A DNA stretch of 64,000 nt from an uncultured Acidobacteriota bacterium (lineage in GTDB: Bacteria > Acidobacteriota > Vicinamibacteria > Vicinamibacterales > CAVVIG01), in the NCBI GenBank assembly GCA_963821285.1, contig CAWGDD010000007.1:148436-212435 (forward strand), given 5' to 3'. The position numbers were made by a program, and so were the translations under genes. This document shows, piece after piece, positions 1 through 64,000 of this stretch; within the stretch, counting starts at the first letter, position 1; the number at the start of each line of letters is the position of its first letter. A model generated the notes under the pieces. That model ran no database searches. It was given only the letters and a program-made list of their open reading frames with translations, and was not told the origin of the DNA.

Positions 1-754
1 GCATCAGCACCGTGGCGCACGAGCTCTGGTACTCGCCCTGCACGACCATCAGGTCCTCGTGCGTGACGTTGATCTTGACTGCCGACTGCGGACTGTCGAC
101 TGCCGACTGCTGACTGCTGACTGCTGCCTGCCGACTCTCTTCCGCCTCCCTCGCGACCGCGTTGAGCAGCGTGGCGGCCGCGTCGAGATTCATCGTGTCG
201 CCGAACTCGTACGGCTTCGGCGCGCCGGTCGTTTCGACACCGGTCGCCTGTTCGCGCGTGTCGTGCCGCCCGTAGCTGCTTTTACCGAGCGAGCCCAGCA
301 GATCGCGAAGTGCCCGGTAGCCGAGAAAGTCGAGCGTCTTGTCGGTGACTTCGAACGTGACCGGCGGCTGATCGGGACCCTGCCCGCCGCCGCGGCCGCT
401 CCGGCGCTGCCGCTCGGGTTCGAGGTCCGGCGGCATGGTGATGTAGCCCTGCTCGCCCATCCGTTCGATGATCTGCTGGATGAGCTCCTCGAGCTTCGAA
501 CGCACGTCTTCCTGATCGCCATCCGCCGGGTCGCCCAGCAGCTGCTGGATCGTCTCTTCGGGCAGCACGCCGCCGTTGAACAACGCGTCGAGGATTGCGT
601 CGTGCAGCGCCTGCATCGTCCGCTCCTCTTCGTCACGCCCGTGCGGGTTGCCGAACCCGCTCGCGAGCAGCAGGTCGGACAGCTTCGACACCAGGTCCTC
701 GAGGTCGAGGTCCTCGAGCGGGTCGCCGGTGTACTTGGAGTAGCGATATTTCAT
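1..754 (-). CDS. Partner protein of the ChlI-like AAA+ ATPase (probable VWA-domain protein), N-terminal ~251 codons; 3' end lies beyond the window
   Basis: The frame is open from ATG (752-754, minus) to the window edge, so it is absent from the ORF track. Own translation: MKYRYSKYTGDPLEDLDLEDLVSKLSDLL...VTFEVTDKTLDFLGYRALRDLLGSLGKSSYGRHDT... It lies 45 nt downstream of the ATPase gene, as in ATPase/VWA pairs. The VWA domain itself is not inside the window. Confidence 0.5.
   Translation of the reverse strand, partial: MKYRYSKYTGDPLEDLDLEDLVSKLSDLLLASGFGNPHGRDEEERTMQALHDAILDALFNGGVLPEETIQQLLGDPADGDQEDVRSKLEELIQQIIERMGEQGYITMPPDLEPERQRRSGRGGGQGPDQPPVTFEVTDKTLDFLGYRALRDLLGSLGKSSYGRHDTREQATGVETTGAPKPYEFGDTMNLDAAATLLNAVAREAEESRQAAVSSQQSAVDSPQSAVKINVTHEDLMVVQGEYQSSCATVLM
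75..137. repeat. Imperfect heptanucleotide tandem repeat, consensus CCGACTG (plus strand), 9 units, in-frame inside the CDS
   Basis: Units read ttgactg ccgactg cggactg tcgactg ccgactg ctgactg ctgactg ctgcctg ccgactc. Translated on the minus strand as SRQAAVS SQQSAVD SPQSAVK. Same unit as at 23134-23287. Confidence 0.9.
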
Positions 755-764
755 GTGATTGCGT

Positions 765-803
765 GGGGACTGGAGGCTAGGGGCTGGAGTCCCCAGCCCC
801 TAG
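765..803. repeat. 13/14-nt GGGACT(G/A)GAGGCT-type repeat forming a hairpin (ctaggggctgg / ccagcccctag) across the ATPase stop codon
   Basis: Sequence ggggactggaggctaggggctggagtccccagcccctag has an 11-bp stem with a 5-nt loop. gggactggaggct differs at 1 base from the reverse complement of the two copies at 28198-28224. Confidence 0.7.
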
Positions 804-2293
804 TTGTAATACTTCTTCTTCCCCCCGGGGACCTGAAACCCTTCGTCCATCGGCGGTTCCTCGCGGCGCGCCGTGCGGCGGGGCTGAGGCTCGGTCGCCG
901 AGTAGCCGCGCTCGTCGCTGCGGCTGATCTTCTTCTGCGCGTAGAGGCCTTCCAGGACGAAGTCGATCGCGGACGCGATGGCGGGGGCGGTGGCGCCCGC
1001 GGCGACACCGGCCCGCTCCGCCAGCTCGCGGAGGCCCTGCACGCCGTGCGACTGCGTCACGACGTCGTCGGCCGATGATACGTCGCTGAGCGGCAGCGAT
1101 CCGCCGAGGTCGAACCACTCGACGACCGTTCGCGTGTCCTGGCCCTCGAACATGCCGGTGAATACCGCGCCGACCGCCGACCGGATCAGGTCGCGCGCGA
1201 CCTGCTCCGCACCGCGCAGTTCGCCCTCGTACTCGAGCTCGAACTTGCCGGTAATCGACGGGAGCGCCGCCGCGACGTCGGTCACGCGCGGCACGACGAC
1301 CGTCTCGCCGTTCGAGAGCGCCCGCCGTTCGGCGTTCGACACGACGAGCTCGAGCGTGGTGATGGGCAGACGCTGGCTGACACCCGACCGCTTGTCGATC
1401 TTGCGATCGGCGCGGGCCTGGAACGCCACCTCCTCGACCACCTCGCGGACGTAGCCGGGAATTTCGACGCGCAGGCCGCCGGTCCGCTCGGTCCACGCTT
1501 CCTGTCTGGTGATGGCCATCGCGTTGTGGCGCGTCGCCGGGTAGTGCGTGCGGATTTCAGACCCGATGCGGTCCTTGAGCGGCGTGATGATCTTGCCGCG
1601 CGCCGTGTAGTCCTCGGGGTTGGCCGTGAACACGAGCATCACGTCGAGTTTCAGGCGAATCGGGTAGCCTTTGATCTGGACGTCGCCTTCCTGCAGGATG
1701 TTGAACAGGCCGACCTGGATCTTGCCTGCCAGATCGGGCAGTTCGTTGATGGCGAAGATGCCCCGGTTCGCACGGGGGAGCAGGCCGTAGTGCATCGTGA
1801 GCTCGTCGGAGAGGTTCAGGCCGGCTTGCGCGGCCTTGATCGGATCGATGTCGCCGACCATGTCGGCGATCGTCACGTCCGGCGTCGCGAGCTTCTCCAC
1901 GTAGCGCGCCTCGCGGGGCAGCCAGGCGATGGGCATCGCGTCGCCTTCGCGGGCCACCCGCGCGCGGCACGCCGCGCAGAGCGGCGCCAGCGGGTCGTCG
2001 TGGATTTCGCACCCCGGTACCACCGGAATCTGTTCGTCCAGCAGATCGACCAGACCGCGCAGGATGCGGCTCTTGGCCTGGCCGCGCAGTCCCAGGAGGA
2101 TGAAGTTGTGCCGCGACAGGATCGCGTTGACGAGCTGAGGGATGACCGTGTCGTCGTAACCGATGATGCCGGGGAACAGCGTGTCGCCGTTCTGCAGCTT
2201 GCGCATGAGGTTGTCGCGGATTTCCTGCTTCACCGATCGCTTGGGCAGGCGCGCCTGTCGAAGCTCGCCGAGGGTCGCAATTGTGGCCGCCAT
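800..2293 (-). CDS. AAA+ ATPase, Mg-chelatase subunit I (ChlI/BchI)-like
   Basis: 497-aa ORF. Walker A-like GLRGQAKSR, Walker B region [11 protein letters not shown], and ChlI-like blocks [34 protein letters not shown]. Confidence 0.8.
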
Positions 2294-3122
2294 GGGTCGA
2301 TTCTATCCGAACTGGTGCCTCGTGGCTGACGCGCAGCATCCGTTCTTTGCCGCGTCCCGCCCGCTCGTCTTCGCGCATCGCGGCGGAGGCGGGCTCGGCC
2401 CGGAGAACACCATCACGGCGTTTGACACGGCCGTGGCCCTCGGTGCCGACGGCGTCGAGCTCGACGTGCGCCTGTCGAAGGACGGCGTGGTCGTCGTGCA
2501 CCACGATGCGTCGCTCGATCGCACGACGAACACCCGCGGCGGCGTCGACGCGCTCGATGCCGACGAGCTGGCGCGCGTGGACGCCGGCTACTATTTCCGG
2601 CGCGGCTCCAGCTACCCCTACAGGGCGCAGGGCATCGGCGTGCCGACGCTCGCGGCCGTACTTGCGCGCGTCCGCGACGCCCGCGTCATCGTCGAGCTGA
2701 AGCTGAACGCCCCCGAGCTGGCGGCCCTGGCGCTGGACGTCGTGCGGCGGGCCGACGCGGTGGACCGCGTCTGTTTCGGATCGTTCGGCCGGCGCGTCCT
2801 GCGCGCCGCCCGGGCGGCGGAGCCGGCGCTCGCGACGAGCGCGGCGCGCGAGGAAGTCCGCTGGGCGCTCTACCGGTCCTGGTGCCGATGGCCGCATCGC
2901 CGGCCGGCCTACGCGGGCTTCCAGGTGCCCGAGTGGTCGGGCCGCACGCGCGTCGTGTCCCGCCCGTTCGTTGACGCTGCGCATCGGGCCGGCCTCGGCG
3001 TCCAGGTGTGGACCGTTGATACCGAAGACGTCGCCCGCCGGCTGCTCGGCCTGGGCGTCGACGCCCTCATCACCGATCGCCCTGACGTCATCGTTCCCCT
3101 CGTTCGAGGGCTCCGTTCGTAG
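2292..3122 (+). CDS. Glycerophosphodiester phosphodiesterase (GDPD family)
   Basis: From internal Met 44 of ORF 2163..3122: [47 protein letters not shown] (GDPD HR...EN...E.D signature). Its start codon is back-to-back with the ATPase start (ccATGg). Confidence 0.8.
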
Positions 3123-3150
3123 GACCGGACCCCTCGGACCCCTCGGACCT
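3123..3150. repeat. 9-nt tandem repeat (cggacccct x ~3) immediately after the GDPD stop
   Basis: gaccggacccctcggacccctcggacc. Related to the 9-mers at 5022-5068 and 46563-46616. Confidence 0.7.
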
Positions 3151-3218
3151 GTGTTTGTGGTGTGCGATGTCACCGTCTGGTGACTTGCGTGGCGCGGCGA
3201 CCCGATCAATCGTGGCGA

Positions 3219-4188
3219 ATGCAGCCCCCGAGCCTTGACGATGTGCGCGCGGCGTGCGCGCGCGTCTACCCGTTCATCCAACCCACCCCGCTCATGCGGC
3301 ACCCGCTGCTTGAGGCCGAATCCGGGTTGGATCTGCTGGTCAAGCACGAGAACCACAACCCGACCGGCTCGTTCAAGGTCCGCGGCGGCCTGAACCTCGT
3401 CGGACAGCTCTCGCAGGACGAGCGCCGTCGCGGCGTCATCTCCGCGACGACGGGCAATCATGGCCAGTCGATCGCGCTGGCCTGCCAGCGCGAGGGAGTG
3501 ACCGTGCACGATCGTCACGCCCGTGGGCAACAACCCCGAAAAGAACGCCGCCATGCGGGCGTACGGAGCCGACGTCCTCGAGTACGGCCGCGACTTCGAC
3601 GAAGCCCGTGAGCGCGTCGAACAGCTGCAGGCCGAGCGCGGCCTGCGCTATGTGCACTCGGCGAATGAACCGTTGCTCATTGCGGGGGTGGGCACGCTGG
3701 CGCTCGAGTTGTTCGACGCACAGCCGGGTATCGACGTCGTCCTCGTGCCAATCGGCGGCGGGAGCAACGCCTGCGGCTGCTGCATTGTCCGCACGGGGCT
3801 TGGCAGCCGCGCGCAGATCATCGGCGTGCAGGCCGAGGGCTCCGACGCCTTTGCGCGATCGTGGCGCACGGGCTCACGCGTGGTGGGGGAGCGGGCTGCG
3901 ACGTTCGCCGAAGGCCTGGCCACGCGGGTCACCTTCGACCTGACGTTCGAGATCCTTCGGAAGGGACTCGACGACGTGGTGACGCTGACGGAGGCGGAAC
4001 TGGCCGATGGCGTGCGGCTTGCCCTGCGCACCACGCATAATCTGGCCGAAGGCGCCGGCGCCGCGCCGCTCGCCGCTGCGATGAAGCTGCGCGATCGGCT
4101 GGCCGGCCGGCGAGTCGCCTGCGTGATGAGCGGCGGCAACATTGACGCCGCCACGCTCCGCCGCGTGCTCGGAGATCACAACGGTTAA
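3219..4188 (+). pseudogene. PLP-dependent threonine/serine dehydratase, disrupted as assembled by a +1 frameshift near 3502
   Basis: Frame 1 reads ...HENHNPTGSFKVRGGLN...ATTGNHGQSIALACQREGVT. Frame 2 continues CTIVTPVGNNPEKNAAMRAYGADV...SGGNID. Removing one C from gaCCgtg restores REGVTCTIVTPVGNNPEK. Confidence 0.8.
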
Positions 4189-4268
4189 CACAGAGCACGC
4201 GGAGCACACAGAGTCCTGGGATGGATTTCTTGCCAGGAGAACTCGGCGTGCTCTGTGTGCTCTGTGTT
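4187..4268. terminator. ~80-nt imperfect hairpin built from CACAGAGCAC-type repeats between convergent genes
   Basis: aacacagagca(4187-4197) pairs with tgctctgtgtt(4258-4268). Inner pairs are gagcacacagag/ctctgtgtgctc and tcctgg/ccagga. It lies between the dehydratase stop (4188) and the TonB stop (4280). No U-tract. Confidence 0.45.
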
Positions 4269-4279
4269 GTACGTCAGGG

Positions 4280-4918
4280 TTACTGTGACAGCTGGAAGTT
4301 GACCGTCACCGTCATGATCACCGGCACCGCGATGCCGTTCAGCAGCGTCGGCGTGAACCTCCACCGGCGGACTGCGTCGAGCGCCGCCGCATCGAGCAGC
4401 GGAATGGACCGCAGCACGACGGCCGACTCCACGTTCCCGCGGGTGTCGATCGTTGCCTCGATGATGACGACGCCCTGCACGTGCGACGCGCGTGCGAGTT
4501 GGGGATACTGTGGCGCGACGTGAACAAGCTTTGACGGAGGCCGAACCAGGCCGCCCGGCCTGATTGGTTCCTGCGGCCGTGGCGGAGGAGGCGCTGGCAA
4601 TGCGTCCGGAACGCCGACGCCGTCGATCGCTCCCGTGCCCGACGTTTCGATGCCCGACACCAGCGGACCGGCGACAGCGCCGTCTCGCGCCGAGTCCGGT
4701 GCGACGCCCGTCGGCGCGACGAGCGGCGCGAGCTCCGGCGAGGCCGCTGAGGCTGGCGCGGGCGGGCCAGCCCCACGCGTGCGCGGCGCCCGTGGCAGCT
4801 CGATGTCCTGCAGAGTGGCCAGCCGTGGGCTCTCGGTGAATGCGAGCACTTCGCGCGGCATCGGCCAGTTGGCGATTGGCGACCACCAGGGCGCCGTGCC
4901 GAGCAGCCCCAGCACCAC
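4280..4918 (-). CDS. TonB-family energy transducer (Pro-rich linker plus TonB C-terminal domain)
   Basis: C-terminus reads VHVAPQYPQLARASHVQGVVIIEATIDTRGNVESAVVLRSIPLLDAAALDAVRRWRFTPTLLNG, preceded by a proline-rich spacer. The N-terminus may really begin at MRRKPSVLL (4967) and join through a further +1 indel near 4940. Confidence 0.75.
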   Translation of the reverse strand: MVLGLLGTAPWWSPIANWPMPREVLAFTESPRLATLQDIELPRAPRTRGAGPPAPASAASPELAPLVAPTGVAPDSARDGAVAGPLVSGIETSGTGAIDGVGVPDALPAPPPPRPQEPIRPGGLVRPPSKLVHVAPQYPQLARASHVQGVVIIEATIDTRGNVESAVVLRSIPLLDAAALDAVRRWRFTPTLLNGIAVPVIMTVTVNFQLSQ

Positions 4919-5018
4919 CGCATGAACGGAGATCGAGAATCAGGAGGACCGATGGCTTTCGTCGCATGGCCAACCTCCGTGTAGAGAGTTGGACCCCACG
5001 CGTGCGCGAATGTTCCCC

Positions 5019-5738
5019 CTACCGAACCTCTGGAACTTCCGGAACCCCTGGAACCTCTAGAACCTCTCGAGCCTTCTTGAACACGTCGCCCAGCATGTCG
5101 GCCGTGAGCTTGCCCGTGTTCGTGTTCTGCCGGCTCGGGTGATAGCAGCCGAAGAGCATCTGTCCGTTCGGCAGGCGATGTCCGACGCCGTGACCGAACG
5201 TGGGACGGGGCTTCAGCACGACGCCGTTCCGCTTGAGCAGCTGCAGGTACGCGTCGAACGCAATCTTCCCGAGCGCGACCACGACCGAGACGCGCGGCAG
5301 CGCGGCGAGCTCCGCGCCGAGATGCGGAAGGCAGCGGGCGATTTCTTCCGGCGTCGGCTTGTTGTCGGGCGGCGCGCAGCGAACCGCCGCCGCGATGAAC
5401 GCATCGTGCAACGTGAGCCCATCGTCGGGGTGCTGCGACGTGCGGATGTTGGCGAAGCCCGCATCGCACAAGCCCGCCATCAGGAAATCGCCCGATCCGC
5501 CGACACCGTCGCCGGTGAACACGCGGCCCGTGCGGTTGGCGCCGTGCGCGGCCGGCGCCAGGCCAACGACGAGCAGCCGCGCGCGTGGATCGCCGAACCC
5601 CGGAACCGGCTTCGCCCAGTACGTGTCGTCGCGGAACGCGCGCCGTTTCTCGATCCCGATGCGCCGGCAGTACGCGCGCAGCCGCGGGCACAACTCGCAG
5701 GACACGATCGCCTCGGAGACATCGGTCAACGTCGTCAT
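5019..5738 (-). CDS. Uracil-DNA glycosylase superfamily protein, family 5 (UdgB)/family 4-like, Fe-S type
   Basis: CELCPRL..., GLAPAAHGANRTGRVFTGD, HPSRQN motifs. The C-terminal tail EVLEVPGVPEVPEVR is encoded by the 9-nt repeat. Confidence 0.75.
   Translation of the reverse strand: MTTLTDVSEAIVSCELCPRLRAYCRRIGIEKRRAFRDDTYWAKPVPGFGDPRARLLVVGLAPAAHGANRTGRVFTGDGVGGSGDFLMAGLCDAGFANIRTSQHPDDGLTLHDAFIAAAVRCAPPDNKPTPEEIARCLPHLGAELAALPRVSVVVALGKIAFDAYLQLLKRNGVVLKPRPTFGHGVGHRLPNGQMLFGCYHPSRQNTNTGKLTADMLGDVFKKAREVLEVPGVPEVPEVR
5022..5068. repeat. 9-nt tandem repeat (GGAACCTCT-like, ~5 units) forming the 3' end of the UDG gene
   Basis: ccgaacctc tggaacttc cggaacccc tggaacctc tagaacctc. Confidence 0.8.
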
Positions 5739-5916
5739 GTCCGCTGCCTCGTGCAGTCAGACGCGACAGTTCGGAGTGGAACAGGTGACAGCACGACAAA
5801 AATGAAGGACCGCGAGCAACGCCGCATTGTTCCCTTTTCTCGAACGGAGGTTACAATAAACACAGACCTACAGGTCGAGTGACCGCGAGCCGACACTTCC
5901 GAAAGGAACGCACTTC

Positions 5917-8593
5917 GTGCGACACATTTCCCCCAAAGACGCGGCCGATCTCGACGCGACCGAAACACGCGAATGGCTCGATTCCGTTGATTATGTCCTG
6001 CAGAGCGGCGGCCCCGCCAAGGTCGCCCGCCTGCTCCGCGAGCTGACCCAGTACGCCCGGCAGCACGGCGTCAAGCTTCCGTTCACCGCCAACACGCCCT
6101 ACGTCAACACGATTCCGGCCGACGAACAGGCGCTCATGCCGGGCAGCCCCGACGTCGAGCGCCGCATCAAGAGCCTCGTCCGCTGGAACGCCGCCGCGAT
6201 GGTCGTGCGCGCGAACAAGGCGTCGGAAGGAATCGGCGGCCACATCTCGACGTATGCCTCGGCCGCGACGCTGTACGAAGTCGGCTTCAACCACTTCTTC
6301 CGCGGACACGCCTCCGGCGACCCGGATGTGATCTTCTTTCAGGGCCACGCGGCGCCGGGCATCTACGCGCGCGCGTACCTCGAAGGGCGGCTCGACGAAA
6401 CACATCTCGTGAACTTCCGCCGCGAGCTCAAAGACGGCGGCGGCCTTTCGTCGTATCCGCATCCCTGGCTGATGCCCGACTTCTGGGACTATCCGAGCGT
6501 CTCGATGGGGCTGAGCCCCATCATGGCGATCTACCAGGCGCGCTTCATCCGCTACCTCGAGGATCGCGGGCTGAAGGCGAAGTCCGAGACCAAGGTGTGG
6601 GCGTTCCTGGGCGACGGCGAGACCGACGAGCCCGAGTCGCTCGGCGCCATCACGCTGCCCGCGCGCGAGAAGCTCGACAACCTCATCTTCGTCATCAACT
6701 GCAACCTCCAGCGCCTCGACGGCCCCGTTCGCGGCAACGGCCAGATCATCCAGGAACTCGAAGCCGCGTTCCGCGGCGCCGGATGGAACGTGATCAAGGT
6801 CCTCTGGGGACGCGAATGGGATGTGTTGCTCGCGAAGGATCGCGACGGCCTCCTCGTCAAGCGCATGGGCGACATCGTCGACGGCCAGTATCAGAAGTAC
6901 GCCGTCGAATCCGGCGCGTATCTACGCGAGCACTTCTGGGGCGTCGATCCGCGGCTGCTCGAGATGGTCAAGCACCTGAGCGACGACCAGCTCAAGAAGA
7001 TGACCCTCGGCGGCCACGATCCGGTGAAGGTGTACAACGCCTTCAAGGCTGCCGTGGAACACAAGGGCGCGCCGACCGTCATCCTCGCCCGGACCATCAA
7101 GGGCTACGGCCTCGGCGAAGCCGGTGAGGGCAAGAACATCACGCACCAGCAGAAGAAGCTGAACGAAGACGAGCTTCGCGCCTTTCGTACACGCTTCGGC
7201 GTGCCCATCTCCGACGCCGACATCGGCCACACCCCGTTCTACCGTCCCGCAGAAGACAGCATCGAAACCCGTTACATGCGCGAGCGCCGCACGGCGCTCG
7301 GCGGGTTCGTGCCCGCGCGCAAGGTCCGCAGCGAGGTCGTGCCGGTTCCGGCGCACGAACAGTTCGAGGAGTTCTTCAAGGGCACCGAAGGCCGCAAGGC
7401 CTCGACCACGATGGTGTTCGTGCGGTTGCTGAGCAAGCTCCTGCGCGACAAGGACATCGGCCGGTTGATCGTGCCGATCGTGCCGGACGAGGCGCGCACC
7501 TTCGGCATGGAGGCGCTGTTTCGAGCCGTCGGCATCTACTCCCACGCCGGGCAGGTGTACGAGCCCGTCGACATGGACACGCTCCTGTACTACAAGGAAG
7601 CCTCGGACGGGCAGATTCTCGAGGAAGGCATCAATGAAGCCGGCGCGATGTCGTCCTTCATTGCCGCGGGCACGGCGTACGCCACGCACGGCGTGAACAC
7701 GATTCCCTTCTTCATCTACTACTCGATGTTCGGCTTTCAGCGGATCGGCGACCTGATCTGGGCCGCCGCCGACTCGCGCACGCGAGGTTTCCTCCTCGGC
7801 GGGACCGCCGGGCGCACCACCCTGGCCGGCGAGGGTCTCCAGCACCAGGACGGCAACAGCCAGCTCTTCGCCCTCGCGTACCCGAATTGCCTGCCGTACG
7901 ACCCGGCGTATGCGTACGAGATGGCGGTCATCATCGAAGACGGCATCCGCCGGATGTACGTCGATCAGGAAAGCGTCTTCTACTACCTGACGGTGATGAA
8001 CGAGCAGTACCGAGATGCCGCCGATGCCGGACGGCGCGCGTGAGGGCATCCTGAAGGGGCTGTACCGCTTCCGCGCCACGTCCACGCCGAAGGCGACGCT
8101 CCGGGCGCAGCTCTTCGGCAGCGGTGCCATCCTGCCCGAAGTGGTCAAGGCGCAGGCCCTCCTCGAATCCGACTACGGCGTCGGCGCCGACGTGTGGAGC
8201 ATCACCAGCTTCGTGCAGCTGTACCGCGACGGCTTCACGGCCGACCGCTGGAATATGCTGCACCCGGGCGAGACGCCGCGCGTGCCGTACGTGACGCAAT
8301 GCGTGAAGGACGCGCCCGGCGTCTTCGTCGCCGCCTCGGACTACGTCAAGGCGCTGCCGCACGCGATCGATCGCTGGCTGCCGCGCCCGCTCGAGACGCT
8401 CGGCACGGACGGCTTCGGCCGCAGCGAGAGCCGCGAGAGCCTGCGAGACTTCTTCGAAGTCGATGCCCGCTACATCGTCGTCGCCACGCTTGGCGCGCTG
8501 GCCCGCGACGGACAGCTCGATGTCGCCGTTGTGCAGAAGGCCATCAAGAGCCTGGGCATCAACCCCGACAAACTGAATCCGGCGGTGTCGTAG
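5917..8593 (+). pseudogene. aceE: Pyruvate dehydrogenase E1 component (homodimeric AceE type), disrupted as assembled by a +1 frameshift at 8011-8014
   Basis: ORF 5917..8043 plus ORF 8015..8593. The junction NEQY|(c)|[18 protein letters not shown] resembles my recollection of AceE. Four bases (cgag) separate tac from atg. Confidence 0.9.
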
Positions 8594-9933
8594 TGGCGGA
8601 TCTCACCCTGCCCGAACTGGGCGAAAACATCACCGCCGGTGATGTGCTCAACGTGCTGGTGAAGGTCGGCGACACGCTGGCCAAGGATCAGCCCGTTCTC
8701 GAACTCGAGACCGACAAGGCGACGATCGAAGTGCCTTCCTCCGTCGCGGGCACGGTCACCGCCATCAAGGTGAAGGCGGGCGACAAGGTCAAGGTCGGAC
8801 AAGCGATCCTGACCCTCGCGGACAACGGCGCCGCCGCGGTCGCGCCGGCGCCCGCCGCACCGCCACCCGCGCCTGCTGCGGTCGTCGCGCCGCCAACGCG
8901 AAGCGAAGGTGCCCCCACACTCGTCCGGTCTCGCGATGCGGAGCGGGGCGAAGGGGCCACCAATGTGATCGATATCGCGCGGGGCCCGCGGCACGTCGTG
9001 GCATCCGTCTCCGACGCGGCGTCCGCGCCTGCCGCGCCCTCGGTCCGCCGCATGGCGCGAGAACTGGGCGTCGACATCAACCAGGTCCCCGGCTCGGGCG
9101 ACGCCGGCCGGATCTCGATCGAGGATGTGAAGGAGCACGCCAAGCGCCTCATCACGGCGGCGGCCTCGTCTCCAGCGGGGAGCGTTGCGCCGCGGCCCGT
9201 GGGCGAGCCGCTGCCGGATTTCAGCCGGTGGGGCGCCATCGAGCGTCAGCCGATGCGCGGCATCCGCAAGAAGACGGCCGAGCACCTCGGCGCGTCGTGG
9301 GCGACCATCCCGCTCGTGACGCAGTACGACCTGGCCGATATCACCGGGTTCGAAGAAATCCGGAAGCGGCACACGAAGCAGGGCGGCGCCGGGGCGGCGC
9401 CGCTGACGGTGACGACGCTCGCGGTCAAGATTGTCGCCGCGGCGCTCAGGCAGTTTCCGCAGTTCAACGTGTCCATCGACATGGCCGCCGAGGAGATCAT
9501 CGTCAAGAAATACGTCCACATCGGCGTGGCGGTCGATACCGATCGCGGTCTGCTCGTGCCCGTTGTCCGTGACGCCGACACGAAAAGCCTGATGCAGATT
9601 TCCGAGGAGGTGGCGGCGCTGGCCGAGAAGGCGCGCAGCCGGAAGCTTTCGCTCGACGAGATGCAGGGCGGCACCTTCAGCCTCTCCAATCTGGGGGGCA
9701 TCGGCGGGACCTCGTTTACACCGCTCGTCAACGCGCCGGAAGTCGCGATTCTTGGGATTTCGCGCGCGCGCATGGAGCCGGTGTTCAAGGACGGACAGTT
9801 CATCCCGCGACTGATGCTTCCGCTGTCGCTGTCGTACGACCATCGCGCCATCGACGGCGCTGACGGTGCGCGATTCCTGCGCTGGGTCGCCGACGTCTTC
9901 GAGCAGCCGTTCCTGCTCTCGCTTCAGGGATGA
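8593..9933 (+). CDS. aceF: Dihydrolipoamide acetyltransferase E2 (one lipoyl domain, E3-binding domain, catalytic domain)
   Basis: A GTG start overlaps the aceE TAG by 1 nt. LELETDKATIEVPS lipoyl motif, PSVRRMARELGVDINQV E3-binding motif, SLSYDHRAIDGADGARFL catalytic motif. Confidence 0.9.
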   Translation: MADLTLPELGENITAGDVLNVLVKVGDTLAKDQPVLELETDKATIEVPSSVAGTVTAIKVKAGDKVKVGQAILTLADNGAAAVAPAPAAPPPAPAAVVAPPTRSEGAPTLVRSRDAERGEGATNVIDIARGPRHVVASVSDAASAPAAPSVRRMARELGVDINQVPGSGDAGRISIEDVKEHAKRLITAAASSPAGSVAPRPVGEPLPDFSRWGAIERQPMRGIRKKTAEHLGASWATIPLVTQYDLADITGFEEIRKRHTKQGGAGAAPLTVTTLAVKIVAAALRQFPQFNVSIDMAAEEIIVKKYVHIGVAVDTDRGLLVPVVRDADTKSLMQISEEVAALAEKARSRKLSLDEMQGGTFSLSNLGGIGGTSFTPLVNAPEVAILGISRARMEPVFKDGQFIPRLMLPLSLSYDHRAIDGADGARFLRWVADVFEQPFLLSLQG

Positions 9934-11351
9934 TCGCCGTTCAAGTCGTCGTCGTGGGCGGCGGCCCGGGCGGCTACGCCGCCGCGTTTCTCGCGGCCGA
10001 CCTCGGCCTCAAGACCGCACTGATCGATCCCGAGCTCAATCCCGGCGGCGTCTGCGTGTACCGGGGCTGCATCCCGTCCAAGGCGCTCCTGCACGTCGCG
10101 AAGCTTGTCGCCGAAGCGCGCCACGCGAACGCCTGGGGCATCACCTTCAGCGAGCCGACGATCGATCTGGACAAACTGCGCGCGTTCAAGAATCAGGTCG
10201 TCGCGCGCCTGACCGGCGGCACGGGGTTGCTCGCCAAGAGCCGGAAGGTGCAGTACCTGCAGGGGCTTGCATCGATCGAAGATGCGCACACGTTGCGCGT
10301 GAAGCTCGTGTCCGGCGGGGAAGAGACGGTGCAGTTCGAGCATGCGATCCTGGCGACCGGATCGGTGCCGGCCGTGCCGGCGTCGCTCCGCCTGCCTGGA
10401 GGGGATGACCCGCGCGTCATGGACTCGACGGCAGCGTTGAACCTGCCCGCCATCCCGCCATCCCTGCTCGTGGTCGGCGGGGGATACATCGGCCTCGAAC
10501 TCGGCACGGTCTACGCCGCACTCGGCAGCGCCGTCACCGTGGTCGAAATGACGCCAGGCCTGCTGCCCGGCGCCGATCGGGACCTGGTGGACATCCTGGC
10601 CAAAGGCATCGGCAAGACGATGAAGGCCGTGCTGCTCAACACGCGCGTCGTGCAGATGAAGGCCGAGCCAGGCGGAATCCGCGTGACCTTCGACGGCGGA
10701 CAGTCCGGCGACGCGGTGTTCGATCGCGTGCTCGTCGCCGTGGGCCGTCGGCCCAACGCCAGCGTGCCCGGCCTCGACCGCACGCAAGTCAGGCTCGACG
10801 AACGGGGCTTCATCGTCGTGGACGGGCAGATGCGGACGGCCGAGCCGTCGATCTTCGCCATCGGCGACGTCGTGGGCGAGCCGATGCTGGCGCACAAGGC
10901 GTCGCACGAAGGGCGGACGGCCGTCGAAGTCATCGCCGGCCACAAGGCCGTGTTCGAGCCCCAGGCGATTCCCGCTGTCGTGTTCACCGACCCCGAACTG
11001 GCGTGGGCCGGATTGACAGAGGCGCAGGCTCAGGCCGCCGGACGGACGGTGAGCGTGGCGAAGTTTCCGTGGGCGGCGTCAGGCCGCGCGATCACACTCG
11101 ACCGCGTGGACGGCCTCACCAAGCTGCTGATCGATCCGGTGACCGAGCGCATCCTGGGTGTCGGCCTCGTCGGCAGCGGCGCCGGCGAATTGATCGCCGA
11201 GGCCGTCGTGGCGATCGAGATGGGCGCGACCGCGTCGGATCTGAAGCTGTCCATCCACCCGCATCCCACTCTGACCGAGACGCTGATGGAGGCCGCCGAA
11301 GTGTTCTTCGGCCAGGCGACGCACGTCTACAAGCCGAAGCGGCCGTCCTAG
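9930..11351 (+). CDS. lpdA: Dihydrolipoyl dehydrogenase E3
   Basis: VVGGGPGGYAAAF, redox disulfide GGVCVYRGCIPSK, C-terminal HPHPTLTE. ATGA overlap with aceF. Confidence 0.9.
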   Translation: MIAVQVVVVGGGPGGYAAAFLAADLGLKTALIDPELNPGGVCVYRGCIPSKALLHVAKLVAEARHANAWGITFSEPTIDLDKLRAFKNQVVARLTGGTGLLAKSRKVQYLQGLASIEDAHTLRVKLVSGGEETVQFEHAILATGSVPAVPASLRLPGGDDPRVMDSTAALNLPAIPPSLLVVGGGYIGLELGTVYAALGSAVTVVEMTPGLLPGADRDLVDILAKGIGKTMKAVLLNTRVVQMKAEPGGIRVTFDGGQSGDAVFDRVLVAVGRRPNASVPGLDRTQVRLDERGFIVVDGQMRTAEPSIFAIGDVVGEPMLAHKASHEGRTAVEVIAGHKAVFEPQAIPAVVFTDPELAWAGLTEAQAQAAGRTVSVAKFPWAASGRAITLDRVDGLTKLLIDPVTERILGVGLVGSGAGELIAEAVVAIEMGATASDLKLSIHPHPTLTETLMEAAEVFFGQATHVYKPKRPS

Positions 11352-11677
11352 GCCGCGCCGGTCCGCAGTTCCTGTTCGGCGAACGAACGCGCGGCCATCA
11401 TCCACGCGTTGCTGACCCTCAGCCCATACGCCGTCGGACGGTACCAGCGCCGCGGGAGGCCGATAGCGCCCGGGGGGAGCGGCTCGGTCCGCGATTCGAC
11501 GTAGCCCTTGTCCTGCATACGGCCGAGCGTGACGTACACGGTGCCGCGTTTCAGCGCGCCCTCGGAGCGGTCCACCAGCTGCAGGCCGAAGAGTTCCCCC
11601 TGGCGCAGCAGATCCAGAATCAGACGTTCGGTGCCCGAGAGCCGCGGAACCGGTCGAGACATGTCATTCGTCATCAT
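11348..11677 (-). CDS. PadR-family transcriptional regulator
   Basis: 109 aa; LILDLLRQGELFGLQLVDRSEGALKRGTVYVTLGRMQDKGYVE winged-helix pattern. Confidence 0.7.
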   Translation of the reverse strand: MMTNDMSRPVPRLSGTERLILDLLRQGELFGLQLVDRSEGALKRGTVYVTLGRMQDKGYVESRTEPLPPGAIGLPRRWYRPTAYGLRVSNAWMMAARSFAEQELRTGAA

Positions 11678-12131
11678 TCCCTCACTTGGAGAGCCAAGGC
11701 ACCATTCCGAGTGTTCGTACCCGGCGAAGCGTCCATATATCGACAGAAGAGCAAGACTGGCTCCAATCGGCGCGCCGGCCGGTTTTCAACGAGTTCGACG
11801 TTTTCAGGCCTGATTTCGACAATTGTGCCTGTCCACCTGCCGTCCGGAGGGCTCCTCCCGGGCGACAAGAACGTGGAACCGCGTGTCAGCGGAGACATTC
11901 ATGTTGTCCTCGACGGGAGGCCGGACCGGCGGATCGCCCGGGCTGACAGCGGGAAGGACGGCAAGTCGGAGCCTGACCGACAAGAATGTGTGAAACAGCT
12001 TTCGACACGACGCTTCTGTCCAGATCGGCGCCATATCCCAGCCCTGCCCGTGCCACCCGGACAGTGTCATCAATCGGATTGTCGCTGGGGTGATGGGAGT
12101 GATCAGTTCACGTAACAACCGCGCCGCGCGC

Positions 12132-13034
12132 CTACGAACCGGCGGCGGCTTGCCAGGCGTCGGCGGTTTCGTGCGCGTGATACGAGCTGCGCACGAGGGG
12201 GCCTGACTCGACGTGCACGAACCCGAGGTCGAGCGCGATCTGCTTGAGCTCGCGGAACTCGTCGGGGTGGTAGTAGCGGGTCATCGGCGCGTGTTCGCTC
12301 GAGGGGCGCAGGTACTGTCCGATCGTGAGGATCTGGCAGCCGACACCGCGCAGATCGCGGAACGTGGCGACCAGCTCGTCGTGCTCCTCGCCGAGACCGA
12401 CCATGACGCCGGTCTTCGTCGGGATCTCGGGCGCGTACCGTCGCGATCGATCCAGGAGTTCCAGCGTCCGCGTGTAACGTCCGCCCGAACGCGCCATGCG
12501 GTAGAGCCGTGGCACCGTTTCCGTGTTGTGATTCATCACGTCCGGGCGCGCGTCGAGGACGGTCCGGAGCGCGGCCTCGTCCCCCTGAAAATCGGGAATC
12601 AGCACCTCGAGCCGGCACCCGGGATGGAGCGCGCGCGTCTGGCGGATGGTGTCCGCGAAGATCGAGGCCCCGCCGTCCTTCAGATCGTCGCGGTCCACCG
12701 ACGTCACGACGACGTAGCTGAGGTCGAGCGCGTGGATGGCGTGGGCGACGCGGGCGGCCTCATCCGGATCGGCGGGTGCGGGCCGGCCGTGCGAGATGGC
12801 GCAGTAGGCACAGGCGCGCGTGCAGACCTCGCCGAGAATCATGAACGTGGCGGTGCCGTGGTTCCAGCACTCACCGATGTTGGGGCACTGCGCTTCTTCG
12901 CACACGGTATGGAGCTTCAGCTCGCGCATCAGGCCCTTGAGCCGTGTGTAGTTCGGCGACCCGGGCGCGCGCACCTTCAGCCAGGCCGGTTTCGGCGGCC
13001 TGGGCGCCGGCACGAGCGGGATCAGGGAGCCCAT
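12132..13034 (-). CDS. lipA: Lipoyl synthase
   Basis: VCEEAQCPNIGECW and CTRACAYC radical-SAM cluster motifs; 300 aa. Confidence 0.9.
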   Translation of the reverse strand: MGSLIPLVPAPRPPKPAWLKVRAPGSPNYTRLKGLMRELKLHTVCEEAQCPNIGECWNHGTATFMILGEVCTRACAYCAISHGRPAPADPDEAARVAHAIHALDLSYVVVTSVDRDDLKDGGASIFADTIRQTRALHPGCRLEVLIPDFQGDEAALRTVLDARPDVMNHNTETVPRLYRMARSGGRYTRTLELLDRSRRYAPEIPTKTGVMVGLGEEHDELVATFRDLRGVGCQILTIGQYLRPSSEHAPMTRYYHPDEFRELKQIALDLGFVHVESGPLVRSSYHAHETADAWQAAAGS

Positions 13035-13042
13035 GTCGCCAA

Positions 13043-13699
13043 TTATATCGGGCGCAGGCCGGCGATGAGGTAATCGGCAAACCGGGTGGCGATCTGATCG
13101 GAGCTGGCCGGGCCCCCCGGGTTGAACCAGCGGGCAATCCAGTTCAGGGCCCCCAGCATGGCAAAGCCCACGAGTTTGGGGTCTCCGGGCGCAAAGACGC
13201 CCGTGGCGATGCCCTCCTCGAGAATCATGCGCATGCCCCGGTCGAAGCGGTCGCGCCGCACGATGACGGCTTTGAGATGCGCCGGCGTGAGCGCTTCGAG
13301 ATCGAGCAGCAGCGCCGTACCGTGCAGCTCGTCGAGAATCACGTGGACGGTCGACACGATGAGCCGCCGCAGCTTCTCATCCGGCGGCGCCGTGCTGCGC
13401 ACGACCTGGTCCAGCAGTTCCTGCAGCCGATCGTGCGAGTACTCGTGGCAGGCGAAGAGGATCTCTTCCTTGTTGCGGAAGTAGTAGTAGAGGTTGCCCT
13501 TCTTCATCCGCAGGGCGGCGGCGATCTGCTCGACTGTGGCGCCGTGGTAGCCGAGCCTGCGGAACGCCGCGGCGGCGCTCTTGAGGATCTCGACCCGCGT
13601 GGCTGCGCTGACCTCGCTCCGACGCCCGCGCGGCACCCGGCGCCGCGCCCGCCGGCGTTTCACGCCCGCGGCGGCTGAACTGGAATCGCCCGTCTCCAC
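13043..13699 (-). CDS. TetR/AcrR-family transcriptional regulator
   Basis: N-terminal HTH ILKSAAAAFRRLGYHGATVEQIAAALRMKKGNLYYYFRNKEEIL. Confidence 0.8.
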   Translation of the reverse strand: METGDSSSAAAGVKRRRARRRVPRGRRSEVSAATRVEILKSAAAAFRRLGYHGATVEQIAAALRMKKGNLYYYFRNKEEILFACHEYSHDRLQELLDQVVRSTAPPDEKLRRLIVSTVHVILDELHGTALLLDLEALTPAHLKAVIVRRDRFDRGMRMILEEGIATGVFAPGDPKLVGFAMLGALNWIARWFNPGGPASSDQIATRFADYLIAGLRPI

Positions 13700-13765
13700 T
13701 GCAGTTTCAAGATTACCCGATTACGCGCGGCAGCGGGCCCCAATCGCCGGATTGCCGGCTTCTGC

Positions 13766-15013
13766 CTACCGATGCGTCACCAGCATCAGCACCGTCAGCA
13801 GCACCATCACCACGACCGTCGTCCAGGCGATGGTGTTGAAGCTGCGTGAGTTCGTGTAGCTGCCCATCAGCTCGCGGTCGTTGGTCAGCAGCAGCATGAA
13901 CACGAGCACGAGCGGCAGCACGATGCCGTTGGCCACCTGCGACAGCACCGATACGTAGACGAGCGGCAGCCCCGGCACGAGCAGCACGGCGGCGCCGAGC
14001 ACGATGATCACCGTGTAGAGCCAGTAGAACACCGGCGCCTCGCGGAACTTCTTGTCGAGGCCCGACTCGAAGCCGAGGCCTTCGCACACCGCGTACGCCG
14101 TCGAGATCGGGAGGATCGACGCCGCGAACAGCGAGGCGTTGAAGAGGCCGGCGGCGAAGAGCAGGTAGGCGTACTCGCCGGCGAGCGGCCGGAGGGCCTG
14201 TGCGGCGTCCGCCGCGCTGCCGATGTCGTGATGGCCGTTGGCGTAGAGCGTGGCCGCGCAGGCGACGATGATGAACCACGCGACGATGTCGGTGAAGATG
14301 CACCCGAGGATCACGTCCCACCGTGACGCGGCGTACTGCCTGGCGGTGATGCCCTTCTCGACGATCGAGGCCTGCAGGTAGAACTGCATCCACGGTGCGA
14401 TCGTGGTCCCCACGAGGCCGATCACCATGTAGAGGTAGCCGTAGTTCCGGATCCCCGCCGCTTCGGGCCGCGTCACGGTGGCGAAGGCCGCCGCCTTCCA
14501 GTCCGGATGCGCGAGCAGTCCGGCGATGATGTATGCGACGTAGAACGCCGACGCGGTCAGGAAGATCTTCTCGATGCTGGCATAAGTGCCGCGGACCACG
14601 AGCAGCCAGACGACGAACGCCGCCAGCGGCACCACGATGTACCGCGACAGCCCGAACAGCTCGAGGCTGCTCGCGATGCCCGCGAACTCGGCGACGACGT
14701 TGCCGAAGTTCGTCACGATGAGCGTCACCATCACGATGAACGTCAGCCGGAACCCGAACTCTTCCCGGATGAGATCGCTCAACCCCTTGCCGGTGACGGC
14801 GCCCAGCCGCGACGCCATCTCCTGCACCACGATGAGCGCGATCGTGATCGGGATCATCGTCCAGAGCAGCGAGTAGCCGAACTGCGCGCCGGCCTGGGAG
14901 TACGTGAAGATGCCGCCCGCGTCGTTGTCGACGTTGGCGGTGATGAACCCGGGCCCGATGACGGCCAGCAGGAGCAGCAGCCGGGTCTTCCAGTGCTTCA
15001 GCGTGGACCGCAT
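13766..15013 (-). CDS. NRAMP/SLC11-family transporter with NRMT-like (Mg2+-type) substitutions in the metal site
   Basis: 415 aa. TM1 GPGFITANVDNDAGGIFTYSQAGAQFGY (DAGG in place of DPGN). TM6 GLVGTTIAPWMQFYLQ (T..A-P-W in place of A..M-P-H). Confidence 0.75.
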   Translation of the reverse strand: MRSTLKHWKTRLLLLLAVIGPGFITANVDNDAGGIFTYSQAGAQFGYSLLWTMIPITIALIVVQEMASRLGAVTGKGLSDLIREEFGFRLTFIVMVTLIVTNFGNVVAEFAGIASSLELFGLSRYIVVPLAAFVVWLLVVRGTYASIEKIFLTASAFYVAYIIAGLLAHPDWKAAAFATVTRPEAAGIRNYGYLYMVIGLVGTTIAPWMQFYLQASIVEKGITARQYAASRWDVILGCIFTDIVAWFIIVACAATLYANGHHDIGSAADAAQALRPLAGEYAYLLFAAGLFNASLFAASILPISTAYAVCEGLGFESGLDKKFREAPVFYWLYTVIIVLGAAVLLVPGLPLVYVSVLSQVANGIVLPLVLVFMLLLTNDRELMGSYTNSRSFNTIAWTTVVVMVLLTVLMLVTHR

Positions 15014-15015
15014 GG

Positions 15016-16254
15016 CTACCGTCTGTGGCGCAGCATCGTGATGACGTCGTCCGCCGTGATGATGCCGGCGAGCCGTTCGTGCTCGTCGAGGACGGCCAGG
15101 GTGACGAGGTTGTACTTGTCGAAGAGCGCCGCAACGTCATCATCCGGCGTGTCGGCCGCGCAGGTAACGGCCGGCTCGACCAGCTGAGAGAGGGGCGTGG
15201 TGGGCGGCGACAAAGCGATCTTCACGAGCGGCACGGCGCCCACGATCTTGTAGGCGACGTTGTAGAGGTAGACCGTGGCGACGGCCTCGCGGCTGCCTTC
15301 GAACTGCCGCAGCGCTTCGATTGCGTCGTCCACGATTCCGTGATCGCCGACGGCGACGAACTCGGTCGTCATCCGGCCGGCGGCGGTGTGCTCGCCGAAC
15401 TCCAGGAGCTGAGTGACCTCCTGGCGTTCCTCCGGCTCCATCTCCTTGAGGATGGCGCCCGACCGATCTTCCGGCAGCTCGCCGAGCAGGTCGGCCGCGG
15501 CGTCGGGGTCCATTTCCTCGACGATGTCGGCCGCGCGGTCGGAGTCCAGCGACTCGACGATCGAGACCTGGACTTTCGGGTCGATCTCTTCGAGCGCCTC
15601 GGCGGCGACCTCCTCGTCGAGGGTCTCGAAGACGGCCTCGCGCTCGGCGTGCGGCAGGTCCTCGACGATGTTGGCGATGTCCGCCGGGTGGAGCTTCGAG
15701 AGGCCTTCGTAGACGATCTTCAGCTTGACGCGGCGCGCCGGGTCCGTTTCGAGCAGATCGACGTACGCCCACGGGATGACTCGCGGCGGAATGCGGTCGA
15801 GCAGCGTGCGCAGGGTGAACGACGGCACGATGCCCTTCGTGAGACGCCGGATGGCGCCGCGGGCGCCGACATCGACGGCGACCACGCTGAGGACGACGTG
15901 GCTGTTCAGGGGTGTGGAGTCGAGCTCGACGTCGTTGACGCGGACGACCTTTCGCCCGTGGACGTCGATGATCTGCTGATCGAGCAGGTCGCGCTTGAGG
16001 AGCAGGACGCCGTCAGAGGCTGCGTACTTCTCCCAGGCCGAGCCATCGTCGTCTGTGCGGACGATGGCCCCGCACGACTTGAGCACTGTGGACGGGAGCA
16101 CGCGCTCGCCGTCTGATGTCTTGACGATTAGATAGGCGATCCGGGTGGGGTGGTCCTGCGGGGCGATCGCGATCTCGCGCACGCGTCCGAGAACGGCGCC
16201 GGTGGCACCGCGCACGGGAGCGCCGAGGAGTTCGGAGAGCGCGACGAGCGACAT
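15016..16254 (-). CDS. Soluble PRC-barrel + MgtE N-terminal domain + CBS-pair protein (no membrane pore domain)
   Basis: 412 aa. MgtE_N-like acidic helices LHPADIANIVEDLPHAEREAVFETLDEEVAAEALEEIDP...DIVEEMDPDAAADLL, then a CBS pair (...LAVLDEHERLAGIITADDVITMLR). It ends 2 nt before the transporter gene. Confidence 0.7.
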   Translation of the reverse strand: MSLVALSELLGAPVRGATGAVLGRVREIAIAPQDHPTRIAYLIVKTSDGERVLPSTVLKSCGAIVRTDDDGSAWEKYAASDGVLLLKRDLLDQQIIDVHGRKVVRVNDVELDSTPLNSHVVLSVVAVDVGARGAIRRLTKGIVPSFTLRTLLDRIPPRVIPWAYVDLLETDPARRVKLKIVYEGLSKLHPADIANIVEDLPHAEREAVFETLDEEVAAEALEEIDPKVQVSIVESLDSDRAADIVEEMDPDAAADLLGELPEDRSGAILKEMEPEERQEVTQLLEFGEHTAAGRMTTEFVAVGDHGIVDDAIEALRQFEGSREAVATVYLYNVAYKIVGAVPLVKIALSPPTTPLSQLVEPAVTCAADTPDDDVAALFDKYNLVTLAVLDEHERLAGIITADDVITMLRHRR

Positions 16255-16299
16255 TGATGGAAATCCCGCATGAGTGGACTCCCTCAGAATAACAGCATT

Positions 16300-17532
16300 T
16301 CAATGCCGGTGAGCCCTCGAATCGTGCGGCTGCGGACGATAGCGCACGAACACGTGGAACGAGTGCGGCGAGGTGCCGTAGTAGTCGATCATGTTGTCCG
16401 GCACGTGGTAGAACGTCGCGTCCCCGCCGAGGCCGAGACGCCCCCATGGTTTGTTTACGACGTCGTGGACATAGCCGAACGTCGCGGCCGCGACGTGTGA
16501 AATGCGATGAAAGGACACGAAGCCGGGCGGATCCGGAAAGCCCAGGTCGAGCAGATCCTTGGCCGAGGCTTCTGCGCGTCCGTAGAAGTGCCCGCGCCCG
16601 GCGATCGGCGTGTCCCATTCGAAGAGATATCCGTCGAGGGGACCGTGGATCTCGCGGTTCTCGCCCCAGGCGAGCGTGGCAGCGACGGGATGCGACCGCA
16701 CCGTTCCGTTGAATTCGATTGAGGCCGTGATGCGCGGGATGTCGTACGGCTCGAACCATGCGGGCTCGTGCAGAATGCCGCCCGACACCTGGGCCATCCA
16801 CGGACCGCGCTGCCATTTCCCTTGAACCGACCAGGAGTCGAGCCACGGCCGGCCGATGTCCAGCCGGTTCTCGTCCGGCTCCTGTCCACGGAACCACGAC
16901 GCCAGGAACGTCAGGGCCCCCGCCTCGACGCCCCCCGTCACCACGCCCGGTGTGATGTGCGTGGAATCGAGTTGGTGGTGGGTGAGCGGGGCCTGCGGGT
17001 TGTTGCGGGCCGACTCGCGGTGCATGAACGGCGTCGGCCCGAGCGCGGCGGGCCCGACCAGGTCGGCTGACATGATGAGCGTGGCGTGTGGCCCGCGCAG
17101 CCGGTAGGTGGCGCCGAGCTCCATGAACAGATCGTGCGGATGCTGGCGATCGATGAGCGGGCCCCTTTGGTACGACTCGCCAGTCTGGAACAGCTGCGGG
17201 GAGCCGATGCCGCGCATGGTGAACGGCTCGAGCGAGATCATGCCCTCCACCTGAAACGCTCCGCGGCCGAGTCGCCGCGCGCCGTGCAGCATGAACCAGT
17301 TCTGCGACTCCCAGGCCGACTGATCTTTGAACTCGCGCTGCTGGTAGTTGTAGCCGAAGAACACGTTGGCGTCGGGCGACCACGACCACGTGGGCAATTC
17401 CGCCGGCGTGGCGCCGCGCGCGGTGTCGTGCACGTGATCGGCGGGGGAGGTTGCGGGCTCTTGCGCCGCCGCCGGGGATGCGAGGGCCCGGAGGAAGAAG
17501 GGCATGAGGACGACGAGCGGCGGCAGGCGCAT
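16300..17532 (-). CDS. Secreted His-rich protein, putative outer-membrane beta-barrel
   Basis: Start set at MRLPPLVVLMPFFLRALASPAAAQEP (signal peptide) because the upstream part of the track ORF overlaps the -24/-12 promoter. Alternating beta-strand-like pattern, DRQHPHDLFMELG. No family recognised. Confidence 0.45.
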   Translation of the reverse strand: MRLPPLVVLMPFFLRALASPAAAQEPATSPADHVHDTARGATPAELPTWSWSPDANVFFGYNYQQREFKDQSAWESQNWFMLHGARRLGRGAFQVEGMISLEPFTMRGIGSPQLFQTGESYQRGPLIDRQHPHDLFMELGATYRLRGPHATLIMSADLVGPAALGPTPFMHRESARNNPQAPLTHHQLDSTHITPGVVTGGVEAGALTFLASWFRGQEPDENRLDIGRPWLDSWSVQGKWQRGPWMAQVSGGILHEPAWFEPYDIPRITASIEFNGTVRSHPVAATLAWGENREIHGPLDGYLFEWDTPIAGRGHFYGRAEASAKDLLDLGFPDPPGFVSFHRISHVAAATFGYVHDVVNKPWGRLGLGGDATFYHVPDNMIDYYGTSPHSFHVFVRYRPQPHDSRAHRH

Positions 17533-17560
17533 CAGGGTTCGGACGGACCGGTTCTTGCCA

Positions 17561-17575
17561 CGCAAGGGAAGTGCC
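17561..17575 (-). promoter_or_regulatory. Sigma-54 (-24/-12) promoter candidate: cGGCAC-ttccc-TTGCG
   Basis: Minus strand reads gcggcGGCACttcccTTGCGtggc, with exact GG-N10-GC spacing. The -12 element is 30 nt upstream of ATG 17532. Confidence 0.55.
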
Positions 17576-17697
17576 GCCGCTCGCCGGCAAAAGCTGCGAG
17601 GTTCGACGGAAGGCTATCCTGCCAGCTTACGCGTTCAGTAAGGTATTGCGGAACGGGTAAGCGGGGGGATCGTATCGGGGGCTGGGGACAGGAGAAC

Positions 17698-18153
17698 ATG
17701 ACGCTGAGCCGACTGTCGATCGTCGCGCTGCTTGCCGTGACCGTGGCGTGTGCAAGCGAGCCCCCGAGTCAGCCGCCGACGCCGGCGGCTCCGACGCCGC
17801 CGGTCGTTCCGGCGGGTCCGCCGAAGCCGCTCGAGGGCGCCACGATCACGATTACTTCGTCCGGCTTGCGGCTCGACAGCGCCTCAGCGGCTGCGTATTC
17901 CATCAACGATCTGCACGTCTATGCCGGTGCACGTCTCACCTTCGTCAACAGCGACAATGATCCGCACGACATGCTGTCGGGTCCGCTGGGATTGCACAAC
18001 GACTGCCCCGAAATCAACATCGCCGGCTACCTGGTGCCCGGCCAGTCACGCGCGACCGATCCGCTCACGCATCTCATGCCCTGCGAGTTTCACGATCACA
18101 CGCACGAAGGCAATCCGGCGTTCGGCGGCCGGGTGACGGCCGAACCGCGATAG
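17698..18153 (+). CDS. Lipoprotein with cupredoxin-like domain (paralog of 19942..20370)
   Basis: Lipobox LLAVTVAC. LTFVNSDNDPHDMLSGPLGLHNDCPEINIAGYLVPGQSRATDPLTHLMPCEFHDHTH aligns residue-for-residue with the paralog. Confidence 0.55.
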   Translation: MTLSRLSIVALLAVTVACASEPPSQPPTPAAPTPPVVPAGPPKPLEGATITITSSGLRLDSASAAAYSINDLHVYAGARLTFVNSDNDPHDMLSGPLGLHNDCPEINIAGYLVPGQSRATDPLTHLMPCEFHDHTHEGNPAFGGRVTAEPR

Positions 18154-18212
18154 ACGATCCGGCCGGGCGGCGGTCTTGACCGTCCGGACAGGTCGGGATT
18201 ATGCTCGTTCTT

Positions 18213-18232
18213 GAAAGTGAGACTCATTCTCA
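18213..18232 (+). promoter_or_regulatory. Fur-box-like operator upstream of the PepSY gene
   Basis: gaaagTGAGActcatTCTCA. 14/19 matches to GATAATGATAATCATTATC and 12/15 to the 7-1-7 core. AT-rich island 56 nt upstream of ATG 18288. Confidence 0.45.
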
Positions 18233-18287
18233 TCTATGTCTCGCTTCTCGATTCCTCTACCTAAAACTGACGTCGCCGGGCCGATCG

Positions 18288-19445
18288 ATGAAACCGTTTC
18301 GTACCGCTCTGTTCTGGCTTCACCTGGCCGCCGGCGTCGCTGCGGGCCTCGTCATCCTCGTGATGTCGGCGACCGGCGCTGTGCTGGCGTTCAAGCCGCA
18401 GATTCTCGACCGCGTGGACCGCGCCGTGCGGTTCGTCGATCCCGCCGGCACGCCGCGGCTCGAGCCGTCGCGGATCCTCGCGGCGGCTCAGGCTGCCCGG
18501 CCCGACGGCCAGCCGGCGACGCTGGTGCTCGACCGCGATCCGTCGGCGTCGGCCGCCGTCGGCTTCGGCCGCGACGGCACGCTGTACGTGAACCCCTACA
18601 CGGGCGCCCAGCTTGGCGCGGGCTCGGCCGTCGCCCAGCAGTTCTTCCGCGCCACTGAAGACCTGCACCGCTGGCTGAGTTTCAGCGGCGACAACCGCGA
18701 TACGGGGCGCTCGCTGACCGGTGCATCCAACCTGGCGTTTCTGGGCCTGGCCATCACGGGCCTGTTCCTCTGGTGGCCGCACAAGTGGCTCCCGCAGCAC
18801 CTGACGGCGATCCTGCTCTTCCGGCGCACAGCCACAGCGCGCGCCCGCGACTTCAACTGGCACAACGTCATCGGCTTCTGGTGCGCGCCGGTCCTCATCG
18901 TGCTGACGGCGACGGGCGTCGTGATGTCGTACCCGTGGGCGAACCGGCTGCTGTATCAGATGGCCGGCAGCCCGCTGCCCGCCGCACGGGGTCCGCAGGG
19001 TCTGCGAGGTCCACAGGATTCACAGAGGCCGCGCGTTGATGTCGATGCGCTCTGGGCCCGCGCCGAACAGCAGCTGCCGACCTGGCAGACCGTGACCATG
19101 CGGCTGCCCGAACGGCCGCGCGCGCCCGTGTCGTTTACAATGAACGACGCCCGGCACTGGAACACGTTCGCGCGATCGCAGCTGACCCTGGACGCCGCAA
19201 CCGGCGACATCGTCCGCTGGGAGCCGTACGCCGAGAACAGCCGCGGCCAGAAATGGCGCGGCTGGGTCCGGTTCGGGCACACGGGTGAACTGGGAGGCAT
19301 CGTCGGCCAGACGCTCGCGGGCATCGCGTGCGTGGGGGGCGTGGTGCTCGTCTGGACGGGCCTGGCCCTGGCATTTCGGCGGCTCGTGGGCTGGCAGCTC
19401 TGGCGCCGAATGAACACGGAAGCGGCTCGACGCGTTCGAGCCTAG
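18288..19445 (+). CDS. PepSY-associated TM-helix protein (PiuB/FoxB-like putative ferric reductase)
   Basis: MKPFRTALFWLHLAAGVAAGLVILVMSATGAVLAF..., HRWL, FGHTGELGG, four TM segments. Confidence 0.7.
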   Translation: MKPFRTALFWLHLAAGVAAGLVILVMSATGAVLAFKPQILDRVDRAVRFVDPAGTPRLEPSRILAAAQAARPDGQPATLVLDRDPSASAAVGFGRDGTLYVNPYTGAQLGAGSAVAQQFFRATEDLHRWLSFSGDNRDTGRSLTGASNLAFLGLAITGLFLWWPHKWLPQHLTAILLFRRTATARARDFNWHNVIGFWCAPVLIVLTATGVVMSYPWANRLLYQMAGSPLPAARGPQGLRGPQDSQRPRVDVDALWARAEQQLPTWQTVTMRLPERPRAPVSFTMNDARHWNTFARSQLTLDAATGDIVRWEPYAENSRGQKWRGWVRFGHTGELGGIVGQTLAGIACVGGVVLVWTGLALAFRRLVGWQLWRRMNTEAARRVRA

Positions 19446-19461
19446 ACTGGGAGACAGCGGA

Positions 19462-19941
19462 ATGAAGGGCAACGACGCGATCATCGCAAAGTTGAACGAG
19501 GCGCTCCGCGAGGAGCTGACCGCGATCAATCAGTATTTCGTCCACGCGGAGATGTGCCACAACTGGGGCTATCACCGGCTGGGTAACTACATCAAGAAAC
19601 AGTCGATTGGCGAGATGAAGCACGCTGAGGAGATCCTCGAGCGCATCCTGTTCCTGGACGGGATCCCGTCGATGCTGCCGCTGCCGCTGACGATTGGCGC
19701 CGACGTCAAGGCCCAGATCGAAAACGATCTGAAGCTCGAGCTGAACGCGACGGTGATGTACAACGCGTCGGTCAAGGCGGCGCGCGACGCGGGCGACAAC
19801 GGGTCCGCCGACCTGTTCGAGCGGCTGCTCAAGGACGAGGAGGAACACGTCGACTTCCTCGAGGCGCAGATGCACCAGATCGGACAGCTCGGCTACGAGC
19901 GCTATCTCGGGCAGCAGCTCGATGGCGGCGAGGCGAAGTAG
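19462..19941 (+). CDS. bfr: Bacterioferritin
   Basis: MKGNDAIIAKLNEALREELTAINQYFVHAEMCHNWGY...EMKHAEEILERILFLDG; 159 aa. Confidence 0.9.
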   Translation: MKGNDAIIAKLNEALREELTAINQYFVHAEMCHNWGYHRLGNYIKKQSIGEMKHAEEILERILFLDGIPSMLPLPLTIGADVKAQIENDLKLELNATVMYNASVKAARDAGDNGSADLFERLLKDEEEHVDFLEAQMHQIGQLGYERYLGQQLDGGEAK

Positions 19942-20370
19942 CTACCGAACGGTAATGCTCCCCTGAAGCCCCGCCACATCGGCCATGATGTGGTCGTGGT
20001 AGCCGCAGATCCGCGCGGTGGTGAGGTTGCCGGTCTGCCGCGACTGGCCGGGGTTGAGGAACCCCGCTTGCGAGATTGCCGGACACTCGGTGTGCTCCGG
20101 GTGCGGGTTGGACTCCATGTCGTGCTGCCGGTTGTCGTTGTTGATGAACGTCACCTGGCTGCCGAGCGGTACGATGATGTCCTTCGGCGTGGCGACGTTG
20201 TTCACGATCGTGATCGTGGTCGTGTTCACGGCGCCCGCCGGGGTCGTCGGCGGAGTCACCGGCGACGGCCCGGCCGGGTTGCTGTTGGTGTTGCTGCTCC
20301 CGCCGCACGCGGCCAGCAGCAGCGCCAGCCCGCACGACGCGAAGAACCCGCCCGCCATCCGTGATCGCAT
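19942..20370 (-). CDS. Lipoprotein with cupredoxin-like domain (possible type-1 Cu ligand set H/C/H/M)
   Basis: Lipobox LLLAAC. VTFINNDNRQHDMESNPHPEHTECPAISQAGFLNPGQSRQTGNLTTARICGYHDHIM. Confidence 0.55.
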   Translation of the reverse strand: MRSRMAGGFFASCGLALLLAACGGSSNTNSNPAGPSPVTPPTTPAGAVNTTTITIVNNVATPKDIIVPLGSQVTFINNDNRQHDMESNPHPEHTECPAISQAGFLNPGQSRQTGNLTTARICGYHDHIMADVAGLQGSITVR

Positions 20371-20390
20371 GATGTCACCCCTGATCGGAA

Positions 20391-20440
20391 CGCGGGGCTG
20401 AAAGCCCCGCGCTACAGTAGTGCGGCCCTTTCAGGGCCGC
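20391..20440 (-). terminator. Two GC-rich stem-loops downstream of the DUF5777-like gene
   Basis: cgcggggctgaaagccccgcg (20391-20411) and gcggccctttcagggccgc (20422-20440). No U-tract. Confidence 0.35.
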
Positions 20441-20449
20441 CGCCAGAGT

Positions 20450-21304
20450 TCAGTAGAACTTCCTCGTGAGGTTGAATCCCAGATACCAGTCTGTGCCTTC
20501 CGTGCCGTTCACTCTCGTGGTGCGCGTGCCGCCCCGGGCGATCTGCCCGAACGTGGATGCGAACGAATCGGTGAAGTTGAGCTGGAAGATGTGGCCACCC
20601 GCCCGCTTCTCGATGGCGAAGCCGCCGTGGTTGACGCCCGGCGCGTAGCCGGCGCGGGGCGCGTACTCCCCGACCAGATAGACGGTGTCGAGCACGCGGA
20701 CGCGGGCGCCGAAACCGGTCACGAACGTGTCGTTCTCCGGTGTCGACGAATCGTACAGGTTGGCGTGGTGAATCCAGATCGGCTGGACGTACAGCGCGGC
20801 ACGTTCGGCGATCCGCCTCGACACGATCACGCCGAGCACCGGCTGCGACTGGCTGTCGACGCCGGACCGGCCGACGTCGCTCCAGTCCACCGCGAGCAGT
20901 GCCGACGCCTCGATCGGCGACGTCTTGCCCTGGCGCAGGAACCCGTACTGGCCGAACAGCTCGATGGTCTTGTCGCTGGCGCGATGCACGCCGACCTCAG
21001 TGTTCGGCATGATCCCGTAGCGGTACTCGAGCCCGATGCGTGCGCCGAAGTCCATGCCGAAGGCGTCGGCGGCAAGGCTGTTCGGACAGAGATCGCAGCT
21101 GAGCGGGCGGGTGAATCGGTGCGTCAGGCGGAACGCGCTCCCGTTGACGGGGAGCCGCAGCGACGTCGGCAGGCTGACCAGCGTGAAGTCGGGTTCCGCC
21201 AGCTTCAGCACCCGGTCGTCCCCCTCGTCCGTGTTCTGGGCGTAGCCGGCCGTCGCGGCGAGCAGCGAGAAGAGCAGTGTGCAGAGAATGCGGGTGTTTG
21301 TCAT
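20450..21304 (-). CDS. DUF5777-like outer-membrane beta-barrel protein
   Basis: Signal peptide MTNTRILCTLLFSLLAATAGYAQ, LTHRF..., IGLEYRYGI, C-terminal ...LGFNLTRKFY. Confidence 0.55.
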   Translation of the reverse strand: MTNTRILCTLLFSLLAATAGYAQNTDEGDDRVLKLAEPDFTLVSLPTSLRLPVNGSAFRLTHRFTRPLSCDLCPNSLAADAFGMDFGARIGLEYRYGIMPNTEVGVHRASDKTIELFGQYGFLRQGKTSPIEASALLAVDWSDVGRSGVDSQSQPVLGVIVSRRIAERAALYVQPIWIHHANLYDSSTPENDTFVTGFGARVRVLDTVYLVGEYAPRAGYAPGVNHGGFAIEKRAGGHIFQLNFTDSFASTFGQIARGGTRTTRVNGTEGTDWYLGFNLTRKFY

Positions 21305-21379
21305 GGGTTGTTCGTGTCGAACGTCATGGTCGGGTGAATGAGTCTGATGGCCGGAGGAGTTCCACGTCGCAGCCGTCTA

Positions 21380-21395
21380 CGCAAGCCGGATGCCG
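21380..21395 (-). promoter_or_regulatory. Sigma-54 (-24/-12) promoter candidate: cGGCAT-ccggc-TTGCG
   Basis: Minus strand reads acggcCGGCATccggcTTGCGtag, with correct spacing. About 78 nt upstream of ATG 21304 and directly downstream of the NtrC-type activator gene. Confidence 0.5.
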
Positions 21396-21493
21396 GCCGT
21401 TGCCGGGACCCTTCGTCGGGAACGCCCGGCGGGACGGCGCCCGGTTTACAGAAGCCGTAACGGGTTTCCGTCCCCGTAATATGTCTTCCGGGC

Positions 21494-22861
21494 TCAGTCG
21501 AGACGGTACTTGGCCAGATAGTACGACAGCGCGCGCTGGCTGATCCCCATCAGTTCCGCGGCATCCTTCTTCACGCCGCCCGCGCTCTCGATGGCCCGCC
21601 GGATGGTCTCGCGCTCGACCCACTCGATGTTCTGCCGGAGTTTCAGCGAGGGGAGAGTGGTTGCCTGCGGCGCCGCCGCGCCCAGCACCGAGACGGCGCG
21701 GGCGCCGATGACGTTTCCCGTCGAAAGCACGACGGCGCGTTCGATCGTGTTCTCGAGCTCGCGGACGTTGCCCGGCCAGTCGTACTGCTGCAGGCCGGCC
21801 ATCACGCTGTCTTCGGGGCGATCGATGCGGCGTCCGACGCGCTGCGCGTGTTTCCGGATGAAGTGCTCGACGAGCGACGGGATGTCGTCGCGCCGTTCCC
21901 GCAGCGGCGGGATTTCGATCGGGATCACGTTGAGGCGGTAGAAGAGGTCTTCCTGGAACTTGCCGTCGGCCACCATCTGTCGGAGATCGCGGTTGGTGGC
22001 GGCGATGACGCGCAGGTCGACCTTCTCGGTCCGCTCCGACCCGAGCGGCTCGAACTCGCGCTCCTGCAGGACGCGCAGGAGCTTGCTCTGCAGCGGCGGG
22101 CTCATGGTGCCGATTTCGTCGAGGAAGATCGTGCCGCCGTCGGCGAGCGCGAACTTGCCTTTCTTGGTGGTCGTCGCCCCGGTGAACGCGCCGCGCACGT
22201 GGCCGAAGAGCTCCGACTCGAGCAGCGTTTCGGGAATGGCGGCACAGTTGACCTTGATGAGCGGCATGTCGCGCTGGGCGCTGCGGTCGTGGATGGCGCG
22301 GGCCACCAGTTCCTTGCCGGTGCCCGTTTCGCCGGTGATGAGGACGGTGCTCTTCGTCTCGGCCACCAGCTCCGCGCGCCGGATCACTTCCTCCATGGCC
22401 CGGCTGCGCCCGATGATGCCGTAGTGGTCGAACTGCTCGTCGCGCTCGCTGAGCAGATAGCGGTGCTCCGTCCGAAGGCGCTGATGATCGAGCGCGCGCC
22501 GTACGACGACGATCAGCTCGTCGATCTCGAACGGTTTGATCAGGTAGTCGAGCGTCCCCAGCTTCATCGCTTCGATGGCGCTCTCGACGGTCGCGTGCGC
22601 CGTCATCATCAGGATCTGCGCGCGTTCGCCCTCCGGCGCCGACCCGATGTACTCGCGAATCAGGTCAAGCCCGCTCAGCTCGGGCATCATGTTGTCCACC
22701 ACGAGCAGGTCGAACGGGCGCTCGGCCAGCAGCCGCTGCGCCTGACGTGGGCTGGTCGTGTCCACGACGGCGTGGCCGGCCTCGCGCAGGGCGCGTCCGA
22801 GCGACTTCAGGATCTTCTCTTCGTCATCAACGATCAGGATCGAGCCGCGGCCGTGGGTCAT
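21494..22861 (-). CDS. Sigma-54-dependent response regulator (NtrC family: REC + AAA+ + HTH)
   Basis: ILIVDDE...DLLVVDNMMP receiver, GETGTGKE Walker A, GAFTGA loop (HVRGAFTGA), C-terminal HTH AAELMGISQRALSYYLAKY. Confidence 0.9.
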   Translation of the reverse strand: MTHGRGSILIVDDEEKILKSLGRALREAGHAVVDTTSPRQAQRLLAERPFDLLVVDNMMPELSGLDLIREYIGSAPEGERAQILMMTAHATVESAIEAMKLGTLDYLIKPFEIDELIVVVRRALDHQRLRTEHRYLLSERDEQFDHYGIIGRSRAMEEVIRRAELVAETKSTVLITGETGTGKELVARAIHDRSAQRDMPLIKVNCAAIPETLLESELFGHVRGAFTGATTTKKGKFALADGGTIFLDEIGTMSPPLQSKLLRVLQEREFEPLGSERTEKVDLRVIAATNRDLRQMVADGKFQEDLFYRLNVIPIEIPPLRERRDDIPSLVEHFIRKHAQRVGRRIDRPEDSVMAGLQQYDWPGNVRELENTIERAVVLSTGNVIGARAVSVLGAAAPQATTLPSLKLRQNIEWVERETIRRAIESAGGVKKDAAELMGISQRALSYYLAKYRLD

Positions 22862-22865
22862 GGGG

Positions 22866-24774
22866 TTATCCGGAGACGCCTGCGGGGAGGCTGATGCGGA
22901 TCTCGGTGCCCGTACCGGGTGCGCTGTTCACGCCGATCGTGCCGCCGAGCCCTTCGACGATGTTCTTGGCGATGGCCAGCCCCAGGCCCGTGCCGCTGCG
23001 CTTCGTCGTGAAGTAGGGCTCGAACACCTGGGGCAGGTGAGCCGGGTCGATGCCCGCGCCGCGGTCGGCGATGACGATCGTGACGCGGCCATCCTTCGCC
23101 AGCGTGCTCAGCGTCACAAGCGGCTCGTTGGTCGTGGCTGGTGGCTCGTGGCTCGTGACGGCTGACTGCCGACTGCCGACGGCTGACTGCCGACTGTCGA
23201 CTGCCGACTGCGGACTGCCGACTGCCGGCTGCTGACTGCCGACTGCCGGCTGCTGACTGCCGACTGCCGACTGCTGACTGTCGACGGCATGGCGCGCGTT
23301 GACGAGCATGTTCACGAGTGCAATCCGCAGCCGTTCGGCGTCCGTCGTGACGGGCGCGGCGCCCGGGTCGAGTTCCAGGTGCACGGCGGCACCCGGCCCC
23401 GAGGCCACAGACGCCGCTGCCGACTCGCGGCAGAGCACGTTCAGATCCGCCGGCGCGAGTTCGAAGCGGATGGGCCGCGCGAAGTCGAGGACCTCGTTCA
23501 CGATCCGGTTCAGCCGCTCGACCTCCTCGTCGATGTCGGCCACCGCCTCGCGCATGGCCGCCCGGCTCACGTCCGGCTGGCGCAGCGCGTGCAGCGATCC
23601 CTTGATGATCATCAGCGGGTTCCGCACTTCGTGGGCGATGACGGTGGACAGACGGCCGAGCGACGACAGCCGTTCCTTCTGCGACATCTCGCGCTGGAAG
23701 CGCGCGATCGAGTCCGTCAGGGTGTTGAACGTCGTGGCCAGCAGCTGGGCGTCCTCGTCGTGCCAGCGGCGGCCCTCGCCGACGGCGATCTTGCGCGTCA
23801 GATCGCCGGTGGCGGCCACCTCGCGCATGACGTCGGTGATTGCCGCCAGCGGCCTCGTGATCGTGCGGGCGACCGCGAAGCTGAGGAGCGTCGCGAGCAG
23901 CACGGCGACGATGGCGGTGACGGCGAGACCCGTGTGGATGGCGTCGAGCGAGCGGAGTTGCTCGGTGCGCGATCGCAGGATCAGCGGCCACCGGCGCTGC
24001 GCGGCTCCCGGGCTGCGCCGATCCGAGCGCCAGGGCCAGCGCGACGTACTCGTCGGAGCCGAGCGTCACCGTGGAGACCCCCGAGCCGTGGAGTCGGGCC
24101 GCCAGCGCGTGGTCGTACTCGCGCGGCAGGGTCGTCGTCAGCACATTGGCGCCCACTGCGAAGGCGATGTCGCTGCCGGTAATCGCCTTGAGCTGGCTGG
24201 CCAGTGCGTCGTTGAGGAGGAAGCCCACGCTGACCGACCCTAGAATCTGCGGCTGCGTGAGCCCGATGACGATCGGCACCGTCACCACCTGCAGGATGCC
24301 GTCCGGCTCGGGGAGCAGGTCCACGGTTTCGTGTCCGAGCAGCGCGTCCCGCACGGCGGGCCAGTCGCCCGCGACGAGACCGGCCGGGGCCGAGTCTCCC
24401 AGCGCCGCGAGCACGCGGCCCGTCCCGTTCGTCACGACCAGCAGGTTGGCGGATTTCAGGGGCTCCTGATAGTCGCGGAGGTTGTCTTCGACCGTGGGCG
24501 GATCGTTCGTGAGGACGGCGGCCTTGAGCTTGGGCAGGTCGGCGATGAGCCGGGCCATCACGGTGTAGGTGTCGATGCGGGTCTTGCGAAGCTGGTCGAC
24601 GAGCGCACCGGTGGCGCGGATCTCGCGCTGCAGGGCACTCTCGGCCTCGCGCGTGACCCGCTGGTTGACGACGTAGATCGCGGCGACGATCGAGAGCACC
24701 GCGAGCAGCGCGCTCGCCAGGAAGATTCGTCCCCGGAGGGAGCTGACGAGCGTTGCCCGAAGAACCGCGTTCAT
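22866..24774 (-). pseudogene. Sensor histidine kinase (periplasmic sensor, HAMP, HisKA, HATPase_c), disrupted as assembled by a +1 frameshift near 23990-24012
   Basis: N-terminal frame MNAVLRATLVSSLRGRIFLASALLAVLSIVAAIYVV...LALALGSAQPG. The C-terminal frame continues (QRRWPLILRSRTEQLRSLDAIHTGLAVTAIVAV)LLATLLSFAVARTITRPL...STVIAHEVRNPL...DRGAGI...GTGLGLAI. Confidence 0.85.
23134..23287. repeat. Heptanucleotide tandem repeat, consensus CCGACTG, 22 units (17 core units 23162-23280), in-frame inside the kinase ATP-binding domain
   Basis: Counted units: gtggctg gtggctc gtggctc gtgacgg ctgactg ccgactg ccgacgg ... ctgactg tcgacgg. Translated as SQQSAVG SQQPAVG SQQPAVG SPQSAVD SRQSAVG SRQSAVT between the N box (NMLVNARHAV) and the G1 box (DRGAGI). 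Confidence 0.9.
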
Positions 24775-24787
24775 GCCCAACGACGGA

Positions 24788-25234
24788 TTATAGCCCCCGG
24801 TTTTCGAGCACGTAGCGGATGACCAGCGTGCCGGGCACAAGCGCGGTGAAGGTGCGGTTAGGGTAGGGCGATACGTAGGTCATCGACACCAGCACGCGGC
24901 CGTCGCGCAGCCATCCGCGCGCGACGCGCGCCCGGCGGGCGCCGTACAACCTCGCGAGCGCCGAGCGATCGTACGGCCCCGATGTGCCGAACGCGTCCAG
25001 CGGGTCCAGGGCGTCCACGGTGCCGACCTGCGCGCCACGCGTGCTCATGTCCGCCCGCACCACGTCTTCGAGCGGCGACAGGGTCGTGCACACATGGTAG
25101 GTCCCCAAGAGGGGGCGCCGTGGCGTGAAGAGCGCCGTCAGCGCCGTGTCGCAGTCGTACGCCGGCCCCGGTCCAGGCGGCCTGGCGGGAGCGGCCAGCT
25201 CAGCTAGTAGAATGAAGAGGATGGCGTATATCAT
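24788..25234 (-). CDS. Hypothetical secreted protein, first gene of the kinase/regulator operon
   Basis: From Met 26 of ORF 24788..25309: [22 protein letters not shown]..., no family recognised. It ends 14 nt before the kinase start. Confidence 0.4.
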   Translation of the reverse strand: MIYAILFILLAELAAPARPPGPGPAYDCDTALTALFTPRRPLLGTYHVCTTLSPLEDVVRADMSTRGAQVGTVDALDPLDAFGTSGPYDRSALARLYGARRARVARGWLRDGRVLVSMTYVSPYPNRTFTALVPGTLVIRYVLENRGL

Positions 25235-25502
25235 CTGCGAGCCCTGCGTGGGCACCAAGGATACGGCCTGCGTGGATGTGTGTCCCGTGGACTGCATCCA
25301 CCCGCGCAAGGACGAGGCCAGCTTCGCGGCGGCCGAGATGCTCTATATTCACCCGGACGAGTGCATCGATTGCGGCGCCTGCGTCCCGGCGTGCCCGGTC
25401 GAGGCCATCTTCTCGCTCGACGAGACGCCGCACAAGTGGGCGGGCTTTATTGACAAGAACGCCTCATACTATGATATGATCGTGGTTGAGGTTAGAGGTT
25501 AG
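25221..25502 (+). CDS. Ferredoxin (FdxA-like, 3Fe-4S/4Fe-4S type)
   Basis: [26 protein letters not shown]...[20 protein letters not shown]. The tail is encoded by a gaggtta duplication. Confidence 0.85.
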
Positions 25503-25522
25503 GGGTCCGGTGGACTATCCGA

Positions 25523-26059
<537 letters not shown>

Positions 26060-26060
<1 letters not shown>

Positions 26061-26530
26061 TGCAGACCCTCATCCGATTCTTCAACACGATCTTCCTCGT
26101 GGACCTGCTCAAGGGCATGTGGCTCACGATGAAGTACACGCCGCAGCCCGCATTCACGTTCCAGTATCCGGCCGAGCGAAGGCCGACGGCCCCGCGGTTC
26201 CGCGGCGTGCTGCGGCTGCAGGTCGAGCCCGCGAGCGGCGCCCAGACGTGCATCGTCTGCGACCAGTGCGCCAAGGCGTGCCCCGACGATCTCATCGCGC
26301 TCGGCGGACACCGCGAGCCGGGCATGAAGATCAAGGTGCTCGACTACTTCGACTTCAACCTCTCGCGCTGCAGCTTCTGCGGGCTGTGCTCGGAGGTCTG
26401 TCCGACCAAGCCTATCAAGGCGCTCATCATGAGCGAGGACTACGAGCTGGGGAGCTACAGCCGCGACACCCAGATTCTGCGGGTGGACCAGATGTACGAC
26501 GGAGTGCCGATCGAACAGTACACTCGTTGA
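26060..26530 (+). CDS. nuoI: NADH-quinone oxidoreductase subunit I-like 2x[4Fe-4S] protein
   Basis: TGATG overlap with nuo[40 protein letters not shown]. Confidence 0.8.
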
Positions 26531-26666
26531 AACAGGGATTTCGATTTCCGAAAGCCCTTCAACCGGTTACAGTATCCAGGACGCGGTTTGGGCGGGCGCG
26601 GATCTTGAATAGGGGCGCCCGAGTCTAGCTGTTCACTCTGACGCTTGCGCTGGAGAAGAGGGGACC

Positions 26667-28176
26667 ATGCAGGTGCGGTTCCGGTCGTTGGCTGTCCTCG
26701 TCGTCGTCGCGGCGGCTTCGCTCGCCATTCACGCCGACGGCCCCTCGCAGGCGGCCGACGTCCAGTTTCAGCTCGGCACGCTGCTCTATTCAGAAGGACG
26801 GTACGTCGAGTCTCTCGAGGCCTTTCAGAACGCCCTGAAGTCGCAGGACGCGCTCCTGCTGCGCGGGGCGCGGGCGGGCGTCGTTCAGGCGGCGCTGCGT
26901 GTGGCGGAGTTCGACACGGCGCGGAACGAGGGCGAAGCCCTGGCCAAGGCCGCCCCGCGCGACGCCGATGCCATCTCGCTGTACGGCGATGCCCTCTGGG
27001 CCTCGGGCCTGTTCGAGGAAGCCGAGCTTCGGTATCGGGACGCCCTGGCGCTCACGCCGGGGCTGCCGCGCGGCCTCCACGGCATCGCGCGGTCGCTGCT
27101 CGCGCGCAGCCAGCTCGACGAAGCCATGAACCAGGCGCAGGCGGCGCTCAAGCTCGCGCCGCGCGACCTCGAAGTCCATCACACCGTCGGCGCGATCTAC
27201 GAGCGGATGCACAAGTACCGAGGAAGCAGCCGCGGCGTACGGCAACTACGTCAATCTGCTGCCCAACAAGGACACGAGCGAGAAGGCCGCGTGGTCGAGG
27301 GCGGAAATCCGCTTCCTCCGATCGTTCGCGCAGCGCGTGCCGTTCCAGGCCGACCCCGGCACCGACGACCAGGTGTTCACCGTCGACTTCCGGCTGGTGA
27401 ACGACAAGGTCGTCGTGCGCGCGCGGGTGAACGACGCCAGCGCCCAGGACTTCGTCGTCGACACCGGCGCGGAGAGCACGATCATCACCGAGCCGACGGC
27501 CCGGCGCCTCGGCATCGCGCCGATCACGTATACGCTGAGCGCGGGTGTCGGCGAAACCGGTCTGCGCGGCCTGCAGCTCGCGCGCGTGGACTCGCTCGAG
27601 CTCGGCACGCTCAAGCTGCGCAACGTGCCGTGCATCATCAAGAGCCCGCCGCTGCGCGACCTGCCGTCGGGCGAAACCGAGAGCCTGTCGCCGATCTCTC
27701 TCGGCTACTCGATGATCATCGACTACCAGTCGCACAAGCTCATTTTCGGCAAGCACCTGCCGATTGAAACCGGGGATCTCGAGCTGCCGCTGCGCGTGTA
27801 TCGGCTGGTCACCGTGCGCGGCCTCGTCGGGAGCCAGCACCAGGCGAACTTCGTTGTCGACACGGGCGGCGAGGTGATTTCCATCAGCCAGGCCACCGCG
27901 AACCGGCTCCCGGTCAAGGAAGGCGCGCGCAAGATCGCGCTTCGCGTCTACGGATCGTCGGGCTGGGATCGCGACGCGTTCCTGATGCCGGGGGTGGACC
28001 TGGCATTCGACAAGATCAAGTACACCAACTTCCCGGTCGTCGTGCTGAACCTGAACGCGCCGAGCGCTCTGCTCGGCTTCCAGCTCGGCGGGATCGTCGG
28101 GCACAAGTTCCTCAGCGGCTACCGCGTCGGCATCGATCTCGAACGCAGTGTCCTCAGGCTGAAAGCGATCTCGTAG
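26667..28176 (+). pseudogene. Secreted TPR-repeat protein fused to two retropepsin-like aspartyl-protease domains, disrupted as assembled by a +1 frameshift at 27219
   Basis: Signal peptide plus TPR helices up to ...AIYERMHKY. After removing one C the frame continues EEAAAAYGNYVNLLPNKDTSEKAAWSRAEIRFL...DFVVDTGAESTII...NFVVDTGGEVISI. Confidence 0.75.
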
Positions 28177-28227
28177 GAGGTGGAGGCTAGGGCCCCGAGC
28201 CTCTAGTCCCCAGCCTCTAGTCCCTAG
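28177..28227. repeat. Direct 13-nt repeat agcctctagtccc x2 plus related flank, filling the gap between two convergent stop codons
   Basis: Copies at 28198-28210 and 28212-28224. Their reverse complement gggactagaggct nearly equals gggactggaggct at 766-778. Confidence 0.75.
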
Positions 28228-31200
28228 AAGTCGTAGCCGATCCACACCGCGAAACGCGGGTGGTGGAATTCCTGGGCGCCGCTGACGCAGGCGCCGGTCG
28301 GCAGGACGGTGACGCAGGAGAAGACCACGTTTTCCCAGTCCTGGTTCATCATCGTGCGCCACGACCAGTCGAAGTGGATGGGGAAGCCGAGCGCGAAGGT
28401 CTCGAGCCCGATCCCGTACGACGCGCGGCCGTCCTGCAGGCGGAAGCCGTCGATCTGCCGCGCCGTGTAGGTGAGGGCCGGCGACTGGAGGCCGGTGACC
28501 GGGTCCGTGTTGAAGACGAGGTTGCCGAACGCGTCGACCTTGGCGCCGGTGGTGACCTGGCAGACCTGAGACGCGTTCGAGAAGAACCTGAAGTTGTCTC
28601 CCTCTTTCGCGCAGGGGGTTTGCGACTTCTGATCGCTGAACCAGGCGCCGCCGGCGCCCGCGAAGAGCACGCCCCGGATGCCGCCGATCACGCCGATGGG
28701 CGTGAGCGCCGCTTCGATGAGCGGAAAGCGCAGCTCCACGTTGGCCTGAAGGACGTTCTGGCCGGTGAACTGGAGGTAGTCGTAGCCCCGCAGGTCGCCG
28801 TTACCGCCGAAGTACTGGAAATCCGGGAAATCGCCCCGGCTCCTGAACCCATGGAACCGCGTGGCCAGCACCCCCGTCGATCCGAGCCGCGTGTAGTGGC
28901 GGATGTCGGCGTTGAACGTGCGCCGCGACAGCAGGCCGGCACCGCCCGGCGAGTAGTCCCCCGCAATCCGCATGGTGCTGCCCGCCAGCGGTCCGAATTC
29001 GCGAAACACGGTCGTCTCGCGGACGAACGCGGCGCCGAGCGGCATCAACGTGCCCGTATTCGCGAGCTGCTGACCGCCGGTGATCGATGACTGGTATTGG
29101 GACGAGTACGCCTGCAGTGTCGGGTCGTTGAACGTCTGGCTGAGGTGTACGAGGCTGCCGCTCACCTCAATCCTGTTGTACCGGTCGAGCGGGTAGATGC
29201 CGAACGCCGTGCCGCCATAGGTCGTGCTGGTCGACTGCGCCGAATCACGGCTCAGGAACGGCGTGTAGGCCGGATCGTAGAAGGCGCCGCCGACCTGGCC
29301 ATAGTAGAACACAGTCTGGGAATAGCCCTGCAGGCCGTACTGGAACCGCTTGGACAGGTTCGTGTAGGACAGTGAGAACGTGCGGTACTGCGAGATGGAG
29401 GCGAAGTAGAAGTTGAATTGCTTGTCGCCCAGCACGTCGCCGAAGGTCACGGCCGTGCCACCGTAGATGTCGCCGCTGCTCGTCACGCCCAGGTTCACCG
29501 GCGGCCGCCCGTCGAGGAACATCTTCTCGAAGGTCTTCTTCTTCCGGACGTTGTCCGCCACCAGCGTGTGCTGGAGTGGCGCCTGGAAGTCGATGATCGG
29601 GCCGGGCGAGCCGAAGTCGGACGCCGACGCGGTGTGGAGCGGCTCCTTGCGCTCGAGCGTGCGTATCGTGTAGTCGCCCTTGTAGTAGCTGATGAAGGCG
29701 ATGCGGCCGGCGTTCGCGCCGTCCCGGAGCACGGCCGGCGACCAGTTGCCGCCGAGCGTGTCGGTGTACTGCCGCATCTCGCCGTTCTTCAGATCCATCG
29801 TCCAGATGTTGTAGATGTTGCCGTTCTTTGCGACGTCGGGATCGAGCGGCACGTTCGGATCGGTGGCCGTGGACGAAAACACCAGGGTGTTCTCGTCGAT
29901 GAACTGCGCCGCGGTTTCATCCACGGTGCCGAAGGTGATCTGGGTCGGCTTCTTCGTATCGAGATCGAGCCGGAACAGTTTCTGGTTGCCGCTCACGCGC
30001 GCGTTGTAGACGATGAACTTGCCGTCCGGCGAAAAGGTCGGTCCCGAGTTGGCGAACTCGTCCTCGGTGAGGTTGGTGACCTTCTGCGTCGCCAGGTCCA
30101 CGAGGAAGATGTCGCCGACGGCGTTGCGCAGCCCGGCGAACGTGATCGTCTTGCCGTCTGGCGAGAATGACGGCGACTCGGGTTCGTCCACCGTCTTCAT
30201 GTCGATGCGCTGCTCGATGGTTCTGGTCAGCACGTTCTGGATGATGAGCGTGCGCTCCTTCGCCGTGCGCACGAAGTACGCCAGGCGGTCGCCCTTGGGC
30301 GACCACGCCATCCAGGGCATCTCGAACCGCTCGCCGAGCTGGACGATGTGGTCGAAGCCCATGTCCTTGTCGAAGCCCTTGGTCAGGTTCCGGACGATCG
30401 ACCCGTCCTTGCTCGAGATGAGGATGATGTCGATCTCGCGATCCTCGCGGTTGAACGTCATCGCGGCAATCAGGTCGCCCGATGGCGACGGCGCAATCGA
30501 GAACGCTTCGGCGAACGACGTCTTCTCTTTGTTCGGCGACAGGTCGCGTCCGTAGTCGGCGGGCCGTTCCTTGTCGCGGAACGGCTTGAACCGTTCCTTG
30601 AGGTAGCGCTCGAAGTTCTGATCGAACTCGTCCTTCTTCATCTTGAGCGCGTCTTCGTAGGCGTCCTCGCCGCCGCCGACCACGCTCTTGCGCAGCGCGA
30701 ACATGAACTGCCGGATGCCTTCGCGGCCGAACTTGGCTTCGATGAACTCGAACACGGCGTGACCGAGGTTGTAGGGGACGAACCGGGCGTTGCTCGCGTT
30801 GCCGTACGCCTCCGTCTCCGTCATCTTCGGCACGATGTCGGCGACGGCGGCGTCGCGGACGGTCATCAGGTCGAGCGGCGTCCACTGGCCGCGTTCGAAC
30901 TCCGACAGGCCCTCGTTCACCCAGAGCGGGACGTTCCGGCGGATGAGCCCCTGCGGGATGATGTCGAACTCGAACTGGTGCGTCAGTTCGTGGACGATGA
31001 GGCCGTAGAGCTGGTCGGGCGGCGCGTCGATCGGCATGACCATGCGCAGGCGGGTCGGCTCGGCGAAGGCGCCGACGCCCTCCTGGCCGGCCGACGGGTC
31101 CACGTTCTCCTGCTCGAACTCGCTGTGGGTCTTGAACAGGATGAGCTGAATCTTGTTCGGCAGCTCCTTCTTGAGGTCGGCGCTGATCTGCTGGTAGGCG

Positions 31201-31430
31201 CTCTCCGCGTACCCGGCGACCCGCTCGAGATGCTGTTTCATCTCGGGGTAGTAGTAGATCTCGAAATGGTCCGTCGTGTAGATCTCCCAGTTGAACGTGT
31301 CGTAGTGGATGTTGTTCTTCCCGTAATACGGCACGTACGGCGTCTGCGCGGCGGCGAAGGCCGACCAGCCGGCCAGGATGGCGGCGAGGAGAACGGGACG
31401 GCAAGGCGGCAGGAGGTGCCGGACGCGCAT
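28224..31430 (-). CDS. Large outer-membrane protein: MA-clan metallopeptidase-like domain + TolB/PD40 beta-propeller repeats + Omp85 (bacterial surface antigen) beta-barrel
   Basis: 1068 aa. Signal peptide, HELTHQF...NEGLSEF, WSPKGDRLAYF / FSPDGKTITFAG / FSPDGKFIVYNA, FGGNGDLRGYDYLQFTGQNVLQANVELRFPL, C-terminal ...VWIGYDF. Confidence 0.75.
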   Translation of the reverse strand: MRVRHLLPPCRPVLLAAILAGWSAFAAAQTPYVPYYGKNNIHYDTFNWEIYTTDHFEIYYYPEMKQHLERVAGYAESAYQQISADLKKELPNKIQLILFKTHSEFEQENVDPSAGQEGVGAFAEPTRLRMVMPIDAPPDQLYGLIVHELTHQFEFDIIPQGLIRRNVPLWVNEGLSEFERGQWTPLDLMTVRDAAVADIVPKMTETEAYGNASNARFVPYNLGHAVFEFIEAKFGREGIRQFMFALRKSVVGGGEDAYEDALKMKKDEFDQNFERYLKERFKPFRDKERPADYGRDLSPNKEKTSFAEAFSIAPSPSGDLIAAMTFNREDREIDIILISSKDGSIVRNLTKGFDKDMGFDHIVQLGERFEMPWMAWSPKGDRLAYFVRTAKERTLIIQNVLTRTIEQRIDMKTVDEPESPSFSPDGKTITFAGLRNAVGDIFLVDLATQKVTNLTEDEFANSGPTFSPDGKFIVYNARVSGNQKLFRLDLDTKKPTQITFGTVDETAAQFIDENTLVFSSTATDPNVPLDPDVAKNGNIYNIWTMDLKNGEMRQYTDTLGGNWSPAVLRDGANAGRIAFISYYKGDYTIRTLERKEPLHTASASDFGSPGPIIDFQAPLQHTLVADNVRKKKTFEKMFLDGRPPVNLGVTSSGDIYGGTAVTFGDVLGDKQFNFYFASISQYRTFSLSYTNLSKRFQYGLQGYSQTVFYYGQVGGAFYDPAYTPFLSRDSAQSTSTTYGGTAFGIYPLDRYNRIEVSGSLVHLSQTFNDPTLQAYSSQYQSSITGGQQLANTGTLMPLGAAFVRETTVFREFGPLAGSTMRIAGDYSPGGAGLLSRRTFNADIRHYTRLGSTGVLATRFHGFRSRGDFPDFQYFGGNGDLRGYDYLQFTGQNVLQANVELRFPLIEAALTPIGVIGGIRGVLFAGAGGAWFSDQKSQTPCAKEGDNFRFFSNASQVCQVTTGAKVDAFGNLVFNTDPVTGLQSPALTYTARQIDGFRLQDGRASYGIGLETFALGFPIHFDWSWRTMMNQDWENVVFSCVTVLPTGACVSGAQEFHHPRFAVWIGYDF

Positions 31431-31636
31431 AGGCGGTTACCTCTGAGTAGGTAAACGAATCTTACTGTGACGCCCCGTGGCCTGCAAACGCCGATCCCGG
31501 CAGATCGGGTCTGCGGGCGCCGTTCTGTCCTCAGTCCGGAGCAGAGGCGGGCCCGGTCTGACGCCACGAGGGTACAGGGTATACTCCGGAATAATGGAGG
31601 GCGCGCCCGGGTTTACTGACATGGCGCCCATGGAGG

Positions 31637-32221
31637 ATGCGAACGCACGGCCCTAAGGGAGCAGGTCCGAACCGGATGACCCCGCCGGGCACGTTCGAGG
31701 CCGACGCCTTGGCGTGTGTGGACAGCTTGTACCGGACGGCGCTGCGGCTGACGCACGTCCCTGCCGACGCCGAGGATCTTGTCCAGGAGACCTACCTGAA
31801 GGCGTTTCGGGCGGCCGATCGCTTTCAGGCGGGCACGAATTTGAGGGCCTGGTTGTTTACCATCCTTCACAACACGGCCCGCAACCGCGCGCGCGACCGC
31901 GCGCGCGACACGGTCACCGCCGACAGCGAGGCGGTCGATCGCGCGGACGACAGCAGCGGGGTCTGGTCCGGCAGCGGCCGCGGCGAGAATCCTGAAACGC
32001 TGCTCCTGCGCGACACGCTCACCCCGGACCTGCAGGCCGCCGTCGAGGCGCTCCCCGACGCGTTCCGCCAGGCCGTCTGGTTACGGGACGTGGAAGAATT
32101 TTCCTACGCCGAAATCGCGGAGATGCTGGCGATTCCTGTCGGGACGGTGATGTCGCGCATTTCGCGCGGCCGCCGCCTGCTGTTCGATCGCCTCCAACAC
32201 TTAAGGCCGGTCAATGCCTGA
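31637..32221 (+). CDS. ECF (sigma-70 family) RNA polymerase sigma factor
   Basis: [40 protein letters not shown] (region 2) and [25 protein letters not shown] (region 4). The start may be Met at 31676. Confidence 0.85.
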
Positions 32222-32999
32222 TTGCACGTCGATCGATTCCCTCATCACGCCGTATGTCGACGGCGACATCGGCGCGCCGGAGCGCCGCCTCGTCGACGAG
32301 CACGTGCGCGCGTGTGCCCCCTGTTACTCCCGCGTGGCGGCCGAACGTGCGGTGTTCGAGCTGATGAAGACCAGGCGCGGCGATCTAGCCGGTGACACCG
32401 CCTCGGTGGCGCTGCGCCTTCGGTGCGAGGCGCTGCGGCGTCTGTCGTCGGCAGCCGCCGCTGGTGGGGGCTCCGTGAAGGCCTGGCGCACCAGGCTCGC
32501 GCCGCTCGCCGTCGCGGCGGGCGTCGTGGCCGCCGCGGGTGCGGCGGTGTATTTCCTGACGGATCGTTCGTCGGAGCTGCTGGCCGCGGAGTTGACGGCC
32601 GATCATGTGAAGTGCTTCGGCCTGAAGTCCGTGCTGCCCGTGGACGCCGATCCGGCGGAAGCGGAGCGCACGATGGCGTCCACCTTCGGGTGGCACATGC
32701 CCCTGCCGGAAGCCGCCGCGCGGGCCGGCATGGAGCTCCTCGGGGCGCGTGTCTGCCTCTACGGCCGGGGACTGGCCGCCCACCTCATGTACCTGCACAA
32801 CGGACAGCCGGTGTCGGTGTTCATGATCCCGAAAACGTCGCGGCCCGAAACGGTGGTGGACGTCATGGGCCACGAGGCGGCGATCTGGTCCACTGGCGGC
32901 CGGACGTTCGTGCTCGTCGCGCGCGAACCGGAGAACCAGGCGGCAGCGGCGGCGGACCTGTCGCGCATGACGGCCGTTGTTCAGGCCGCGCTGCACTGA
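32214..32999 (+). CDS. Anti-sigma factor (zf-HC2, single TM)
   Basis: Overlaps the sigma gene by 8 nt. [12 protein letters not shown] zinc-finger motif; [23 protein letters not shown]. Confidence 0.7.
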
Positions 33000-33023
33000 G
33001 CTAAGATCGGGAAGGATATAGCG

Positions 33024-33563
33024 ATGCGAGTGCGATGGATTGCCGCAACGGTGGCCGCGCTGGCCCTGGCCCTGCTGACGCTCGACAGCTCGGAGCTGTG
33101 GGGCGGCGGGACAGCGCTGGCGAGCGGCGGCGTGTGCCCGGCGGACGCGAAGCGGGCCAACCTCAACTTCACGCTCAAGGACGTCCAGGGCAGGAACATC
33201 AGGCTGGCGGACTACAAGGGCAAGGTCATCCTGCTCGACTTCTGGGCGACGTGGTGCGGGCCCTGCAAGATCGAGATTCCCTGGTTCATCGAGTTTCAGA
33301 AGACCTACGGGCCCCAGGGCCTGCAGGTCATCGGCGTGTCGGTCGACGATACGGTCGAGAAGCTGCGGCCCTACGTGAAGGAATACAAGATGAACTACCC
33401 GGTGCTCCAGGGCCTGCACCACGACGACATCCAGGATGCGTACGGCCCGCTCTGGGGCATTCCCGTGACGACCATCATCTCGCGCGACGGGAAGATCTGC
33501 GCGAAGCATGCCGGGATCTCGTCCAAAGAGAACTTCGAAAAAGAGATCAAGTCCCTTTTGTGA
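33024..33563 (+). CDS. TlpA/redoxin-family thiol:disulfide oxidoreductase
   Basis: VILLDFWATWCGPCKIEIPWF; signal/anchor at the N-terminus. Confidence 0.85.
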   Translation: MRVRWIAATVAALALALLTLDSSELWGGGTALASGGVCPADAKRANLNFTLKDVQGRNIRLADYKGKVILLDFWATWCGPCKIEIPWFIEFQKTYGPQGLQVIGVSVDDTVEKLRPYVKEYKMNYPVLQGLHHDDIQDAYGPLWGIPVTTIISRDGKICAKHAGISSKENFEKEIKSLL

Positions 33564-33581
33564 TGGTATGATCGCCATCTG

Positions 33582-33806
33582 ATGGCTAAAGGGTTCACAC
33601 ACGCGCGGCTGGCTTGCGGGTGCCGTGTCACATTCCGTGACGGGGTCGAAGGCAGCCCGGTGACCGTCGTGGTCGATACGAAATCGCCCGCGTGCACGCT
33701 GTCCCTGCACGTTCGCGACCTGCCGATCTACGACTATCGTGAAGCCCTGCGGCCGTCCACGCGCCTCGGCCCGCCTGAAGAGGAAGAGTTCGAAGAAGAA
33801 GGCTGA
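33582..33806 (+). CDS. Hypothetical small protein with acidic tail
   Basis: 74-aa ORF with three Cys and a C-terminal PPEEEEFEEEG tail. No family recognised; position within a co-directional gene string. Confidence 0.3.
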   Translation: MAKGFTHARLACGCRVTFRDGVEGSPVTVVVDTKSPACTLSLHVRDLPIYDYREALRPSTRLGPPEEEEFEEEG

Positions 33807-33845
33807 CGCGCCTCCTTCCCCCCGGTCTTCCGTACTTTTCTCCAC

Positions 33846-34796
33846 TTGCTCACGTTCACCGCTATCGTTGTGTTCTGGACCGTGCAGGCCTCTGCGCTGC
33901 TCGCGTTCTTCGTGCCGCTGTCAGGGCCGCTGGCGGCCCTGTGGGCCGCTTCGCATTTCGTGCGCGCGATCGGCCTGACGCTCGCGTTCCACCGCTACTT
34001 CGCGCACCGCGCCTTTCAGATGCATCGCGCCGCGCGCTTCTTCTTTACTCTCATCGGCACGGCCGCGATGCAAAAGGGGCCGCTCTGGTGGGCCGGCCAC
34101 CACGTGAACCACCACCGGTTCGCCGATCGCGACGGCGATCCGCACAGCCCCGCGGTCAGCGGGTTCTACTACGCGCACATCGGCTGGTTCCTGACCGACG
34201 CGCGTCACGACCGCGTCGAGTCCGGCAACGCCGTGATGCGCGACTTCGGCAGCGTGCCCGAGATCGCGTGGCTGGATCGGTACTACTTCGCGCCGCCGCT
34301 GGCACTGGCCGCCGGCATGTACCTGGCCGGCGGCTTCGAGTGGCTCGTGTGGGGCTTCTGCGTGCCGACCGTGACGCTCGCGCACGCCACCTTCGCCATC
34401 AACACCGTCAATCATCTGTTCGGCTCGCGCCGGTTCGACACGATGGACGACTCGCGCAACAACGCCGTGACGGCGGTGTTCGCCGTCGGCGAGGGATGGC
34501 ACAACAACCACCACCGGTATCAGCGCGCCGCGCGCAACGGGTTCTTCTGGTGGGAATTCGACCCCACGTGGTACGTCATTCGCGCCATGGCGGCGGCGGG
34601 GCTCGCCTGGGACGTGCAGGCCGTGCCCGCGCGTATCTACGCCGAGGCCCGCGCGCGCCGGGCAGGGCGGCGTATGATGGGGCGTGCGCCAACGCCGCTG
34701 TCCCACGACCGCCGTGCGGATCGCAGCCTCGATGCTGCTCGCGGTCGCGCTGGTGTCGGCCTGCTCGAAGAAGACCGTCCCTCCGCTTCAGCTTGA
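33846..34796 (+). CDS. Acyl-CoA/acyl-lipid delta-9-type fatty-acid desaturase
   Basis: Histidine boxes HRYFAHRAF, HHVNHHRFADRDGDPHSP, WHNNHHRY. The last ~40 codons overlap the next gene and may be an indel artefact. Confidence 0.8.
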   Translation: MLTFTAIVVFWTVQASALLAFFVPLSGPLAALWAASHFVRAIGLTLAFHRYFAHRAFQMHRAARFFFTLIGTAAMQKGPLWWAGHHVNHHRFADRDGDPHSPAVSGFYYAHIGWFLTDARHDRVESGNAVMRDFGSVPEIAWLDRYYFAPPLALAAGMYLAGGFEWLVWGFCVPTVTLAHATFAINTVNHLFGSRRFDTMDDSRNNAVTAVFAVGEGWHNNHHRYQRAARNGFFWWEFDPTWYVIRAMAAAGLAWDVQAVPARIYAEARARRAGRRMMGRAPTPLSHDRRADRSLDAARGRAGVGLLEEDRPSASA

Positions 34797-35112
34797 TTCC
34801 GGTCGGCTCACCGTCACCAACACCACGAAGGACGACTGGAACAAGGTCGAGATCTGGGTGAACCGGCAGTACCGGCTCACCGTCGAGTCGATCCCGGCCG
34901 GACAGCAGCTGCAAGCCCCGCTCAGCATCTTCATCGAAGCGTACGGCCGCCGGTTCGACTTCGCGCGCCAGCAGCTCAAGGATCTCCGGCTGTCGGCCAC
35001 CACGAAGAGCGGCGCACCCGTGGACGTCCGGCTGGATCTGAAAGGGAGCGGCCTCGCCGGCCTCGCCGGCGTCGGCGTCTTCACGAGCAAAGAGAAAGAG
35101 GGAAAGAAATGA
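34684..35112 (+). CDS. Hypothetical lipoprotein
   Basis: GTG start; MRQRR...MLLAVALVSAC lipobox; no family recognised. Confidence 0.5.
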   Translation: MRQRRCPTTAVRIAASMLLAVALVSACSKKTVPPLQLDSGRLTVTNTTKDDWNKVEIWVNRQYRLTVESIPAGQQLQAPLSIFIEAYGRRFDFARQQLKDLRLSATTKSGAPVDVRLDLKGSGLAGLAGVGVFTSKEKEGKK

Positions 35113-35414
35113 CGCCGCGGCTCAAGTCCGAGATCGAGGTTTCGTGCCCCTGCTGCCAGTCGGTGCTTGTGATCGACACGAACCTCGGGCGCGTCGTGTC
35201 GCACAGCGAACCCGAACGTGGGAACAAGCCCGAACTGGGTGACGCGCACCGGATCCTCGCTGAGGAAGCGGCACGCCGCGAAGCCGTCTTTCAGCAGTCG
35301 GTGGACGCGGAGAAGACGCGGGGCGACGCCTTGTCCCGGCGGTTCGAAGAGGCGCTGAAGCAGGCGCGCCAGGAGCCGGTCACGAAGCCCACGCGGGATT
35401 TCGATCTCGACTAG
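35109..35414 (+). CDS. Hypothetical protein with N-terminal CPCC zinc-ribbon-like motif
   Basis: ATGA overlap with the lipoprotein gene. EVSCPCCQSVLVID followed by a charged helical tail. Confidence 0.4.
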   Translation: MTPRLKSEIEVSCPCCQSVLVIDTNLGRVVSHSEPERGNKPELGDAHRILAEEAARREAVFQQSVDAEKTRGDALSRRFEEALKQARQEPVTKPTRDFDLD

Positions 35415-35417
35415 GCA

Positions 35418-36080
35418 CTACCAACTCGCCAGGCTCCCTTGCGGCAGCTCGGTCCACCGGTCACGGCCGCGGTACCACAGCGGCTTGCGGCCCGGATACG
35501 CCTTCTTGAACGCCCGATAGTTCGCGCGCAGCCGGTTCGCCCGCGCATCCGACGTGACGATCCGGCGGTGCGGGTAGTCGAGCAGCATGCGTTCGACCTT
35601 CCACACGTTCGTCTCCGCCAGTCTCCAGTCGTACGTGCCCATCTCGCGCGCCACATCGACGACCGCATAGCCCGTCACGCGTCCCGTGAGATCGATGTAC
35701 GGATCGCAATAGCTCCGCGCGAGCGCGCCCGGTGTGGCGAAGACCGGCTTGCGCCCGTGGAGACCCGGATCGCGCGACCGCGCGACGGATCCCCATCGTC
35801 CGCGCTGCTGGTAGACGAAGATGACGTGATCCAGGTGGTCGATCGACTCGAAGCTCAGGAGGAGCGGGGGATAGCCGTTCTGTTCGAGGGCGACCGTCGC
35901 AAACAGCGCCGCCTCGAGGCAATGCGCGCAGCCGTGTTGGAGCACGCCCCTGAAACTGCGCAGTGTCGCGCGCCCTCCCGGCTCGTTGTTGTACGGCAGC
36001 CGGTTTAGATAGTGCTGAACGGCACTGGGCGTGCGGAGCCGCGCGAGCAAGCCGCGCTCTGCACGCGTGAATCTAGTCAT
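35418..36080 (-). CDS. Hypothetical protein (weak papain/transglutaminase-like Cys...His pattern)
   Basis: 220 aa; GCAHCLEAALF ... HLDHVIFVY. The family assignment is only a guess. Confidence 0.35.
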   Translation of the reverse strand: MTRFTRAERGLLARLRTPSAVQHYLNRLPYNNEPGGRATLRSFRGVLQHGCAHCLEAALFATVALEQNGYPPLLLSFESIDHLDHVIFVYQQRGRWGSVARSRDPGLHGRKPVFATPGALARSYCDPYIDLTGRVTGYAVVDVAREMGTYDWRLAETNVWKVERMLLDYPHRRIVTSDARANRLRANYRAFKKAYPGRKPLWYRGRDRWTELPQGSLASW

Positions 36081-36149
36081 CTGGTCATTTAGTCATCTGG
36101 TCATTTCTGTCATCGGAAATGACCAAGTGACCAGATGACTAGATGACTA
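36074..36149. repeat. AT-richer inverted array: tagtcatctggtcatt x2 facing aatgaccagatgacta-like copies (hairpin)
   Basis: Direct copies at 36074-36089 and 36090-36105. The complementary arm is 36117-36149. The left arm holds the start codon of 35418..36080 and the right arm encodes the last 13 codons of 36110..37036. Confidence 0.8.
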
Positions 36150-37036
36150 AATTCATGAAGCCGCGCATTGGCCGTCGGCTTGAGGTCTTCGAGGATGTCT
36201 TTCGGCGTCCACTGGTTGCCGGTGTACATCTTGAGGAGCTTGCCCTCGGCCGAGATGACGGCCGTCCGGAGGTTGTGCGTGATGTCGCGCGGGTCGTTCG
36301 GCGCCCGCGCCACGCTCATGCCGAACCGCGTGGCGAACTTGTCGATGTCGTCGCGATCGCCCGTCAGGAACGTCCAGCGCGTGAGGTCGGCCTCGAGCTC
36401 GAGCGCGTGCTTCTTCAGCACGGGCGGCGTGTCGACGGCCGGGTCGAAGCTCACGGTCACCAGATGCACGTCCTTGAGCGCCGGGTCGTCCTGGAAGTGC
36501 TCCTGCAGCGTGACGAAGTGCCGATCCATCATGGGGCAGAATGTCGGGATGGGGCACTTGGTGTAGATGAACGTGAGCACGACCCTCGATCCGCGAAACG
36601 CCCGGAATGTCTTCTTCTTCCCGTCCTGATCGACAAAGGCCGAATCGGGGACGGTATCCCCGGGCTTCAGGAGCTCGAGGCCGGACGAAGCGGCCGTGGC
36701 CACGATCGTCTCCGGAGGCGCCTGCTCGATCGGGGCTTCCCCGATCCGTTTGACCTTCGTCAGATACGCGTCGTTCTCGACGATGACGAGCGTGCCGTCG
36801 ACGATGTCGCCGGGCTTGACGGCGTTGAGCTCCGCCTTCTCCTTGAACCTGTACGGCATCGTCATCGCCGGCATCAGGCCCTTGATCTCGCCGTGCTTGA
36901 TCGTGGCCTCGCTGCGATCGGGCGTGATCGCGATGACCTGGCCTTCGACCGGAAACGTTCGCTCGGTGGGTTTCGTCCCGCCGCAGGCGGCGACCAGCGC
37001 GGCCAAAACGAAGACGGGAAACGTGCGCCGTTGCAT
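36110..37036 (-). CDS. Lipoprotein with CusF-like Cu(I)-binding domain fused to a SCO1/SenC thioredoxin-fold domain
   Basis: Lipobox LVAAC. HGEIKGLMPAMTMPYRF (CusF-like). VVLTFIYTKCPIPTFCP ... ITHNLRTAVI (SCO-like). Confidence 0.7.
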   Translation of the reverse strand: MQRRTFPVFVLAALVAACGGTKPTERTFPVEGQVIAITPDRSEATIKHGEIKGLMPAMTMPYRFKEKAELNAVKPGDIVDGTLVIVENDAYLTKVKRIGEAPIEQAPPETIVATAASSGLELLKPGDTVPDSAFVDQDGKKKTFRAFRGSRVVLTFIYTKCPIPTFCPMMDRHFVTLQEHFQDDPALKDVHLVTVSFDPAVDTPPVLKKHALELEADLTRWTFLTGDRDDIDKFATRFGMSVARAPNDPRDITHNLRTAVISAEGKLLKMYTGNQWTPKDILEDLKPTANARLHEFSHLVIWSLGHFR

Positions 37037-37050
37037 GTAATCTAGTCTAC

Positions 37051-37752
37051 ATGTTCTGGGTGGGCACCTCGGGTTACAACTACCCCGAGTGGAAGGGCAG
37101 CTTCTATCCCGACGATCTTCCGGCGAAGAAGATGCTGCCGTACTACGCGGCGCGATTTCCCACCGTCGAAATCAACTACACGTTCTACCGCATGCCGACC
37201 GAGAAGCTGGTGGCCGGCTGGGCCGAGCAGACGCCGTCCCCCTACAAGCTGACGCTGAAGGCACCGCGGCGGATCACGCACGACAAACGGTTGAAGGACG
37301 TCGGCGACGACGTGAAGTTCTTCTGCGACGTGGCGGCGACGCTCGGCGACAAGCTCGGGACGCTGCTGTTTCAGCTGCCGCCGTTCCTGAAGAAGGATCG
37401 GGCGCTGCTGGATGCGTTTCTTGCCGGGCTGCCGGCGAACGTCCGGGCGGCCTTCGAGTTCCGGAACGTCTCCTGGTTCGACGACGAGGTCTTCGCACGC
37501 CTGGCCGCACGGAACCTCGCGATCTGCATCGCCGACAGCGAGAAGCTCTCGACGCCGGTGCGCATCGCCGGCGACTACGCGTACTTCCGCCTCCGCGACG
37601 AGGGGTATCAGCCGGACGACATCAAGCGTTGGGCTGACACCATCGCGAGGGATGCGGCGGGCTGCCGGGACGTGTTCGTGTATTTCAAACACGAAGAGTC
37701 GGGCAAGGGGCCGGAGTTCGCCCGCCTGCTGATGGATCATCTAGGCCTGTAA
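37051..37752 (+). CDS. DUF72 (UPF0759) family protein
   Basis: VGTSGYNYPEWKGSFYPDDL...YYAARFPTVEINYTFYRMP...LFQLPP. Confidence 0.8.
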   Translation: MFWVGTSGYNYPEWKGSFYPDDLPAKKMLPYYAARFPTVEINYTFYRMPTEKLVAGWAEQTPSPYKLTLKAPRRITHDKRLKDVGDDVKFFCDVAATLGDKLGTLLFQLPPFLKKDRALLDAFLAGLPANVRAAFEFRNVSWFDDEVFARLAARNLAICIADSEKLSTPVRIAGDYAYFRLRDEGYQPDDIKRWADTIARDAAGCRDVFVYFKHEESGKGPEFARLLMDHLGL

Positions 37753-37760
37753 GGGGAAAC

Positions 37761-38135
37761 ATGTCACTCCGTTCACGCAAGATCGTTGCGTTCGTGGCGA
37801 CTTCCTCTCCCGCGAAGGCGAAGACGTTCTATCGCGACAAGCTGGGCCTGCGCCTCGTCGAGGAGGGCCCGTTTGCCCTCGTCTTCGATGCGCACGGGAC
37901 GATGCTGCGTGTGACGCCCGTGGAGAAGGTGGCCGCGGCGGGTTACACCGTCCTTGGCTGGCAGGTGCCCGATATCGAAGACACCGTGACGCGGCTCAAG
38001 AAGGCCGGCGTCCGGTTCCAGCGTTACGCCGGGATGGGTCAGGACAGGCAGGGGATCTGGCAGTCGCCTGGCGGCGCGCGGATCGCCTGGTTCAAAGACC
38101 CTGACGGCAACACGCTGAGCGTCTCCCAGCACTGA
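37761..38135 (+). CDS. VOC/glyoxalase-family protein
   Basis: 124 aa; FYRDKLGLRLV...AWFKDPDGNTLSVSQ. Confidence 0.7.
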   Translation: MSLRSRKIVAFVATSSPAKAKTFYRDKLGLRLVEEGPFALVFDAHGTMLRVTPVEKVAAAGYTVLGWQVPDIEDTVTRLKKAGVRFQRYAGMGQDRQGIWQSPGGARIAWFKDPDGNTLSVSQH

Positions 38136-38165
38136 GTCGCGGCCTCGCCGGAAAGGGAGGAACGC

Positions 38166-39674
38166 ATGACGTGGCGCCCCGTTGCCGCCTGGGTGGCTCT
38201 TCTCGGCCTGTCGGCTTGCGGGCCCAGCCAGCCTGCTGACACCTCGCTCCTCAGGGCCGGCGACGTCTGGATTCAGGATGTCACGCTGATTTCCCCCGAG
38301 CGTCCGGCGCCGCTGCCGCACGCGCACGTGGTGGTGCGTGACGCCCGGATCGTTTCTGTCGGCGACGGCCTGCCCACGGCAGTCTCCGGTGTCACGATCG
38401 TCAACGGAGCGGGGAAGTATCTTGTCCCCGGCCTCATCGACGGCCATGTCCACCTGGCCGGCGTGCCTGGCATGACGCCCGAGCAGGAAATCGTCATGCG
38501 GGAGGCCGTGGCCGCCTACGATCGGCAACTGCCACGCAGCTACCTGTACTTCGGTTTCACGGCCGTCGTGGATCTCAACGTCGTCGATCGTCCGCGATTC
38601 GATCGGCTGAAAACCACGGATGTCGGCCCCGCGGTGTTCGATTGCGGGAATGCGCTCGCGTTCGCCAACGGCTATCCGATGGCGTACACGCCGCCCGCGC
38701 TGCGATGGGACGCCTACCCGAACTTCCTCTACGACCCGCGTCAGGCGAGCTCGATTCCCGAGAGGTATTCGGCCGCCGATCACTCGCCCGAGGCGGTCGT
38801 CACGCGCGTCGCGGCCGGCGGAGGCGTGTGCGTCAAGGCGGCCTACGAGCCCGGCTTCGATCCCAGGGTCGGCAAGCTTCCCGTACCCACCGCCGTGATG
38901 ATGAGCGAGGTGCGCGAGGCGGCCCATCGCCGGAAGTTGCCGCTGCTCCTTCATGCGAACTCCCTCGAGGCGCATCGCTTCGCCGCCGAGGTCAAGCCCG
39001 ACGCGGTTGTCCATGGCATGTGGAACTGGGGACAGGACGGCACCAGCGGGACGGAGATGCCCGCCGCCGTCAGGGCGACACTCGACGCGGAGCGCATGGC
39101 CGGCATCGCGATGATGCCGACGTCGCGCGTGATTGGCGGCCTCGCCGATCTCGCGGTCCCGGCCTTTCTGGACGATGGGCAACTGCAGCATGTGCTGCCC
39201 GCTCCCGTGGCCTCGTGGTACCGCCTCCAGGAGGGGCAGTGGTTCGCACGGGAGATCGTGCAGGGGATGGGGCTGCCTCGAGACCGGGCACACGCTGTTC
39301 TTGCCGATATCCAGGCGCGTGGACAGCGGGCCGCGGTCTACTTCGCCGGCGCAGGCGGCAGGATCCTGTTCGGGAGCGACACGCCTTCGGCGCCTACGTA
39401 CGCCAACCCGCCCGGCTACAACGGATACCTCGAGCTGCGGGAGTTGGAGGCCGCCGGGATCTCGACGAGACAATTGCTGTCTGCCGCCACGATCGAGAAC
39501 GCGCGCTTCTTCGGCCTGGCAGACTATGGGACGGTCGAGCCCGGGAAGGTCGCCAGCCTGCTCGTGCTGCGAAGCGATCCGCTGGCGTCAACCGCCGCAT
39601 TCGACACGATCGAGACCGTCATTGTGAAGGGGAAGGTCGTCCAGCGCGAGGCGTTGTCGGCACAGCCGCGCTGA
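38166..39674 (+). CDS. Amidohydrolase-family lipoprotein
   Basis: LLGLSAC lipobox; PGLIDGHVHL metal-binding motif; GSDTP near the C-terminus. Confidence 0.75.
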   Translation: MTWRPVAAWVALLGLSACGPSQPADTSLLRAGDVWIQDVTLISPERPAPLPHAHVVVRDARIVSVGDGLPTAVSGVTIVNGAGKYLVPGLIDGHVHLAGVPGMTPEQEIVMREAVAAYDRQLPRSYLYFGFTAVVDLNVVDRPRFDRLKTTDVGPAVFDCGNALAFANGYPMAYTPPALRWDAYPNFLYDPRQASSIPERYSAADHSPEAVVTRVAAGGGVCVKAAYEPGFDPRVGKLPVPTAVMMSEVREAAHRRKLPLLLHANSLEAHRFAAEVKPDAVVHGMWNWGQDGTSGTEMPAAVRATLDAERMAGIAMMPTSRVIGGLADLAVPAFLDDGQLQHVLPAPVASWYRLQEGQWFAREIVQGMGLPRDRAHAVLADIQARGQRAAVYFAGAGGRILFGSDTPSAPTYANPPGYNGYLELRELEAAGISTRQLLSAATIENARFFGLADYGTVEPGKVASLLVLRSDPLASTAAFDTIETVIVKGKVVQREALSAQPR

Positions 39675-39777
39675 CAGACGGTCGCTACAGCCTCAGGCAG
39701 AATGTCGGTCCGCCCATCATTGCCTTTCCGAGCTGGTCGTTCTTCCGCGTAGAAGAGCCGGCGCAGGTCGAGATCCA

Positions 39778-40299
39778 TCACCGCGCCTTTCTCGAAGCCG
39801 GCCGCTTCGTGCGCGGCGCCCCGTCCCCGTCTTCAGGAACCACCGTGATGCGCATCGCTTCGCGCTCGTGCGTCGCGTCGTGCATGGCCGAGACAATGTC
39901 GCGTGTCAGAGGAACCGGCGTCGACGCCCGGTTCCAGACGTACTGATGTGATCCCGGTGTCCTGGGGAGGAACCGCAGCTCGCCGGAGCCGTTCAGCCGT
40001 TTCAGGATCGTGTGCACGGCGGCCAGGTCGTTCGCGTACTTCGACATGTCGATGCCGATCGAGGTCAGCCGGTCGCGCACCTGGACCGGCGTCATCGGCT
40101 CGCCATGGCGCAGGATCATGCGGCAGGCGTCTGTCAGCCCGAGCGGCACGGTCGGCGTCAGGCCGAGGAGGCGGGTGAGGGTGCCGATGGTCTGGCCGAG
40201 CTGCGCCAGGCGATCGTCAATCGCGCCCTTCTCCAAGCCGAGGGTCTCGTATTCCTTGATCGCCGCGTCGAGGGCGGCCCGGTAGTCTTCTTTCGTCAT
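39778..40299 (-). CDS. Hypothetical protein with probable winged-helix domain
   Basis: Start set at MTKEDYRAAL because the upstream ATG lies inside the palindrome. MTPVQVRDRLTSIGIDMSKYANDLAAVHTILKRLNGSGEL resembles a wHTH. Confidence 0.4.
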   Translation of the reverse strand: MTKEDYRAALDAAIKEYETLGLEKGAIDDRLAQLGQTIGTLTRLLGLTPTVPLGLTDACRMILRHGEPMTPVQVRDRLTSIGIDMSKYANDLAAVHTILKRLNGSGELRFLPRTPGSHQYVWNRASTPVPLTRDIVSAMHDATHEREAMRITVVPEDGDGAPRTKRPASRKAR

Positions 40300-40304
40300 G
40301 ACCG

Positions 40305-40331
40305 CAGACTTATACAATATGTATAAGTCTG
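40305..40331. promoter_or_regulatory. Perfect 12-bp-arm AT-rich palindrome CAGACTTATACA-ata-TGTATAAGTCTG (operator candidate)
   Basis: All 12 arm positions were checked pairwise. It lies 6 nt upstream of the ATG at 40299 and is the most AT-rich spot in the locality. Confidence 0.6.
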
Positions 40332-40369
40332 TGTCAATGCGCGGAAGTCGATCAGGCTGGCAGCGACGG

Positions 40370-40984
40370 TCACTGGCGGTGCGGATGGAGGAGCTTGACC
40401 GTGCTCGCCTGCGGTCCCTTCTCGCCGGGTTCCTCGACGAAGGACACGGCGCTGTCCACGGCCAGGCGATCGAAGGCGCCCTTCAGCACGCTGCTCTTCT
40501 GAAAGTACACCTCGTGCCCGTCCTCTGCCTCGATGTACCCGTACTCGTCGATCGGAGACAGCCGCGCGACGCGGCCGCGAGGTTGCCGCGCCGAAACCTT
40601 CACGGCTCCGCGCTGCCGACGCGTATAGTCCTGCAGCCGGCGCCGGACGATGTCGAATGCCTCATGAATCGCCACGCTCGCGTGCTGCCGCTCCGGGTCG
40701 GCTGCGTCCTCCTTCGTGAGTTTCGGCGAGTCGATGTCCTGCGCCGGCCCATGAAGGCTTGCGTCGTGCGAAACGACGATTTCCTCGCCCGGCACGGTCA
40801 GGTCGATCCGGACATGGTAGTGGTTGCCGCGTTCATGATGGCGTGCTCCGAGCTCGACCAGGACGTGGCAGCCCAGAATGGAGCCGCAATACGTCTCCAG
40901 CTTGTTGATGCGCCCACGAATGTCGCTTTCGAGCGGCGCCGGGGAGCCGAGGCCCCGAAACGTGATGGTCGGTGTGAGTTGCAT
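40370..40984 (-). CDS. HPF/RaiA-like ribosome-associated domain fused to a cold-shock (CSD)-like domain
   Basis: MQLTPTITFRGLGSPAPLESDIRGRINKLETY...YHVRIDLTVPG (RaiA-like), then GRVARLSPIDEYGYIEAEDGHEVYFQKSSV...GEKGPQASTVKLL (CSD-like). Confidence 0.6.
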   Translation of the reverse strand: MQLTPTITFRGLGSPAPLESDIRGRINKLETYCGSILGCHVLVELGARHHERGNHYHVRIDLTVPGEEIVVSHDASLHGPAQDIDSPKLTKEDAADPERQHASVAIHEAFDIVRRRLQDYTRRQRGAVKVSARQPRGRVARLSPIDEYGYIEAEDGHEVYFQKSSVLKGAFDRLAVDSAVSFVEEPGEKGPQASTVKLLHPHRQ

Positions 40985-41273
40985 GGCAGCCCCCTTCATG
41001 TGCCGGAACCCCGGCAGTCGTGGCTCTCTTGATTCACTGATGCAAGGACCCTGCTCGCAGGCTCGCGCGTCGGTTCCGGCCTCCACGCGCTGGCCCTTCG
41101 CTCAGGTCGCGCGAAGCCGTGGCATTTCCCACTCGCCGCGCGGGAATTTCCGCTGTCCCTCACTCATGCCGGTCCCGGAGTCCCCGCCCGGCATTGCGCG
41201 GGGCCTCTGGCTCGCGGCGGCATGGCCGTTGCCTTCGTACGTCAGGAGTTGGTATGTGAAAGGAGTGAAAGCC

Positions 41274-41729
41274 ATGAAGGTTCGCGATCTGATGACGAGC
41301 CAGGTGAGGACGTGCCGGCCTGACATGAACCTGGCGGAAGCGGTCAAGGAGATGTGGGACGGTGATTGCGGCGCGCTGCCTGTCGTGAACGACGAAGGTC
41401 GCGTCACCGGTGTGATCACGGACCGGGACATCTGCATCGCCGTGGCGACCAGAGGGCGGACGGCCGATCGGATCGCGGTCCGCGACGCGGCGTCAGGCCA
41501 CGCGCACACCTGCCTGGTGGAGGATGACTTGACGGCCGCGCTACAGGCGATGGGGCTACACAGGGTTCGACGGCTGCCCGTCGTTGACCAGGAGGGTCAC
41601 ATCCGCGGCATCCTCTCGCTGAACGATATCGTGACGCACGCCGGCGCCGCCTCCCCAAAGCAGGTGGTGAGCGCCCTGGCGGGCATCTGCGAGCATGAAC
41701 GGCCCGTCGTGAGCACCGACGCCGCGTAG
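41274..41729 (+). CDS. CBS-pair domain protein
   Basis: aaaggag RBS. MKVRDLMTSQVRTCRPDMNLAEAVKEM...LPVVNDEGRVTGVITDRDI...LPVVDQEGHIRGILSLNDI. Confidence 0.8.
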   Translation: MKVRDLMTSQVRTCRPDMNLAEAVKEMWDGDCGALPVVNDEGRVTGVITDRDICIAVATRGRTADRIAVRDAASGHAHTCLVEDDLTAALQAMGLHRVRRLPVVDQEGHIRGILSLNDIVTHAGAASPKQVVSALAGICEHERPVVSTDAA

Positions 41730-41744
41730 CGCCGCGACCTGGTG

Positions 41745-42203
41745 CTACCAGGCGCCCCCTGCGCGGTGCTGCTTCTTGTGCGGCACTCGAAAGTGCAGCG
41801 ATGGCGGCGTGTTGCGGTGATGTCGCCGGGCCTCACCGACCAGGTCGAGGAGGTCCGCGAGGGTCACGATCCCGACCGCCTTCCCCTTGTCGACGACGAT
41901 CAGGCACCCGATCGAATGCCCGCGCATCAGGTTGGCGGCCTTGTGCACCGACGTGTCCGGGCCCACGGTCACGACATGCCGCGACATGTAGTCGGCAAGG
42001 ACGACCCTTCTGGCCTCATTGCCGCGACGCGCACCTCGCCGGAGATCCCGGGCCGATACGACGCCGACCAGCTCAGCCCCTTCCTGAACCAGAAGGTGGT
42101 GGATCTGTTTCGATCGCATGCGCTCGAGTGCGCTCGCGGCGGCCGTGCCCGGCCTCATCGTCTGCACCCCGGCCGTCATGATTTCAGAGACTGTCGTTTT
42201 CAT
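41745..42203 (-). CDS. CBS-pair domain protein
   Basis: VSEIMTAGVQTMRP...HHLLVQEGAELVGVVSARDL...CLIVVDKGKAVGIVTLADL. Confidence 0.8.
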   Translation of the reverse strand: MKTTVSEIMTAGVQTMRPGTAAASALERMRSKQIHHLLVQEGAELVGVVSARDLRRGARRGNEARRVVLADYMSRHVVTVGPDTSVHKAANLMRGHSIGCLIVVDKGKAVGIVTLADLLDLVGEARRHHRNTPPSLHFRVPHKKQHRAGGAW

Positions 42204-43156
42204 GTTGTTCCAGTTGGCAACAACGATGCCAGAACGTGCTCACGAATTCAACGATCTGGTTCTCCGCCCAGTACCCGTCGTCTTCTGCCGACGCCGGGCC
42301 GACGAAGCCGCAGTGGCCGCCGTGCTCGCAGATGGCAAGCCGGACGCACGGGTTGCCGGTGAGCTTCGCATCGTGGAACGGCTGCGACGGAACGAACGGG
42401 TCGTCGTCGGCGGTGATGACGAGCGCGGGGACGCCGATGCGCTCGACGATGCGCATCGCGCTCGCGCGGTGGTAGTAGTCCTCGGCGCCGGCGAAGCCGA
42501 AGTAGGGCGCCGTATAGGCCTCGTCGAACTCGCGCACGGTCCTGATCTGGCGCAGCTTGCTCAAATCGAAGCGCCCCGGCCAGAAGCGGTCCTTGCGTCG
42601 CATCCGCCGCTTGAGATCCTTCACGAAATTCCACTGGTAGAGCCAGTTGTCCGGCTGTTCCAGCGCCTTGACGCACTCGCCGATCTCGATGATCGGCGAC
42701 ACGGCGGCGACGCCGAGCAGCGCTCGACGGCGGCGCGTCGCCGTACTCGGCGGCCAGCTTCAGCGCGAGGTTGCCGCCGAGCGAATACCCGGCGACGGCG
42801 ATTGCCGTCAGGCCATCGACCGCGATCAGCTCCGCGATGACATGCGCGGCGTCGGCGGTGAGGCCCGAGTGGAAGAGCCCGGCGGACAGATGTTCGGTGT
42901 CGCCGCAGTTACGCTGGTTCAGGCGCACGACGTTCATGCCGCGCGCGAACGCCTTCGCGGCGATGCCGCGCATGTAGTGCGCGTCGCTCGATCCGTTCAG
43001 TCCGTGCAGCGCGATGATCGTGGGACGCGTCCAGGGCTCCGCCTGCCAGTGGCAGTCGGCGACGACGCGCGCGTCGTGGTCGACGTCGAAGTAACGCCGG
43101 ACCGGCGGCGGCAGGCGCGGGAAGTAGCGGGGATTACCCCAGCTGTAGAGCGTCAT
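42184..43156 (-). pseudogene. Alpha/beta hydrolase (YheT-like), disrupted as assembled by a +1 frameshift near 42722-42727
   Basis: IIALHGLNGSSDAHYMRG...VAGYSLGGNLALKLAAEYGDAPPS | ALLGVAAVSPIIEIGECVKALE...ITADDDPFVP...CEHGGHCGF. Confidence 0.75.
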
Positions 43157-43217
43157 GCGGTGACCGCTCGCAGAGCCAGGGCCGCGGGACGAATGGCACG
43201 GTCACAGGTATGCTGGG

Positions 43218-43711
43218 TTACCCTTCGTCTGCCGACGGCCCGTAAATGGCCGGCACGGGGACGTCGTTGAGTCGCAGATACACGCTGAGCTGACCCCGAT
43301 GGTGCACGAGGTGATAGAGGACGAAGGTTCGAAATGCCGCGGCCCTCGGCATCGTGAACATTTCCTGCCCGCCGCGCTTGAGCGCCCAGTGCGCAAGGTA
43401 CTCGGCGTCGGTCTTGTCCATCTTCGCGCGCGTGGCCTTGATGGCGGCATCGAAGGCCGCCAGCACGTCCGCGACGCGATCCCTTCGCCTCCAGGTTGGG
43501 CGGCGCAGACGCGAGGTCGAACGACGGGTCGTCCAGGATCGTCGCGCCCCAGTTCGGGATGTTGGCGAGGTGCGTCGCGATGCCGCCGAGCGACATCGAT
43601 TTCTCATGGGGCTTCCACGTGAGCCGCGTCGTCGGGAATCCGCTCGAGCAGCCGCCGCGTCGTCGCCGTCTCGTGGTCGAATTCGGCCAGCAGCGCGTCC
43701 TTGATCGCCAT
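43218..43711 (-). pseudogene. DinB-family protein, disrupted as assembled by two +1 frameshifts (~43620 and ~43482)
   Basis: MAIKDALLAEFDHETATTRRLLERIPDDAA | TWKPHEKSMSLGGIATHLANIPNWG...PPNLEAK | DRVADVLAAFDAAIKATR...FVLYHLVHHRGQLSVYLRLNDVPVP. Confidence 0.75.
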
Positions 43712-43767
43712 GCGATCTAGTCTACTGCGGCTCCTGCGGCCGATGTGCCTGCTGGGTCGTCCTGGCC

Positions 43768-46039
43768 GTGCCCGCGTGCCGCCGGCCGGCGCCGCCGGCC
43801 GCCGTTCCCGCCGTCGTGCCGCTGCCGCAGGTGTCCGGTTCGCTGGCGGTGGCCGGTGTCAGCGAGCCGGTGCGCATCGTGCGCGATCGGTGGGGTGTGC
43901 CGCACATCTACGCGCGGAACGAGCACGATCTGTTTTTCGCGCAGGGCTTCGTGCAGGCGCAGGACCGGCTGTTCCAGATCGACCTGTGGCGCCGGTCCGT
44001 GCAGGGCCGGCTGTCGGAGGTGCTCGGGCTGAACTTCGTGGAGCGCGACGCCGCGACCCGCCGCATTCAGTACCACGGGGACACCGCTGCCGACTGGGCG
44101 AGCTACGGACCTGGCGTGAAGGCCATCGCCGAGGCCTTCGTCGCCGGCATCAACGCGTGGGTGGACGAGGCGCGCGTGCACGTACCGGAAGAGTTCATCC
44201 TGGCGGGCTGGCTGCCGGAGAAGTGGAGCCCGGAGGATCTCCTGAACCGGACGGACGCGTTCGTGGCCGCCGGCGCCGACGCGGACGTCTTTCGCGCCCG
44301 TCTGGTCGCGGCGCTGGGCGAGCAGCGCGCCGATGTGTGGCTGCCCGCCGGAGCGCCGTATCGCAAGCCAGCCGGCCTCGCCATCGACTCGGTGTCCCCG
44401 GCTGTCGGTGAGGCGCTGCGCCGGGCCGGCACGGCGCCGTTCTTCCTCGGCCTCGCCGCCCCCGTCGTTTCGCCAGCGGATCGCGGCGCCGGTTCGAACG
44501 CGTGGGTCGTGAGCGGCGCGCGGTCGGCCACTGGTGCGCCGCTGCTCGCGAGCGACCCGCACCGTGCGTTCGCGCACCCGTCGCTTCGCTATCTCGTTCA
44601 CCTCAACGCGCCGGGGTGGAACGTCATCGGCGCGGCCTCGCCGTGGCTGCCCGGCGTCGTCATCGGGCACAACGAGCGCATGGCGTGGGGGATGACGGCG
44701 TCTTCCGCTGACGTCGCCGACGTGTACGTCGAGCACGTCAACCCGGCGAACGCGCATCAGGTGGAATACCGCGGACGATGGGCCAATACGACCGTCGTGC
44801 CCGATCCGATCGTCATGAAGGGCCAGGCGAAGCCGTTTCCGTTCGAGCGCGAGCACACACCAAACGGCGTGATCGTGGCGACCGATTCCGAGCGCCATCT
44901 GGCGTTCTCGGTGAAGTGGTCCGGCAGCGAGCCTGGCACGGCAGGTGAACTGGCGGCGCTTGCGCTCGCACGTGCGGATTCCGCGTCCAGTTTCCGCGCA
45001 TCGCTCGCGCGGTGGAGGTTGCCGGCCGTCGAGGTCGTTTACGCCGCGGTTGACGGCGCGTCAGGCCGCCAGGCTGTGGGCCTGCTGCCCATCCGGAGCG
45101 GCTGGGACGGCGCGCTGCCGGCGCCCGGCTGGGACGGGAGCGTTCGAGTGGCGGGGATGGCGCCGCCCCGACGAAATGCCGCACGCGCTGGCACAAGCGG
45201 ACGGGGGCTTCGTCGTGTCCGCGAATCAGAACATCGCACGGACCAACCGTCTTGAAGAACGGCTCGGTGACACTCGCCAGCACACGGTTGACGATTTCAA
45301 ACGGCTTCAGCTCGACACGACCGCATGGAACGCCGGACAACTCGTGCCCCTGCTCGCGAATCTCGCGGCGGACCGAAGTGAGGTCGAGGCGGCACGCAGG
45401 TCGCTGCTGCAGTGGGACAGGCGCATCGCCGCGGATTCAGCAGCGGCTACGCTGTACGTGTTCTGGGAAGAGGCGTTCGTGTCGAAGCTGGCCGAATCGC
45501 GCCTGGCTCCTGACCTGCGCAACGACTACGTGGCGCGGGCGGGCCTGCCCGTTGCGGCGGTGACGAAGCCGTCCCGCGCGTGGTTCGACGGCGATCCGGT
45601 CCGGGCTCGCGATCGCCTGTTGCTCGAGGCGCTGGCCGCCGCGGTCGATCGCGGGCGTGCCGCCGGCACGGACGGTCGTGCAGCGCCCTGGGGCAGCCTG
45701 CACACGCTGATCTTCAAGCACCCGCTTGCGATTTCGCAGGCAGCCCGACGTCGATTCAACGTCGGCCCGTTCGAGCTAGCCGGCTATGGCGACACCGTCA
45801 TGTCGACGTTTCCATCGACTGATGTGACCGGCGGCGCCTCGTTCAGGCAGATCGTGGATTTGTCCAACTGGGATCGCTCGGTCTGGACCAACGCTCCGGG
45901 CCAGTCCGGCGCGCCTGGCAGCCGCCACTTCGCCGACCTCGCCAAACCCTGGTCGGCCGGCGAATACTTCCCGATGGCCTTCAGCGATGCCGCGGTTGAA
46001 GCCGCGGCCGAAACGACCCTGACGCTGACGCCTCGCTGA
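43768..46039 (+). pseudogene. Penicillin/AHL acylase-family Ntn hydrolase, disrupted as assembled by a +1 frameshift near 45138
   Basis: RDRWGVPHIYARNEHDLFFAQGFVQAQDRLFQIDLWRR...GSNAWVVSG...PAPGWDGS | AFEWRGWRRPDEMPH...GPFELAGYGDTV...NAPGQSG. A lipoprotein signal (MRSSLLRLLRPMCLL|VVLAVPAC from 43710) may join through another +1 indel at ~43755. Confidence 0.8.
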
Positions 46040-46067
46040 ACGTCTACAATCACCGCACGGAGGTCCC

Positions 46068-46529
46068 ATGCGCCTGTTCACGCGACTCGTGTTCGTCGTC
46101 GTCCTTGTCAGCCTTGCGGTCGCATCGAGCGAGCGACATGTCGCGGCCCAAAAGCAGGTGACGACGACCGTCACGCGACTCTACACGGGCGCCGACGGTC
46201 AGTCGCACGCCGAGGACACCGAGGTCGCATGGCGGCCGGCAAAGCTGCACCCGGAACTCAACGACTCGGAATCGGTGAGAGTGACCGCCGCGCAGTTCCT
46301 CCGCTGGCCACGCGGCTTCGTGTGGGCGGGCCACCCGGCGTCGAAGCGCCAGTACGTGATTATCGTGAGCGGACGAGGCGAGGTCGATGTCGTCGGCGGG
46401 AAGAAGGTTCAGCTCGCGCCGGGGCGGGTTCTGTTGGCGGAGGACGTGACGGGGAAAGGTCACACGACGCGCGTCGGCGCCGACGAAGATCTCGTGATGC
46501 TCCTGGTGCCGCTCGCGGGAAAGCCCTGA
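46068..46529 (+). CDS. Secreted cupin-like protein
   Basis: Signal peptide MRLFTRLVFVVVLVSLAVASS. HPASKRQYVIIVSGRGEVDVVGGKKVQLAPGRVLLAEDVTGKGH. Confidence 0.5.
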   Translation: MRLFTRLVFVVVLVSLAVASSERHVAAQKQVTTTVTRLYTGADGQSHAEDTEVAWRPAKLHPELNDSESVRVTAAQFLRWPRGFVWAGHPASKRQYVIIVSGRGEVDVVGGKKVQLAPGRVLLAEDVTGKGHTTRVGADEDLVMLLVPLAGKP

Positions 46530-46562
46530 TCAGCGTGAGCTGGCTGGATCCTCGTGGCGCAT

Positions 46563-46616
46563 CGGACCGCTTGGACCTCGTGGCCCCATTGGACCTCTCG
46601 GACCTCTTGGACCTAT
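46563..46616. repeat. 9-nt tandem repeat (GGACCTCTY-like, 6 units) between convergent genes
   Basis: cggaccgct tggacctcg tggccccat tggacctct cggacctct tggacctat. Confidence 0.8.
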
Positions 46617-47557
46617 TTAACGCGGTGGCAGTGATAACACCCGAACGTGAAGTGTGATCGGTTGAACGCGTACGGCTGCGTGAAATCGTAGGCGGGCCGC
46701 CCGAGCAGCTGCGCCATCCCGGGCATGATGACCTCGCGCATGTAAGCGGCGCGCGAGGCCCGGTCCGATTCGGCGCCGTACCCGTAGATCGCGTTGCGCA
46801 TCTGGTCGTCCATCGTGCCGCCGTAGTTTTCCCATCCGGCGAGGCGCACCGCGGGCCTCGGCAGCGCCGCGACCGCCGGCATGTGCCAGCCGGCGTCCCC
46901 GGCGTCCGCGCCGTGGCACGTGTGGCACGTCACGAGGTCAGGCGCGCCCACGATGGGCGCCAGCGCCTGGCGCGCCCACGGCATCACGCGCTGCTCCATG
47001 AACCGCACGATCTCGTCGTGGTCCCTCTTCCGCCCGCCCGGATAGATCGCATCGTCGGCGGGGTAGCTGATCGGCGCGCTGGTGCCATGGACGCCGGTGA
47101 CGACGCCGAACGCGATGGCGGCCGTGGAAATGACGGCGGCGATACCGGTGAGCGATGCGCGTGCGCCCGGAGTCCGGATCCTCGGCTCCCAGGTCATCAC
47201 GGCGAGCGCGGCCCCGACGGCTCGCGGGTTGGCTCGCGCGACGGGATCGGTGGCCAGCAGTTCGATCAGCGCCGCGAGTTGTGGCGCACGCCTGACGCCG
47301 CGAATGACGAGCGTCCGGGCGCGATCACGATGGCGGACTTCGAGGGTCGAGACGCCGAGGATACGCTCGAGCGGCGTCTGACTCCGGGCGACCTCGCCGA
47401 TGTCGCAGGTCGCCAGCTCGTCGACGCCGGTCCTGGAGATGCGCACCAGGCGCATGTCCGTGAGCACGTAGCGATCACGGCGGAGGTGAAGCCACGGCAA
47501 GAGGGGCGTGGGGCGGGCGTTCCACAGCAGCCGCTCCCACGGCAGCGGGACGGTCAC
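46613..47557 (-). CDS. Bacterial PH-domain + TM helix + periplasmic di-haem c-type cytochrome-like domain
   Basis: YVLTDMRLVRISRTGVDELATCDIGEV...STLEV (bPH-like). TM LTGIAAVISTAAIAFGVVTGV. CHTCH and CYHCH haem motifs. Confidence 0.55.
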   Translation of the reverse strand: MTVPLPWERLLWNARPTPLLPWLHLRRDRYVLTDMRLVRISRTGVDELATCDIGEVARSQTPLERILGVSTLEVRHRDRARTLVIRGVRRAPQLAALIELLATDPVARANPRAVGAALAVMTWEPRIRTPGARASLTGIAAVISTAAIAFGVVTGVHGTSAPISYPADDAIYPGGRKRDHDEIVRFMEQRVMPWARQALAPIVGAPDLVTCHTCHGADAGDAGWHMPAVAALPRPAVRLAGWENYGGTMDDQMRNAIYGYGAESDRASRAAYMREVIMPGMAQLLGRPAYDFTQPYAFNRSHFTFGCYHCHRVK

Positions 47558-47561
47558 ATGT

Positions 47562-48141
47562 CTACGAGGCGGGCTTCCCGAAGTTCACCTTCGGCACCTG
47601 TTTCGCTTCGGGGGGCGCCGCGAAGAACGGATATTCCTTGAACCCGAACAGCTTCGCGGTGATATTCGACGGGAACTGGCGCTTCGCCGTTTGATACTCC
47701 TGAACGCGCTCGTTGTAGCGCATCCGCTCGACGGCGATGCGGTTCTCGGTGCCCGACAGCTCGTCCATCAGCCCGTTGAACTGCTCGTTGGCCTTGAGGT
47801 TCGGATAGTTTTCGACGATGACGAGCAGGCGGCCGAGCGCGCTCGACTGCTGGTTGGCCGCGGTGATGGTTTCCTCGGGCGACTTCGCGCCCGAGCAGCC
47901 GCGAGCGCGACTCGGCGATCTCCTTGAAGACGCCTTCCTCGTGGGACGCGTAGCCCTTCACGGTTTCGACCAGGTTCGGGATCAGATCGTTGCGCCGCTG
48001 GAGCTGGTTCTCGACCTGGGCCCACTGCGCTTTGATCGCTTCCTCCTGGCTGACGAACTTGTTGTACGAGCAGCCGGACACCGAGAACGCGACGAACCCG
48101 AGCAGGAAGATCTGTGCGGCAAATCGACGTGTGGTCTTCAT
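47562..48141 (-). pseudogene. lemA: LemA-family protein, disrupted as assembled by a +1 frameshift near 47889
   Basis: Lipobox VSGC. QWAQVENQLQRRNDLIPNLVETVKGYASHEEGVFKEIAESRSRLLG | AKSPEETITAANQQSSALGRLLVIVENYPNLKANEQFNGLMDELSGTENRIAVERMRYN. Confidence 0.85.
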
Positions 48142-48162
48142 GGTTTCAGTTTACAACCTCCC

Positions 48163-49009
48163 TCACCAGCTTGAACCGCCTCCGCCTCCGCCGCTTCCCC
48201 CTCCGCCGAAGCCGCCGAAGCCCCCGCCCCCGCCGCCGAAGCCCCCGAACCCGCCGCCGAAGCCCCCGCCGCCGCGGCGTCCGCCGCCGAAGGACCCCAC
48301 GCCGCTCGACCATCCGCTCCACGGACCCAGGGCCCAGAACGGAAAGCCTCCGCCCCCGCCGCCGCGGCCGATGCGGCTGATGATGAGGATGGCGATGAAG
48401 ATGAGAATCGGCAGGAGCGGCCAGATCGACCCGCCGCCTGGCTGAGCTGTCGCGCTCGCGGGCCACGCCTTCCAGCCGGACCTGCCGGCCGTCGGCAATC
48501 CGGTTGACGATGCGCGAGGTGCCCGCGACGAGGCCGAGGCCATACGAGCCGTTCCGGAATTGCGGCACCATGTACTGGCGGCTCGTTTCGCCGGCGAATC
48601 GATCCGTGATCCAGGGCTCGAGCCCGTACCCGACCTCTACCCAGACTTTCCGCTCCTTGATCGCGAGGAGAATCAGCAGCCCGTTGTCCTTCTCCTTATC
48701 GCCGATGCCCCGGCCGTGGTTCTCGAACATCTTCACGGCGTATTCGCGGATGTCGCCGTAGCCTTCGATGGTCGGGACGGTCGCGACGACGACGATGTCG
48801 CCGCTCGCGGCCTTCAGTGCGCGGCTGAGCTGATCGATCTGCGCGGCGCTTCTGGCGTCGATGACGTGCGCGAAGTCGTTCACGGGCGCGACGAGCTCCG
48901 GCGGCGCGTCGGTGGCATGGAGCGTCGCGTAGAGCAACGAGCAGAGGGCAAAGGGCACAGCGAAACGCACGGCGAGACGCGGCCCGCGGCGGCTCATCGC
49001 GTCTTCCAC
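48163..49009 (-). pseudogene. TPM-domain (YgcG-like) protein with TM and Gly-rich tail, disrupted as assembled by a +1 frameshift near 48445
   Basis: VNDFAHVIDARSAAQIDQLSRALKAASGDIVVVATVPT...LLILLAIKERKVWVEVGYGLE... | QPGGGSIWPLLPILIFIAILIISRIGRGGGGGGF...GGGGSGGGGGGSSW. The start may be Met at 48997. Confidence 0.8.
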
Positions 49010-49737
49010 CGATCCACGTACGCCGTGAGCCGCTCCACCGCGTCGAGATAGCCGGGGAAGATGCGCAGCGCTTCAGCCGACGGGATTTCCTGCACGCCCA
49101 CGAGCTTGACGACCTCTTCGACGCCGTTGGTGACGGTGAGCAGGCGCTCGACGTGGCGGGCGGCCGCGGTCCGATCGTGCGACGAGTGCCCGTCGAGGCG
49201 CGCCACGTTCTGCAGCAGCGACGCCCAGGCTGGCGCCGATCGCACGATCAGCACCGCGAGCGCATCGGCCCGTCCGCGTGTTTCCATGAAGGCCTGCCGC
49301 AGGTGCAGGAGATGGCCGCGCACCTGCACCTCGCAGGCCCGCCGCAGGTCGGCGGCCTCGACACTCAGGCCCTCGAACGGGTTCGTGCCCGAGACGACCA
49401 CGTGGTCGGCGAGGATGGCGCTCAACTCGAACGGGAAGACATCGAGCGACCGCGCGAACTCGTCCGACGCCAGCAGGAGCGGCGTGGCCAGGCCGAGGTC
49501 GTGCCACTTGGTCAGGCGCACCGCGCAGGTCCGCAGGTCGTCGGACGCGAGCGAATCGACGACGACCAGCGTGTGCACGAGCGGGGCGTGGTCTCCGTGG
49601 CCATGGCCGTCGCCGGCGTGGCGGCGTTCGGCTTCGCGCGCATGGATTCCGTAAACGACGACCGACCGGACGCGGGCGCCGAACACCTCGCGCAGGTCGC
49701 CATCGAGTGTCCGCACGGCCGCTGGGATCTCGGGCAT
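48994..49737 (-). CDS. Hypothetical protein, possibly a degenerate nucleotidyltransferase-fold protein
   Basis: 247 aa; ...SVVVYG...VVVDSL...SLDVFPFELSAILADHVVVSG. First gene of the TPM/LemA string. Weak assignment. Confidence 0.3.
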   Translation of the reverse strand: MPEIPAAVRTLDGDLREVFGARVRSVVVYGIHAREAERRHAGDGHGHGDHAPLVHTLVVVDSLASDDLRTCAVRLTKWHDLGLATPLLLASDEFARSLDVFPFELSAILADHVVVSGTNPFEGLSVEAADLRRACEVQVRGHLLHLRQAFMETRGRADALAVLIVRSAPAWASLLQNVARLDGHSSHDRTAAARHVERLLTVTNGVEEVVKLVGVQEIPSAEALRIFPGYLDAVERLTAYVDRWKTR

Positions 49738-49755
49738 ATGAGTATTATGTAGCGC

Positions 49756-50727
49756 ATGCGTCTTCGCGAGTTGAACGTCGGGTGCTTTGGCGGCGGTACC
49801 GGGATGCCGAGCGTGCTCGGCGGGCTCAAGAACAATCCCTGGTTGAAGGTCAACGCCGTGGTGACGATGTTCGACAGCGGCGGGAGTTCCGGGCAGCTGC
49901 GAGACGAACTCGGCGTCCTGCCGCCGGGCGACATCCTGAAATGCGCGCTCGCGCTGTCACGGAACGCGCGCGAGGCGCGGCGCGTGCTGCTGGCCCGGCT
50001 CCCCATGCTCGAGCACGCGAAGCTCGGCGGCCACACGGGCGGCAACCTCCTGCTCTCGATGATGCAGCAGTACAGCGGCGACTTCCTCGATGCCGTGGAC
50101 GGCTTGAGCGCGCTGCTGGGCTGCCGGGGGCACGTCTGGCCGGTCACGGTCGAACAGGCGTCGGTGTGCGCCGAGTACGGCGACGGCTCGGTCACCCGCG
50201 GCGAGGTGGAAGTGGACGCGGGGCAGTCCTCCGGCCGCCTGGTCCGGCGCATCTGGCTCGAGCCGCCGGTGTCGATTCACCCGGCGGTCACCGCCGCCAT
50301 CAGCACGCTCGACGCCGTCGTCATCGGGCCCGGCAGCTTCTACACGAGCCTGATGCCGATCTTCCTGGTCCGCGGCGTGGCCGAGGCGCTGGCCGGCATG
50401 CGCGGGCCGATCATCTTCATCGCGAACCTGCTGACGGAAGGCCGCGGCATGGCCGGCTTCACGGCGGCGGAGGCCGTCGCCCGTATCGAAGACGCGACGC
50501 GCCGTCACGTGGACGTCGTCATCACCAACACAGTGTGGCCGGCCGCCGCCGTGCTCGAGCGGTACGCGCAGGAGCACAAGCAGCCGCTTCTGGCCGGTGA
50601 CGTGCCCGCCCACTGTGAGGTGGTCGGCGGCGAGTTCTGGACCGGGGAGATCGCCCGCCACGATCGTCTGCGGCTCGCCTACGCGCTCTGGAGCATTCTG
50701 TCGCGGCGCCTGCTCAGCGACAGCTAG
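49756..50727 (+). CDS. YvcK/CofD-family (UPF0052) protein
   Basis: VGCFGGGTGMPSVLGGLK...VVTMFDSGGSSGQLRDELGVLPPGD...VVIGPGSFYTSLMP. Confidence 0.8.
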   Translation: MRLRELNVGCFGGGTGMPSVLGGLKNNPWLKVNAVVTMFDSGGSSGQLRDELGVLPPGDILKCALALSRNAREARRVLLARLPMLEHAKLGGHTGGNLLLSMMQQYSGDFLDAVDGLSALLGCRGHVWPVTVEQASVCAEYGDGSVTRGEVEVDAGQSSGRLVRRIWLEPPVSIHPAVTAAISTLDAVVIGPGSFYTSLMPIFLVRGVAEALAGMRGPIIFIANLLTEGRGMAGFTAAEAVARIEDATRRHVDVVITNTVWPAAAVLERYAQEHKQPLLAGDVPAHCEVVGGEFWTGEIARHDRLRLAYALWSILSRRLLSDS

Positions 50728-50732
50728 TGATC

Positions 50733-50832
50733 ACGACGTGGAACGCAGAGGCCGCAGAGCTCGCGGAGAATCTTCAATCTCTTGTACAGAAAACATCTCT
50801 GCGGGCTCCGCGTTCTCTGCGTTCCACGTCGT
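50733..50832. terminator. 100-nt hairpin with an 18-bp perfect outer stem between convergent genes
   Basis: acgacgtggaacgcagag (50733-50750) pairs with ctctgcgttccacgtcgt (50815-50832). Further inner pairing (gccgcagag/ctctgcgggc) and an AT-richer loop. Confidence 0.55.
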
Positions 50833-50834
50833 TG

Positions 50835-51656
50835 TCAGGCCCCCATCGCGGCGGCCAGCGCGTTGAAGTCCTGCGCCACGACGTCGAAGACTGGATCGGC
50901 GGTGAAGTTCCTCTCGCCGTTGGGCCCTTCCTGAGGACGTGGAACGAACGCCGTCCTGAACCCGACGCCGCGCGCGGCGCGCAGGTCGTTCTGGTGCGCC
51001 GCGACCATCATGAGCTCCGAGGGCTTGAGGCTCAGGAGGTCAGCCGCCGTGAGGTAGACCTCCTTATCGGGCTTGTAGTGCCGCGCGAGCTCGGCGCCGA
51101 GGATCAGGTCCCAGGGCAGCCCGGCGTGTTTGGCCATGTCGGTCATCAGCGACACGTTGCCGTTCGAGAGCGGCGCGATGATGAACTTCTTCTTCAGGCG
51201 CGTGAGGCCGCTCACGGCGTCAGGCCACGGCTTCAGGCGGTGCCAGACGCGGTTCAGGTTGTCGATCTCGGCCTCGCTCAAGCCCTTCACGTTGAAATCG
51301 GCGAGCACTTTGTCGAGCATCATGCGGTGGAGGGCGTCGAGCTTGGTCCAGGGCAGCTCACCCTTGCGGACGCGGTCCATCGCGGGCGCGTAGGCGCCGC
51401 GCCACGCGTCGGCGAACTTTGCCCAGTCGACGGTGAGGCCCTTGGCTTTACCGAGCGCTTCGCCTTCGCTGATGATCGTGCTGCGATAGTCGACCACTGT
51501 GCCGAACGTGTCGAACACGAGCGCCTTCACAGCGCCCAGATCGCGTGCCGTCCGGCTGGCCGTCTGCCCGGCCGCGCCGAGCGGCACCGCCGACAAGGTG
51601 CCTCCGACGATCGCGATGGAACCCGCCTGAAGAAATTCGCGGCGCGTGGCGCTCAT
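50835..51656 (-). CDS. Haloacid dehalogenase type II-like HAD hydrolase with Tat signal peptide
   Basis: MSATRREFLQAGSIAIVGG (twin-arginine signal); LVFDTFGTVVD (DxxGT nucleophile motif); later HAD motifs. Confidence 0.7.
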   Translation of the reverse strand: MSATRREFLQAGSIAIVGGTLSAVPLGAAGQTASRTARDLGAVKALVFDTFGTVVDYRSTIISEGEALGKAKGLTVDWAKFADAWRGAYAPAMDRVRKGELPWTKLDALHRMMLDKVLADFNVKGLSEAEIDNLNRVWHRLKPWPDAVSGLTRLKKKFIIAPLSNGNVSLMTDMAKHAGLPWDLILGAELARHYKPDKEVYLTAADLLSLKPSELMMVAAHQNDLRAARGVGFRTAFVPRPQEGPNGERNFTADPVFDVVAQDFNALAAAMGA

Positions 51657-51666
51657 GCGTGCACTC

Positions 51667-52362
51667 CTATCGCTTGTGCCGTTTCGCTTTGATGGCGGCG
51701 GCCCGTTCGATGACGCCGGCCAGCATGGCGGCCGCTTCGCCGCCCTTGGTCGGCCCCTTGGAGATCCAGATGGCCGGTGTGTCCTCGGCGAGGATATCCT
51801 CGAAGTCGCCGTCGCTCTTCACGCTTTTGGGCGCGAACTCGGTGATGTCGAGATCGCCGGACCACTCGTCGCGGTGCTTGATGAGCAGCCAGCTCCTGCT
51901 GCTGCCCCCCGGCCCGGTCTTCGCGCCGGGCCAGCCCTTGGTCCGGACCAGCACCCACGATCCCTTGAGCTTGTAGCCGTTAAGCGTGAACTTCAGATCA
52001 CCCTTTGCGAGCGCGGCCTCGACGTCGTCGGATTCGGGCGTCCAGGTCCCGCGATCCCAGAGCATCACGATCCCGGCGCCGTATCCCTCGGGGATGACGC
52101 CCTCGAACTCGCCGTACTCGATCGGGTGATCTTCGACGTGCATGGCCAGCCGTTTGGTTTTCGGGTCGAGCGACGGTCCCTTCGGCACGGCCCACGAGAG
52201 CAGGACGCCGTTCAGTTCCAGCCGGAGGTCGTAATGCAGGTGACTGGCCAGGTGCTTCTGCACGCAGAAGAAGAGGGCCTTGCCTTTCTTCTTCGCGACC
52301 TTGCCTTCCGGTTCCGGCGACTTCTTGAAGTCGCGTTTTCGCCGGTATTCCTCTAGGGCCAT
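51667..52362 (-). CDS. Stand-alone DNA ligase D 3'-phosphoesterase (LigD-PE) domain protein
   Basis: FCVQKHLASHLHYDLRLELNGVLLSWAVPKGPSLDPKTKRLAMHVEDHPIEYGEFEGVIPEGYGAG. Confidence 0.8.
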   Translation of the reverse strand: MALEEYRRKRDFKKSPEPEGKVAKKKGKALFFCVQKHLASHLHYDLRLELNGVLLSWAVPKGPSLDPKTKRLAMHVEDHPIEYGEFEGVIPEGYGAGIVMLWDRGTWTPESDDVEAALAKGDLKFTLNGYKLKGSWVLVRTKGWPGAKTGPGGSSRSWLLIKHRDEWSGDLDITEFAPKSVKSDGDFEDILAEDTPAIWISKGPTKGGEAAAMLAGVIERAAAIKAKRHKR

Positions 52363-52380
52363 GGGCGGATCTTAAAATCT

Positions 52381-52456
52381 GGTCATTGGTCATCGGTCAT
52401 TCTGTCATCTCCCTTGGCAATTGCACAACGAGACAGATGCAAATGACAGGACCAAT
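52381..52456. repeat. Heptamer array ggtcatt ggtcatc ggtcatt ctgtcat facing a complementary arm (hairpin), downstream of the POT transporter gene
   Basis: Left arm 52381-52411, right arm gagacagatgcaaatgacaggaccaat 52430-52456. Shares GGTCATT(T)CTGTCATC with 36098-36114. Confidence 0.75.
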
Positions 52457-52460
52457 TCGC

Positions 52461-53715
52461 TCACCCCTCTGCGCGCGCGATCGTTCTCTTGATCTGAGGG
52501 GTGAGGAGCGAGAGCGGCACGGCGACGGCGATCAGGATCGCGACGACCATGAAGAAGAACCGGCTGTGCGGCATGGCGTCCCAGATAGCGGCCGACGTAG
52601 CCCGACAGATAGCCGCCGAGGCCGAGGCTGGCGAACCAGCCGCCCATCATCAGGCCGCGGAGTTGCGGCGGCGACAGGCTGTTGACGAGCGACATGCCCA
52701 TCGGGCTGAGGGCGATTTCGCCGACGGCGATGAGCAGGTTCGCCGAGATCAGCCACAGCGGCGACACGCGGCCCGCGTCGCCGCCGAGGGTCCCGGCGGA
52801 GCCGAGCAGGCTGAACGCGGCGCCGACGAAGAAAACGCCGATCAGCATTTTCACCGGCGTGGACGGCTCGGATCCGCGCTTCTGCAGCCACGCCCAGAGG
52901 GCCACGAGCACCGGGGACAGCAGAATGACGCCGAGCGGTTCGAACGGCTGGAACGTTTCAGGCGCCCACGACGTCGCGGTGTTGTCACGGGCCCAGAAGG
53001 TGAACGTATAGAAGATCTGGTAGAACGCGATCCAGAACACCAGCGAGATCCCGAAGATCGCCATCAGCGTGACGACGCGCGAGCGGACTTCATCCGGCGG
53101 AAGCGCCCTGGAGTCCGCGGACCCTTTGTCGGCCTTGACCCCCGCCTCCGCCACGTGGTGCTTGAACGCCACGAACGTAATGAGCGAGAAGATCATCGCG
53201 ACGGCTGCGGACATGAACGCGACGCTCCAGCCGTAGTGCGCGCGCAGCCAGGCCACCGACAGCGGCGACACGAACGCGCCGATATTCACGCCCATGTAGT
53301 AGATGTTGAAACCCTGGTCGCGCAGCTCCGGACGGTCGCGGTAGAGGTTGCCGACGAGCGTCGACACGTTGGGCTTGAGCAGCCCGCTTCCGCACGCCAG
53401 CAGCACGAGGCCGGAGTAGAAAAACGGCAGCGCCTCGACGCCCAGCACGAGATGGCCGAGCATCATCAGCACCCCGCCCACGATGATCGCCCGGCTGAAA
53501 CCGAGCAGTCGATCGGCCAGCAGGCCGCCGACGACCGGGAGGATGTAGACGCCCGCGGTGTACAAACCGTAGACGCGCCCGACACGCGCGATGTCGAAAT
53601 GCAGCGATTCGTTCATGTAGAGCGACAGAATCGCCATCATCGAATAGAAGCTGTAGCGCTCCCACAGCTCCGTGAAGAACAGGACGTAGAGTCCGGGTGG
53701 ATGCTTTGTCGCCAT
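52461..53715 (-). pseudogene. Proton-dependent oligopeptide transporter (POT/PTR2, DtpT-like), disrupted as assembled by a +1 frameshift near 52589
   Basis: MATKHPPGLYVLFFTELWERYSFYSMMAIL...GGLLADRLLG...; tail ...GGYLSGYVG | AIWDAMPHSRFFFMVVAILIAVAVPLSLLTPQIKRTIARAEG*. The upstream 1.5 kb of track ORF 52405..55236 is antisense to the radical-SAM gene. Confidence 0.8.
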
Positions 53716-53787
53716 GGTTTCTGTCGCGTCCGGCCTGAGCCGGACGGAGCATAGCAGACACTGTGACAGAATGTTCCGGAGACCCGC

Positions 53788-55161
53788 ATGCGTGCGCTGC
53801 TCATTTCCACGTACGAGTTGGGGCGTCAGCCGTACGGCCTGGCGTCGCCGGCCGCCTGGCTGCGCCGCGCGGGCTGGGACGTCGTCTGCGCCGACGTGAC
53901 CAGGGAACGGCTGCAGCGAGCCAGCATCGAAGGCGCCGATCTGGTCGGCTTTCACCTGCCGATGCATACCGCGACCCGCCTGGCCGGCCCGGTCATCCGC
54001 ACAGTCAGGCAGATCAACCCGTCCGCTCGTATCTGTGCGTACGGGTTGTACGCACCGCTCAACGGCGGCTGGCTCCGGTCGATTGGCGTCGATGCGGTGT
54101 TTGGCGGCGAGTTCGAGGAAGAGCTGACGACGTACGCCACGCGAGCAGACGACGGCAGCCCGGCCGCGCAGAGCGCCTCGCTCCCGCGCATTCACTACCT
54201 CGTGCCCGATCGCCGGGGGCTTCCGCCGCCGGCGTCGTATGCGGTGCTTCACATGGGCGATGGGCGGCAGAAGGTCGTCGGATCGACGGATGCGAGCCGG
54301 GGGTGCAAGCACCTCTGCCGGCACTGTCCCGTCGTGCCGATCTACCACGGCCAGTTTCGCATCGTGCCGCCCGAGGTCGTCCTGGCCGACGTGACCGCCC
54401 AGGTCCAGGCCGGGGCCGAACACATCACCTTCGGCGATCCCGATTTCTTCAACGGTCCGACGCACGCGATGCGGGTGGTGGACGCGCTGCACGCAGCGCA
54501 TCCGGACGTCACTTACGACGTCACCATCAAGGTCGAGCACCTGCTGCGCCACCGCGACCTGCTCCCCAGGCTGTCCGCGAGCGGCTGCGCCTTCGTCACG
54601 AGCGCGGTTGAATCCATTGACGACGGGGTGCTGCGGATGCTGGAGAAGGGCCACACGCGTCAGGATTTCGTGGACGCGGTCGCCGTGTGCCGCGAGGCGG
54701 GCCTGACCTTCGTGCCCACGTTCGTCGCGTTCCACCCGTGGCTCACGCTCGGCGGCTACTGCGATCTGCTCGATCTCATCGATCGTCTCGACCTCATCGA
54801 CCATGTGGCGCCCATCCAGCTGGCGATTCGCCTGCTCATCCCCGAAGGGTCCCGGCTGCTCGAGCTGGACGACGTGCAGGCGCGTATCGGGCCGTTCGAC
54901 GCGGAGACGCTCGCGTATCCCTGGGTGCATCCGGATCCTCGGGTGGACGATCTCCACCGCGAGATCGGCCGGCTGGTCGGCGTGAGGGTTGCCGCCGATC
55001 GGCGGGCGATGTTCGACGAGATCGGGGCCATCGCGTACGAGCGGGCCGGCAGACCCTCCAGGCACGTGGGGCCGCGGCGCGAGCGGAGAGCCGTGCCGCA
55101 GCTGAGCGAGCCGTGGTACTGCTGCGCCGAACCCGACCCCGATCACCTGAGCCTCGTGTGA
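53788..55161 (+). CDS. B12-binding-like domain/radical SAM protein with C-terminal CCAEP tail
   Basis: CKHLCRHC (CxxxCxxC) cluster motif. N-terminal Rossmann-like domain. The tail SEPWYCCAEPDPDHLSLV matches what I recall as the CUAEP/CCAEP-tail radical SAM family name. Confidence 0.75.
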   Translation: MRALLISTYELGRQPYGLASPAAWLRRAGWDVVCADVTRERLQRASIEGADLVGFHLPMHTATRLAGPVIRTVRQINPSARICAYGLYAPLNGGWLRSIGVDAVFGGEFEEELTTYATRADDGSPAAQSASLPRIHYLVPDRRGLPPPASYAVLHMGDGRQKVVGSTDASRGCKHLCRHCPVVPIYHGQFRIVPPEVVLADVTAQVQAGAEHITFGDPDFFNGPTHAMRVVDALHAAHPDVTYDVTIKVEHLLRHRDLLPRLSASGCAFVTSAVESIDDGVLRMLEKGHTRQDFVDAVAVCREAGLTFVPTFVAFHPWLTLGGYCDLLDLIDRLDLIDHVAPIQLAIRLLIPEGSRLLELDDVQARIGPFDAETLAYPWVHPDPRVDDLHREIGRLVGVRVAADRRAMFDEIGAIAYERAGRPSRHVGPRRERRAVPQLSEPWYCCAEPDPDHLSLV

Positions 55162-56456
55162 TGGGCGCGCGCCGCGTTCTTCTCTTCGCGACCACCACCG
55201 GCTACCAGACCCGCAGTTTCGGCGACGCCGCCGCACGGATTGGCGCCGATCTCGTCTTCGCGACCGACCGCTGCGACATGCTCGAGGACCCGTGGCAGGA
55301 CGCGGCCATCCCGGTGCGGTTCCACGAAGAAGACCGATCCGTTGCCGTCATCCTCGAGCGGGCTCGCACCCATCCTGTCGACGGCATCCTGGTTGTCGGC
55401 GACCGCCCGACGACGATCGCCGCCCTGGTCGGCGAGGCGCTCGGACTGCCCGGGCACCAGCCCATGGCCACGGCTGTCGCGCGCAACAAGCTGCTGACCC
55501 GCGAACGGCTGCGCGACAGCGATCTGCACGTGCCGTGGTTCTTCCCGACCGATGCGGCCGCCGACCCGGAGCAGCTCGCCCCCGGCCTGACATACCCGTG
55601 CGTCGTCAAACCGCTGTCGCTGTCGGCAAGCCGCGGCGTCATGCGTGCGGACGACGAGGCGTCGTTTGTCGAGGCGTTCCAGCGCCTGCGGAAACTCCTC
55701 GCCTCGCCCGACGTTCGCGCCGAGCGCGACGAGGCGCATGACGGCATCCTCATCGAGGGCTTCATCGAGGGATGGGAGTTCGCCCTCGAGGGGCTTCTGC
55801 ATCACGGTTCGCTGTACGAGCTGGCGCTCTTCGACAAGCCCGATCCGCTCGACGGTCCGTTCTTCGAGGAGACGATCTACGTGACGCCGTCGCTCGCGCC
55901 CGAGCCGATGCAGCGCGACATCGTCGACGCGATCGCCCGCGCCGCGGCCGCCATCGGCCTGACGCACGGCCCGATTCATGCCGAGTGCCGCGTCAACGAC
56001 CACGGCGTTTACGTGCTCGAAGTGGCGGCCAGGCCCATCGGCGGGCTGTGCGCCGGCGCGCTGCGGTTCGAGAAGCACGAGGCGCGCGGGAAGCCCGGCT
56101 CGATCTCCCTCGAGGAGCTTCTGCTGCGCCACGCGCTCGGCGAATCGCCCGAGGACTGGCGGCGCGAGGCGGCGGCGTCGGGCGTCATGATGATTCCCAT
56201 TCCGCAGCCGGGCATCTATCGCGGCGTCGAGGGCGTCGAGGCTGCCAGGGCCGTGCGGGGCATCGACGACGTGCGGATCACGGCCAAACCCGACCAGAAG
56301 CTCGTGCCGCTGCCGGAGGGCGCCAGCTACCTCGGGTTTATCTTCGCCCGGGGCGTCACGTCGGCGGATGCCGAACAATCCCTGCGGGACGCCCATGCGT
56401 GTCTGGGCTTCGCCATCGATCCCGAGGTCCCGATGGTAAGATCACCAAATGGCTGA
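55161..56456 (+). CDS. ATP-grasp domain protein
   Basis: TGATG overlap with the radical-SAM gene. YPCVVKPLSLSASRGVMRADD...GILIEGFIEGWEFALEG...GPIHAECRVNDHGVYVLEVAARPIGG. Confidence 0.75.
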   Translation: MGARRVLLFATTTGYQTRSFGDAAARIGADLVFATDRCDMLEDPWQDAAIPVRFHEEDRSVAVILERARTHPVDGILVVGDRPTTIAALVGEALGLPGHQPMATAVARNKLLTRERLRDSDLHVPWFFPTDAAADPEQLAPGLTYPCVVKPLSLSASRGVMRADDEASFVEAFQRLRKLLASPDVRAERDEAHDGILIEGFIEGWEFALEGLLHHGSLYELALFDKPDPLDGPFFEETIYVTPSLAPEPMQRDIVDAIARAAAAIGLTHGPIHAECRVNDHGVYVLEVAARPIGGLCAGALRFEKHEARGKPGSISLEELLLRHALGESPEDWRREAAASGVMMIPIPQPGIYRGVEGVEAARAVRGIDDVRITAKPDQKLVPLPEGASYLGFIFARGVTSADAEQSLRDAHACLGFAIDPEVPMVRSPNG

Positions 56457-56775
56457 TGCCTGCGAACCCACTCCGCCCAAGCCGCCCGCCGGCAACACGA
56501 GCGGACGCAAAGTGAAATGCGCGAAGCTCCAGCGGGAGTTGCCGGCGCTCGACTCGCCGCCGTGGCCGGGCGAACTCGGCCAGCGCGTCTACGAGAACAT
56601 CTCCGCCGAAGCCTGGAAGATGTGGGAAGAGCGGATGAAGATGATCCTCAACGAGTACCGCCTGATGCCGTGGCAGAAAGAGGCGCAGGACCTCGTCGCG
56701 AAGCACATGGAGGAATTCTTCTTCGGCGAAGGTTCGGCCCTCCCGCCTGAATACGTCCCCCAGCAGGCGAAGTAG
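56449..56775 (+). CDS. yggX: YggX-like Fe(2+)-trafficking / oxidative-damage protection protein with a ~20-aa N-terminal extension
   Basis: 8-nt overlap with the ATP-grasp gene. VKCAKLQRELPALDSPPWPGELGQRVYENISAEAWKMWEERMKMILNEYRL. Confidence 0.7.
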   Translation: MADACEPTPPKPPAGNTSGRKVKCAKLQRELPALDSPPWPGELGQRVYENISAEAWKMWEERMKMILNEYRLMPWQKEAQDLVAKHMEEFFFGEGSALPPEYVPQQAK

Positions 56776-56820
56776 GGCCGGCCTTCAGGCCCGCGTCGTT
56801 GGACGGTCGCAATGGCCGGA

Positions 56821-57261
56821 TCACCGTCCGACGATGTAGCCCTGCAGAAACTGGATGGTTTCTCCTTGCGTCGAAATGATCCGGCGCACCAGGTCGCCGA
56901 TCGAGACGACGCCCACGACCGTCTCGCCCTGAACGACTGGAAGATGGCGAATGCGCCTGGTGGTGACGATTCTCATGCAGTCCTCCACGGTGTCGTTCGG
57001 CCCAACGAACACCACCGGGTTCGACATGATGTCGCGCACGGGCGTGTCTTTCGATGACTTGCCGAGCAGAACGACTTTGCGGGCATAGTCGCGCTCGGAC
57101 ATCATGCCGACCAGGGCCCCGCCCTCCATCACGAGCAGGGCGCCAATGCCCCTCTCGGCCATCAGCCGGATGGCCTGCAACACCGAGTCGTCAGGGCTCA
57201 CCGACCAGACGTCGTGGCCCTTGTCGCGCAGAATCGAGCGGACCGTATCGGCCATCGGCAT
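56821..57261 (-). CDS. CBS-pair domain protein
   Basis: TVRSILRDKGHDVWSVSPDDSVLQAIRLMAERGIGALLVMEGGALVGMMSERD...RHLPVVQGETVVGVVSIGDL. Confidence 0.8.
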   Translation of the reverse strand: MPMADTVRSILRDKGHDVWSVSPDDSVLQAIRLMAERGIGALLVMEGGALVGMMSERDYARKVVLLGKSSKDTPVRDIMSNPVVFVGPNDTVEDCMRIVTTRRIRHLPVVQGETVVGVVSIGDLVRRIISTQGETIQFLQGYIVGR

Positions 57262-57266
57262 TCACC

Positions 57267-57685
57267 CTAAGCGAGCCTGGCGTCCATCGTGATCGTCGCG
57301 TTGAGCAGCCTCGAAATCGGGCACCCGCTCTTGGCGGCCTCGACGGCCTTCTGAAAAGCGGCCTTGTCGGCGTTCGGGATCTTCACCGTCGTCTCCAGGT
57401 GGCTCGAGGTGACGGTGAAGCCCGCATCGGTCTTGTCCAACGAGACCGTCGCCTTCGTGGCGATGTTCTCCGCCGTCATTCCGGCCTCCCCCAGGATCAT
57501 GGAGAGCGCCATGGAGAAGCACGCCGCGTGCGCTGCGGCGATCAGTTCCTCGGGGTTCGTGCCTTTCTCGTTCTCGAACCGCTTGCTGAAGTTGTAGGGT
57601 ACGGCGGACAGGACGCCGCTGTCGGTCGACACGGTGCCCTTTCCATCCTTCAGTCCGCCACTCCACGCCGCGCTCGCGCTTCGTT

Positions 57686-57689
<4 letters not shown>
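57267..57689 (-). CDS. osmC: OsmC-family peroxiredoxin
   Basis: NPEELIAAAHAACFSMAL...SGCPISRLL. ATGA overlap with the PFOR stop. Confidence 0.85.
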
Positions 57690-62404
<4,715 letters not shown>

Positions 62405-62958
62405 GACACCTCTCCACGCCGGTGTGGTGAGTACGCGGGACGGTCGCTGCCGCCGCCGCGCCTCGGACGGAGTTTCTTGTCGGCCGTGCGGCGGCCGTCC
62501 GAAGGTGCCGACGACGGGCTTCGCCAGCTCGGCGAAGTCGCCGTAGTGCATGCAGATGGCTTCCGTGTGGGTGCCGGCGTTGAAGACCATCTCCGGCTCT
62601 CCGACGAGGCACCGGTCCACGAACACCCGCTGTCCGTACGCCGCGCCGAACGGGGGCATCGCGCCGACTTCGCACTCGGGGCAAAGCGCCGCGATCTCGT
62701 CCTCCTGCGCCAGGCGCAGCGCGTTGGCGTTGGCGAGCAGTCGGAGTTGCTCGAAGTCCACCCTGTAATGCGCCGGGAGCACCGCCTGTACGGGAACGTC
62801 GTCAGCGATGCAGATGACGACTTTGGCCCAGCACCGTTGATGGATATGGGACAGCGGCGGCTTCTTCCTGGGCCGTATAAGCCGGGACATGCGTGAAGCA
62901 GGTATACGGCACCCGCTCCTGCTCTCAGCAGTTCCGCGATCCAGGAAATTAGCGGCAC
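62405..62958 (-). pseudogene. YbaK/ProX-like aminoacyl-tRNA editing-domain protein, two +1 frameshifts (~62910, ~62855); 3' end unresolved (frame runs into the PFOR start without a stop)
   Basis: GTG 62958 follows aagggggg. (M)PLISWIAELLRAGAG | PYTCFTHVPAYTAQEEAAA | SHIHQRCWAKVVICIADDVPVQAVLPAHYRVDFEQLR...EVGAMPPFGAAYGQRVFVD...FNAGTHTEAI. Confidence 0.5.
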
Positions 62959-63124
62959 GACGTCCCCCCTTGCTCCAACGGGTCTCACTTGTTGGCCTCG
63001 GCGACGTGGCGACGACGGACGACGGGCCCGGCCTGCGGGGCCAGGAATGCCGACCGTTATACACCCGACCGTGCGCGATGGGGATGCTTTTTCGCGACCC
63101 GCGGGTCTGGCGGAAAAGCGGCGT

Positions 63125-64000
63125 TTACGCCGTAGGAAGGGACGCGACCTGCACGCGCGCGTCGTTGAAGCACGCGCCGCCCGCGATATCCGTCAGCGCA
63201 TCCGGGACGAGCGACGTGCCGGTCGCGCCGTTGCGCGTGCTGCGGCGCCAGAGACCCTTCGGCAGGCTGATCGTGCCCGGGCGGATGGAGGGCGCCACCT
63301 GCAGCGGGCAGTGCACTTCGCCTAGATCGTTGAAGATTCTGACGAGATCCCCGTCCGACAGCCCTCGCGCCTCGGCGTCCGCCGGATGCATCAGCAGCTT
63401 CACGTCGGGGCGGGGCAGCTGTCCGAGCGTCGAGCTGATCGTCCGCTCGCTGGCGGGCGAGATGAGCGCCAGCGGATACTGGCCCGTCGCCGGATCCGGT
63501 TGAAACGCGTAGAGCCCCATCGGCGCTGACGATTCGTACTCGGCGGGAAAGAGATCGACTTTGCGATCGCGCGTGTTGGGGAACACGTCCACGAACTGCA
63601 CCGGTGCCGGACCGCAGGGCGCCGTGGGCGGCACGTCCGCGCTCAGGTCAGCCCCCATCGTGCCCGGCAGCCCGTCGAGGACCTTGACCAGGAGATCGAG
63701 CTCGCCGGTCGCTTCGCCAGGTTGAAGCAGATCGAGCCGTGACGCCAGATCGCCGAACACGTCGGCGTTCGACCGCGACTCGCCGACGACGTCCACAATC
63801 GGACGCGCCAGCCCCATATGAATCGGTCCATATGCCTTGGCGAAGTCGTATCCCTCGAGAAAGGTCGTGTTCGGCAGCACCACGTCCGCGTAGAGCGCCG
63901 TGTCCGTCATCACCTGCTCGAACACGACCGTGAACAAATCCTCACGCTCCATCCCCCGGACGATGCGCCGCTGATCGGGGACGGTCGCGACGGGGTTGCA
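63125..64000 (-). CDS. Molybdopterin-dependent oxidoreductase (DMSO-reductase family), C-terminal part; 5' end beyond the window
   Basis: The frame stays open to the window edge (CNPVATVPDQRRIVRGMEREDLFTVVFEQVMTDTALYADVVLPNTTFLE...). The C-terminal MopB_CT-like part reads MHPADAEARGLSDGDLVRIFNDLGEVHCPLQV. Confidence 0.75.
   Translation of the reverse strand, partial: CNPVATVPDQRRIVRGMEREDLFTVVFEQVMTDTALYADVVLPNTTFLEGYDFAKAYGPIHMGLARPIVDVVGESRSNADVFGDLASRLDLLQPGEATGELDLLVKVLDGLPGTMGADLSADVPPTAPCGPAPVQFVDVFPNTRDRKVDLFPAEYESSAPMGLYAFQPDPATGQYPLALISPASERTISSTLGQLPRPDVKLLMHPADAEARGLSDGDLVRIFNDLGEVHCPLQVAPSIRPGTISLPKGLWRRSTRNGATGTSLVPDALTDIAGGACFNDARVQVASLPTA

Follow-up and report, generated by a model that had tools for sequence, protein, structure and literature searches.

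Direct and palindromic arrays of 7-, 8- and 9-nt units near gene 3' ends in a 64-kb genomic window

Do the periodic repeats and long hairpins that follow many genes of this locus form a dedicated system acting on transcript ends, or are they simple repeats that persist at gene boundaries? The window, that is, the whole 64-kb stretch of DNA analysed here, probably derives from a soil acidobacterium that resembles Vicinamibacterales and carries many long simple sequence repeats in its genome. An initial annotation had described REP/BIME-like terminator or mRNA-stabilising hairpins built from tandem short units. All elements that it listed exist, each at or within a few bases of the position given, with the 9-mer arrays placed at 3126-3149, 5024-5067 and 46545-46614.

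Repeat content and folding

The following elements were considered. Genes were called with a home-made codon model, and their starts and some stops are approximate.

77-136, minus strand: heptamer array (GACTGCC)x8.6 inside the VWA-partner gene (2-754, minus strand); Tandem Repeats Finder (TRF) score 78
755-799, minus strand: 7-nt GGRGNCT-type units, G-rich then C-rich, in a 45-nt spacer; small 10-bp hairpin
3123-3150, plus strand: direct 9-nt array CGGACCCCT x2.7, beginning 3 nt past the stop of the GDPD gene, with the PALP gene downstream
4187-4268, unstranded: long hairpin with arms of about 31 nt made of 9-nt units CACAGAGCA/CGCGGAGCA, between convergent PALP and TonB genes
5019-5068, minus strand: 9-nt array GAGGTTCNN x4.9, which supplies the stop and the preceding 15 codons of the gene for uracil-DNA glycosylase (UDG)
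23122-23285, minus strand: heptamers (GGCTCGT x5 followed by GACTGCC x17) in the part of a histidine kinase gene that encodes the HATPase_c domain; TRF score 174
25484-25506, plus strand: GAGGTTA x3.4, running over the stop of a gene for a small 4Fe-4S protein (Fer4 domain), 17 nt before the next ATG
28177-28226, unstranded: 14-nt (2 x 7) units, GGGACTAGAGGCT on the minus strand, filling a 47-nt spacer between convergent genes
36068-36155, minus strand: palindrome of 8-nt units ATCTRGTC with termini TGAATCT...AGATTCA; its right arm is the last 12 codons of an SCO1/CusF-like gene (Pfam)
46545-46615, unstranded: direct 9-nt/27-nt array, GGACCTCTT on the plus and GAGGTCCNA on the minus strand, between a cupin gene and an unknown gene that converge
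50728-50837, unstranded: largest hairpin, with 42-nt arms, between convergent CofD and HAD-hydrolase genes (Pfam)
52380-52407, minus strand: TGGTCAT x3 heptamer array (sense ATGACCN), between the POT/MFS transporter stop and the LigD-phosphoesterase start

The largest arrays of the window, (GACTGCC)n at 23122-23285 and 77-136, are both intragenic and had been missed initially. The sequence GGGACTGGAGGCT was located at 766-778, with two copies on the opposite strand (AGCCTCTAGTCCC) at 28199-28225.

Comparison with randomised sequence confirmed that the repeats are real and far exceed chance: the window holds 24 TRF arrays with a score of at least 40 (4.4 ± 1.9 in 30 dinucleotide shuffles) and 13 loci with a score of at least 50 (1.0 in dinucleotide shuffles). 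The GAGGTTA array at 25484-25506, with a score of 32, lies near chance level. The statement that repeats fill almost every larger gap was too strong, with a share of about 10 in about 24 3' junctions whose spacer is at least 25 nt.

Two things are mixed among these elements, namely direct 7-, 8- and 9-nt arrays and palindromic elements, the arms of which are made of 7-, 8- and 9-nt units like those of the direct arrays. Stable hairpins of tandem short units do occur as described, but only three of about 12 elements fold better than shuffles. These three long hairpins range from -48 to -71 kcal/mol (z = -8.8 to -10.5), and 0/200 shuffles fold as well. The element at 4187-4268 gives -54.8 and -47.7 kcal/mol (z = -8.8 and -9.9), that at 36068-36155 gives -50.3 kcal/mol (z = -10.2) and that at 50728-50837 gives -70.7 and -71.0 kcal/mol (z = -9.7 and -10.5). 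In the last of these, each arm consists of ACGACGT, GGAACGCAGAG and 9-nt units NNCGCRGAG, the outer ends read TGA on both strands, and the perfect stem noted at 50733/50815 as 18 bp is an outer stem of about 19 bp. Complementary arms of GGTCAT type were found as described at 36068-36155 (40 nt, 85% complementary), whereas the pairing proposed for 52381-52456 is weak, the array at 52380-52407 and its partner arm 52437-52456 reaching only z = -2.6. Direct arrays show z values of +1.3 to -0.6 (+1.3 at 3123-3150; +1.3 and -0.6 at 46545-46615) and, since they fold no better than shuffles, cannot act as hairpins. There is no significant structure at 28177-28226 (z = -1.5 and -0.7), and the 755-799 spacer folds at -20.3 kcal/mol (z = -2.1). 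The elements do lack U-tracts, as judged by eye, but the AT-richness ascribed to them holds only for the GGTCAT and CAGAG elements (GC 0.48-0.58) and not for 755-799, 28177-28223 and 46530-46612 (GC 0.65-0.69).

Arrays gain and lose whole units

At orthologous sites of genomes with 88-92% identical UDG, arrays differ by whole-unit copy-number changes and by presence or absence. The spacer at 755-799, bordered by the AAA-ATPase stop TAG (800-802) and the VWA-partner start ATG (752-754), measures 0 nt in genomes L002 and L005 (TAGATG), 80-84 nt with related units in L003 and L009, and contains other heptamers in about 10 more; different arrays have arisen repeatedly at this junction, in about 15/25 genomes. 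At the 3123-3150 site L003 has 9 copies, and L002 has an array of another, 8-nt unit, CTGGTCAT. Hairpins behave alike, and at one and the same junction close relatives may have a hairpin, have none or keep a single arm: the PALP/TonB site carries related hairpins in L001 and L003 and only a one-arm remnant in L002, and L001 and L002 carry the 36068-36155 type of element at another junction. Array turnover is very fast, the same junction being empty or filled with different units in genomes whose proteins are about 90% identical. Since the changes comprise whole units, we infer replication slippage or unequal exchange.

Several arrays are read in frame. The 77-136 array translates as ...SRQAAVSSQQSAVDSPQSAV..., and the number of units in this VWA-partner loop is 11 in L003 and about 7 in L001, while L002 lacks the array. 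The arrays at 23122-23285 translate as (QSAVGSR)n; across 120 orthologues the kinase loop spans 27-69 aa, in length series of 31/38/45/52 and 30/37/44/51/58, that is, in steps of 7 aa or three heptamers. Intragenic arrays persist only in multiples of three heptamers. The 5019-5068 array supplies the UDG C-terminal tail ...EVLEVPGVPEVPEVR*; it follows a TAG in L001, is missing in L002 and has 16 units in L003, and 26/120 UDG homologues end in at least two xV[RQPLG] triplets. The units found in frame within genes (UDG tail; loops of the histidine kinase and VWA-type protein) are those without stop triplets. The 5019-5068 array and the right arm at 36116-36155 do not follow a stop but run into the reading frame.

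Direct and palindromic elements alike lie at or across stop codons. The stop floats within a 9-nt array by a change of GAG to TAG: at 46545-46615 the minus-strand gene's TAG takes the GAG position of a unit. At 28177-28226 the TAG of a 1068-aa gene sits in the first unit, the left arm at 4187-4268 begins within the PALP stop (TAA), the SCO1/CusF-like stop TGA (36110-36112) lies in the loop of its element, and the transporter stop TGA (52405-52407) is part of a degenerate unit.

An origin in sequencing or assembly errors of a long-read metagenome bin is scarcely credible. The window does contain single-base frameshifts in aceE and PALP relative to L002, typical of long-read indel errors, and many of the related genomes are long-read assemblies (contig_N names). 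The same arrays and hairpins nevertheless occupy orthologous sites in independent assemblies, they occur in short-read contigs (JGI Ga..., k141, NODE) as well as long-read ones, and protein databases contain the encoded tails and loops from many samples.

Placement, probable spread and candidate roles

A placement survey of about 1 Mb of DNA, comprising 58 related high-GC loci, yielded 98 arrays. Of these, 44% have a stop no more than 20 nt away, where random placement would give 6%, and 14% fall wholly inside coding sequence, where it would give 78%. Co-directional spacers hold 46, convergent spacers 19 and the under-used divergent spacers 11. The proposed 3'-end location stands for elements between convergent or co-directional genes, but some lie within operons (AAA/VWA) or coding sequence.

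A dedicated terminator or mRNA-stabiliser system, with RNA hairpins selected in a genome without U-tract terminators, appears unlikely. It would account for the three stable hairpins, which sit exactly between convergent genes or just past a stop, and for the lack of enrichment of canonical hairpin-plus-U sites (9 vs 9.4 expected; 6 vs 9.0). Most metagenome copies of the 50728-50837 hairpin family lie no more than about 50 nt from a stop, and others have suggested this role for STRR hairpins (PMC2670836) and REPs (PMC3733652). The majority of elements, however, are structureless direct arrays, and elements also occur between co-operonic AAA/VWA partners and inside coding sequence. Inspection of the folds shows frequent mismatches between arms at the variable dinucleotides joining the units, so that pairing seems to come from shared unit sequence rather than compensatory change. 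The same sites are empty, occupied or filled with another unit type among close relatives, unlike a conserved terminator system. The idea would fit the hairpins only.

Somewhat more doubtful still is post-transcriptional control, in which G-rich stop-to-start arrays act on the mRNA: they might serve as repeated Shine-Dalgarno-like or protein-binding sites tuning the downstream cistron or, being C-poor, might keep Rho off. Stop-adjacent arrays are indeed richer in G than C on the sense strand in 30/40 cases versus 177:165 for ordinary 3' flanks (p = 0.007), many begin 0-8 nt past a stop or finish 0-4 nt before a called start, many units contain GAGG, GGAG or AGGA, and in many genomes a single intercistronic junction has been refilled with G-rich heptamers that differ from one another. 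TAACTGA repeats have prompted a similar proposal (PMC4679880). Such a role is at odds with the extreme diversity of units, 194 arrays giving 115 sequence clusters; with a spacer of 0 nt in some relatives; with arrays between convergent genes, which have no cistron downstream; and with the C-rich sense strand of the 3123-3150 array. Moreover, start-codon calls are unreliable and anti-Shine-Dalgarno pairing may be confounded with G content.

G-quadruplex formation, as for Xanthomonas GGGAATC and Nostoc GGGGAYT, is very improbable. The elements at 755-799 and 28177-28226 do contain GGGGACT and GGGGCTG units, and GGGATTA, GGGGATT and AGGGATT arrays lie just past stops in L012, L034, L040 and L048, but no strand of the window has four G3+ tracts within one element, and most unit families (GGTCAT, GAGGTCC, CGCAGAG, GACTGCC) contain no G-tracts.

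The 50728-50837 hairpin bears on spread. Orthologous copies exist in L114 and L137, and the recurrence of families noted initially is borne out by at least 15 other unrelated gene junctions in soil metagenomes. Among 120 metagenome hits, 26 copies were verified and 17 inverted pairs counted; the flanks include only one orthologous trio, and two copies share a contig. No target-site duplication was seen. At the lpd/PadR junction the native sequence resembles the right end of the hairpin, which would also fit growth in situ by inverted duplication rather than insertion.

We consider it probable that a simple-repeat-rich genome, with slippage, spread and survival at 3' boundaries, explains the whole set. 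The elements would be head-to-tail arrays of 7-, 8- and 9-nt units together with palindromic derivatives in which two arrays face each other, and array size would change by slippage or unequal exchange. Some families, most clearly the ACGACGT-GAACGCAGAG hairpin, would also have moved to further gene junctions, probably as small non-autonomous palindromes like REP, REPIN or MITE elements. Survival would be almost confined to gene 3' boundaries because extra DNA may be least harmful there, and arrays entering a reading frame would either provide a new stop codon or extend the protein by a tail or loop that does no harm. Once transcribed, palindromes are expected to form very stable U-less hairpins that make RNA polymerase pause or stop 3' exonucleases, as has been suggested for REP (PMC3733652) and STRR (PMC2670836), while direct arrays would remain single-stranded and preferentially G-rich on the mRNA strand. 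The sense-strand excess of G over C is unexpected for purely neutral junk, as is the repeated origin of arrays at the AAA/VWA junction.

Comparison with known repeat systems

The initial annotation could name no matching element, yet the closest kinds are published, namely long simple sequence repeats and STRR heptamers, inverted pairs included (PMC4692102, PMC4679880, PMC2670836), the G-rich heptamers of Xanthomonas and Nostoc, and REP/REPIN palindromes. Long simple sequence repeats have 5-11-nt units (Mrazek, Guo and Shah 2007, as cited in PMC4679880 and PMC4692102), with heptamers as the commonest unit and slippage as the proposed origin in the summary of PMC4679880. As far as these summaries describe them, they share with our arrays head-to-tail 7-9-nt units longer than chance, a predominance of heptamers, large, high-GC, free-living genomes, tolerance of multiple-of-three units in coding sequence, and copy number that varies between relatives. 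Relative to the same summaries, the window differs in holding many unit families in 64 kb, several of them also palindromic with conserved termini. Literature searches found no report of long simple sequence repeats in Vicinamibacterales or Acidobacteriota.

STRR of heterocystous cyanobacteria are likewise 7-bp tandem intergenic units with possible hairpins, e.g. at hupS-hupL, and a role in transcript stability or translational coupling was proposed (PMC2670836). They belong to a different phylum and differ in base composition. One STRR unit, reportedly described by Mazel et al. in 1990, is TTGGTCA, which would equal the TGGTCAT array at 52380-52401.

The REP/BIME-like label suits one family, which is dispersed in REP/REPIN fashion. 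Shared features are dispersed small palindromes (Di Nocera et al. 2013, PMC3733652; Bertels and Rainey 2011, PMC3116915), mostly in convergent or co-directional spacers within 20 bp of the upstream gene's 3' end, inverted dimers forming hairpins of about 100 nt, and termini that may give a stop codon, with some copies in frame intragenically (PMC3733652). In contrast to REP, our arms consist of tandem 8-9-nt units rather than a 20-40-bp self-complementary REP, vary in length by unit number and have no unpaired GTAG or CGTC tag.

TAACTGA heptamers of marine Beggiatoaceae (MacGregor 2015, PMC4679880) also form short intergenic arrays near gene boundaries; they are scattered across phyla, with a suspected post-transcriptional function. 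They comprise a single unit type, mainly just upstream of starts, whereas here we found a bias to stops and dozens of unit types.

Published parallels lie close to stops, form inverted pairs, are transcribed and vary in length (PMC4692102). The heptamers GGGAATC (Xanthomonas) and GGGGA(C/T)T (Nostoc) of Rehm et al. 2015 are, like ours, over-represented in non-coding DNA within about 50 nt of a stop, with the G-rich strand being the coding strand downstream of genes; they are scarce between divergent genes, frequently form convergent inverted pairs, and differ in length and sequence among close species (PMC4692102). Similar units occur here (GGGGACT in the window; GGGATTA/GGGGATT in relatives), but the window elements lack four quadruplex G-tracts, most families are not G-tract repeats, and 8- and 9-nt units are as prominent as 7-nt ones. 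Unit families recur within a lineage and differ between lineages. The window repeats are a new example and not a new kind, the kind being known from Xanthomonas and cyanobacteria.

Repeat arrays, hairpins and gene calls in the window

Tandem Repeats Finder (TRF) detected 24 loci with a score of at least 40 in the window, compared to 4.4 ± 1.9 in dinucleotide shuffles, and 13 loci compared to 1.0 at a score of at least 50. The largest array counts 17 copies. All repeats listed in the initial annotation were recovered in place; the largest arrays, both of the (GACTGCC)n type, had been overlooked there. The elements can be divided into direct arrays of head-to-tail units and palindromic elements with facing arms of tandem units:

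3123-3150: direct array
5019-5068: direct array of 9-nt units
25484-25506: direct array
46545-46615: direct array
52380-52404: direct array
77-136 and 23122-23285: direct arrays of (GACTGCC)n
4187-4268 and 50728-50837: palindromic, arms of tandem 9-nt NNCGCAGAG units
36068-36155: palindromic, arms of tandem 8-nt ATCTRGTC units
755-799 and 28177-28226: palindromic, 7/14-nt GGGACTAGAGGCT-type units, weak folding

The hairpins proposed at 4187-4268, 36068-36155 and 50728-50837 turned out to be the three longest inverted repeats of the window, folding as RNA with -48 to -71 kcal/mol (z = -8.8 to -10.5 against shuffles) on either strand. The direct arrays are unstructured (z from +1.3 to -0.6), and the complementary arms claimed for 52381-52456 are weak (z = -2.6). 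Such repeats had been said to fill almost every larger gap after a stop codon and to be AT-richer than their surroundings. By our own count, repeats of this kind fill about 10 of the roughly 24 3' junctions and not every gap, and AT-richness applies to some elements but not to others. Conventional hairpins were observed as well: two ordinary GC-rich stem-loops (GCGGGGCTGAAAGCCCCGC, GCGGCCCTTTCAGGGCCGC) are located at 20359-20449 downstream of the DUF5777 gene and, thus, non-repetitive hairpins likewise exist at 3' ends in this window.

The G+C content amounts to 67% along the entire window, which contains no tRNA genes. Rfam gave no match at gathering score in the window and none at E ≤ 0.01 in four hairpin-bearing contigs. 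The nearest homologues of the window proteins are found in metagenome bins of Vicinamibacterales and other Acidobacteriota, and the gene neighbourhood of the uracil-DNA glycosylase (UDG) shows synteny with three ENA/NCBI contigs (L001-L003), where UDG protein identity reaches 88-92%. Genes were called with a codon model trained on long ORFs of the window, and 30 called genes were checked with Pfam; this ORF-based procedure replaced a sliding codon-score map of non-coding DNA, which was dropped because of excess noise. Frameshifts split aceE (708 + 192 aa), the PALP enzyme, a histidine kinase and a long gene at 58-60 kb (sites at 7990-8045, 3490-3530, about 23903 and 58000-60300). Since the breaks in aceE and PALP are single-base insertions compared to L002 (CTC-G to CTCGG; CGG-CAC to CGGTCAC), the split genes suggest long-read indel errors rather than pseudogenes.

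Arrays at stop codons and within coding sequence

Ten arrays in the window overlap a stop codon or adjoin one within 17 nt. We surveyed 98 arrays with periods of 5-11 nt from 58 related high-GC loci (about 1 Mb) and found them concentrated at stops: 44% are no more than 20 nt away from a called stop versus 6% at random placement, 28% are near a start versus 6%, and 14% fall wholly within coding sequence versus 78%. Co-directional spacers harbour 46 arrays, many of which begin 0-8 nt past the stop, convergent spacers 19 and divergent spacers 11, the last type accounting for 27% of the intergenic length. For the 43 arrays no more than 10 nt from a stop, 7-nt units are the most abundant (24), followed by 9-nt (12) and 8-nt units (7). 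A G bias of the sense strand was observed: G exceeds C in 30/40 arrays beside a single stop, compared to 177:165 for ordinary 35-nt 3' flanks (Fisher p = 0.007). The 3' location may reflect purifying selection.

A TAG or TGA within the first unit at several junctions raised the idea of stop-codon seeding, in which each unit would be duplicated from the stop codon and 4 further nt. This was rejected as a general rule: stop triplets occur in the unit consensus of 11/43 arrays in sense and of 12/43 in antisense. Consensus hairpin-plus-U sites, the signature of U-tract terminators, occur at or below shuffle expectation, and a T-run is absent after every hairpin examined. Transcript ends could be affected by the hairpins.

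Repeat DNA also extends into genes. The last 15 residues of the UDG (EVLEVPGVPEVPEVR*) are encoded by the 9-nt array at 5019-5068, and 26/120 UDG homologues terminate in similar xV[RQPLG] triplets of variable number. A TAG at the GAG or AAG position of a unit serves as the stop in L001 and L003 and at 46613; the stop therefore floats within the array. The last 12 codons of a SCO1/CusF-like protein derive from the right arm of the palindrome at 36068-36155. Two additional tails were noted on the minus strand: a 15/21-nt repeat (GCCGCCGAAGCCCCCGCCCCC) at 48176-48292, 30 nt from the stop and inside the ORF 48146..49009, encodes a GGGGF-type glycine-rich C-terminal tail, and an 18-nt repeat (CGTCACCAGCACCAGCAC x2.1) at 13775-13820, 9 nt from the stop and inside an Nramp-like gene (13766..15013), is a further C-terminal repeat tail.

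Because heptamers have no fixed reading frame, (GACTGCC)n is translated as QSAVGSR in any frame. Two proteins carry this repeat in a loop: the histidine kinase, within its HATPase domain, and the VWA-partner protein. Across 120 kinase orthologues, the loop spans 27-69 aa, with the series 31/38/45/52 and 30/37/44/51/58 following 7-aa steps, which equal three heptamers. Heptamers within genes occur exclusively in in-frame lengths, and growth within genes preserves the frame. The loop on the ATP-lid side is hypervariable in this kinase family (window 23122-23285; orthologues P0121-P0240), where at least two peptide repeat types, QSAVGSR and EPRATSP, were found.

Turnover at orthologous junctions and dispersal of the hairpins

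Comparison with related loci revealed changes in length by whole units as well as presence and absence at orthologous sites:

AAA-ATPase/VWA-partner (AAA/VWA) junction, KKYYN* to MKYRY: elements at 755-799 (window), 15072-15151 (L003) and in L008, L009, L010, L012, L016, L019, L020, L026, L027 and L064; the window element has 45 nt, while L002 and L005 read TAGATG with no spacer
GDPD/PALP spacer: GGACCCCTC x2.7 (window), GGACCCCTC x9 (L003), CTGGTCAT x4 (L002)
UDG tail array: 0, about 5, 6 or 16 units across relatives
TonB/PALP hairpin: present in the window, L001 and L003; one-arm remnant in L002
lpd/PadR hairpin, 60-67 nt, GAACGCAGA-type units: 4242-4302 (L001) and 4297-4363 (L003); missing in L002 and the window (11348-11351)

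In L001 and L003, the lpd/PadR hairpin alters the last lpd codon and provides a new TAG. The AAA/VWA junction represents a striking case of one site refilled repeatedly: over about 25 genomes its spacer ranges from 0 to 84+ nt, and about 15 of them carry unrelated, mostly G-rich heptamer arrays whose units differ by genome (e.g. GGGATTA, AATTAGG, GGTGGCT, TGAGGCN, GGTTCGT). Unit families are common to the window's own clade, and other families occur in more distant genomes. Slippage would be a plausible driver of the length changes.

One hairpin family has spread over multiple loci. The two related hairpins of the window (4187-4268, 50728-50837) and those of L001 and L003 share a common layout of ACGACGT, one variable base, GAACGCAGAG and 9-nt units. 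Of 120 stretches retrieved from metagenomes with a pattern of 14 fixed bases, most were chance matches and about 26 (about a fifth) represent true copies of the ACGACGT-GAACGCAGAG hairpin (dG -21 to -77 kcal/mol). A loose regex census, dominated by false positives, was discarded along with its unreliable pairing estimate (0.81 for core and 0.53 for variable positions); an nhmmer arm profile used in its place identified 62 arms at 39 loci, forming 17 inverted pairs. Flanks are shared only by the window, L114 and L137, and two copies lie on contig L196; therefore, the family occupies at least 15 unrelated junctions. Its elements are 61-125 nt long with loops of 8-40 nt and conserved inverted termini (CACGACGT...ACGTCGTG), and in the majority of copies a stop is no more than about 50 nt away. 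The 8-nt palindromes, whose termini are GAATCTRGTCAT...ATGACYAGATTC, were also found in L001 and L002, at a junction other than that of the window.

A REPIN/MITE-like or template-switch route may underlie this spread. The 12-nt flanks of 18 copies, whose ends are fuzzy, showed no evident direct repeat indicative of a target-site duplication. REPINs have a cognate single-copy tyrosine transposase (RAYT/TIRYT) gene with the repeat on its flanks; no such transposase was detected among the 30 window proteins scanned with Pfam. At 17670-17697, just upstream of a weak ORF, the GGGGCTGGGGAC motif known from the 755-799 element recurs as GGGGGCTGGGGACAGGAGAAC. This E1-like motif fits GGGGWSAS, known from inverted repeats flanking tyrosine transposases (PMC3733652); a transposase at this site was dismissed, as the neighbouring ORF has no Pfam match.

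We consider it unlikely that the arrays constitute a selected, lineage-specific 3'-end and intercistronic signalling layer, made of hairpins, G-rich arrays and a unit-number dial, rather than junk. In such a layer, transcript ends would be defined by U-less hairpins of expandable 9-nt units, heptamer arrays rich in G and poor in C between stop and start would adjust re-initiation or hold Rho away from the mRNA, and unit number would act as a fast-evolving dial. If true, this would account for the refilling of the same junction by unrelated units and for the strand bias of the arrays, and the hairpin family might turn out to be a novel type of mobile palindrome that expands by itself. If mobile, it would represent a compact new repeat family for Acidobacteriota.

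Vicinamibacterales are abundant, poorly studied soil bacteria, whose gene ends are padded with hypervariable 7-9-nt arrays. As repeat DNA makes up stops, C-terminal tails and internal loops, these arrays affect gene calling; they are also relevant to strain typing and to reading protein length variation. The junction spacer of 0 to 84+ nt and the kinase loop growing by 7-aa steps offer natural experiments.

Relation to known repeat systems

The repeat class itself is already published. Long simple sequence repeats with 5-11-nt units, heptamers being the commonest, are described for large high-GC genomes and polymerase slippage is held responsible (Mrazek 2007, as summarised in PMC4679880 and PMC4692102). 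The window and its related loci resemble them in beyond-chance head-to-tail units of 5-11 nt, in whole-unit copy-number variation among relatives, in the lead of heptamers, and in the tolerance of multiple-of-three units in coding sequence, as in the 9-nt array of the UDG tail. Our literature search found no published report of such repeats in Acidobacteriota.

The heptamers of Xanthomonas (GGGAATC) and Nostoc (GGGGAYT) offer a further parallel: they are found up to about 50 nt from stops, have their G-rich strand as the coding strand, are scarce between divergent genes, often form convergent inverted pairs and differ in length among close species (PMC4692102). Arrays of the window type are likewise often close to the stop and mostly carry the G-rich strand on the coding strand. 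A third phylum is thereby added to the unexplained G-rich heptamers just past stops, which strengthens the case for a general cause. A G-quadruplex reading fails, since it requires at least four consecutive G3+ tracts on one strand, whereas 755-799 and 28177-28226 have 2-3 such tracts per strand and the other families none. Cyanobacterial STRR heptamers form hairpins between genes (PMC2670836), and the window has intergenic heptamer arrays at 52380-52401 and 755-799. However, its strong hairpins (36068-36155, 4187-4268, 50728-50837) consist of 8-/9-nt units and not heptamers, and its closest proteins and loci belong to Vicinamibacterales/Acidobacteriota and not to heterocystous cyanobacteria, where STRRs comprise three canonical unit sequences.

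The initial annotation had interpreted the repeats as REP/BIME-like terminator or mRNA-stabilising hairpins. The hairpins, their recurrence and their 3'-end position are consistent with this, whereas the unstructured direct arrays are not. In contrast to intrinsic (Rho-independent) terminators, which are GC-rich stem-loops with a directly following U-tract, the repeat hairpins of the window lack such a tract. REP/BIME elements are defined as 20-40-bp imperfect palindromes with an unpaired GTAG or CGTC tag, a definition that does not cover the window elements: single arms are direct 8-9-nt repeats without self-complementarity, and the CGTC inside ACGTCGT is base-paired in the hairpin. REP elements are found no more than 20 bp from 3' ends, provide stop codons and also occur within genes (PMC3733652). 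Similar to REP/BIME, which are mostly located downstream of genes with convergent or co-directional neighbours, the hairpin family is dispersed and mostly close to a stop, and, as in REPINs, two inverted repeats and a spacer fold as a single long hairpin.

Follow-up and report, generated by a model that had tools for sequence, protein, structure and literature searches.

The two genes at the core of the locus, in a soil Vicinamibacterales acidobacterium, make up an ordinary example of a unit already in the literature, an NrmT transporter with an MgtE cytoplasmic-domain protein. We consider it probable that this pair is transcribed from its own promoter and that the outer-membrane barrel gene upstream is a sigma-54-driven member of a variable metal block. 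All coordinates refer to the window, the whole stretch of 64,000 nucleotides that was analysed.

An NRMT-type transporter and its soluble MgtE-like partner

13766..15013, minus strand: NRMT-type SLC11 transporter, 415 aa (Pfam Nramp, E=1.3e-98)
14912..14923, minus strand: TM1 metal-site motif of the transporter, D31-A-G-G34
14390..14407, minus strand: TM6 metal-site motif of the transporter, T203-T-I-A206-P-W208
15016..16254, minus strand: soluble MgtE-like partner, 412 aa (Pfam and NCBIfam matches)
16093..16245, minus strand: PRC barrel of the partner, residues 4-54 (Pfam)
15391..15693, minus strand: MgtE_N of the partner, residues 188-288 (Pfam, E=2.1e-30)
about 15028..15375, minus strand: CBS pair of the partner (Pfam CBS at residues 360-408)

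Judged by its sequence, the transporter is an EleNRMT-type SLC11 protein. Its closest solved structure is EleNRMT (7qia; 379.6 bits, E=1.8e-112), compared with at most 115 bits for MntH/DraNramp chains, and its NCBIfam MntH score of 149.5 lies below the cut-off of 430. The initial annotation had placed it in the NRMT clade on the strength of altered SLC11/NRAMP site motifs; both motifs, DAGG and TTIAPW, are present and identical to those of EleNRMT, Q359 is a further EleNRMT-like metal-site residue, and the placement stands. Among 81 compared sequences (79 relatives from the acidobacterial set, the window protein and EleNRMT), TM1 reads DANG, DPNG, DSGG or DTGG rather than DAGG in 24.

The partner gene ends with the stop codon TAG, followed by 2 nt and the transporter ATG. 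Its product aligns with the cytosolic domain of Thermus thermophilus MgtE (2yvy, E=2e-25), the alignment stopping before the plug helix, and a search of the partner for TM-like hydrophobic stretches returned none; the pore domain and plug helix are absent. In the alignment E219, D251, D255 and D403 correspond to MgtE E59, D91, D95 and D247, so ligands of three Mg2+ sites are kept. The description of this protein as the pore-less cytoplasmic half of MgtE, built of PRC, MgtE_N and CBS domains, was thus borne out, as was its spacing from the transporter. Residues of about 80-180 are highly conserved, with a possible second, weak PRC match, and the AF2 model is poor over residues 79-181. The partner has at least 8000 homologues, the best 120 of which are 412 aa long and 80-95% identical. 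A survey of gene neighbourhoods, proposed as a check with the initial annotation, showed that 50 of 80 NRMT loci from species genomes have the partner gene upstream in the same orientation, and the gap between the two genes in Vicinamibacteria is 2-33 nt.

Published precedent and substrate of the pair

The pairing had been thought undescribed. According to the available text of Shin et al. 2014 (PLoS Genet, PMC4072509), however, a gene for the MgtE cytoplasmic domain adjoins most NrmT genes, and feedback regulation by the MgtE fragment was proposed there. The same text reports a test of the Acidobacterium capsulatum pair ACP_2976/2977 in which NrmT behaved mainly as a Mn2+ importer, fully rescuing a Mn2+ transport defect and rescuing Mg2+ only at millimolar levels, and in which co-expression of the MgtE fragment changed nothing.

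The Mg2+ selectivity suggested at the outset is thus not assured, since EleNRMT also transports both Mg2+ and Mn2+ (Ramanadane et al. 2022, eLife) and an M-box riboswitch was looked for at the window locus and not found. A serious possibility, though somewhat less likely than not, is that Mn2+ or some other transition metal takes the place of Mg2+ as the substrate of the pair, and perhaps of the barrel, and that the MgtE-like module responds to that metal. Such a substrate would suit the A. capsulatum results, with an NrmT that, in the available text, likewise lacks an M-box, as well as the Mn2+ transport by EleNRMT, the invariant histidine clusters of the barrel and a neighbourhood with bacterioferritin, PepSY_TM and cupredoxin-like proteins (to which relatives add CopCD, a TonB receptor and CzcCBA); it sits less well with a metal site that matches EleNRMT residue for residue, including T203, the equivalent of EleNRMT T224, which is required for Mg2+ (Ramanadane et al. 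2022, eLife), and with retained MgtE ligands that are carboxylates typical of Mg2+ sites.

In our preferred explanation the NRMT carrier would, by homology, transport Mg2+ and/or Mn2+ in hydrated form along the electrochemical gradient with no H+ coupling. The partner would be a soluble MgtE N-domain/CBS clamp of the dimer type, extended at its N-terminus by a PRC-barrel region, and the acidic ligands of Mg4, Mg6 and Mg7 would close its N-domain against the CBS domain. We infer that its most likely task is to sense how much divalent cation the cytoplasm contains and to restrain the transporter in trans. This regulatory role is unproven, and the negative outcome of the only published co-expression test, as given in the available text of PMC4072509, counts against our explanation.

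Probable separate promoters for the barrel gene and the pair

16286..16294, minus strand: extended -10-like element TGTTATTCT (TGnTATTCT), 31 nt upstream of the partner ATG
16300..17532, minus strand: porin-like 16-strand outer-membrane barrel of an uncharacterised family, 410 aa from ATG 17532 (AF2 and Foldseek)
17562..17576, minus strand: sigma-54 -24/-12 promoter of the barrel gene, CGGCACTTCCCTTGC (CGGCAC-N5-TTGC), one mismatch to TGGCAC-N5-TTGC
17626..17642 (perfect) and 17645..17661 (degenerate), no strand assigned: two inverted repeats TTAC-N7-GTAA, 50-85 nt upstream of the -24 element
20450..21304: DUF5777 barrel gene
21381..21395, minus strand: second sigma-54-like promoter, CGGCATCCGGCTTGC, before the DUF5777 barrel gene
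21445..21461: TTAC-N7-GTAA-like repeat upstream of the second sigma-54-like promoter
21494..22861, minus strand: NtrC-type sigma-54 activator response regulator (Pfam Response_reg, Sigma54_activat, E=4.7e-74, and HTH_8)
22858..24840, minus strand: sensor kinase (in the window ORF, only a below-cut-off dCache_3 match)

The near-perfect promoter reported for the barrel gene held up and appears credible as a real one. Its last base lies 30 nt before the barrel ATG, an inverted repeat (CTTGC-GTG-GCAAG) overlaps it, and it is kept at the same place in loci L001, L002, L086, L087, L090, L102-104, L121, L123 and L166. The whole window holds no excess of sigma-54 sites (3 seen, 3.69 expected), and the barrel site rises above chance through where it lies and through being kept in orthologous loci. 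The TTAC-N7-GTAA repeats, which also occur in L001, L002 (two copies), L090, L123 and L166, are probable binding sites for an activator.

L001 and L166 carry the second promoter with an identical sequence, and L167 and L169 carry variants of it. The regulator and kinase genes, 4 kb from the barrel promoter, are also found together in L166, L167, L168 and L169, with only the regulator visible in L001, and the L167 orthologue of the kinase carries dCache_3, HisKA and HATPase_c. This two-component system likely controls both sigma-54 promoters of the window.

The extended -10 element is kept as TGnTAT(T/G)CT in the window and in L001, L006, L058, L166, L167 (where it reads TGATACTCT), L168 and L169, even though the barrel gene is missing upstream in L058, L167 and L168. 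It is the probable promoter, of sigma-70 type, of a partner-NRMT operon.

The initial annotation had instead proposed one sigma-54-driven operon of three genes as an envelope-spanning Mg2+ route, with an outer-membrane barrel, an inner-membrane NRMT and an MgtE-like sensor gating it in trans. The genes do run in one direction, 45 nt and 2 nt apart, and the promoter is conserved, has upstream repeats and lies near an NtrC-type regulator; yet it belongs to the barrel gene, the pair has the independent element described above, and several three-gene loci lack a sigma-54 motif before the barrel gene. Transcription may run on from the sigma-54 promoter into the pair, and such read-through may be the main physiological input to the pair in this genome, which counts against our explanation.

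The barrel gene and its variable surroundings

17698..18153, plus strand: divergent lipoprotein-like, cupredoxin-like protein, 151 aa, with the motifs HDMxSxP...H..CP...C.FHDH
19942..20370, minus strand: paralogue of this protein (weak Cupredoxin_1 match only)

The barrel protein has a signal-peptide-like N-terminus and 23 histidines (5.6%), and 7 of these do not vary across 54 homologues. It has no match among Pfam or NCBIfam families, and at least 5959 homologues exist, those listed all being named 'hypothetical'. Its AF2 model has 16 strands (pLDDT 81, pTM 0.81), and the best Foldseek matches in the PDB are porins (Omp32, BpsOmp38, OmpF; E about 1e-12, TM 0.5-0.6), in agreement with the His-rich, exported beta-barrel first suggested. 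The invariant motifs QHPHD (130-134), MHRES (170-174) and HHxxDxTH (185-192) fall in long segments between strands 3/4 and 5/6, which on classical porin topology would equal loops L2 and L3. Invariant histidine ligands favour transition metals over Mg2+ by their coordination chemistry, which speaks against a Mg2+ route through the barrel.

The adjacency of barrel and pair, central to the idea of a single uptake unit, held only in part. The order barrel-partner-NRMT is shared by the window, L001, L006, L166 and 14 metagenome loci with differing upstream neighbours (a cupredoxin-like or a Cys-rich protein). Of the 20 informative loci in the barrel subfamily, whose barrels are at least 52% identical, 18 have the pair downstream, with the partner gene directly so. 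Because of this, barrel and pair may be functionally linked, and the association fits a real three-gene module, a point against our explanation. The adjacency is nevertheless lineage-restricted, being confined to some Vicinamibacteria: the barrel gene is present in 1 of 80 NRMT loci from species genomes, is absent from all Terriglobia NRMT loci examined, and is absent or a 60-aa remnant in three of four close-relative loci found via the partner protein. Only the last 60 codons of the gene are left in L169, it is missing from L167 and L168, the regulator runs straight into the partner gene in L008, and L002 and L005 have the barrel gene without the pair. Together with the mainly Mn2+ transport by the nearest tested pair in the available text of PMC4072509, these findings make the single sigma-54 operon for Mg2+ unlikely.

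The barrel could also be functionally unrelated to the pair, acting with periplasmic cupredoxin-like or Cys-rich proteins in a sigma-54/two-component response to copper or zinc stress and merely lying beside the partner-NRMT backbone, a reading we hold to be plausible but doubtful. Family-wide, the constant neighbour of the barrel is a cupredoxin-like protein of roughly 150 aa (in L001, L002, L005, L086, L102-L110, L112, L114, L118, L148 and L166) or a Cys-rich CPMHH protein of roughly 128 aa; L002 places the barrel beside CzcCBA, a kinase and a sigma-54 regulator, L005 beside CopC/CopD, and both sigma-54 promoters of the window precede genes of the variable block. Within its own subfamily, however, the barrel gene nearly always directly precedes the partner gene, and in L045 and L058, which lack the barrel, the Cys-rich protein is likewise encoded divergently from the partner gene, a hint that all these genes may belong to a single metal module.

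We therefore regard the barrel as a lineage-specific neighbour whose relevance to the pair is unproven. In our preferred explanation, its gene would belong to a variable metal-handling block, with cupredoxin-like lipoproteins, PepSY_TM, bacterioferritin and the DUF5777 barrel, that appears inserted between the regulator and a conserved partner-NRMT-TetR-lipA backbone. The His-lined barrel may admit the metal of the pair, and the pair would not require it.

Comparison with known systems

ZraSR is an NtrC-type, sigma-54, metal-responsive two-component system. Systems of this type resemble the window in layout, with a kinase and a Response_reg-Sigma54_activat-HTH_8 regulator beside target promoters that have GG-N10-GC and upstream inverted repeats.

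The Bradyrhizobium japonicum genes for MnoP and MntH are regulated by Mur rather than sigma-54 and, to our knowledge, are not adjacent. MnoP, an outer-membrane Mn2+ channel that serves as a metal-specific porin feeding the NRAMP-family inner-membrane importer MntH, is a precedent for the possible role of the barrel (Hohle et al. 2011, as cited in the available text of PMC6011978); the likeness is in proposed role alone, for a barrel whose function we infer.

T. thermophilus MgtE (PDB 2YVY/2YVX) and the partner have in common the MgtE_N superhelix and the CBS pair. The ligands of Mg4 (D91/D247, now D251/D403), Mg6 (D95, now D255) and Mg7 (E59, now E219) are kept, whereas those of Mg5 are replaced (D226 by N382, D250 by T406). 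Unlike MgtE, the partner has no plug helix (Mg2/Mg3) or TM pore (Mg1) and carries an extra N-terminal region of about 175 aa with the PRC barrel.

EleNRMT, from Eggerthella lenta (PDB 7QIA; Ramanadane et al. 2022, eLife), is 46% identical to the window transporter over 399 aa and has the same site residues, namely D, G (for Asn), T (for Ala), A (for Met) and Q on helix 10. Its host belongs to another phylum.

Relative to the operons in the available text of Shin et al. 2014, the window locus differs by the porin-like barrel gene and sigma-54 promoter directly upstream and by the 412-aa length of the partner with its N-terminal PRC-barrel region, which that text does not mention for its fragments. 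In those operons, including that of Clostridium acetobutylicum Ca_c0685 and ACP_2976/ACP_2977, the NRMT gene lies immediately downstream of a pore-less MgtE-domain gene, as in the window, and the A. capsulatum pair, by its published description, further resembles the window in its acidobacterial host and lack of an M-box.

An NRMT-type transporter and its MgtE-like partner

Because every feature that the initial annotation had described is present at its coordinates, its observations are all confirmed: an SLC11 transporter with NRMT-type DAGG and TTIAPW motifs, a soluble 412-aa protein with PRC, MgtE_N and CBS domains 2 nt upstream of it, a His-rich putative barrel with a signal peptide as the third gene, and a −24/−12 promoter 30 nt from the barrel ATG. 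All three genes are co-directional on the minus strand.

13766..15013, minus strand: SLC11/NRAMP transporter, 415 aa; Pfam Nramp (PF01566), E=1.3e-98, profile positions 2-357 of 357
15016..16254, minus strand: partner, 412 aa; PRC at residues 4-54, MgtE_N at 188-288 (E=2.1e-30) and CBS at 360-408 (Pfam)
16300..17532, minus strand: barrel; signal-peptide-like N-terminus, 23 His, porin resemblance by AF2 and Foldseek

Compared with solved structures, the transporter scored 379.6 bits (E=1.8e-112) against the Eggerthella lenta NRMT (EleNRMT, PDB 7qia) and at most 115.3 bits against MntH/DraNramp chains, and it scores below the NCBIfam MntH cut-off. In TM1, D31-A-G-G34 aligns with EleNRMT D55-A-G-G58, Gly replacing the NRAMP Asn; in TM6, T203-T-I-A206-P-W208 is identical to the EleNRMT segment T224..A227, where Thr replaces Ala and Ala replaces Met. 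The helix-10 Gln is kept (Q359). The metal site of EleNRMT consists of D55, G58, T224 and Q379, and Mg2+ needs T224 (Ramanadane et al. 2022). Judged by sequence, the transporter belongs to the NRMT clade, a proven NRMT resembling it more closely than any MntH/NRAMP protein does; this call was made by score comparison, the sole tree built holding NRMT sequences rooted on EleNRMT. In a comparison of 81 sequences (EleNRMT, the window and 79 relatives), none departs from TTIAPW or lacks the helix-10 Gln, and TM1 reads DAGG in 57, DANG in 10, DPNG in 8, DSGG in 5 and DTGG in one.

A survey with one genome per species returned at least 596 NRMT loci, of which the best 80 were kept (L006-L085, with the NRMT gene at about 8001..9240 in each). 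These come nearly all from Acidobacteriota (Vicinamibacteria, Terriglobia), and Acidobacterium capsulatum is not among them. The abutting of MgtE_N + CBS genes and NRMT genes recurs in this set, in agreement with Shin et al. 2014: 50 of the 80 best loci have a partner upstream on the same strand, its PRC half and MgtE_N/CBS half contiguous. The remaining 30 are partner-less, and because 23 of them have 3 kb or more of DNA upstream, the absence is real in those. Partner and transporter are separated by 2-33 nt in Vicinamibacteria; in Terriglobia, the distance is typically 80-400 nt. In the NRMT tree, partner-associated and partner-less loci are interspersed without a clear signal of co-evolution; one clade is mostly partner-less, which suggests NRMT paralogues. 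Two of the surveyed loci, L018 and L056, belong to one and the same MAG.

The partner stop codon (TAG) is followed by 2 nt and then by the transporter ATG. The protein can be aligned to the cytosolic domain of Thermus thermophilus MgtE until just short of the plug helix, and no membrane-spanning hydrophobic stretch was found in it. With MgtE Mg2+ sites assigned from Maruyama et al. 2018 (the numbering offset inferred and checked from I28 and I84), MgtE E59 (Mg7), D91 and D247 (Mg4) and D95 (Mg6) correspond to partner E219, D251, D403 and D255, which are invariant among 35 partner homologues. The Mg5 ligands are replaced (D226 by N382, D250 by T406), the chain stops at residue 412, short of the plug helix and its sites Mg2/Mg3 (E258/D259), and the pore with Mg1 is missing too. 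Because the Mg4, Mg6 and Mg7 ligands are kept and Mg5, plug and pore are lost, the partner retains the clamp sites between N domain and CBS but not the coupling to the MgtE pore.

The first 175 residues comprise the PRC barrel and a very conserved region, and this N-terminal extension is found in every partner of the survey and throughout the Acidobacteriota loci examined. A second PRC barrel may be present, suggested by one weak second Pfam stretch. The AF2 model has a pLDDT of 65 and leaves residues 79-181 unresolved, its alignment being shallow, with every sequence at least 80% identical. The partner has at least 8000 homologues, of which the best 120 are 412 aa long and 80-95% identical.

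A porin-like barrel with a sigma-54 promoter

The barrel protein matched nothing in Pfam or NCBIfam even at E<=10. Its AF2 model, built with 54 homologues, is a closed antiparallel barrel of 16 strands (pLDDT 81, pTM 0.81), and its best Foldseek matches in the PDB are the classical porins Omp32, BpsOmp38 and OmpF (probability 1.0, E about 1e-12, TM 0.5-0.6), with an identity to solved porins of 8-14%. The model thus predicts an outer-membrane porin-like beta-barrel outside the described porin sequence families. The family counts at least 5959 sequences, unannotated and without a Pfam entry. Seven His are invariant and lie within two long inter-strand segments, and the invariant clusters QHPHD, MHRES and HHxxDxTH fall between strands 3/4 and 5/6; on the classical porin topology, these segments would be loops L2 and L3. 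The C-terminal tail carries a conserved HxH where a terminal aromatic residue is usual.

Upstream of the barrel lie the elements of a candidate sigma-54 system.

17562..17576, minus strand: sigma-54 promoter of the barrel, CGGCACTTCCCTTGC; one mismatch to TGGCAC-N5-TTGC, ends 30 nt before the ATG
17626..17642 (perfect) and 17645..17661 (degenerate): TTAC-N7-GTAA inverted repeats, 50-85 nt upstream of the −24 element
17553..17567, minus strand: perfect inverted repeat CTTGC-GTG-GCAAG, overlapping the −12 element
21381..21395, minus strand: second sigma-54-like site, CGGCATCCGGCTTGC, with a similar repeat at 21445..21461; precedes a DUF5777 barrel gene
21494..22861, minus strand: NtrC-type response regulator (Response_reg + Sigma54_activat + HTH_8)
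22858..24840, minus strand: sensor kinase adjoining the regulator

The GG and GC elements of the barrel promoter are 10 nt apart and correctly oriented. Because the 64-kb window holds no excess of sigma-54-like sites (3 observed, 3.69 expected by chance), the case for this promoter rests on position and conservation. In the orthologous loci of related genomes and metagenome contigs (numbered L001 onwards), it reads CGGCATTTCCCTTGC in L001 and CGGCAGACACCTTGC in L002 and is identical to the window in L166, with variants in L086, L087, L090, L102-104, L121 and L123; overall, 11 or more further loci conserve it, each time 25-50 nt before the barrel start. L001, L002 (with two copies), L090, L123 and L166 share the TTAC-N7-GTAA repeats. 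The second sigma-54-like site is identical in L001 and L166. Both window promoters fit CGGCA(C/T)-N5-CTTGCGT, have TTAC-N7-GTAA repeats upstream and lie beside the NtrC-type two-component system, so that promoters, repeats, regulator and kinase make up a coherent, compact local sigma-54 regulon. The CTTGC-GTG-GCAAG repeat may serve as a repressor site or form a 5′ hairpin; in L002, both of its arms persist around a longer spacer (CTTGC-GTAGAG-GCAAG).

A promoter-like element of the pair

The initial annotation had read the three genes as one sigma-54-driven operon. The promoter itself is credible, and by its placement and conservation we take it to be real and to belong to the barrel gene; the partner-NRMT pair, in turn, has a conserved promoter-like element of its own, so the single three-gene operon is only partly supported.

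16286..16294, minus strand: extended −10, TGTTATTCT; immediately follows the barrel stop codon and lies 31 nt before the partner ATG

The consensus of this element, TGnTAT(T/G)CT, is conserved in L001, L006, L166 and L169, and the element is also kept in L058, L167 (TGATACTCT) and L168, all of which have no barrel upstream. In the barrel-less loci inspected for it (L167, L168 and L169), no sigma-54 motif was found before the partner. In the close relative L169, whose decayed locus lies at 6494..6952, a deletion took most of the barrel and of the divergent cupredoxin-like gene, leaving the last 60 barrel codons, a fragment of the cupredoxin-like gene, the 45-nt spacer and an intact extended −10, with a TonB-dependent receptor adjoining. 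The stretch spared is the one bearing the extended −10. The pair appears to have its own promoter. A terminator between barrel and partner was also sought: one weak hairpin lies over the barrel stop codon, and it was dismissed because L001 does not conserve the stem.

The transporter is followed by two further genes.

13043..13699, minus strand: TetR (TetR_C_24) gene
12132..13034, minus strand: lipoyl synthase (lipA)

The TetR gene comes next after the NRMT gene in L001, L167 and L168, and other genes intervene in L166 and L169. As TetR and lipA stay together in relatives, even in L005, which has no pair, the TetR gene probably belongs to the chromosomal backbone and is unlikely to regulate the pair specifically.

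Gene neighbourhoods of barrel and pair

Among loci reached via NRMT or via the partner protein, the barrel is present in L006 and L166 and as a remnant in L169; it is absent from L007, L008, L015, L045, L058, L167, L168 and every Terriglobia locus. From the transporter side, the barrel is therefore mostly not part of the unit. In L008, the sigma-54 regulator gene leads directly into the partner gene. In close relatives, the genes for kinase, regulator, partner, NRMT, TetR, lipA, PadR and pyruvate dehydrogenase form a conserved backbone. The interval between regulator and partner varies; it can hold cupredoxin-like lipoproteins, a DUF5777 barrel, bacterioferritin, PepSY_TM, a TonB receptor and the barrel.

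From the barrel side, the link to the pair is strong. When metagenomes were scanned with the barrel alignment, the partner followed the barrel in 14 loci (L086-L092, L094-L099, L116), with NRMT next wherever the contig extends far enough. Where the barrel is at least 52% identical, the pair lies downstream in 18 of the 20 informative loci, the exceptions being L002 and L005; next to distant homologues (identity up to 52%), it is never present. In a neighbour-joining tree of partner proteins, the barrel loci form two groups with barrel-less loci between them, a pattern compatible with an ancestral arrangement that was lost several times, or with one that was gained twice. The linkage may reflect either positional orthology or functional coupling. 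Apparent frameshifts occur on long metagenomic contigs in the NRMT 3′ end of L001 (11660..11765) and in the barrel gene of L166 (6650..6669); they are probably assembly errors and not pseudogenes.

The upstream neighbour of the barrel in the window, L001, L002, L086 and L166 is a divergent 151-aa cupredoxin-like lipoprotein. Many other loci have instead a divergent, membrane-anchored Cys-rich protein of about 128 aa (CC...PGQxCPMHH...CKMR...PESPPPR), which matched no Pfam family, has no homologue in the 64-kb window and, in L045 and L058, which lack the barrel, is encoded divergently from the partner gene.

L006 5043..5432, L094 4437..4823, L058 6235..6621, L045 3293..3784, and others, minus strand: Cys-rich protein, about 128 aa

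Between the two sigma-54 promoters, the window holds further genes.

17698..18153, plus strand, and 19942..20370, minus strand: cupredoxin-like paralogues, about 145 aa, sharing the motif N.D...HDM.S.P...H..CP...PGQS...C.(F/Y)HDH
18201..19445, plus strand: PepSY_TM protein
19462..19941, plus strand: bacterioferritin
20450..21304, minus strand: DUF5777 membrane barrel

One of the two cupredoxin-like paralogues has a lipoprotein-like N-terminus, and only that at 19942..20370 (minus strand), not that at 17698..18153 (plus strand), gives a weak Cupredoxin_1 match. The corresponding block also holds CopC/CopD in L005 and a TonB receptor with a 2OG-Fe(II) oxygenase in L001, and the L002 barrel adjoins CzcCBA; the block behaves as a variable metal-handling island. 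A different protein, of 137 aa and with the classical blue-copper motif C-x2-H-x4-M, follows the second sigma-54 promoter in L001.

Substrate

Residue for residue, the transporter has the site of EleNRMT, a carrier of both Mg2+ and Mn2+ (Ramanadane et al. 2022). The M-box riboswitch lies upstream of many, not all, NrmT pairs and served Shin et al. 2014 as a marker of Mg2+ specificity (PLoS Genet 10:e1004429, PMC4072509). The window has no Rfam hit at the gathering threshold, neither an M-box nor another riboswitch being found upstream of barrel or partner; at E<=10 in 16100..17800, all that matched, by chance, were small-RNA families of eukaryotes and archaea. The acidobacterial pair tested in that study, A. 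capsulatum ACP_2976/2977, is likewise without an M-box; its NrmT, the nearest acidobacterial homologue tested, fully rescued a Mn2+ import defect but relieved a Mg2+ defect only when Mg2+ was millimolar (PMC4072509). We lean towards Mn2+ or another transition metal as the in vivo substrate because the M-box is absent, because the A. capsulatum pair behaved mainly as a Mn2+ importer (PMC4072509), because the barrel has invariant His clusters and because the neighbourhood is rich in transition-metal genes, none of these grounds being decisive.

Significance and comparison with known systems

A wider reading, which we consider rather unlikely, is that in some Vicinamibacteria, a His-lined 16-strand porin under sigma-54/two-component control, recruited as the outer-membrane entry for the importer, and an NRMT throttled in trans by a PRC-extended MgtE module would form a three-part, envelope-spanning system for the uptake of divalent metals. 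If true, this would be the first MgtE-type Mg2+/Mn2+ clamp to regulate an unrelated (LeuT-fold) carrier. The role of the fragment beside NrmT has been in question since 2014, and the locus sharpens that question through ligands kept at the clamp sites only, the PRC extension, the 80-95% identity of the best 120 homologues and the apparent own promoter of the partner. The His-lined porin-like family, with its 5959 or more members, and the sigma-54 regulon with its recognisable activator sites offer two possible entry points to metal handling in little-studied soil Acidobacteriota.

The NrmT group was defined by Shin et al. 2014 (PLoS Genet 10:e1004429, PMC4072509), and the pairing of an MgtE fragment with an NrmT gene, thought undescribed in the initial annotation, is already in that paper. 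So is the mechanistic idea of a sensor acting in trans: it is the proposal of the original authors, who speculated that the fragment is a cytoplasmic feedback regulator or a metal chaperone, and co-expression of the A. capsulatum fragment made no difference (PMC4072509). Later literature found by term search does not address the role of the fragment in titles or abstracts. Like the pairs of 2014, the window has an adjacent, co-directional gene for a pore-less MgtE cytoplasmic domain, and the core of the locus is a further example of the kind described then, with no new principle. Unlike the account of Shin et al. 2014, as far as its available text goes, the locus adds the partner's PRC-barrel extension, its set of kept and lost MgtE Mg2+ sites, and the position, specific to Vicinamibacteria, of a His-lined porin gene under sigma-54/two-component control just upstream of the pair.

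Follow-up and report, generated by a model that had tools for sequence, protein, structure and literature searches.

The window analyzed here, a 64-kb stretch of DNA from a soil Acidobacteria, probably holds a sigma-54 regulon that is conserved in Vicinamibacterales (Acidobacteriota) and that comprises a sensor operon, a pair of enhancer sites and two output promoters, named P1 and P2. On comparative sequence grounds, both promoter-like sequences are very likely real sigma-54 promoters, and they have in common a palindrome, TTAC-N7-GTAA, which we newly define as a candidate activator-binding site. The core idea had been put forward in a first-pass annotation of this DNA, according to which an adjacent NtrC-type two-component system serves two sigma-54 promoters, each leading into a signal-peptide barrel gene, and the comparative evidence supports it. 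That annotation placed the two-component system between the promoters, but both of them lie downstream of it, P2 directly 3' of the activator gene and P1 about 4 kb further. The regulon adds a firm new case to a type of gene switch that is already well known.

Promoter motifs and upstream palindromes

The elements considered as promoters and enhancer sites are the following:

17561..17575, minus strand: P1, sigma-54 type -24/-12 promoter GGCACttcccTTGCG (19.2 on the matrix, the second-best score of the window)
17627..17641, minus strand: P1 proximal enhancer palindrome (putative) TTACTGAACGCGTAA, kept in L001-L004
17646..17660, minus strand: P1 distal, degenerate enhancer site (putative) TTACCCGTTCCGCAA
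21380..21394, minus strand: P2, sigma-54 type -24/-12 promoter GGCATccggcTTGCG (22.6 on the matrix, the highest score of the window)
21446..21460, minus strand: P2 proximal enhancer palindrome (putative) TTACGGCTTCTGTAA (TTAC-N7-GTAA)
21465..21479, minus strand: P2 distal, degenerate enhancer site (putative) TTACGGGGACGGAAA, located 19 bp upstream of the proximal palindrome

The motif previously reported for P1, GGCACTTCCCTTGCG, was found on the minus strand at 17561-17575. The one reported for P2, GGCATCCGGCTTGCG, is also on the minus strand and starts at 21380, but it ends at 21394 and not, as had been written, at 21395. Both present the exact GG-N10-GC geometry and both are close to a barrel gene, as claimed: from the C of the TTGC at -12, it is 28 nt downstream to the ATG of the gene at 16300-17532 for P1, and 76 nt to the ATG of the gene at 20450-21304 for P2. 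No sigma-70-like promoter was found ahead of either barrel gene.

The motif count alone is not significant. Indeed, GGCAY-N5-TTGCR matches twice in the window against 0.77 expected, and two or more matches occurred in 18/100 shuffles. Matches to the general sigma-54 consensus with two mismatches are at chance level, and the kinase G2-box codons produce look-alike -24/-12 matches. A matrix scan was carried out over 128 kb, using a matrix built on 55 sites from other genomes only, with the window left out. P2 and P1 ranked first and second, and the next best score was 14.9. A third promoter had been proposed at 31481-31500; the sequence there is as written, but its matrix score of -1.7, its three mismatches to TGGCAC-N5-TTGCW and the lack of a palindrome make it look like a chance match.

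The 64-kb window has exactly two copies of the palindrome TTAC-N7-GTAA, against 0.01 expected, and two copies were reached by 0/100 shuffles. At both P1 and P2, the distance from the palindrome start to the GG of the motif is exactly 66 nt, and the span from the palindrome start to the end of TTGC is 80 nt. Furthermore, an alignment of 66 sites revealed a distal-site signal, a degenerate TT(A/T)C-N7-GTAA at the offset of the distal sites listed above. The motifs are convincing because of this 66-nt pairing, together with their conservation in related loci and a spacing that varies in steps of about 10.5 bp.

Conservation across related loci

Synteny of the kinase, activator and DUF5777 genes extends to 62/80 loci, with DUF5777 identity as low as 45%. 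The -24/-12 motif lies within 260 nt past the activator stop codon in 54/60 Vicinamibacterales loci (background 0.057 per 260 nt), and the palindrome is present upstream of it in 51/60 loci with an orthologous activator gene. Considering all 69 palindromes found in 1.43 Mb of loci, 64 have a -24/-12 pattern within 20-160 nt downstream, and all these 64 pairs face into a DUF5777, P410 or Cup gene. The sites are also much nearer to the consensus than the search pattern demanded (C 57 vs T 4, A 60 vs C 1, T 61 vs C 0).

The spacing between palindrome and promoter has a period of 10.5-10.75 bp (R = 0.51 across loci, uncorrected for shared ancestry). After removal of the window clade, R was 0.456, above the 99.9% point of the uniform null, again with shared ancestry uncorrected.

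Both promoters are kept in L001-L004, and in a more distant genome, L083, a P1-type promoter is accompanied by two perfect palindromes. P1-type control of the porin/MgtE-N/NrmT operon is patchy, being absent or degenerate in L006, L081, L082, L084, L022, and L023.

The sensor operon

The operon upstream of P2 contains three genes:

24788..25234, minus strand: small conserved protein of some 148 aa, encoded first in the operon (start codon uncertain)
22866..24774, minus strand: histidine kinase with periplasmic dCache_3-like sensor, HAMP, HisKA, and HATPase_c domains
21494..22861, minus strand: enhancer-binding response regulator of the NtrC type, with a receiver, an AAA+ domain bearing GAFTGA, and a Fis-type HTH_8 domain

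The gene content agrees with the first-pass annotation (small protein, histidine kinase, GAFTGA regulator), except that the kinase frame is broken here by one extra C near 23986, a 1-nt insertion relative to L001-L003. The kinase gene also carries a heptanucleotide repeat at 23164-23285. The small protein matched no Pfam or NCBIfam family, and in at least 15 related loci a homologue (37-82% identity) precedes the kinase gene. The upstream part of its open reading frame is antisense to a ferredoxin gene, which leaves the start codon uncertain.

The regulator matches Sigma54_activat with E = 4.7e-74, with Response_reg and HTH_8 also present. Its GAFTGA motif is intact, at 22192, as it is in 58/62 orthologues. 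Compared with the named NCBIfam equivalogs, it scores below the cut-off of every one (NtrC 419 vs 559; ZraR 414 vs 760). The rpoN gene, presumably carried elsewhere in the genome, was not found in the 64-kb window or in any of the fetched relative loci.

The P2 and P1 operons

Downstream of P2 we found:

21324..21365, minus strand: remnant of a plastocyanin-like blue-copper lipoprotein gene, 13 codons and a stop (whole gene in L001-L004)
20450..21304, minus strand: DUF5777 outer-membrane barrel with signal peptide, 12-14 strands predicted (PF19089, E = 3.4e-28)
19942..20370, minus strand: CupB, a cupredoxin-like lipoprotein in which His and Cys residues are conserved, last gene of the operon

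Judging from the relatives, the small blue-copper lipoprotein gene is evidently the ancestral first gene of the P2 operon: L001-L004 have the whole gene between promoter and DUF5777, whereas here an internal deletion of about 300 nt has removed it, which makes the 76-nt gap between P2 and the ATG a deletion scar. The first gene encodes a blue-copper protein, a CuA-like cupredoxin or a monohaem lipoprotein in the relatives, and the promoter leads to DUF5777 with no intervening gene also in other lineages (e.g., L007, L010, L018). CupB is downstream of DUF5777 in 44/54 operons. The haem and copper redox proteins of this operon have no obvious fit with Mg/Mn import.

The P1 region includes:

16300..17532, minus strand: P410, His-rich porin-like outer-membrane barrel (predicted fold)
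15016..16254, minus strand: stand-alone MgtE-N-like cytoplasmic fragment (PRC, MgtE_N, and CBS domains)
13766..15013, minus strand: NrmT-type NRAMP transporter, Mg2+/Mn2+ importer clade, DAGG motif
17698..19941, plus strand: divergent neighbours on the other side of the P1 intergenic region, cupredoxin-like CupA, PepSY_TM protein, and bacterioferritin (context only)

The presence of a signal-peptide barrel behind each promoter, as anticipated, is in line with the predicted folds. The DUF5777 structure (pLDDT 81) resembles OmpG, NanC, and KdgM-like porin folds, and that of P410 (pLDDT 78, pTM 0.78) matches 16-strand porins with probability 1.0. P410 belongs to a family of more than 4000 members for which there is no Pfam model. 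CupA and P410 also form a divergent pair in L082-L084. The best solved relative of the NRAMP is 7QIA (EleNRMT; E = 1.8e-112), with the DAGG motif in common, and no riboswitch was detected at the MgtE-N/NrmT pair of the window.

Proposed mechanism and alternative explanations

In the mechanism that we propose, dimers of the phosphorylated regulator would occupy two sites, the proximal palindrome TTAC-N7-GTAA and its degenerate copy 19-21 bp upstream, centred at about -84 and -103. The regulator would then form an AAA+ ring and, by way of a short DNA loop that keeps to one face of the helix, remodel the sigma-54 RNA polymerase held closed at GGCAY-N5-TTGC. P2 would drive the DUF5777 barrel and the cupredoxin-like lipoprotein, and P1 the His-rich porin-like barrel, the MgtE-N-like fragment, and the NrmT-type NRAMP. 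Judged only by the families and the neighbourhood of the genes, the regulon most likely yields a route across the envelope that acquires or handles a divalent metal and is induced by a periplasmic cue. The link to metal uptake made in the first-pass annotation is supported by the last gene of the P1 operon, the NRAMP, while the outer-membrane remodelling that it also suggested is speculation.

That the two motifs match by chance in GC-rich DNA and do not act as promoters is hardly credible. The motif count and the frequency of look-alikes would allow it, but the comparative data effectively refute it: the motifs are paired with the rare palindrome at identical spacing, conserved across the loci, helically phased, and hold the top two matrix scores. 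A more serious alternative, although still improbable, is that the promoters are real and the palindrome is the site of some other protein (activator, repressor or architectural), with the adjacent regulator acting elsewhere or at other sites. We assign the palindrome to this regulator from adjacency and co-occurrence, and the direct link is adjacency only; L017, L061, and L063 have palindrome and promoter with no adjacent regulator; the perfect palindromes of L083 adjoin a regulator of only 37% identity; and those of P1, lying in a divergent intergenic region, could serve a CupA promoter too. Against this, the palindrome directly follows the orthologous regulator gene in the 51/60 loci mentioned above, and the loci L071 and L077-L079, which have a sigma-54-like site upstream of DUF5777 and no adjacent two-component system, contain no exact palindrome. 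Coherently, an enhancer-binding activator would be expected to use sites phased by about 10.5 bp relative to the -24 element, as seen here, and a 15-bp palindrome suits a Fis-type HTH_8 dimer.

The broken kinase frame and the deletion of the first P2 gene mean that the system may be impaired here, or that the assembly contains errors. A regulon that is real and ancestral but decaying or inactive in this genome, with the kinase as a pseudogene, is therefore an alternative of some weight, if an unlikely one. However, the two promoters and their palindromes are intact, as are the regulator, DUF5777, CupB, and all of the P1 operon, and codon bias is strong. A single-base indel in a run of C is a typical long-read assembly error, and the gene-free interval between promoter and DUF5777 recurs in the other lineages cited above.

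Comparison with known systems

The prototype of sigma-54 two-component activation, NtrB/NtrC with glnAp2, resembles the window in its regulator (receiver, GAFTGA-containing AAA+, Fis-type HTH), in the tandem dimer sites, putative in the window, about 80-110 bp upstream of a GG-N10-GC promoter, and in helix-face dependence, which in the window is deduced from spacing. NtrC recognizes TGCACC-N5-GGTGCA, whereas the putative recognition sequence here is TTAC-N7-GTAA; moreover, the window kinase is membrane-bound with a periplasmic sensor, and the targets are envelope proteins rather than nitrogen assimilation genes. In the ZraS/ZraR (HydH/HydG) system of Enterobacteria, a periplasm-sensing kinase and a sigma-54 regulator respond to metal by inducing an adjacent envelope or periplasmic target. 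The window differs in having no ZraP-like target and a tandem, not divergent, arrangement, and its metal cue is putative.

MnoP and MntH of Bradyrhizobium exemplify a dedicated outer-membrane channel that is expressed together with an NRAMP of the inner membrane and serves the uptake of divalent metals. P410 and the NRAMP recall this arrangement, and MnoP/MntH are under Mur and Fur-type repression, not sigma-54.

The sigma-54 regulator CbrB of Pseudomonas (CbrA/CbrB) has subsites TGTTAC and GTAACA (PMC6296734), which hold the same TTAC and GTAA cores as the window palindrome. However, CbrB uses several F and R subsites with another arrangement and spacing, CbrA is another type of kinase, and the targets, small RNAs and carbon metabolism genes, are unlike those of the window.

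Operons in which a stand-alone MgtE N-terminal cytoplasmic domain directly precedes an NRAMP-related transporter have been described (Shin et al. 2014, PMC4072509; EleNRMT, PMC8806188), and the NrmT homologue of Acidobacterium capsulatum appeared to favour Mn over Mg (PMC4072509). The window has the same MgtE-N and NrmT gene pair; in Firmicutes the pair lies behind an M-box riboswitch, whereas here it follows a porin-like gene, behind a very likely sigma-54 promoter.

Two probable sigma-54-type promoters in the window

The two motifs proposed by the first-pass annotation are present on the minus strand where it had placed them. The features around them are the following.

17575–17561, minus strand: promoter P1, GGCACTTCCCTTGCG
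21394–21380, minus strand: promoter P2, GGCATCCGGCTTGCG
16300–17532, minus strand: P410 gene, coding for a 410-aa signal-peptide protein, downstream of P1
20450–21304, minus strand: DUF5777 gene, coding for a 284-aa signal-peptide protein, downstream of P2
21494–22861, minus strand: response regulator gene
22866–24774, minus strand: histidine kinase gene
17627–17641 and 21446–21460: TTAC-N7-GTAA palindromes
17698–19941: cluster divergent from P410, with CupA (a cupredoxin-like protein), PepSY_TM protein and bacterioferritin genes

Both motifs have the GG-N10-GC geometry and, reading CGGCAC-N5-TTGCG (P1) and CGGCAT-N5-TTGCG (P2), are near the sigma-54 consensus TGGCAC-N5-TTGCW. They are intergenic, in sense orientation and a short distance upstream of a gene, with 28 nt from P1 to the ATG of P410 and 76 nt from P2 to the ATG of the DUF5777 gene. 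The two promoters do not bracket the two-component system, as had been proposed: P2 directly follows the regulator gene, and P1 lies about 4 kb beyond P2.

The number of motifs is not significant in itself. Indeed, GGCAY-N5-TTGCR occurs twice in the window against 0.77 expected (18 of 100 shuffles reach two), and TGGCAC-N5-TTGCW with two mismatches is at chance level and uninformative (19 matches against 20.9 expected). The decisive evidence comes from the pairing with a palindrome and from comparative footprinting. Side by side, the two upstream regions have a common architecture, TTAC-N15-TTAC-N7-GTAA. The TTAC-N7-GTAA palindrome is found in exactly two copies in the 64 kb, against 0.01 expected, and none of 100 shuffles reaches two. 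At both promoters the stretch running from its first T through the C of TTGC measures exactly 80 nt, and a degenerate second copy is located 19 bp further upstream at P1 and P2 alike. An upstream activator sequence of a sigma-54 promoter typically comprises at least two dyad-symmetric sites, some 80–150 bp upstream and on one face of the helix. The proximal palindrome and the degenerate distal copy, 19–21 bp apart, fit this description, and we consider them a candidate enhancer.

Conservation of promoter and palindrome among related loci

A profile search with the DUF5777 protein, keeping one genome per species, retrieved 80 loci with 10 kb of flank on each side, nearly all from Acidobacteriota/Vicinamibacterales metagenome-assembled genomes. 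The kinase-regulator-DUF5777 synteny is present in 62/80 loci, down to a DUF5777 identity of about 45%, and four of the loci lacking it are truncated contigs. In L009, a Luteitalea metagenome-assembled genome, the order is kinase, regulator, palindrome, promoter, cytochrome and DUF5777. Among the 60 loci with a full-length orthologous regulator, 54 have a sigma-54-type pattern within 260 nt after the regulator stop (the background being 0.057 per 260 nt), and in 51 of the 60 the palindrome is upstream of the sigma-54 motif. Conversely, 64 of the 69 palindromes found in 1.43 Mb of loci precede a promoter pattern by 20–160 nt, each of the 64 being directed towards a DUF5777, P410 or Cup-type gene. 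A logo made from 61 sites reads cGGCA(C/T)-N5-TTGC. At the degenerate positions of the search pattern the sites follow the sigma-54 consensus much more closely than the pattern demanded (C 57 vs T 4, A 60 vs C 1, T 61 vs C 0), which argues against an artefact of the pattern.

For scoring, a matrix was derived from 55 unique sites outside the window. P2 (22.6) and P1 (19.2) obtained the two best scores, the next best being 14.9. Palindrome pairing, conservation in 54/60 loci and the matrix ranking together support the reading of P1 and P2 as two sigma-54 promoters.

The distance between palindrome and promoter varies across lineages from 71 to 163 nt, and is clustered near 71, 81, 91, 103, 113, 125, 134 and 144 nt. 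A Rayleigh test of these spacings gave a peak period of 10.5–10.75 bp (R = 0.51, nominal p ~1e-7). After removal of the window clade, R was 0.456, above the 99.9% point (0.406) of the maximum R obtained with uniformly random spacing, with loci counted without correction for ancestry. This periodicity is the pattern expected of an enhancer-bound activator that has to face the closed complex. Coherently with the palindrome belonging to this regulator, its exact form is absent in four loci that have a sigma-54-like site upstream of DUF5777 and no adjacent two-component system.

In several loci the first gene behind the promoter codes for a signal-peptide protein, and only 13–17 nt separate its ATG from the C of the -12 TTGC (L004, L006, L007, L010, L021, L024, L030, L034, L044, L047, L048, L059, L070 and L072). 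Judging from this distance, the 5' UTR would be about 2–6 nt, leaving no room for a Shine-Dalgarno sequence, and these sigma-54 transcripts would be nearly leaderless. Other loci have leaders of 25–45 nt with GGAG-like sites.

Rejected and additional candidate sites

The first-pass annotation had also put forward a weaker third promoter at 31481–31500. The sequence is present, but it has a matrix score of -1.7, three mismatches to the consensus and no palindrome, and it was rejected. Between this site and the start of a 1068-aa gene, whose product is a TolB-like beta-propeller plus peptidase and weakly resembles TamL (a barrel) in its C-terminal part, the stretch GTAAGATTCGTTTACCTACTCAGAGGTAAC (31440–31475, minus strand) carries TTAC/GTAA cores in other arrangements, GTAA-N7-TTAC and TTAC-N10-GTAA. 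Another site, TGGCATcgttgTTGC (42214–42233, minus strand; matrix score 13.1), falls within the 3' end of an upstream ORF. A gene for a tandem-CBS-domain protein (41745–42203) starts at 42203, 13 nt beyond the end of the site. It may be a further sigma-54 promoter with the same short-leader geometry.

Sigma-70-like promoters and terminators, searched for between 13.5 and 25.6 kb, were at or below shuffle expectation, and none was found before the barrel genes. Away from the DUF5777/P410/Cup operons, the loci contained about 5 scores of at least 19 per 2.86 Mb of strand. Several of these false positives are the G2 box of histidine kinases, where the GTGLGL codons mimic the motif. At the 3' ends of the kinase genes of L030, L040, L044, L047, L056, L059 and L074, the high-GC codons of the box read GGCACCGGCCTTGG/C and score like sigma-54 promoters. 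The recurrence of this match makes kinase G2-box codons a systematic source of sigma-54 false positives in scans of GC-rich genomes.

The two-component system and sigma-54

Upstream of P2, on the same strand, are a small ORF, a histidine kinase gene and the response regulator gene. The regulator is of NtrC type, with Response_reg (1.2e-23), Sigma54_activat (4.7e-74, GAFTGA present) and HTH_8 (1.1e-8) domains, and the GAFTGA motif is intact in 58 of 62 orthologues. The domains of the kinase (dCache_3, HAMP, HisKA, HATPase_c) agree with its description as periplasmic-sensing. Its reading frame is broken: in comparison with L001–L003 there is one extra C at about 23986, which shifts the frame after the periplasmic sensor and ahead of the second transmembrane helix and HAMP domain. 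The gene may be a true pseudogene, or the extra base may be an error of the assembly.

The ATP-binding domain of the kinase also contains an imperfect tandem repeat of the heptanucleotide GACTGCC (about 17 copies, 23164–23285), encoding SAVGSQQ-like repeats in the loop that joins the N and G1 boxes. L001 and L002 have the repeat at a different length, and L003 and all later loci lack it; as the unit is 7 nt long, a single-unit change would shift the kinase frame. The small-protein ORF upstream of the kinase, whose start is ambiguous, runs antisense to the 5' part of a ferredoxin gene in divergent orientation (25218–25322). Inside the ferredoxin gene there is a weak sigma-54-like site, TGGCCTcgtccTTGC (25303–25322, score 13.4), which may serve as a promoter for autoregulation or may just be a coincidence of the coding sequence.

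The window, which covers 64 kb of the genome, and the 80 loci were translated in six frames, and neither contained an RpoN box. Sigma-54 is nearly universal in diderm LPS bacteria (Francke et al., PMC3162934). On the basis of this near-universality, of the intact GAFTGA in the 58 orthologues and of the conserved promoters, we infer that rpoN is present in the genome.

The DUF5777 operon

The gene at 20450–21304 had been annotated as a beta-barrel gene, and the analysis agrees: the protein belongs to DUF5777 (PF19089; 99 bits against a gathering threshold of 23.1), a family with thousands of relatives, and its model is a predicted barrel of about 14 strands (pLDDT 81). The closest solved folds are OmpG, NanC, FapF and the oligogalacturonate-specific porin VhGalP. 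In a sequence search of solved structures, neither the DUF5777 protein nor the cupredoxin-like CupB had a significant match, and a literature search found no paper naming DUF5777.

In the closest relatives, L001–L004, the conserved promoter is followed after 15–17 nt by a gene for a small plastocyanin-family lipoprotein (Copper-bind, E = 2.8e-5). In L001 and L002 the stop codon of this gene and the start of DUF5777 share an ATGA, by which the two genes are translationally coupled. The window copy has lost about 300 nt internally, with a 13-codon remnant at 21365–21324, and the 76-nt gap before the DUF5777 gene is the deletion scar. The deleted first gene and the extra C in the kinase gene may reflect true decay or faults in the assembly. 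Promoters, regulator and the other genes are intact in this genome. Across the loci, the first gene of the operon varies (see table), and a CupB-type cupredoxin-like lipoprotein is encoded downstream in 44/54 operons.

Table. First gene of P2-type operons, identified by strict pattern matching.
Monohaem CxxCH lipoprotein: 20 of 54 operons
CuA-like Cupredoxin_1 protein: 13 of 54 operons
Type-1 copper protein: 5 of 54 operons

The P410-NrmT operon

P410 has no Pfam or NCBIfam family, and its own family has more than 4000 detectable members, in which many histidines are invariant. Its model is an all-beta barrel (pLDDT 78, pTM 0.78) that resembles porins of the 16-strand kind, among them Omp32, OmpF and OccK (probability 1.0, TM-score 0.5–0.55), with no known sequence family matched. 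P410 may be one of the general or specific porins of 16–18 strands, and the annotation of 16300–17532 as a beta-barrel gene is in line with the predicted fold.

The next gene after P410 codes for a stand-alone protein that combines PRC, MgtE_N and CBS domains, and an NRAMP gene starts two nucleotides after this MgtE-N-like gene. The canonical NRAMP metal-site motif is DPGN. The best solved relative of the window protein by far is the Mg2+ transporter EleNRMT (7QIA), with E = 1.8e-112 where MntH structures reach about 1e-32; both proteins carry a DAGG motif ('ndaggi' in the alignment). Closest relative, DAGG motif and adjacent MgtE-N-like gene place the protein in the NrmT/NRMT clade of the SLC11/NRAMP family. 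The metal uptake suggested by the first-pass annotation thus finds a plausible counterpart in this NrmT-type transporter of the P1 operon. Shin et al. (PMC4072509) have described such pairs of NrmT and an MgtE-like cytoplasmic fragment, including one in Acidobacterium capsulatum, where the protein seemed to prefer Mn. An Rfam scan of the window at the gathering threshold found no riboswitch or other RNA, the M-box riboswitch included. The TetR regulator and lipoyl synthase genes that come after the NRAMP gene look unrelated and were judged to be outside the operon.

The P1 promoter and its palindrome are conserved in L001–L004, with spans of 80–82 nt. The more distant L083 has two perfect palindromes 21 bp apart, then GGCAG-N5-TTGC, with a span of 91 nt. 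No P1-type motif was found upstream of MgtE-N/NrmT in L006, L007, L018, L032, L035 and L060, and the motif is absent or degenerate upstream of the P410 homologues of L006, L022, L023, L081, L082 and L084; control by P1 is therefore not universal. From this distribution, the DUF5777 operon is the core ancestral target, and the porin-NrmT operon belongs to the regulon in a subset of lineages only.

The divergent CupA cluster shares its intergenic region with P1. The divergent CupA-P410 pairing is conserved (L082–L083, ~4360–4900; L084, 1–5000), and in L084 the CupA side continues with genes for a 432-aa protein, CopC, CopD, PepSY_TM and ferritin. This neighbourhood hints at a link with copper or iron.

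Proposed mechanism and function

We propose that the kinase would sense a periplasmic cue and phosphorylate the regulator, whose dimers would bind at both palindromic sites, with centres near -84 and -103. The regulator would oligomerise and, through ATP hydrolysis, open the sigma-54 closed complex. The output would be the induction of outer-membrane channels, periplasmic metal/redox proteins and an inner-membrane divalent-metal importer. As for the cue, gene content points to divalent metal status, possibly Mn, Mg, Cu or Fe. Outer-membrane remodelling, in the words of the first-pass annotation, is speculation. Apart from this and from the other corrections given above, its interpretation is supported.

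A broader reading, which we hold to be rather unlikely, is that the loci encode a previously unrecognised two-branch, three-compartment, sigma-54-gated metal pathway of soil Acidobacteria. One branch would consist of the dedicated His-rich porin P410, the MgtE-N-like sensor fragment and NrmT, leading to Mn/Mg import. The other would be a split porin-cytochrome-cupredoxin module, made of the DUF5777 barrel and haem/copper electron carriers, that would alter the redox state of metal at the cell surface. A single periplasmic sensor would read out both branches through a new enhancer code, TTAC-N7-GTAA, and in many lineages the transcripts of the pathway would be almost leaderless.

Significance and comparison with known systems

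Our literature search found no description of an acidobacterial sigma-54 regulon of this type. On sequence and comparative evidence, this would be the first well-supported sigma-54 regulon for Vicinamibacterales, an abundant, little-studied and mostly uncultured soil order, for which an enhancer consensus and a spacing rule are now available. Furthermore, DUF5777 and P410, two uncharacterised barrel families, are placed in a context of regulation and function, that of handling metals at the envelope. In Firmicutes a riboswitch controls the pair of MgtE-like fragment and NrmT; the acidobacterial pair can instead be preceded by a promoter of the activator-dependent type and accompanied by a porin of its own.

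The type of sigma-54 system is already known, and the regulon is a new instance of it, which would act like NtrBC at glnAp2 or like ZraSR. The window regulator differs from NtrC and ZraR in scoring below the NCBIfam curated cut-off of every named equivalog (AtoC 466 vs 714, NtrC 419 vs 559, ZraR 414 vs 760, GlrR 351 vs 763). In comparison with CbrB, only the TTAC and GTAA cores of the CbrB subsites (PMC6296734) recur in the putative recognition sequence described here.

Follow-up and report, generated by a model that had tools for sequence, protein, structure and literature searches.

A degenerate heptanucleotide repeat within the ATP-binding domain of a sigma-54 two-component sensor kinase from an Acidobacteriota bacterium

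Genes and repeat arrays at the locus

The window, i.e., the whole 64,000 nt stretch of DNA that was analysed, comes from an uncultured Acidobacteriota bacterium of the Vicinamibacterales and carries on its minus strand a sensor histidine kinase gene that is read in two parts. The N-terminal sensor part (positions 23988..24774, three-frame translation) has TM1 and a dCache_3 hit, and the C-terminal open reading frame (22866..23903) has TM2 and the Pfam domains HAMP, HisKA and HATPase_c. The gene directly downstream, also on the minus strand (21494..22861), encodes an NtrC-type sigma-54-dependent response regulator with Pfam Response_reg, Sigma54_activat, AAA_lid_14 and HTH_8 domains. Residues H91, N198/N202, D280-G282-G284, F294 and G304-G306-G308 are invariant in the kinase alignment. 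With its H, N, G1, F and G2 boxes and the adjacent regulator, the protein is a HisKA/HATPase_c kinase of a sigma-54 two-component system, and the Sigma54_activat domain of the regulator bears out the setting given in the original prediction.

The two kinase parts lie in different frames as a result of one extra C at 23986/23987. The extra base is found only in the window; the alignment includes L200, L120 and L125 over the full span and L201 from a contig end just past the site. The repeat described below was considered as the cause of the split and rejected, since the break is this single base, about 700 nt upstream of the array. Similar breaks are present elsewhere in the window in NuoB, a LemA-like gene and a TPM-domain gene. 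The single-base frameshifts in these three genes and in the kinase gene are treated here as assembly errors.

The main heptamer array, at 23157..23285 on the minus strand, consists of CAGTCNN units, about 18 in number and imperfect, among which CAGTCGG and CAGTCAG predominate on the coding strand. It was delimited by TRF, by a print of the 7-nt register and by 21-mer matches. TRF reports 17.4 copies of GACTGCC at 23164-23285, with 83% matches and a score of 174. Next on the coding strand is an adjoining array of about 5 GAGCCAC/ACGAGCC-type units (23122..23157, minus strand; TRF GGCTCGT, 5.1 copies), and a coding-strand print places both arrays in phase, in one common 7-nt register. The earlier count of 22 units with a core of 17 thus describes the repeat fairly. 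A 21-mer of three units has 22 matches in the window with at most 3 mismatches, against 0.00 expected from dinucleotide-preserving shuffles; all 22 are on the plus strand and confined to the kinase array and to a second array in a VWA gene. The GAGCCAC-type array has 3 matches against 0.02 expected. The kinase array is, far beyond chance, a tandem run of 7-nt units, i.e., a heptanucleotide simple sequence repeat (SSR). The longest tract with perfect 7-nt periodicity is 20 nt. Exact tandem duplications of 21 nt (3 units) are present in the main array, and identity at lag 21 (0.73) is at least equal to that at lag 7 (0.69).

The peptide at the kinase array is DSQQSAVGSQQPAVGSQQPAVGSPQSAVDSRQSAVGSRQSAVTSHEPPATT, which bears out the predicted (S-x-Q-S/P-A-V-G)n reading; the main array is translated as (QSAVGSR)-type heptads. 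The GAGCCAC-type array is translated as TSHEPPATT; orthologs display a SHEPRAT heptad, and heptads of this type are common to kinase and VWA orthologs. Three-frame translation shows that, with a unit length coprime with 3, all three sense frames across the array are open and encode permutations of one heptad, as had been proposed. Past the array, one alternative frame is closed by a stop after no more than about 10 codons, and the other stays open for about 90 codons, to 22858; a change in unit number other than a multiple of 3 would frameshift G1, F and G2, and that part of the original prediction holds. The coding-strand RNA folds into a long imperfect hairpin (MFE -73.7 kcal/mol, z = -4.05 versus shuffles), and both DNA strands of the array can form slipped hairpins (z about -5). 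An Rfam scan of 22700-23700 gave no match.

Pfam and alignment positions agree with the placement proposed for the repeat, inside HATPase_c between the N box (LVNARHAV) and the strand before G1 (DRGAGI), in the last third of the gene. The N box precedes the insert and G1, F and G2 come after it, all in one frame; the Pfam HATPase_c match picks up again only past the insert, at profile position 27. In an AF2 model, residues ~208-262 have pLDDT values of 41-47 and the flanking blocks values of at least 90. The insert is modelled without secondary structure, except that the N-box helix continues briefly into it, as far as about residue 215. It was expected to lie in a loop close to the ATP lid, but the model places it between the N-box helix and the beta-hairpin preceding G1, with the lid elsewhere (~293-305). 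The insert is predicted from this model to be a disordered linker of about 50 residues, rich in S, Q, A, V, G and R, in a permissive surface loop.

The second CAGTCNN array (77..136, minus strand, 8.6 units) was identified by TRF, translation and alignment of ortholog protein and DNA sequences, and is translated as ESRQAAVSSQQSAVDSPQSAV; the nine units claimed at 75-137 are real. It occupies a hypervariable linker just before the VWA domain of a VWA_2/Rv0959_3rd-domain gene, the 5′ part of which lies at 1..754 on the minus strand and runs past the window start. The full protein (P0121, 437 aa) is 100% identical over the part inside the window. Upstream of the VWA gene is an open reading frame for an AAA+ ATPase partner (800..2293, minus strand) with weak Sigma54_activat and AAA_5 hits, and this gene pair is conserved in L202 and L204. 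Both arrays of the window are thus within minus-strand genes.

Variation and distribution of the arrays

The copy number of the kinase array varies among relatives. Over 2181 nt, L120 and L121 show 5 mismatches and a single 21-nt gap, which lies in the array, and the window differs from its closest relative, L201 (95% nt identity), by one 21-nt indel and point changes in the array. Length variation among relatives had been anticipated and was found, but none of the alleles seen departs from the reading frame. Across 80/80 orthologous metagenome loci (the best 80 of 231), the N-box side is in frame with the G1 side, and in 82/82 loci, about 18 of them with arrays, the length of the loop is divisible by 3; no out-of-frame allele was seen among these best-scoring loci, which are consensus contigs in which frameshifted alleles are possibly under-sampled. 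Minority out-of-frame subpopulations may be compatible with such consensus sequences. A strict multiple-of-21 rule for genic arrays was also considered and is rejected, as length differences of 12, 21 or 54 nt are seen among loops of 123-222 nt; only a multiple-of-3 rule holds for the genic loop lengths. The only frame-disturbed kinase locus, L200 (P0005), has a scrambled N box. It is discounted as an OFF allele because its contig is error-rich, with many truncated genes and single-base indels.

Loop length among the kinase orthologs ranges from 5 to about 60 residues. Many have a minimal loop of 5-7 residues and many are without any array, and in distant orthologs a lag-7 signal was not found in the loop. 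Unit variants and copy number are not kept between orthologs, and the arrays of L128-L133 are worn down by point mutation. Two kinase clades, on the other hand, have retained an array at the same loop or expanded it anew. With a net length that is a multiple of 3, intact domain halves, a predicted lack of structure and a length-variable site, the kinase insert is an in-frame low-complexity loop insertion. The linker before the VWA domain is hypervariable across 120/120 orthologs; CAGTCNN arrays are found at the same site in L202 and L204 and in decayed form in L203, and the site is kept across orthologs of 81-94% identity.

The CAGTCNN unit recurs at independent loci, two of them in the window, and in related genomes, including their intergenic regions. 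Intergenic copies in other Acidobacteriota lie directly past stop codons or ahead of start codons. One locus, L005, has an intergenic run of 12 CAGTCGG units, and L045 has four intergenic arrays in 8 kb. At L160 a CAGTC-type unit is present in both orientations, and the array supplies the start codon of a response regulator. A protein search with the heptad peptide gave 33 short open reading frames of 52-111 aa, which are probably spurious calls across intergenic arrays.

Contigs were also scanned with the pattern GACTGNN x4 + GACTG, permissive at the last two positions of the unit, which returned at least 119 loci. Most of those listed are arrays of Bacteroidota or of the cyanobacterial STRR type, and none of them showed similarity to the window; it should be noted that this cross-phylum sample is biased, as the pattern itself required GACTG. 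Housekeeping enzymes of other phyla also carry in-frame CAGTCNN arrays: these split PGK, a class-I aminoacyl-tRNA synthetase, UbiD and a cytochrome c, and in an M16 peptidase an array is N-terminal. Each of them is read in the same sense orientation. PGK and class-I aminoacyl-tRNA synthetases are normally indispensable, so the arrays within them argue against switching.

Interpretation of the kinase array

The kinase array is probably a degenerate heptanucleotide SSR, with a CAGTCGG unit and a GAGCCAC subfamily, that belongs to a lineage-wide family of Vicinamibacterales-type Acidobacteriota and is a tolerated in-frame passenger in a permissive loop. The evidence favours what the original prediction had given as its alternative, a genome-wide microsatellite tolerated in surface loops. 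Changes in length would arise through replication slippage or unequal recombination, possibly helped by a quasi-palindromic unit able to form slipped hairpins. Purifying selection would discard all changes not divisible by 3 nt, so that the array would now behave as a 21-nt minisatellite. In genes only the sense orientation would survive, because it is without stop codons and encodes a flexible hydrophilic peptide. The insert itself would be a passenger, neutral or close to it, that plays no part in regulating the two-component system.

The reading first put forward was a phase-variable contingency locus, in which slippage by one or two units would frameshift G1, F and G2. The sigma-54 two-component system would thereby be turned off in a reversible manner, and the sensor would perhaps be left as a phosphatase only. 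Such an on/off switch is very unlikely. Its architecture is present: a 7-nt unit coprime with 3 in some 18 + 5 units within the HATPase_c reading frame, open sense frames, downstream alternative frames that destroy the ATP-binding boxes, copy number that is polymorphic between close relatives, and slipped hairpins on both DNA strands. However, the frame is kept in 80/80 and 82/82 loci (consensus contigs; the best 80 of 231), the changes between close relatives are exact 21-nt steps, and the sole frame-disturbed locus sits in an error-rich contig. The array also lies in the last third of the gene, its tract is interrupted where known contingency loci are uninterrupted, and equivalent arrays are found in PGK and a class-I aminoacyl-tRNA synthetase. 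A linker under selection is also unlikely, if less so. The heptads would here form a functional insert (e.g., for spacing, solubility or partner interaction) that is varied in 7-residue steps as an adaptive "tuning knob" of kinase output. The minimal loops of many orthologs imply that the insert is dispensable; moreover, its residues are predicted to be disordered, the same peptide occurs in unrelated enzymes, the unit is also found untranslated in intergenic DNA, and arrays decay by point mutation in L128-L133 and L203. What speaks for such a linker is the single strand orientation used in genes, the length polymorphism of the near-identical strains L120 and L121, and the persistence of the sites: retention or re-expansion of the array in two kinase clades and at the VWA site could reflect a selected linker function as well as mere tolerance.

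A role at the level of DNA or RNA, with translation incidental, should also be considered; the repeat would then act as a protein-binding array, a translation-slowing mRNA hairpin or a recombination hotspot. The stable coding-strand RNA hairpin and the related arrays at gene boundaries, among them that with the start codon at L160, are consistent with such an element, and for TAACTGA heptamers a part in regulation has been suggested (PMC4679880). It is nevertheless highly improbable here, given an array that is absent from many orthologs, unit variants and copy numbers that are not conserved where it is present, and the Rfam result. A broader and improbable reading is that CAGTC-core heptamers do not just arise passively by slippage but are a propagating family, driven by a sequence-specific process that favours the quasi-palindromic unit. 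In Acidobacteriota, Bacteroidota, Cyanobacteria and Planctomycetota alike, this family would seed new arrays both at gene boundaries and within protein loops. It would repeatedly make disordered linkers of 7-residue periodicity, even in essential enzymes, and could at low frequency give rise to frameshifted sensor variants that are kinase-dead (phosphatase-only).

If the kinase array is a tolerated passenger, then the architecture of a contingency locus, a 7-nt unit within a gene, need not mean a switch, and no new regulatory mechanism is revealed for the sigma-54 two-component system. Heptamer microsatellites would be a genome-wide mutational feature of these soil bacteria. The few genic copies, held in frame by selection, would have become 21-nt minisatellites through which disordered heptad linkers are added to permissive loops. 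Such arrays would amount to a small natural experiment on insertion-tolerant protein loops. For annotation, heptamer arrays spawn spurious small open reading frames and invite false calls of phase variation.

Comparison with known systems

Literature searches gave no match for the unit CAGTCGG or for a Vicinamibacterales host. The nearest general class is that of the long heptanucleotide SSRs (Mrazek, Guo and Shah 2007), which are alike in their head-to-tail 7-nt units, of a length well above that given by chance, and in the presence of one unit at many loci of a genome. In the parts of PMC4679880 and PMC4692102 that cite this work (Mrazek et al. 2007), heptanucleotides are the most over-represented class of long SSR in numerous bacterial genomes, above all those that are large and high in GC; they are there typical of free-living bacteria and mostly intergenic, near gene ends, and SSRs whose unit length is not divisible by 3 are reported to be under-represented in open reading frames. 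Their intergenic location, tens of bases from start or stop codons, is shared by the arrays of L005, L045, L157 and L160, but the two window arrays differ from this account of the class in being within coding sequence and translated.

Genome-wide heptamer families are also formed by the TAACTGA heptamers of Beggiatoaceae, Cyanobacteria and Bacteroidetes and by the cyanobacterial STRR heptamers (PMC4679880), and many STRR-type arrays of Cyanobacteria were recovered in the GACTGNN scan. These too have one stop-free orientation and are occasionally translated as heptads (PMC4679880), LSVISYQ as compared with QSAVGSR in the window. They differ in unit and in phylum, and their heptads are mostly at the periphery or termini of proteins, whereas the kinase array is internal to a conserved HATPase_c domain.

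A phase-variable sensor kinase has a precedent in the poly-C frameshift of Bordetella bvgS. Slipped-strand phase-variable genes, such as the tetranucleotide contingency loci of Haemophilus (PMC2651432), resemble the kinase gene in that they carry, inside the gene, a repeat whose unit length is not divisible by 3 and whose slippage would shift the reading frame. Their tracts are uninterrupted and mostly located close to the 5′ end, and out-of-frame alleles do occur among natural isolates; the kinase array, in contrast, is degenerate, lies towards the 3′ end, and is in frame in every allele seen. Apart from the insert, the kinase resembles ZraS/NtrB-class kinases with NtrC-type partners in its HisKA and HATPase_c domains with N, G1, F and G2 boxes and in its sigma-54 activator partner. 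In its best solved relative, ZraS (PDB 9jfj), the corresponding N-box-to-G1 loop has about 10 residues, as against about 60 in the window kinase.

Heptamer arrays in the kinase and VWA genes

The window has a G+C content of 67%, and the names of its homologs put it among Vicinamibacterales-type Acidobacteriota. TRF reports a GACTGCC array at 23164-23285 (17.4 copies, 83% matches, score 174), a GGCTCGT array at 23122-23157 (5.1 copies) and a second GACTGCC array at 77-136 (8.6 copies). When printed in a 7-nt register, the minus (coding) strand of the sensor histidine kinase gene displays about 18 CAGTCNN units, with CAGTCGG and CAGTCAG dominant, continued in unbroken register by about 5 units of the GAGCCAC type. 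Thus the original prediction of 22 units, 17 of them core units, holds. Perfect 7-nt periodicity extends over no more than 20 nt; exact tandem 21-nt duplications are present, and identity at lag 21 (0.73) is at least equal to that at lag 7 (0.69). Probing with three units, and allowing up to 3 mismatches, gave 22 matches in the window (0.00 expected from shuffles), confined to the kinase and VWA arrays and on the plus strand only, and no further CAGTCGG arrays were found in the 64 kb.

The kinase ORF (22866..23903, minus strand) has profile matches to HAMP, HisKA and HATPase_c, the last of which picks up again only past the insert, at profile position 27. The array comes after the N box (ERLRIALVNMLVNARHAV) and is followed, in the same frame, by the beta-hairpin and the G1 (DRGAG), F and G2 (GTGLGL) boxes; it lies between the N and G1 boxes of HATPase_c, as proposed. 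The insert peptide is DSQQSAVGSQQPAVGSQQPAVGSPQSAVDSRQSAVGSRQSAVTSHEPPATT. All three sense frames are free of stops across the array and each gives a permuted heptad, also as predicted; past the array one alternative frame stops in about 10 codons and the other continues to 22858. The antisense frames have a stop at each CAGTCAG unit. Downstream of the kinase is a gene for an NtrC-type sigma-54 activator (21494..22861), in agreement with the proposed sigma-54 type of two-component partner.

The best solved relative of the kinase is ZraS (9jfj, E = 6.7e-31), whose N-box-to-G1 loop has about 10 residues, compared with about 60 here. In an AlphaFold2 model built on 55 homologs, the catalytic-core blocks flanking the insert have pLDDT of at least 90, and residues ~208-262 have pLDDT 41-47, with no secondary structure except where the N-box helix continues briefly, as far as about residue 215. 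The F and G2 boxes enclose the ATP lid (~293-305), a separate segment of the model. From the low pLDDT and the position of the lid, the insert is predicted to bulge out, disordered, where a loop joins the N-box helix to the pre-G1 hairpin. It does not belong to the ATP lid, near which the original prediction had considered placing it.

The second array falls within the linker immediately upstream of the VWA_2 domain, in a gene that continues beyond the window start; the complete protein (P0121) has 437 aa. Recurrence of the unit in this gene had been noted as nine copies at 75-137. The linker is hypervariable in all 120 orthologs, several of which carry the two kinase-type heptads. At the DNA level, CAGTCNN arrays are found at the matching site in contigs L202 (72 nt) and L204 (81 nt), and a decaying array of 69 nt in L203.

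With G-U pairs counted, 6 of the 7 positions pair when the sense unit GGCAGUC is set against itself, the remaining one being an A.A mismatch; thus the array can fold into a long imperfect hairpin. The RNA of 23120-23300, minus strand, has an MFE of -73.7 kcal/mol (z = -4.05), and the sense RNA and both DNA strands of the array fold better than shuffles, with z from -4 to -5. No Rfam families matched the kinase repeat region. The folding is consistent with slipped-hairpin intermediates, which the array may form.

Length and reading frame among kinase orthologs

Among the top 120 protein homologs the loop ranges from essentially zero to about 45 extra residues, and many bear heptads of the QSAVGSR or SHEPRAT type. 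Orthologous loci were taken from a metagenome scan as the best-scoring 80 of 231. The N-box and G1 sides share a frame in all 80, and with the window and its relative L201 added, the loop length is divisible by 3 in 82 of 82. Period-7 arrays are present in about 18 of these loci, with lineage-specific unit variants (CAGTCGG, CAGTCGA, CAGTCAG, CAGTCAT and CAGTCTC, among others). The N-box-to-G1 segment is 123-222 nt in relatives sharing 79% identity or more. Copy number does vary among relatives, as anticipated: over 2181 nt, contigs L120 and L121 show 5 mismatches and a single 21-nt gap, i.e., one copy of a 3-unit module. L201, at 95% nt identity to the window, is likewise separated from it by one 21-nt indel, with point changes within the array. 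On a neighbor-joining tree of kinase loci, arrays are split between two separate clades, between which lie decayed remnants (L128-L133) and short-loop lineages; this pattern would mean that arrays either expanded more than once at the loop or were there from early on and were then lost.

The only frame-disturbed kinase locus is that of L200 (protein P0005), where a G is added ahead of the N box and two single bases are deleted from the array; its contig has many other truncated genes. In the window itself, at least four conserved genes are split by single-base frameshifts. The dCache_3 sensor half of the kinase is out of frame with the catalytic half by a single additional C at 23986/23987. 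None of the four aligned relatives has this base, which lies ~700 nt upstream of the repeat and is unrelated to it. The nuoB gene is frameshifted at about 25745, NuoB being intact in syntenic L200, and frames are broken in a LemA-like gene (47554-48141) and a TPM-domain protein gene (48146-49009 / 48163-48543). These breaks suggest indel errors of assembly, probably long-read, rather than pseudogenes. Because the window assembly is indel-prone, the frame argument rests on the independent metagenome contigs; these are consensus sequences, behind which low-frequency frameshift variants may lie. Nested 15/21/30-nt GC-rich repeats (GCCGCCGAAGCCCCC...) at 48176-48292 are translated from the minus strand as the Gly/Phe-rich tail of this TPM-domain protein, which looks like an ordinary low-complexity tail.

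Heptamer arrays at other loci

Among the matches listed, CAGTCGG forms non-coding arrays at gene boundaries in other Acidobacteriota. In L005, a gene for an FtsX/MacB-type permease (named by eye from its C-terminal motif) has 12 units in a run that begins directly past its stop codon. An Acidobacteriota MAG contig, L045, has four apparently intergenic CAGTCGG-type arrays in 8 kb, on both strands (1011-1088, 5063-5125, 5589-5656 and 6925-6971), so that arrays are locally far denser there than in the window. One is just upstream of a DinB-like start and one directly past an HtrA/PDZ-like stop (both named by eye from translation); at the other two, long ORFs in any frame do not look like real genes. 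In L160, one of the kinase ortholog loci, the kinase-loop unit CAGTCAT returns inverted, as a GACTGAT array (3973-4013, x5.9) that fills the gap between kinase stop and regulator start, its last units supplying the regulator's ATG. Other heptamers also directly follow stop codons: AGGGCTT (L157), TGAGATC (L129) and, in the window, GGTTAGA, 3.4 units of which (25484-25506) lie exactly between the ferredoxin stop codon and the nuoB start. A TGGTCAT x3 array (52380-52401) is between genes as far as ORFs show. It is related to the tandem 8-mers (TAGTCATC/TGGTCATT) that, with their inverted complement, form a long, apparently intergenic hairpin at 36071-36147.

Among the same matches, in-frame CAGTCNN arrays also break into housekeeping enzymes of other phyla. 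In each case the orientation is sense, as in the kinase, and the reading is SxQSxVx. They are found in PGK of a Chitinophagaceae MAG (L031 1097-1186, 12.9 units, peptide (SAVGSQQ)n), class-I aminoacyl-tRNA synthetases of a Saprospiraceae MAG (L107 1456-1507) and a cyanobacterium (L086 1038-1074, identified by eye from translation), UbiD of a Bacteroidota MAG (L108 2989-3021) and cytochrome c of Terriglobales (L020 3481-3516). A protein search with the heptad peptide matched short unnamed ORFs only, as would be expected of false gene calls across intergenic arrays that lack stops.

Origin of the arrays and known repeat systems

The observations agree with a mutable simple-sequence repeat on which a frame filter acts. 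Such arrays would arise and change length, with any length allowed in non-coding DNA. Within genes, an array would persist only if it sits in a loop that tolerates insertion, is oriented so as to lack stops and adds a net length divisible by 3; later changes there would then appear as 21-nt steps. The original prediction had offered a microsatellite tolerated in loops as its alternative, and the in-frame loop arrays together with the intergenic copies support it. The reading it had favored, a slipped-strand on/off switch for the kinase, is not supported, because the alleles found are in frame (80/80), the tract is degenerate, the array comes late in the gene, in its final third, and equivalent arrays are carried by PGK and a class-I aminoacyl-tRNA synthetase, enzymes that cells cannot normally do without. 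The linker may still have a modest functional role.

According to two reports (PMC4679880, PMC4692102, both citing Mrazek et al. 2007), in many bacteria no class of long SSR is more over-represented than the heptanucleotides, especially in free-living species with large, high-GC genomes; they cluster in intergenic DNA ~50 bp or less from gene ends. The same reports (PMC4679880, PMC4692102) state that units that are not multiples of 3 are under-represented in ORFs, and that TAACTGA repeats are occasionally translated to heptad peptides in their stop-free orientation. The kinase array joins these known SSRs; its unit and host lineage appear to be new and its site inside a catalytic domain is unusual, but it reveals no new mechanism. 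The poly-C tract of bvgS is a known phase-variable regulator, with which the kinase array has only frameshift potential in common. The same single feature is shared with the Haemophilus contingency loci (PMC2651432).
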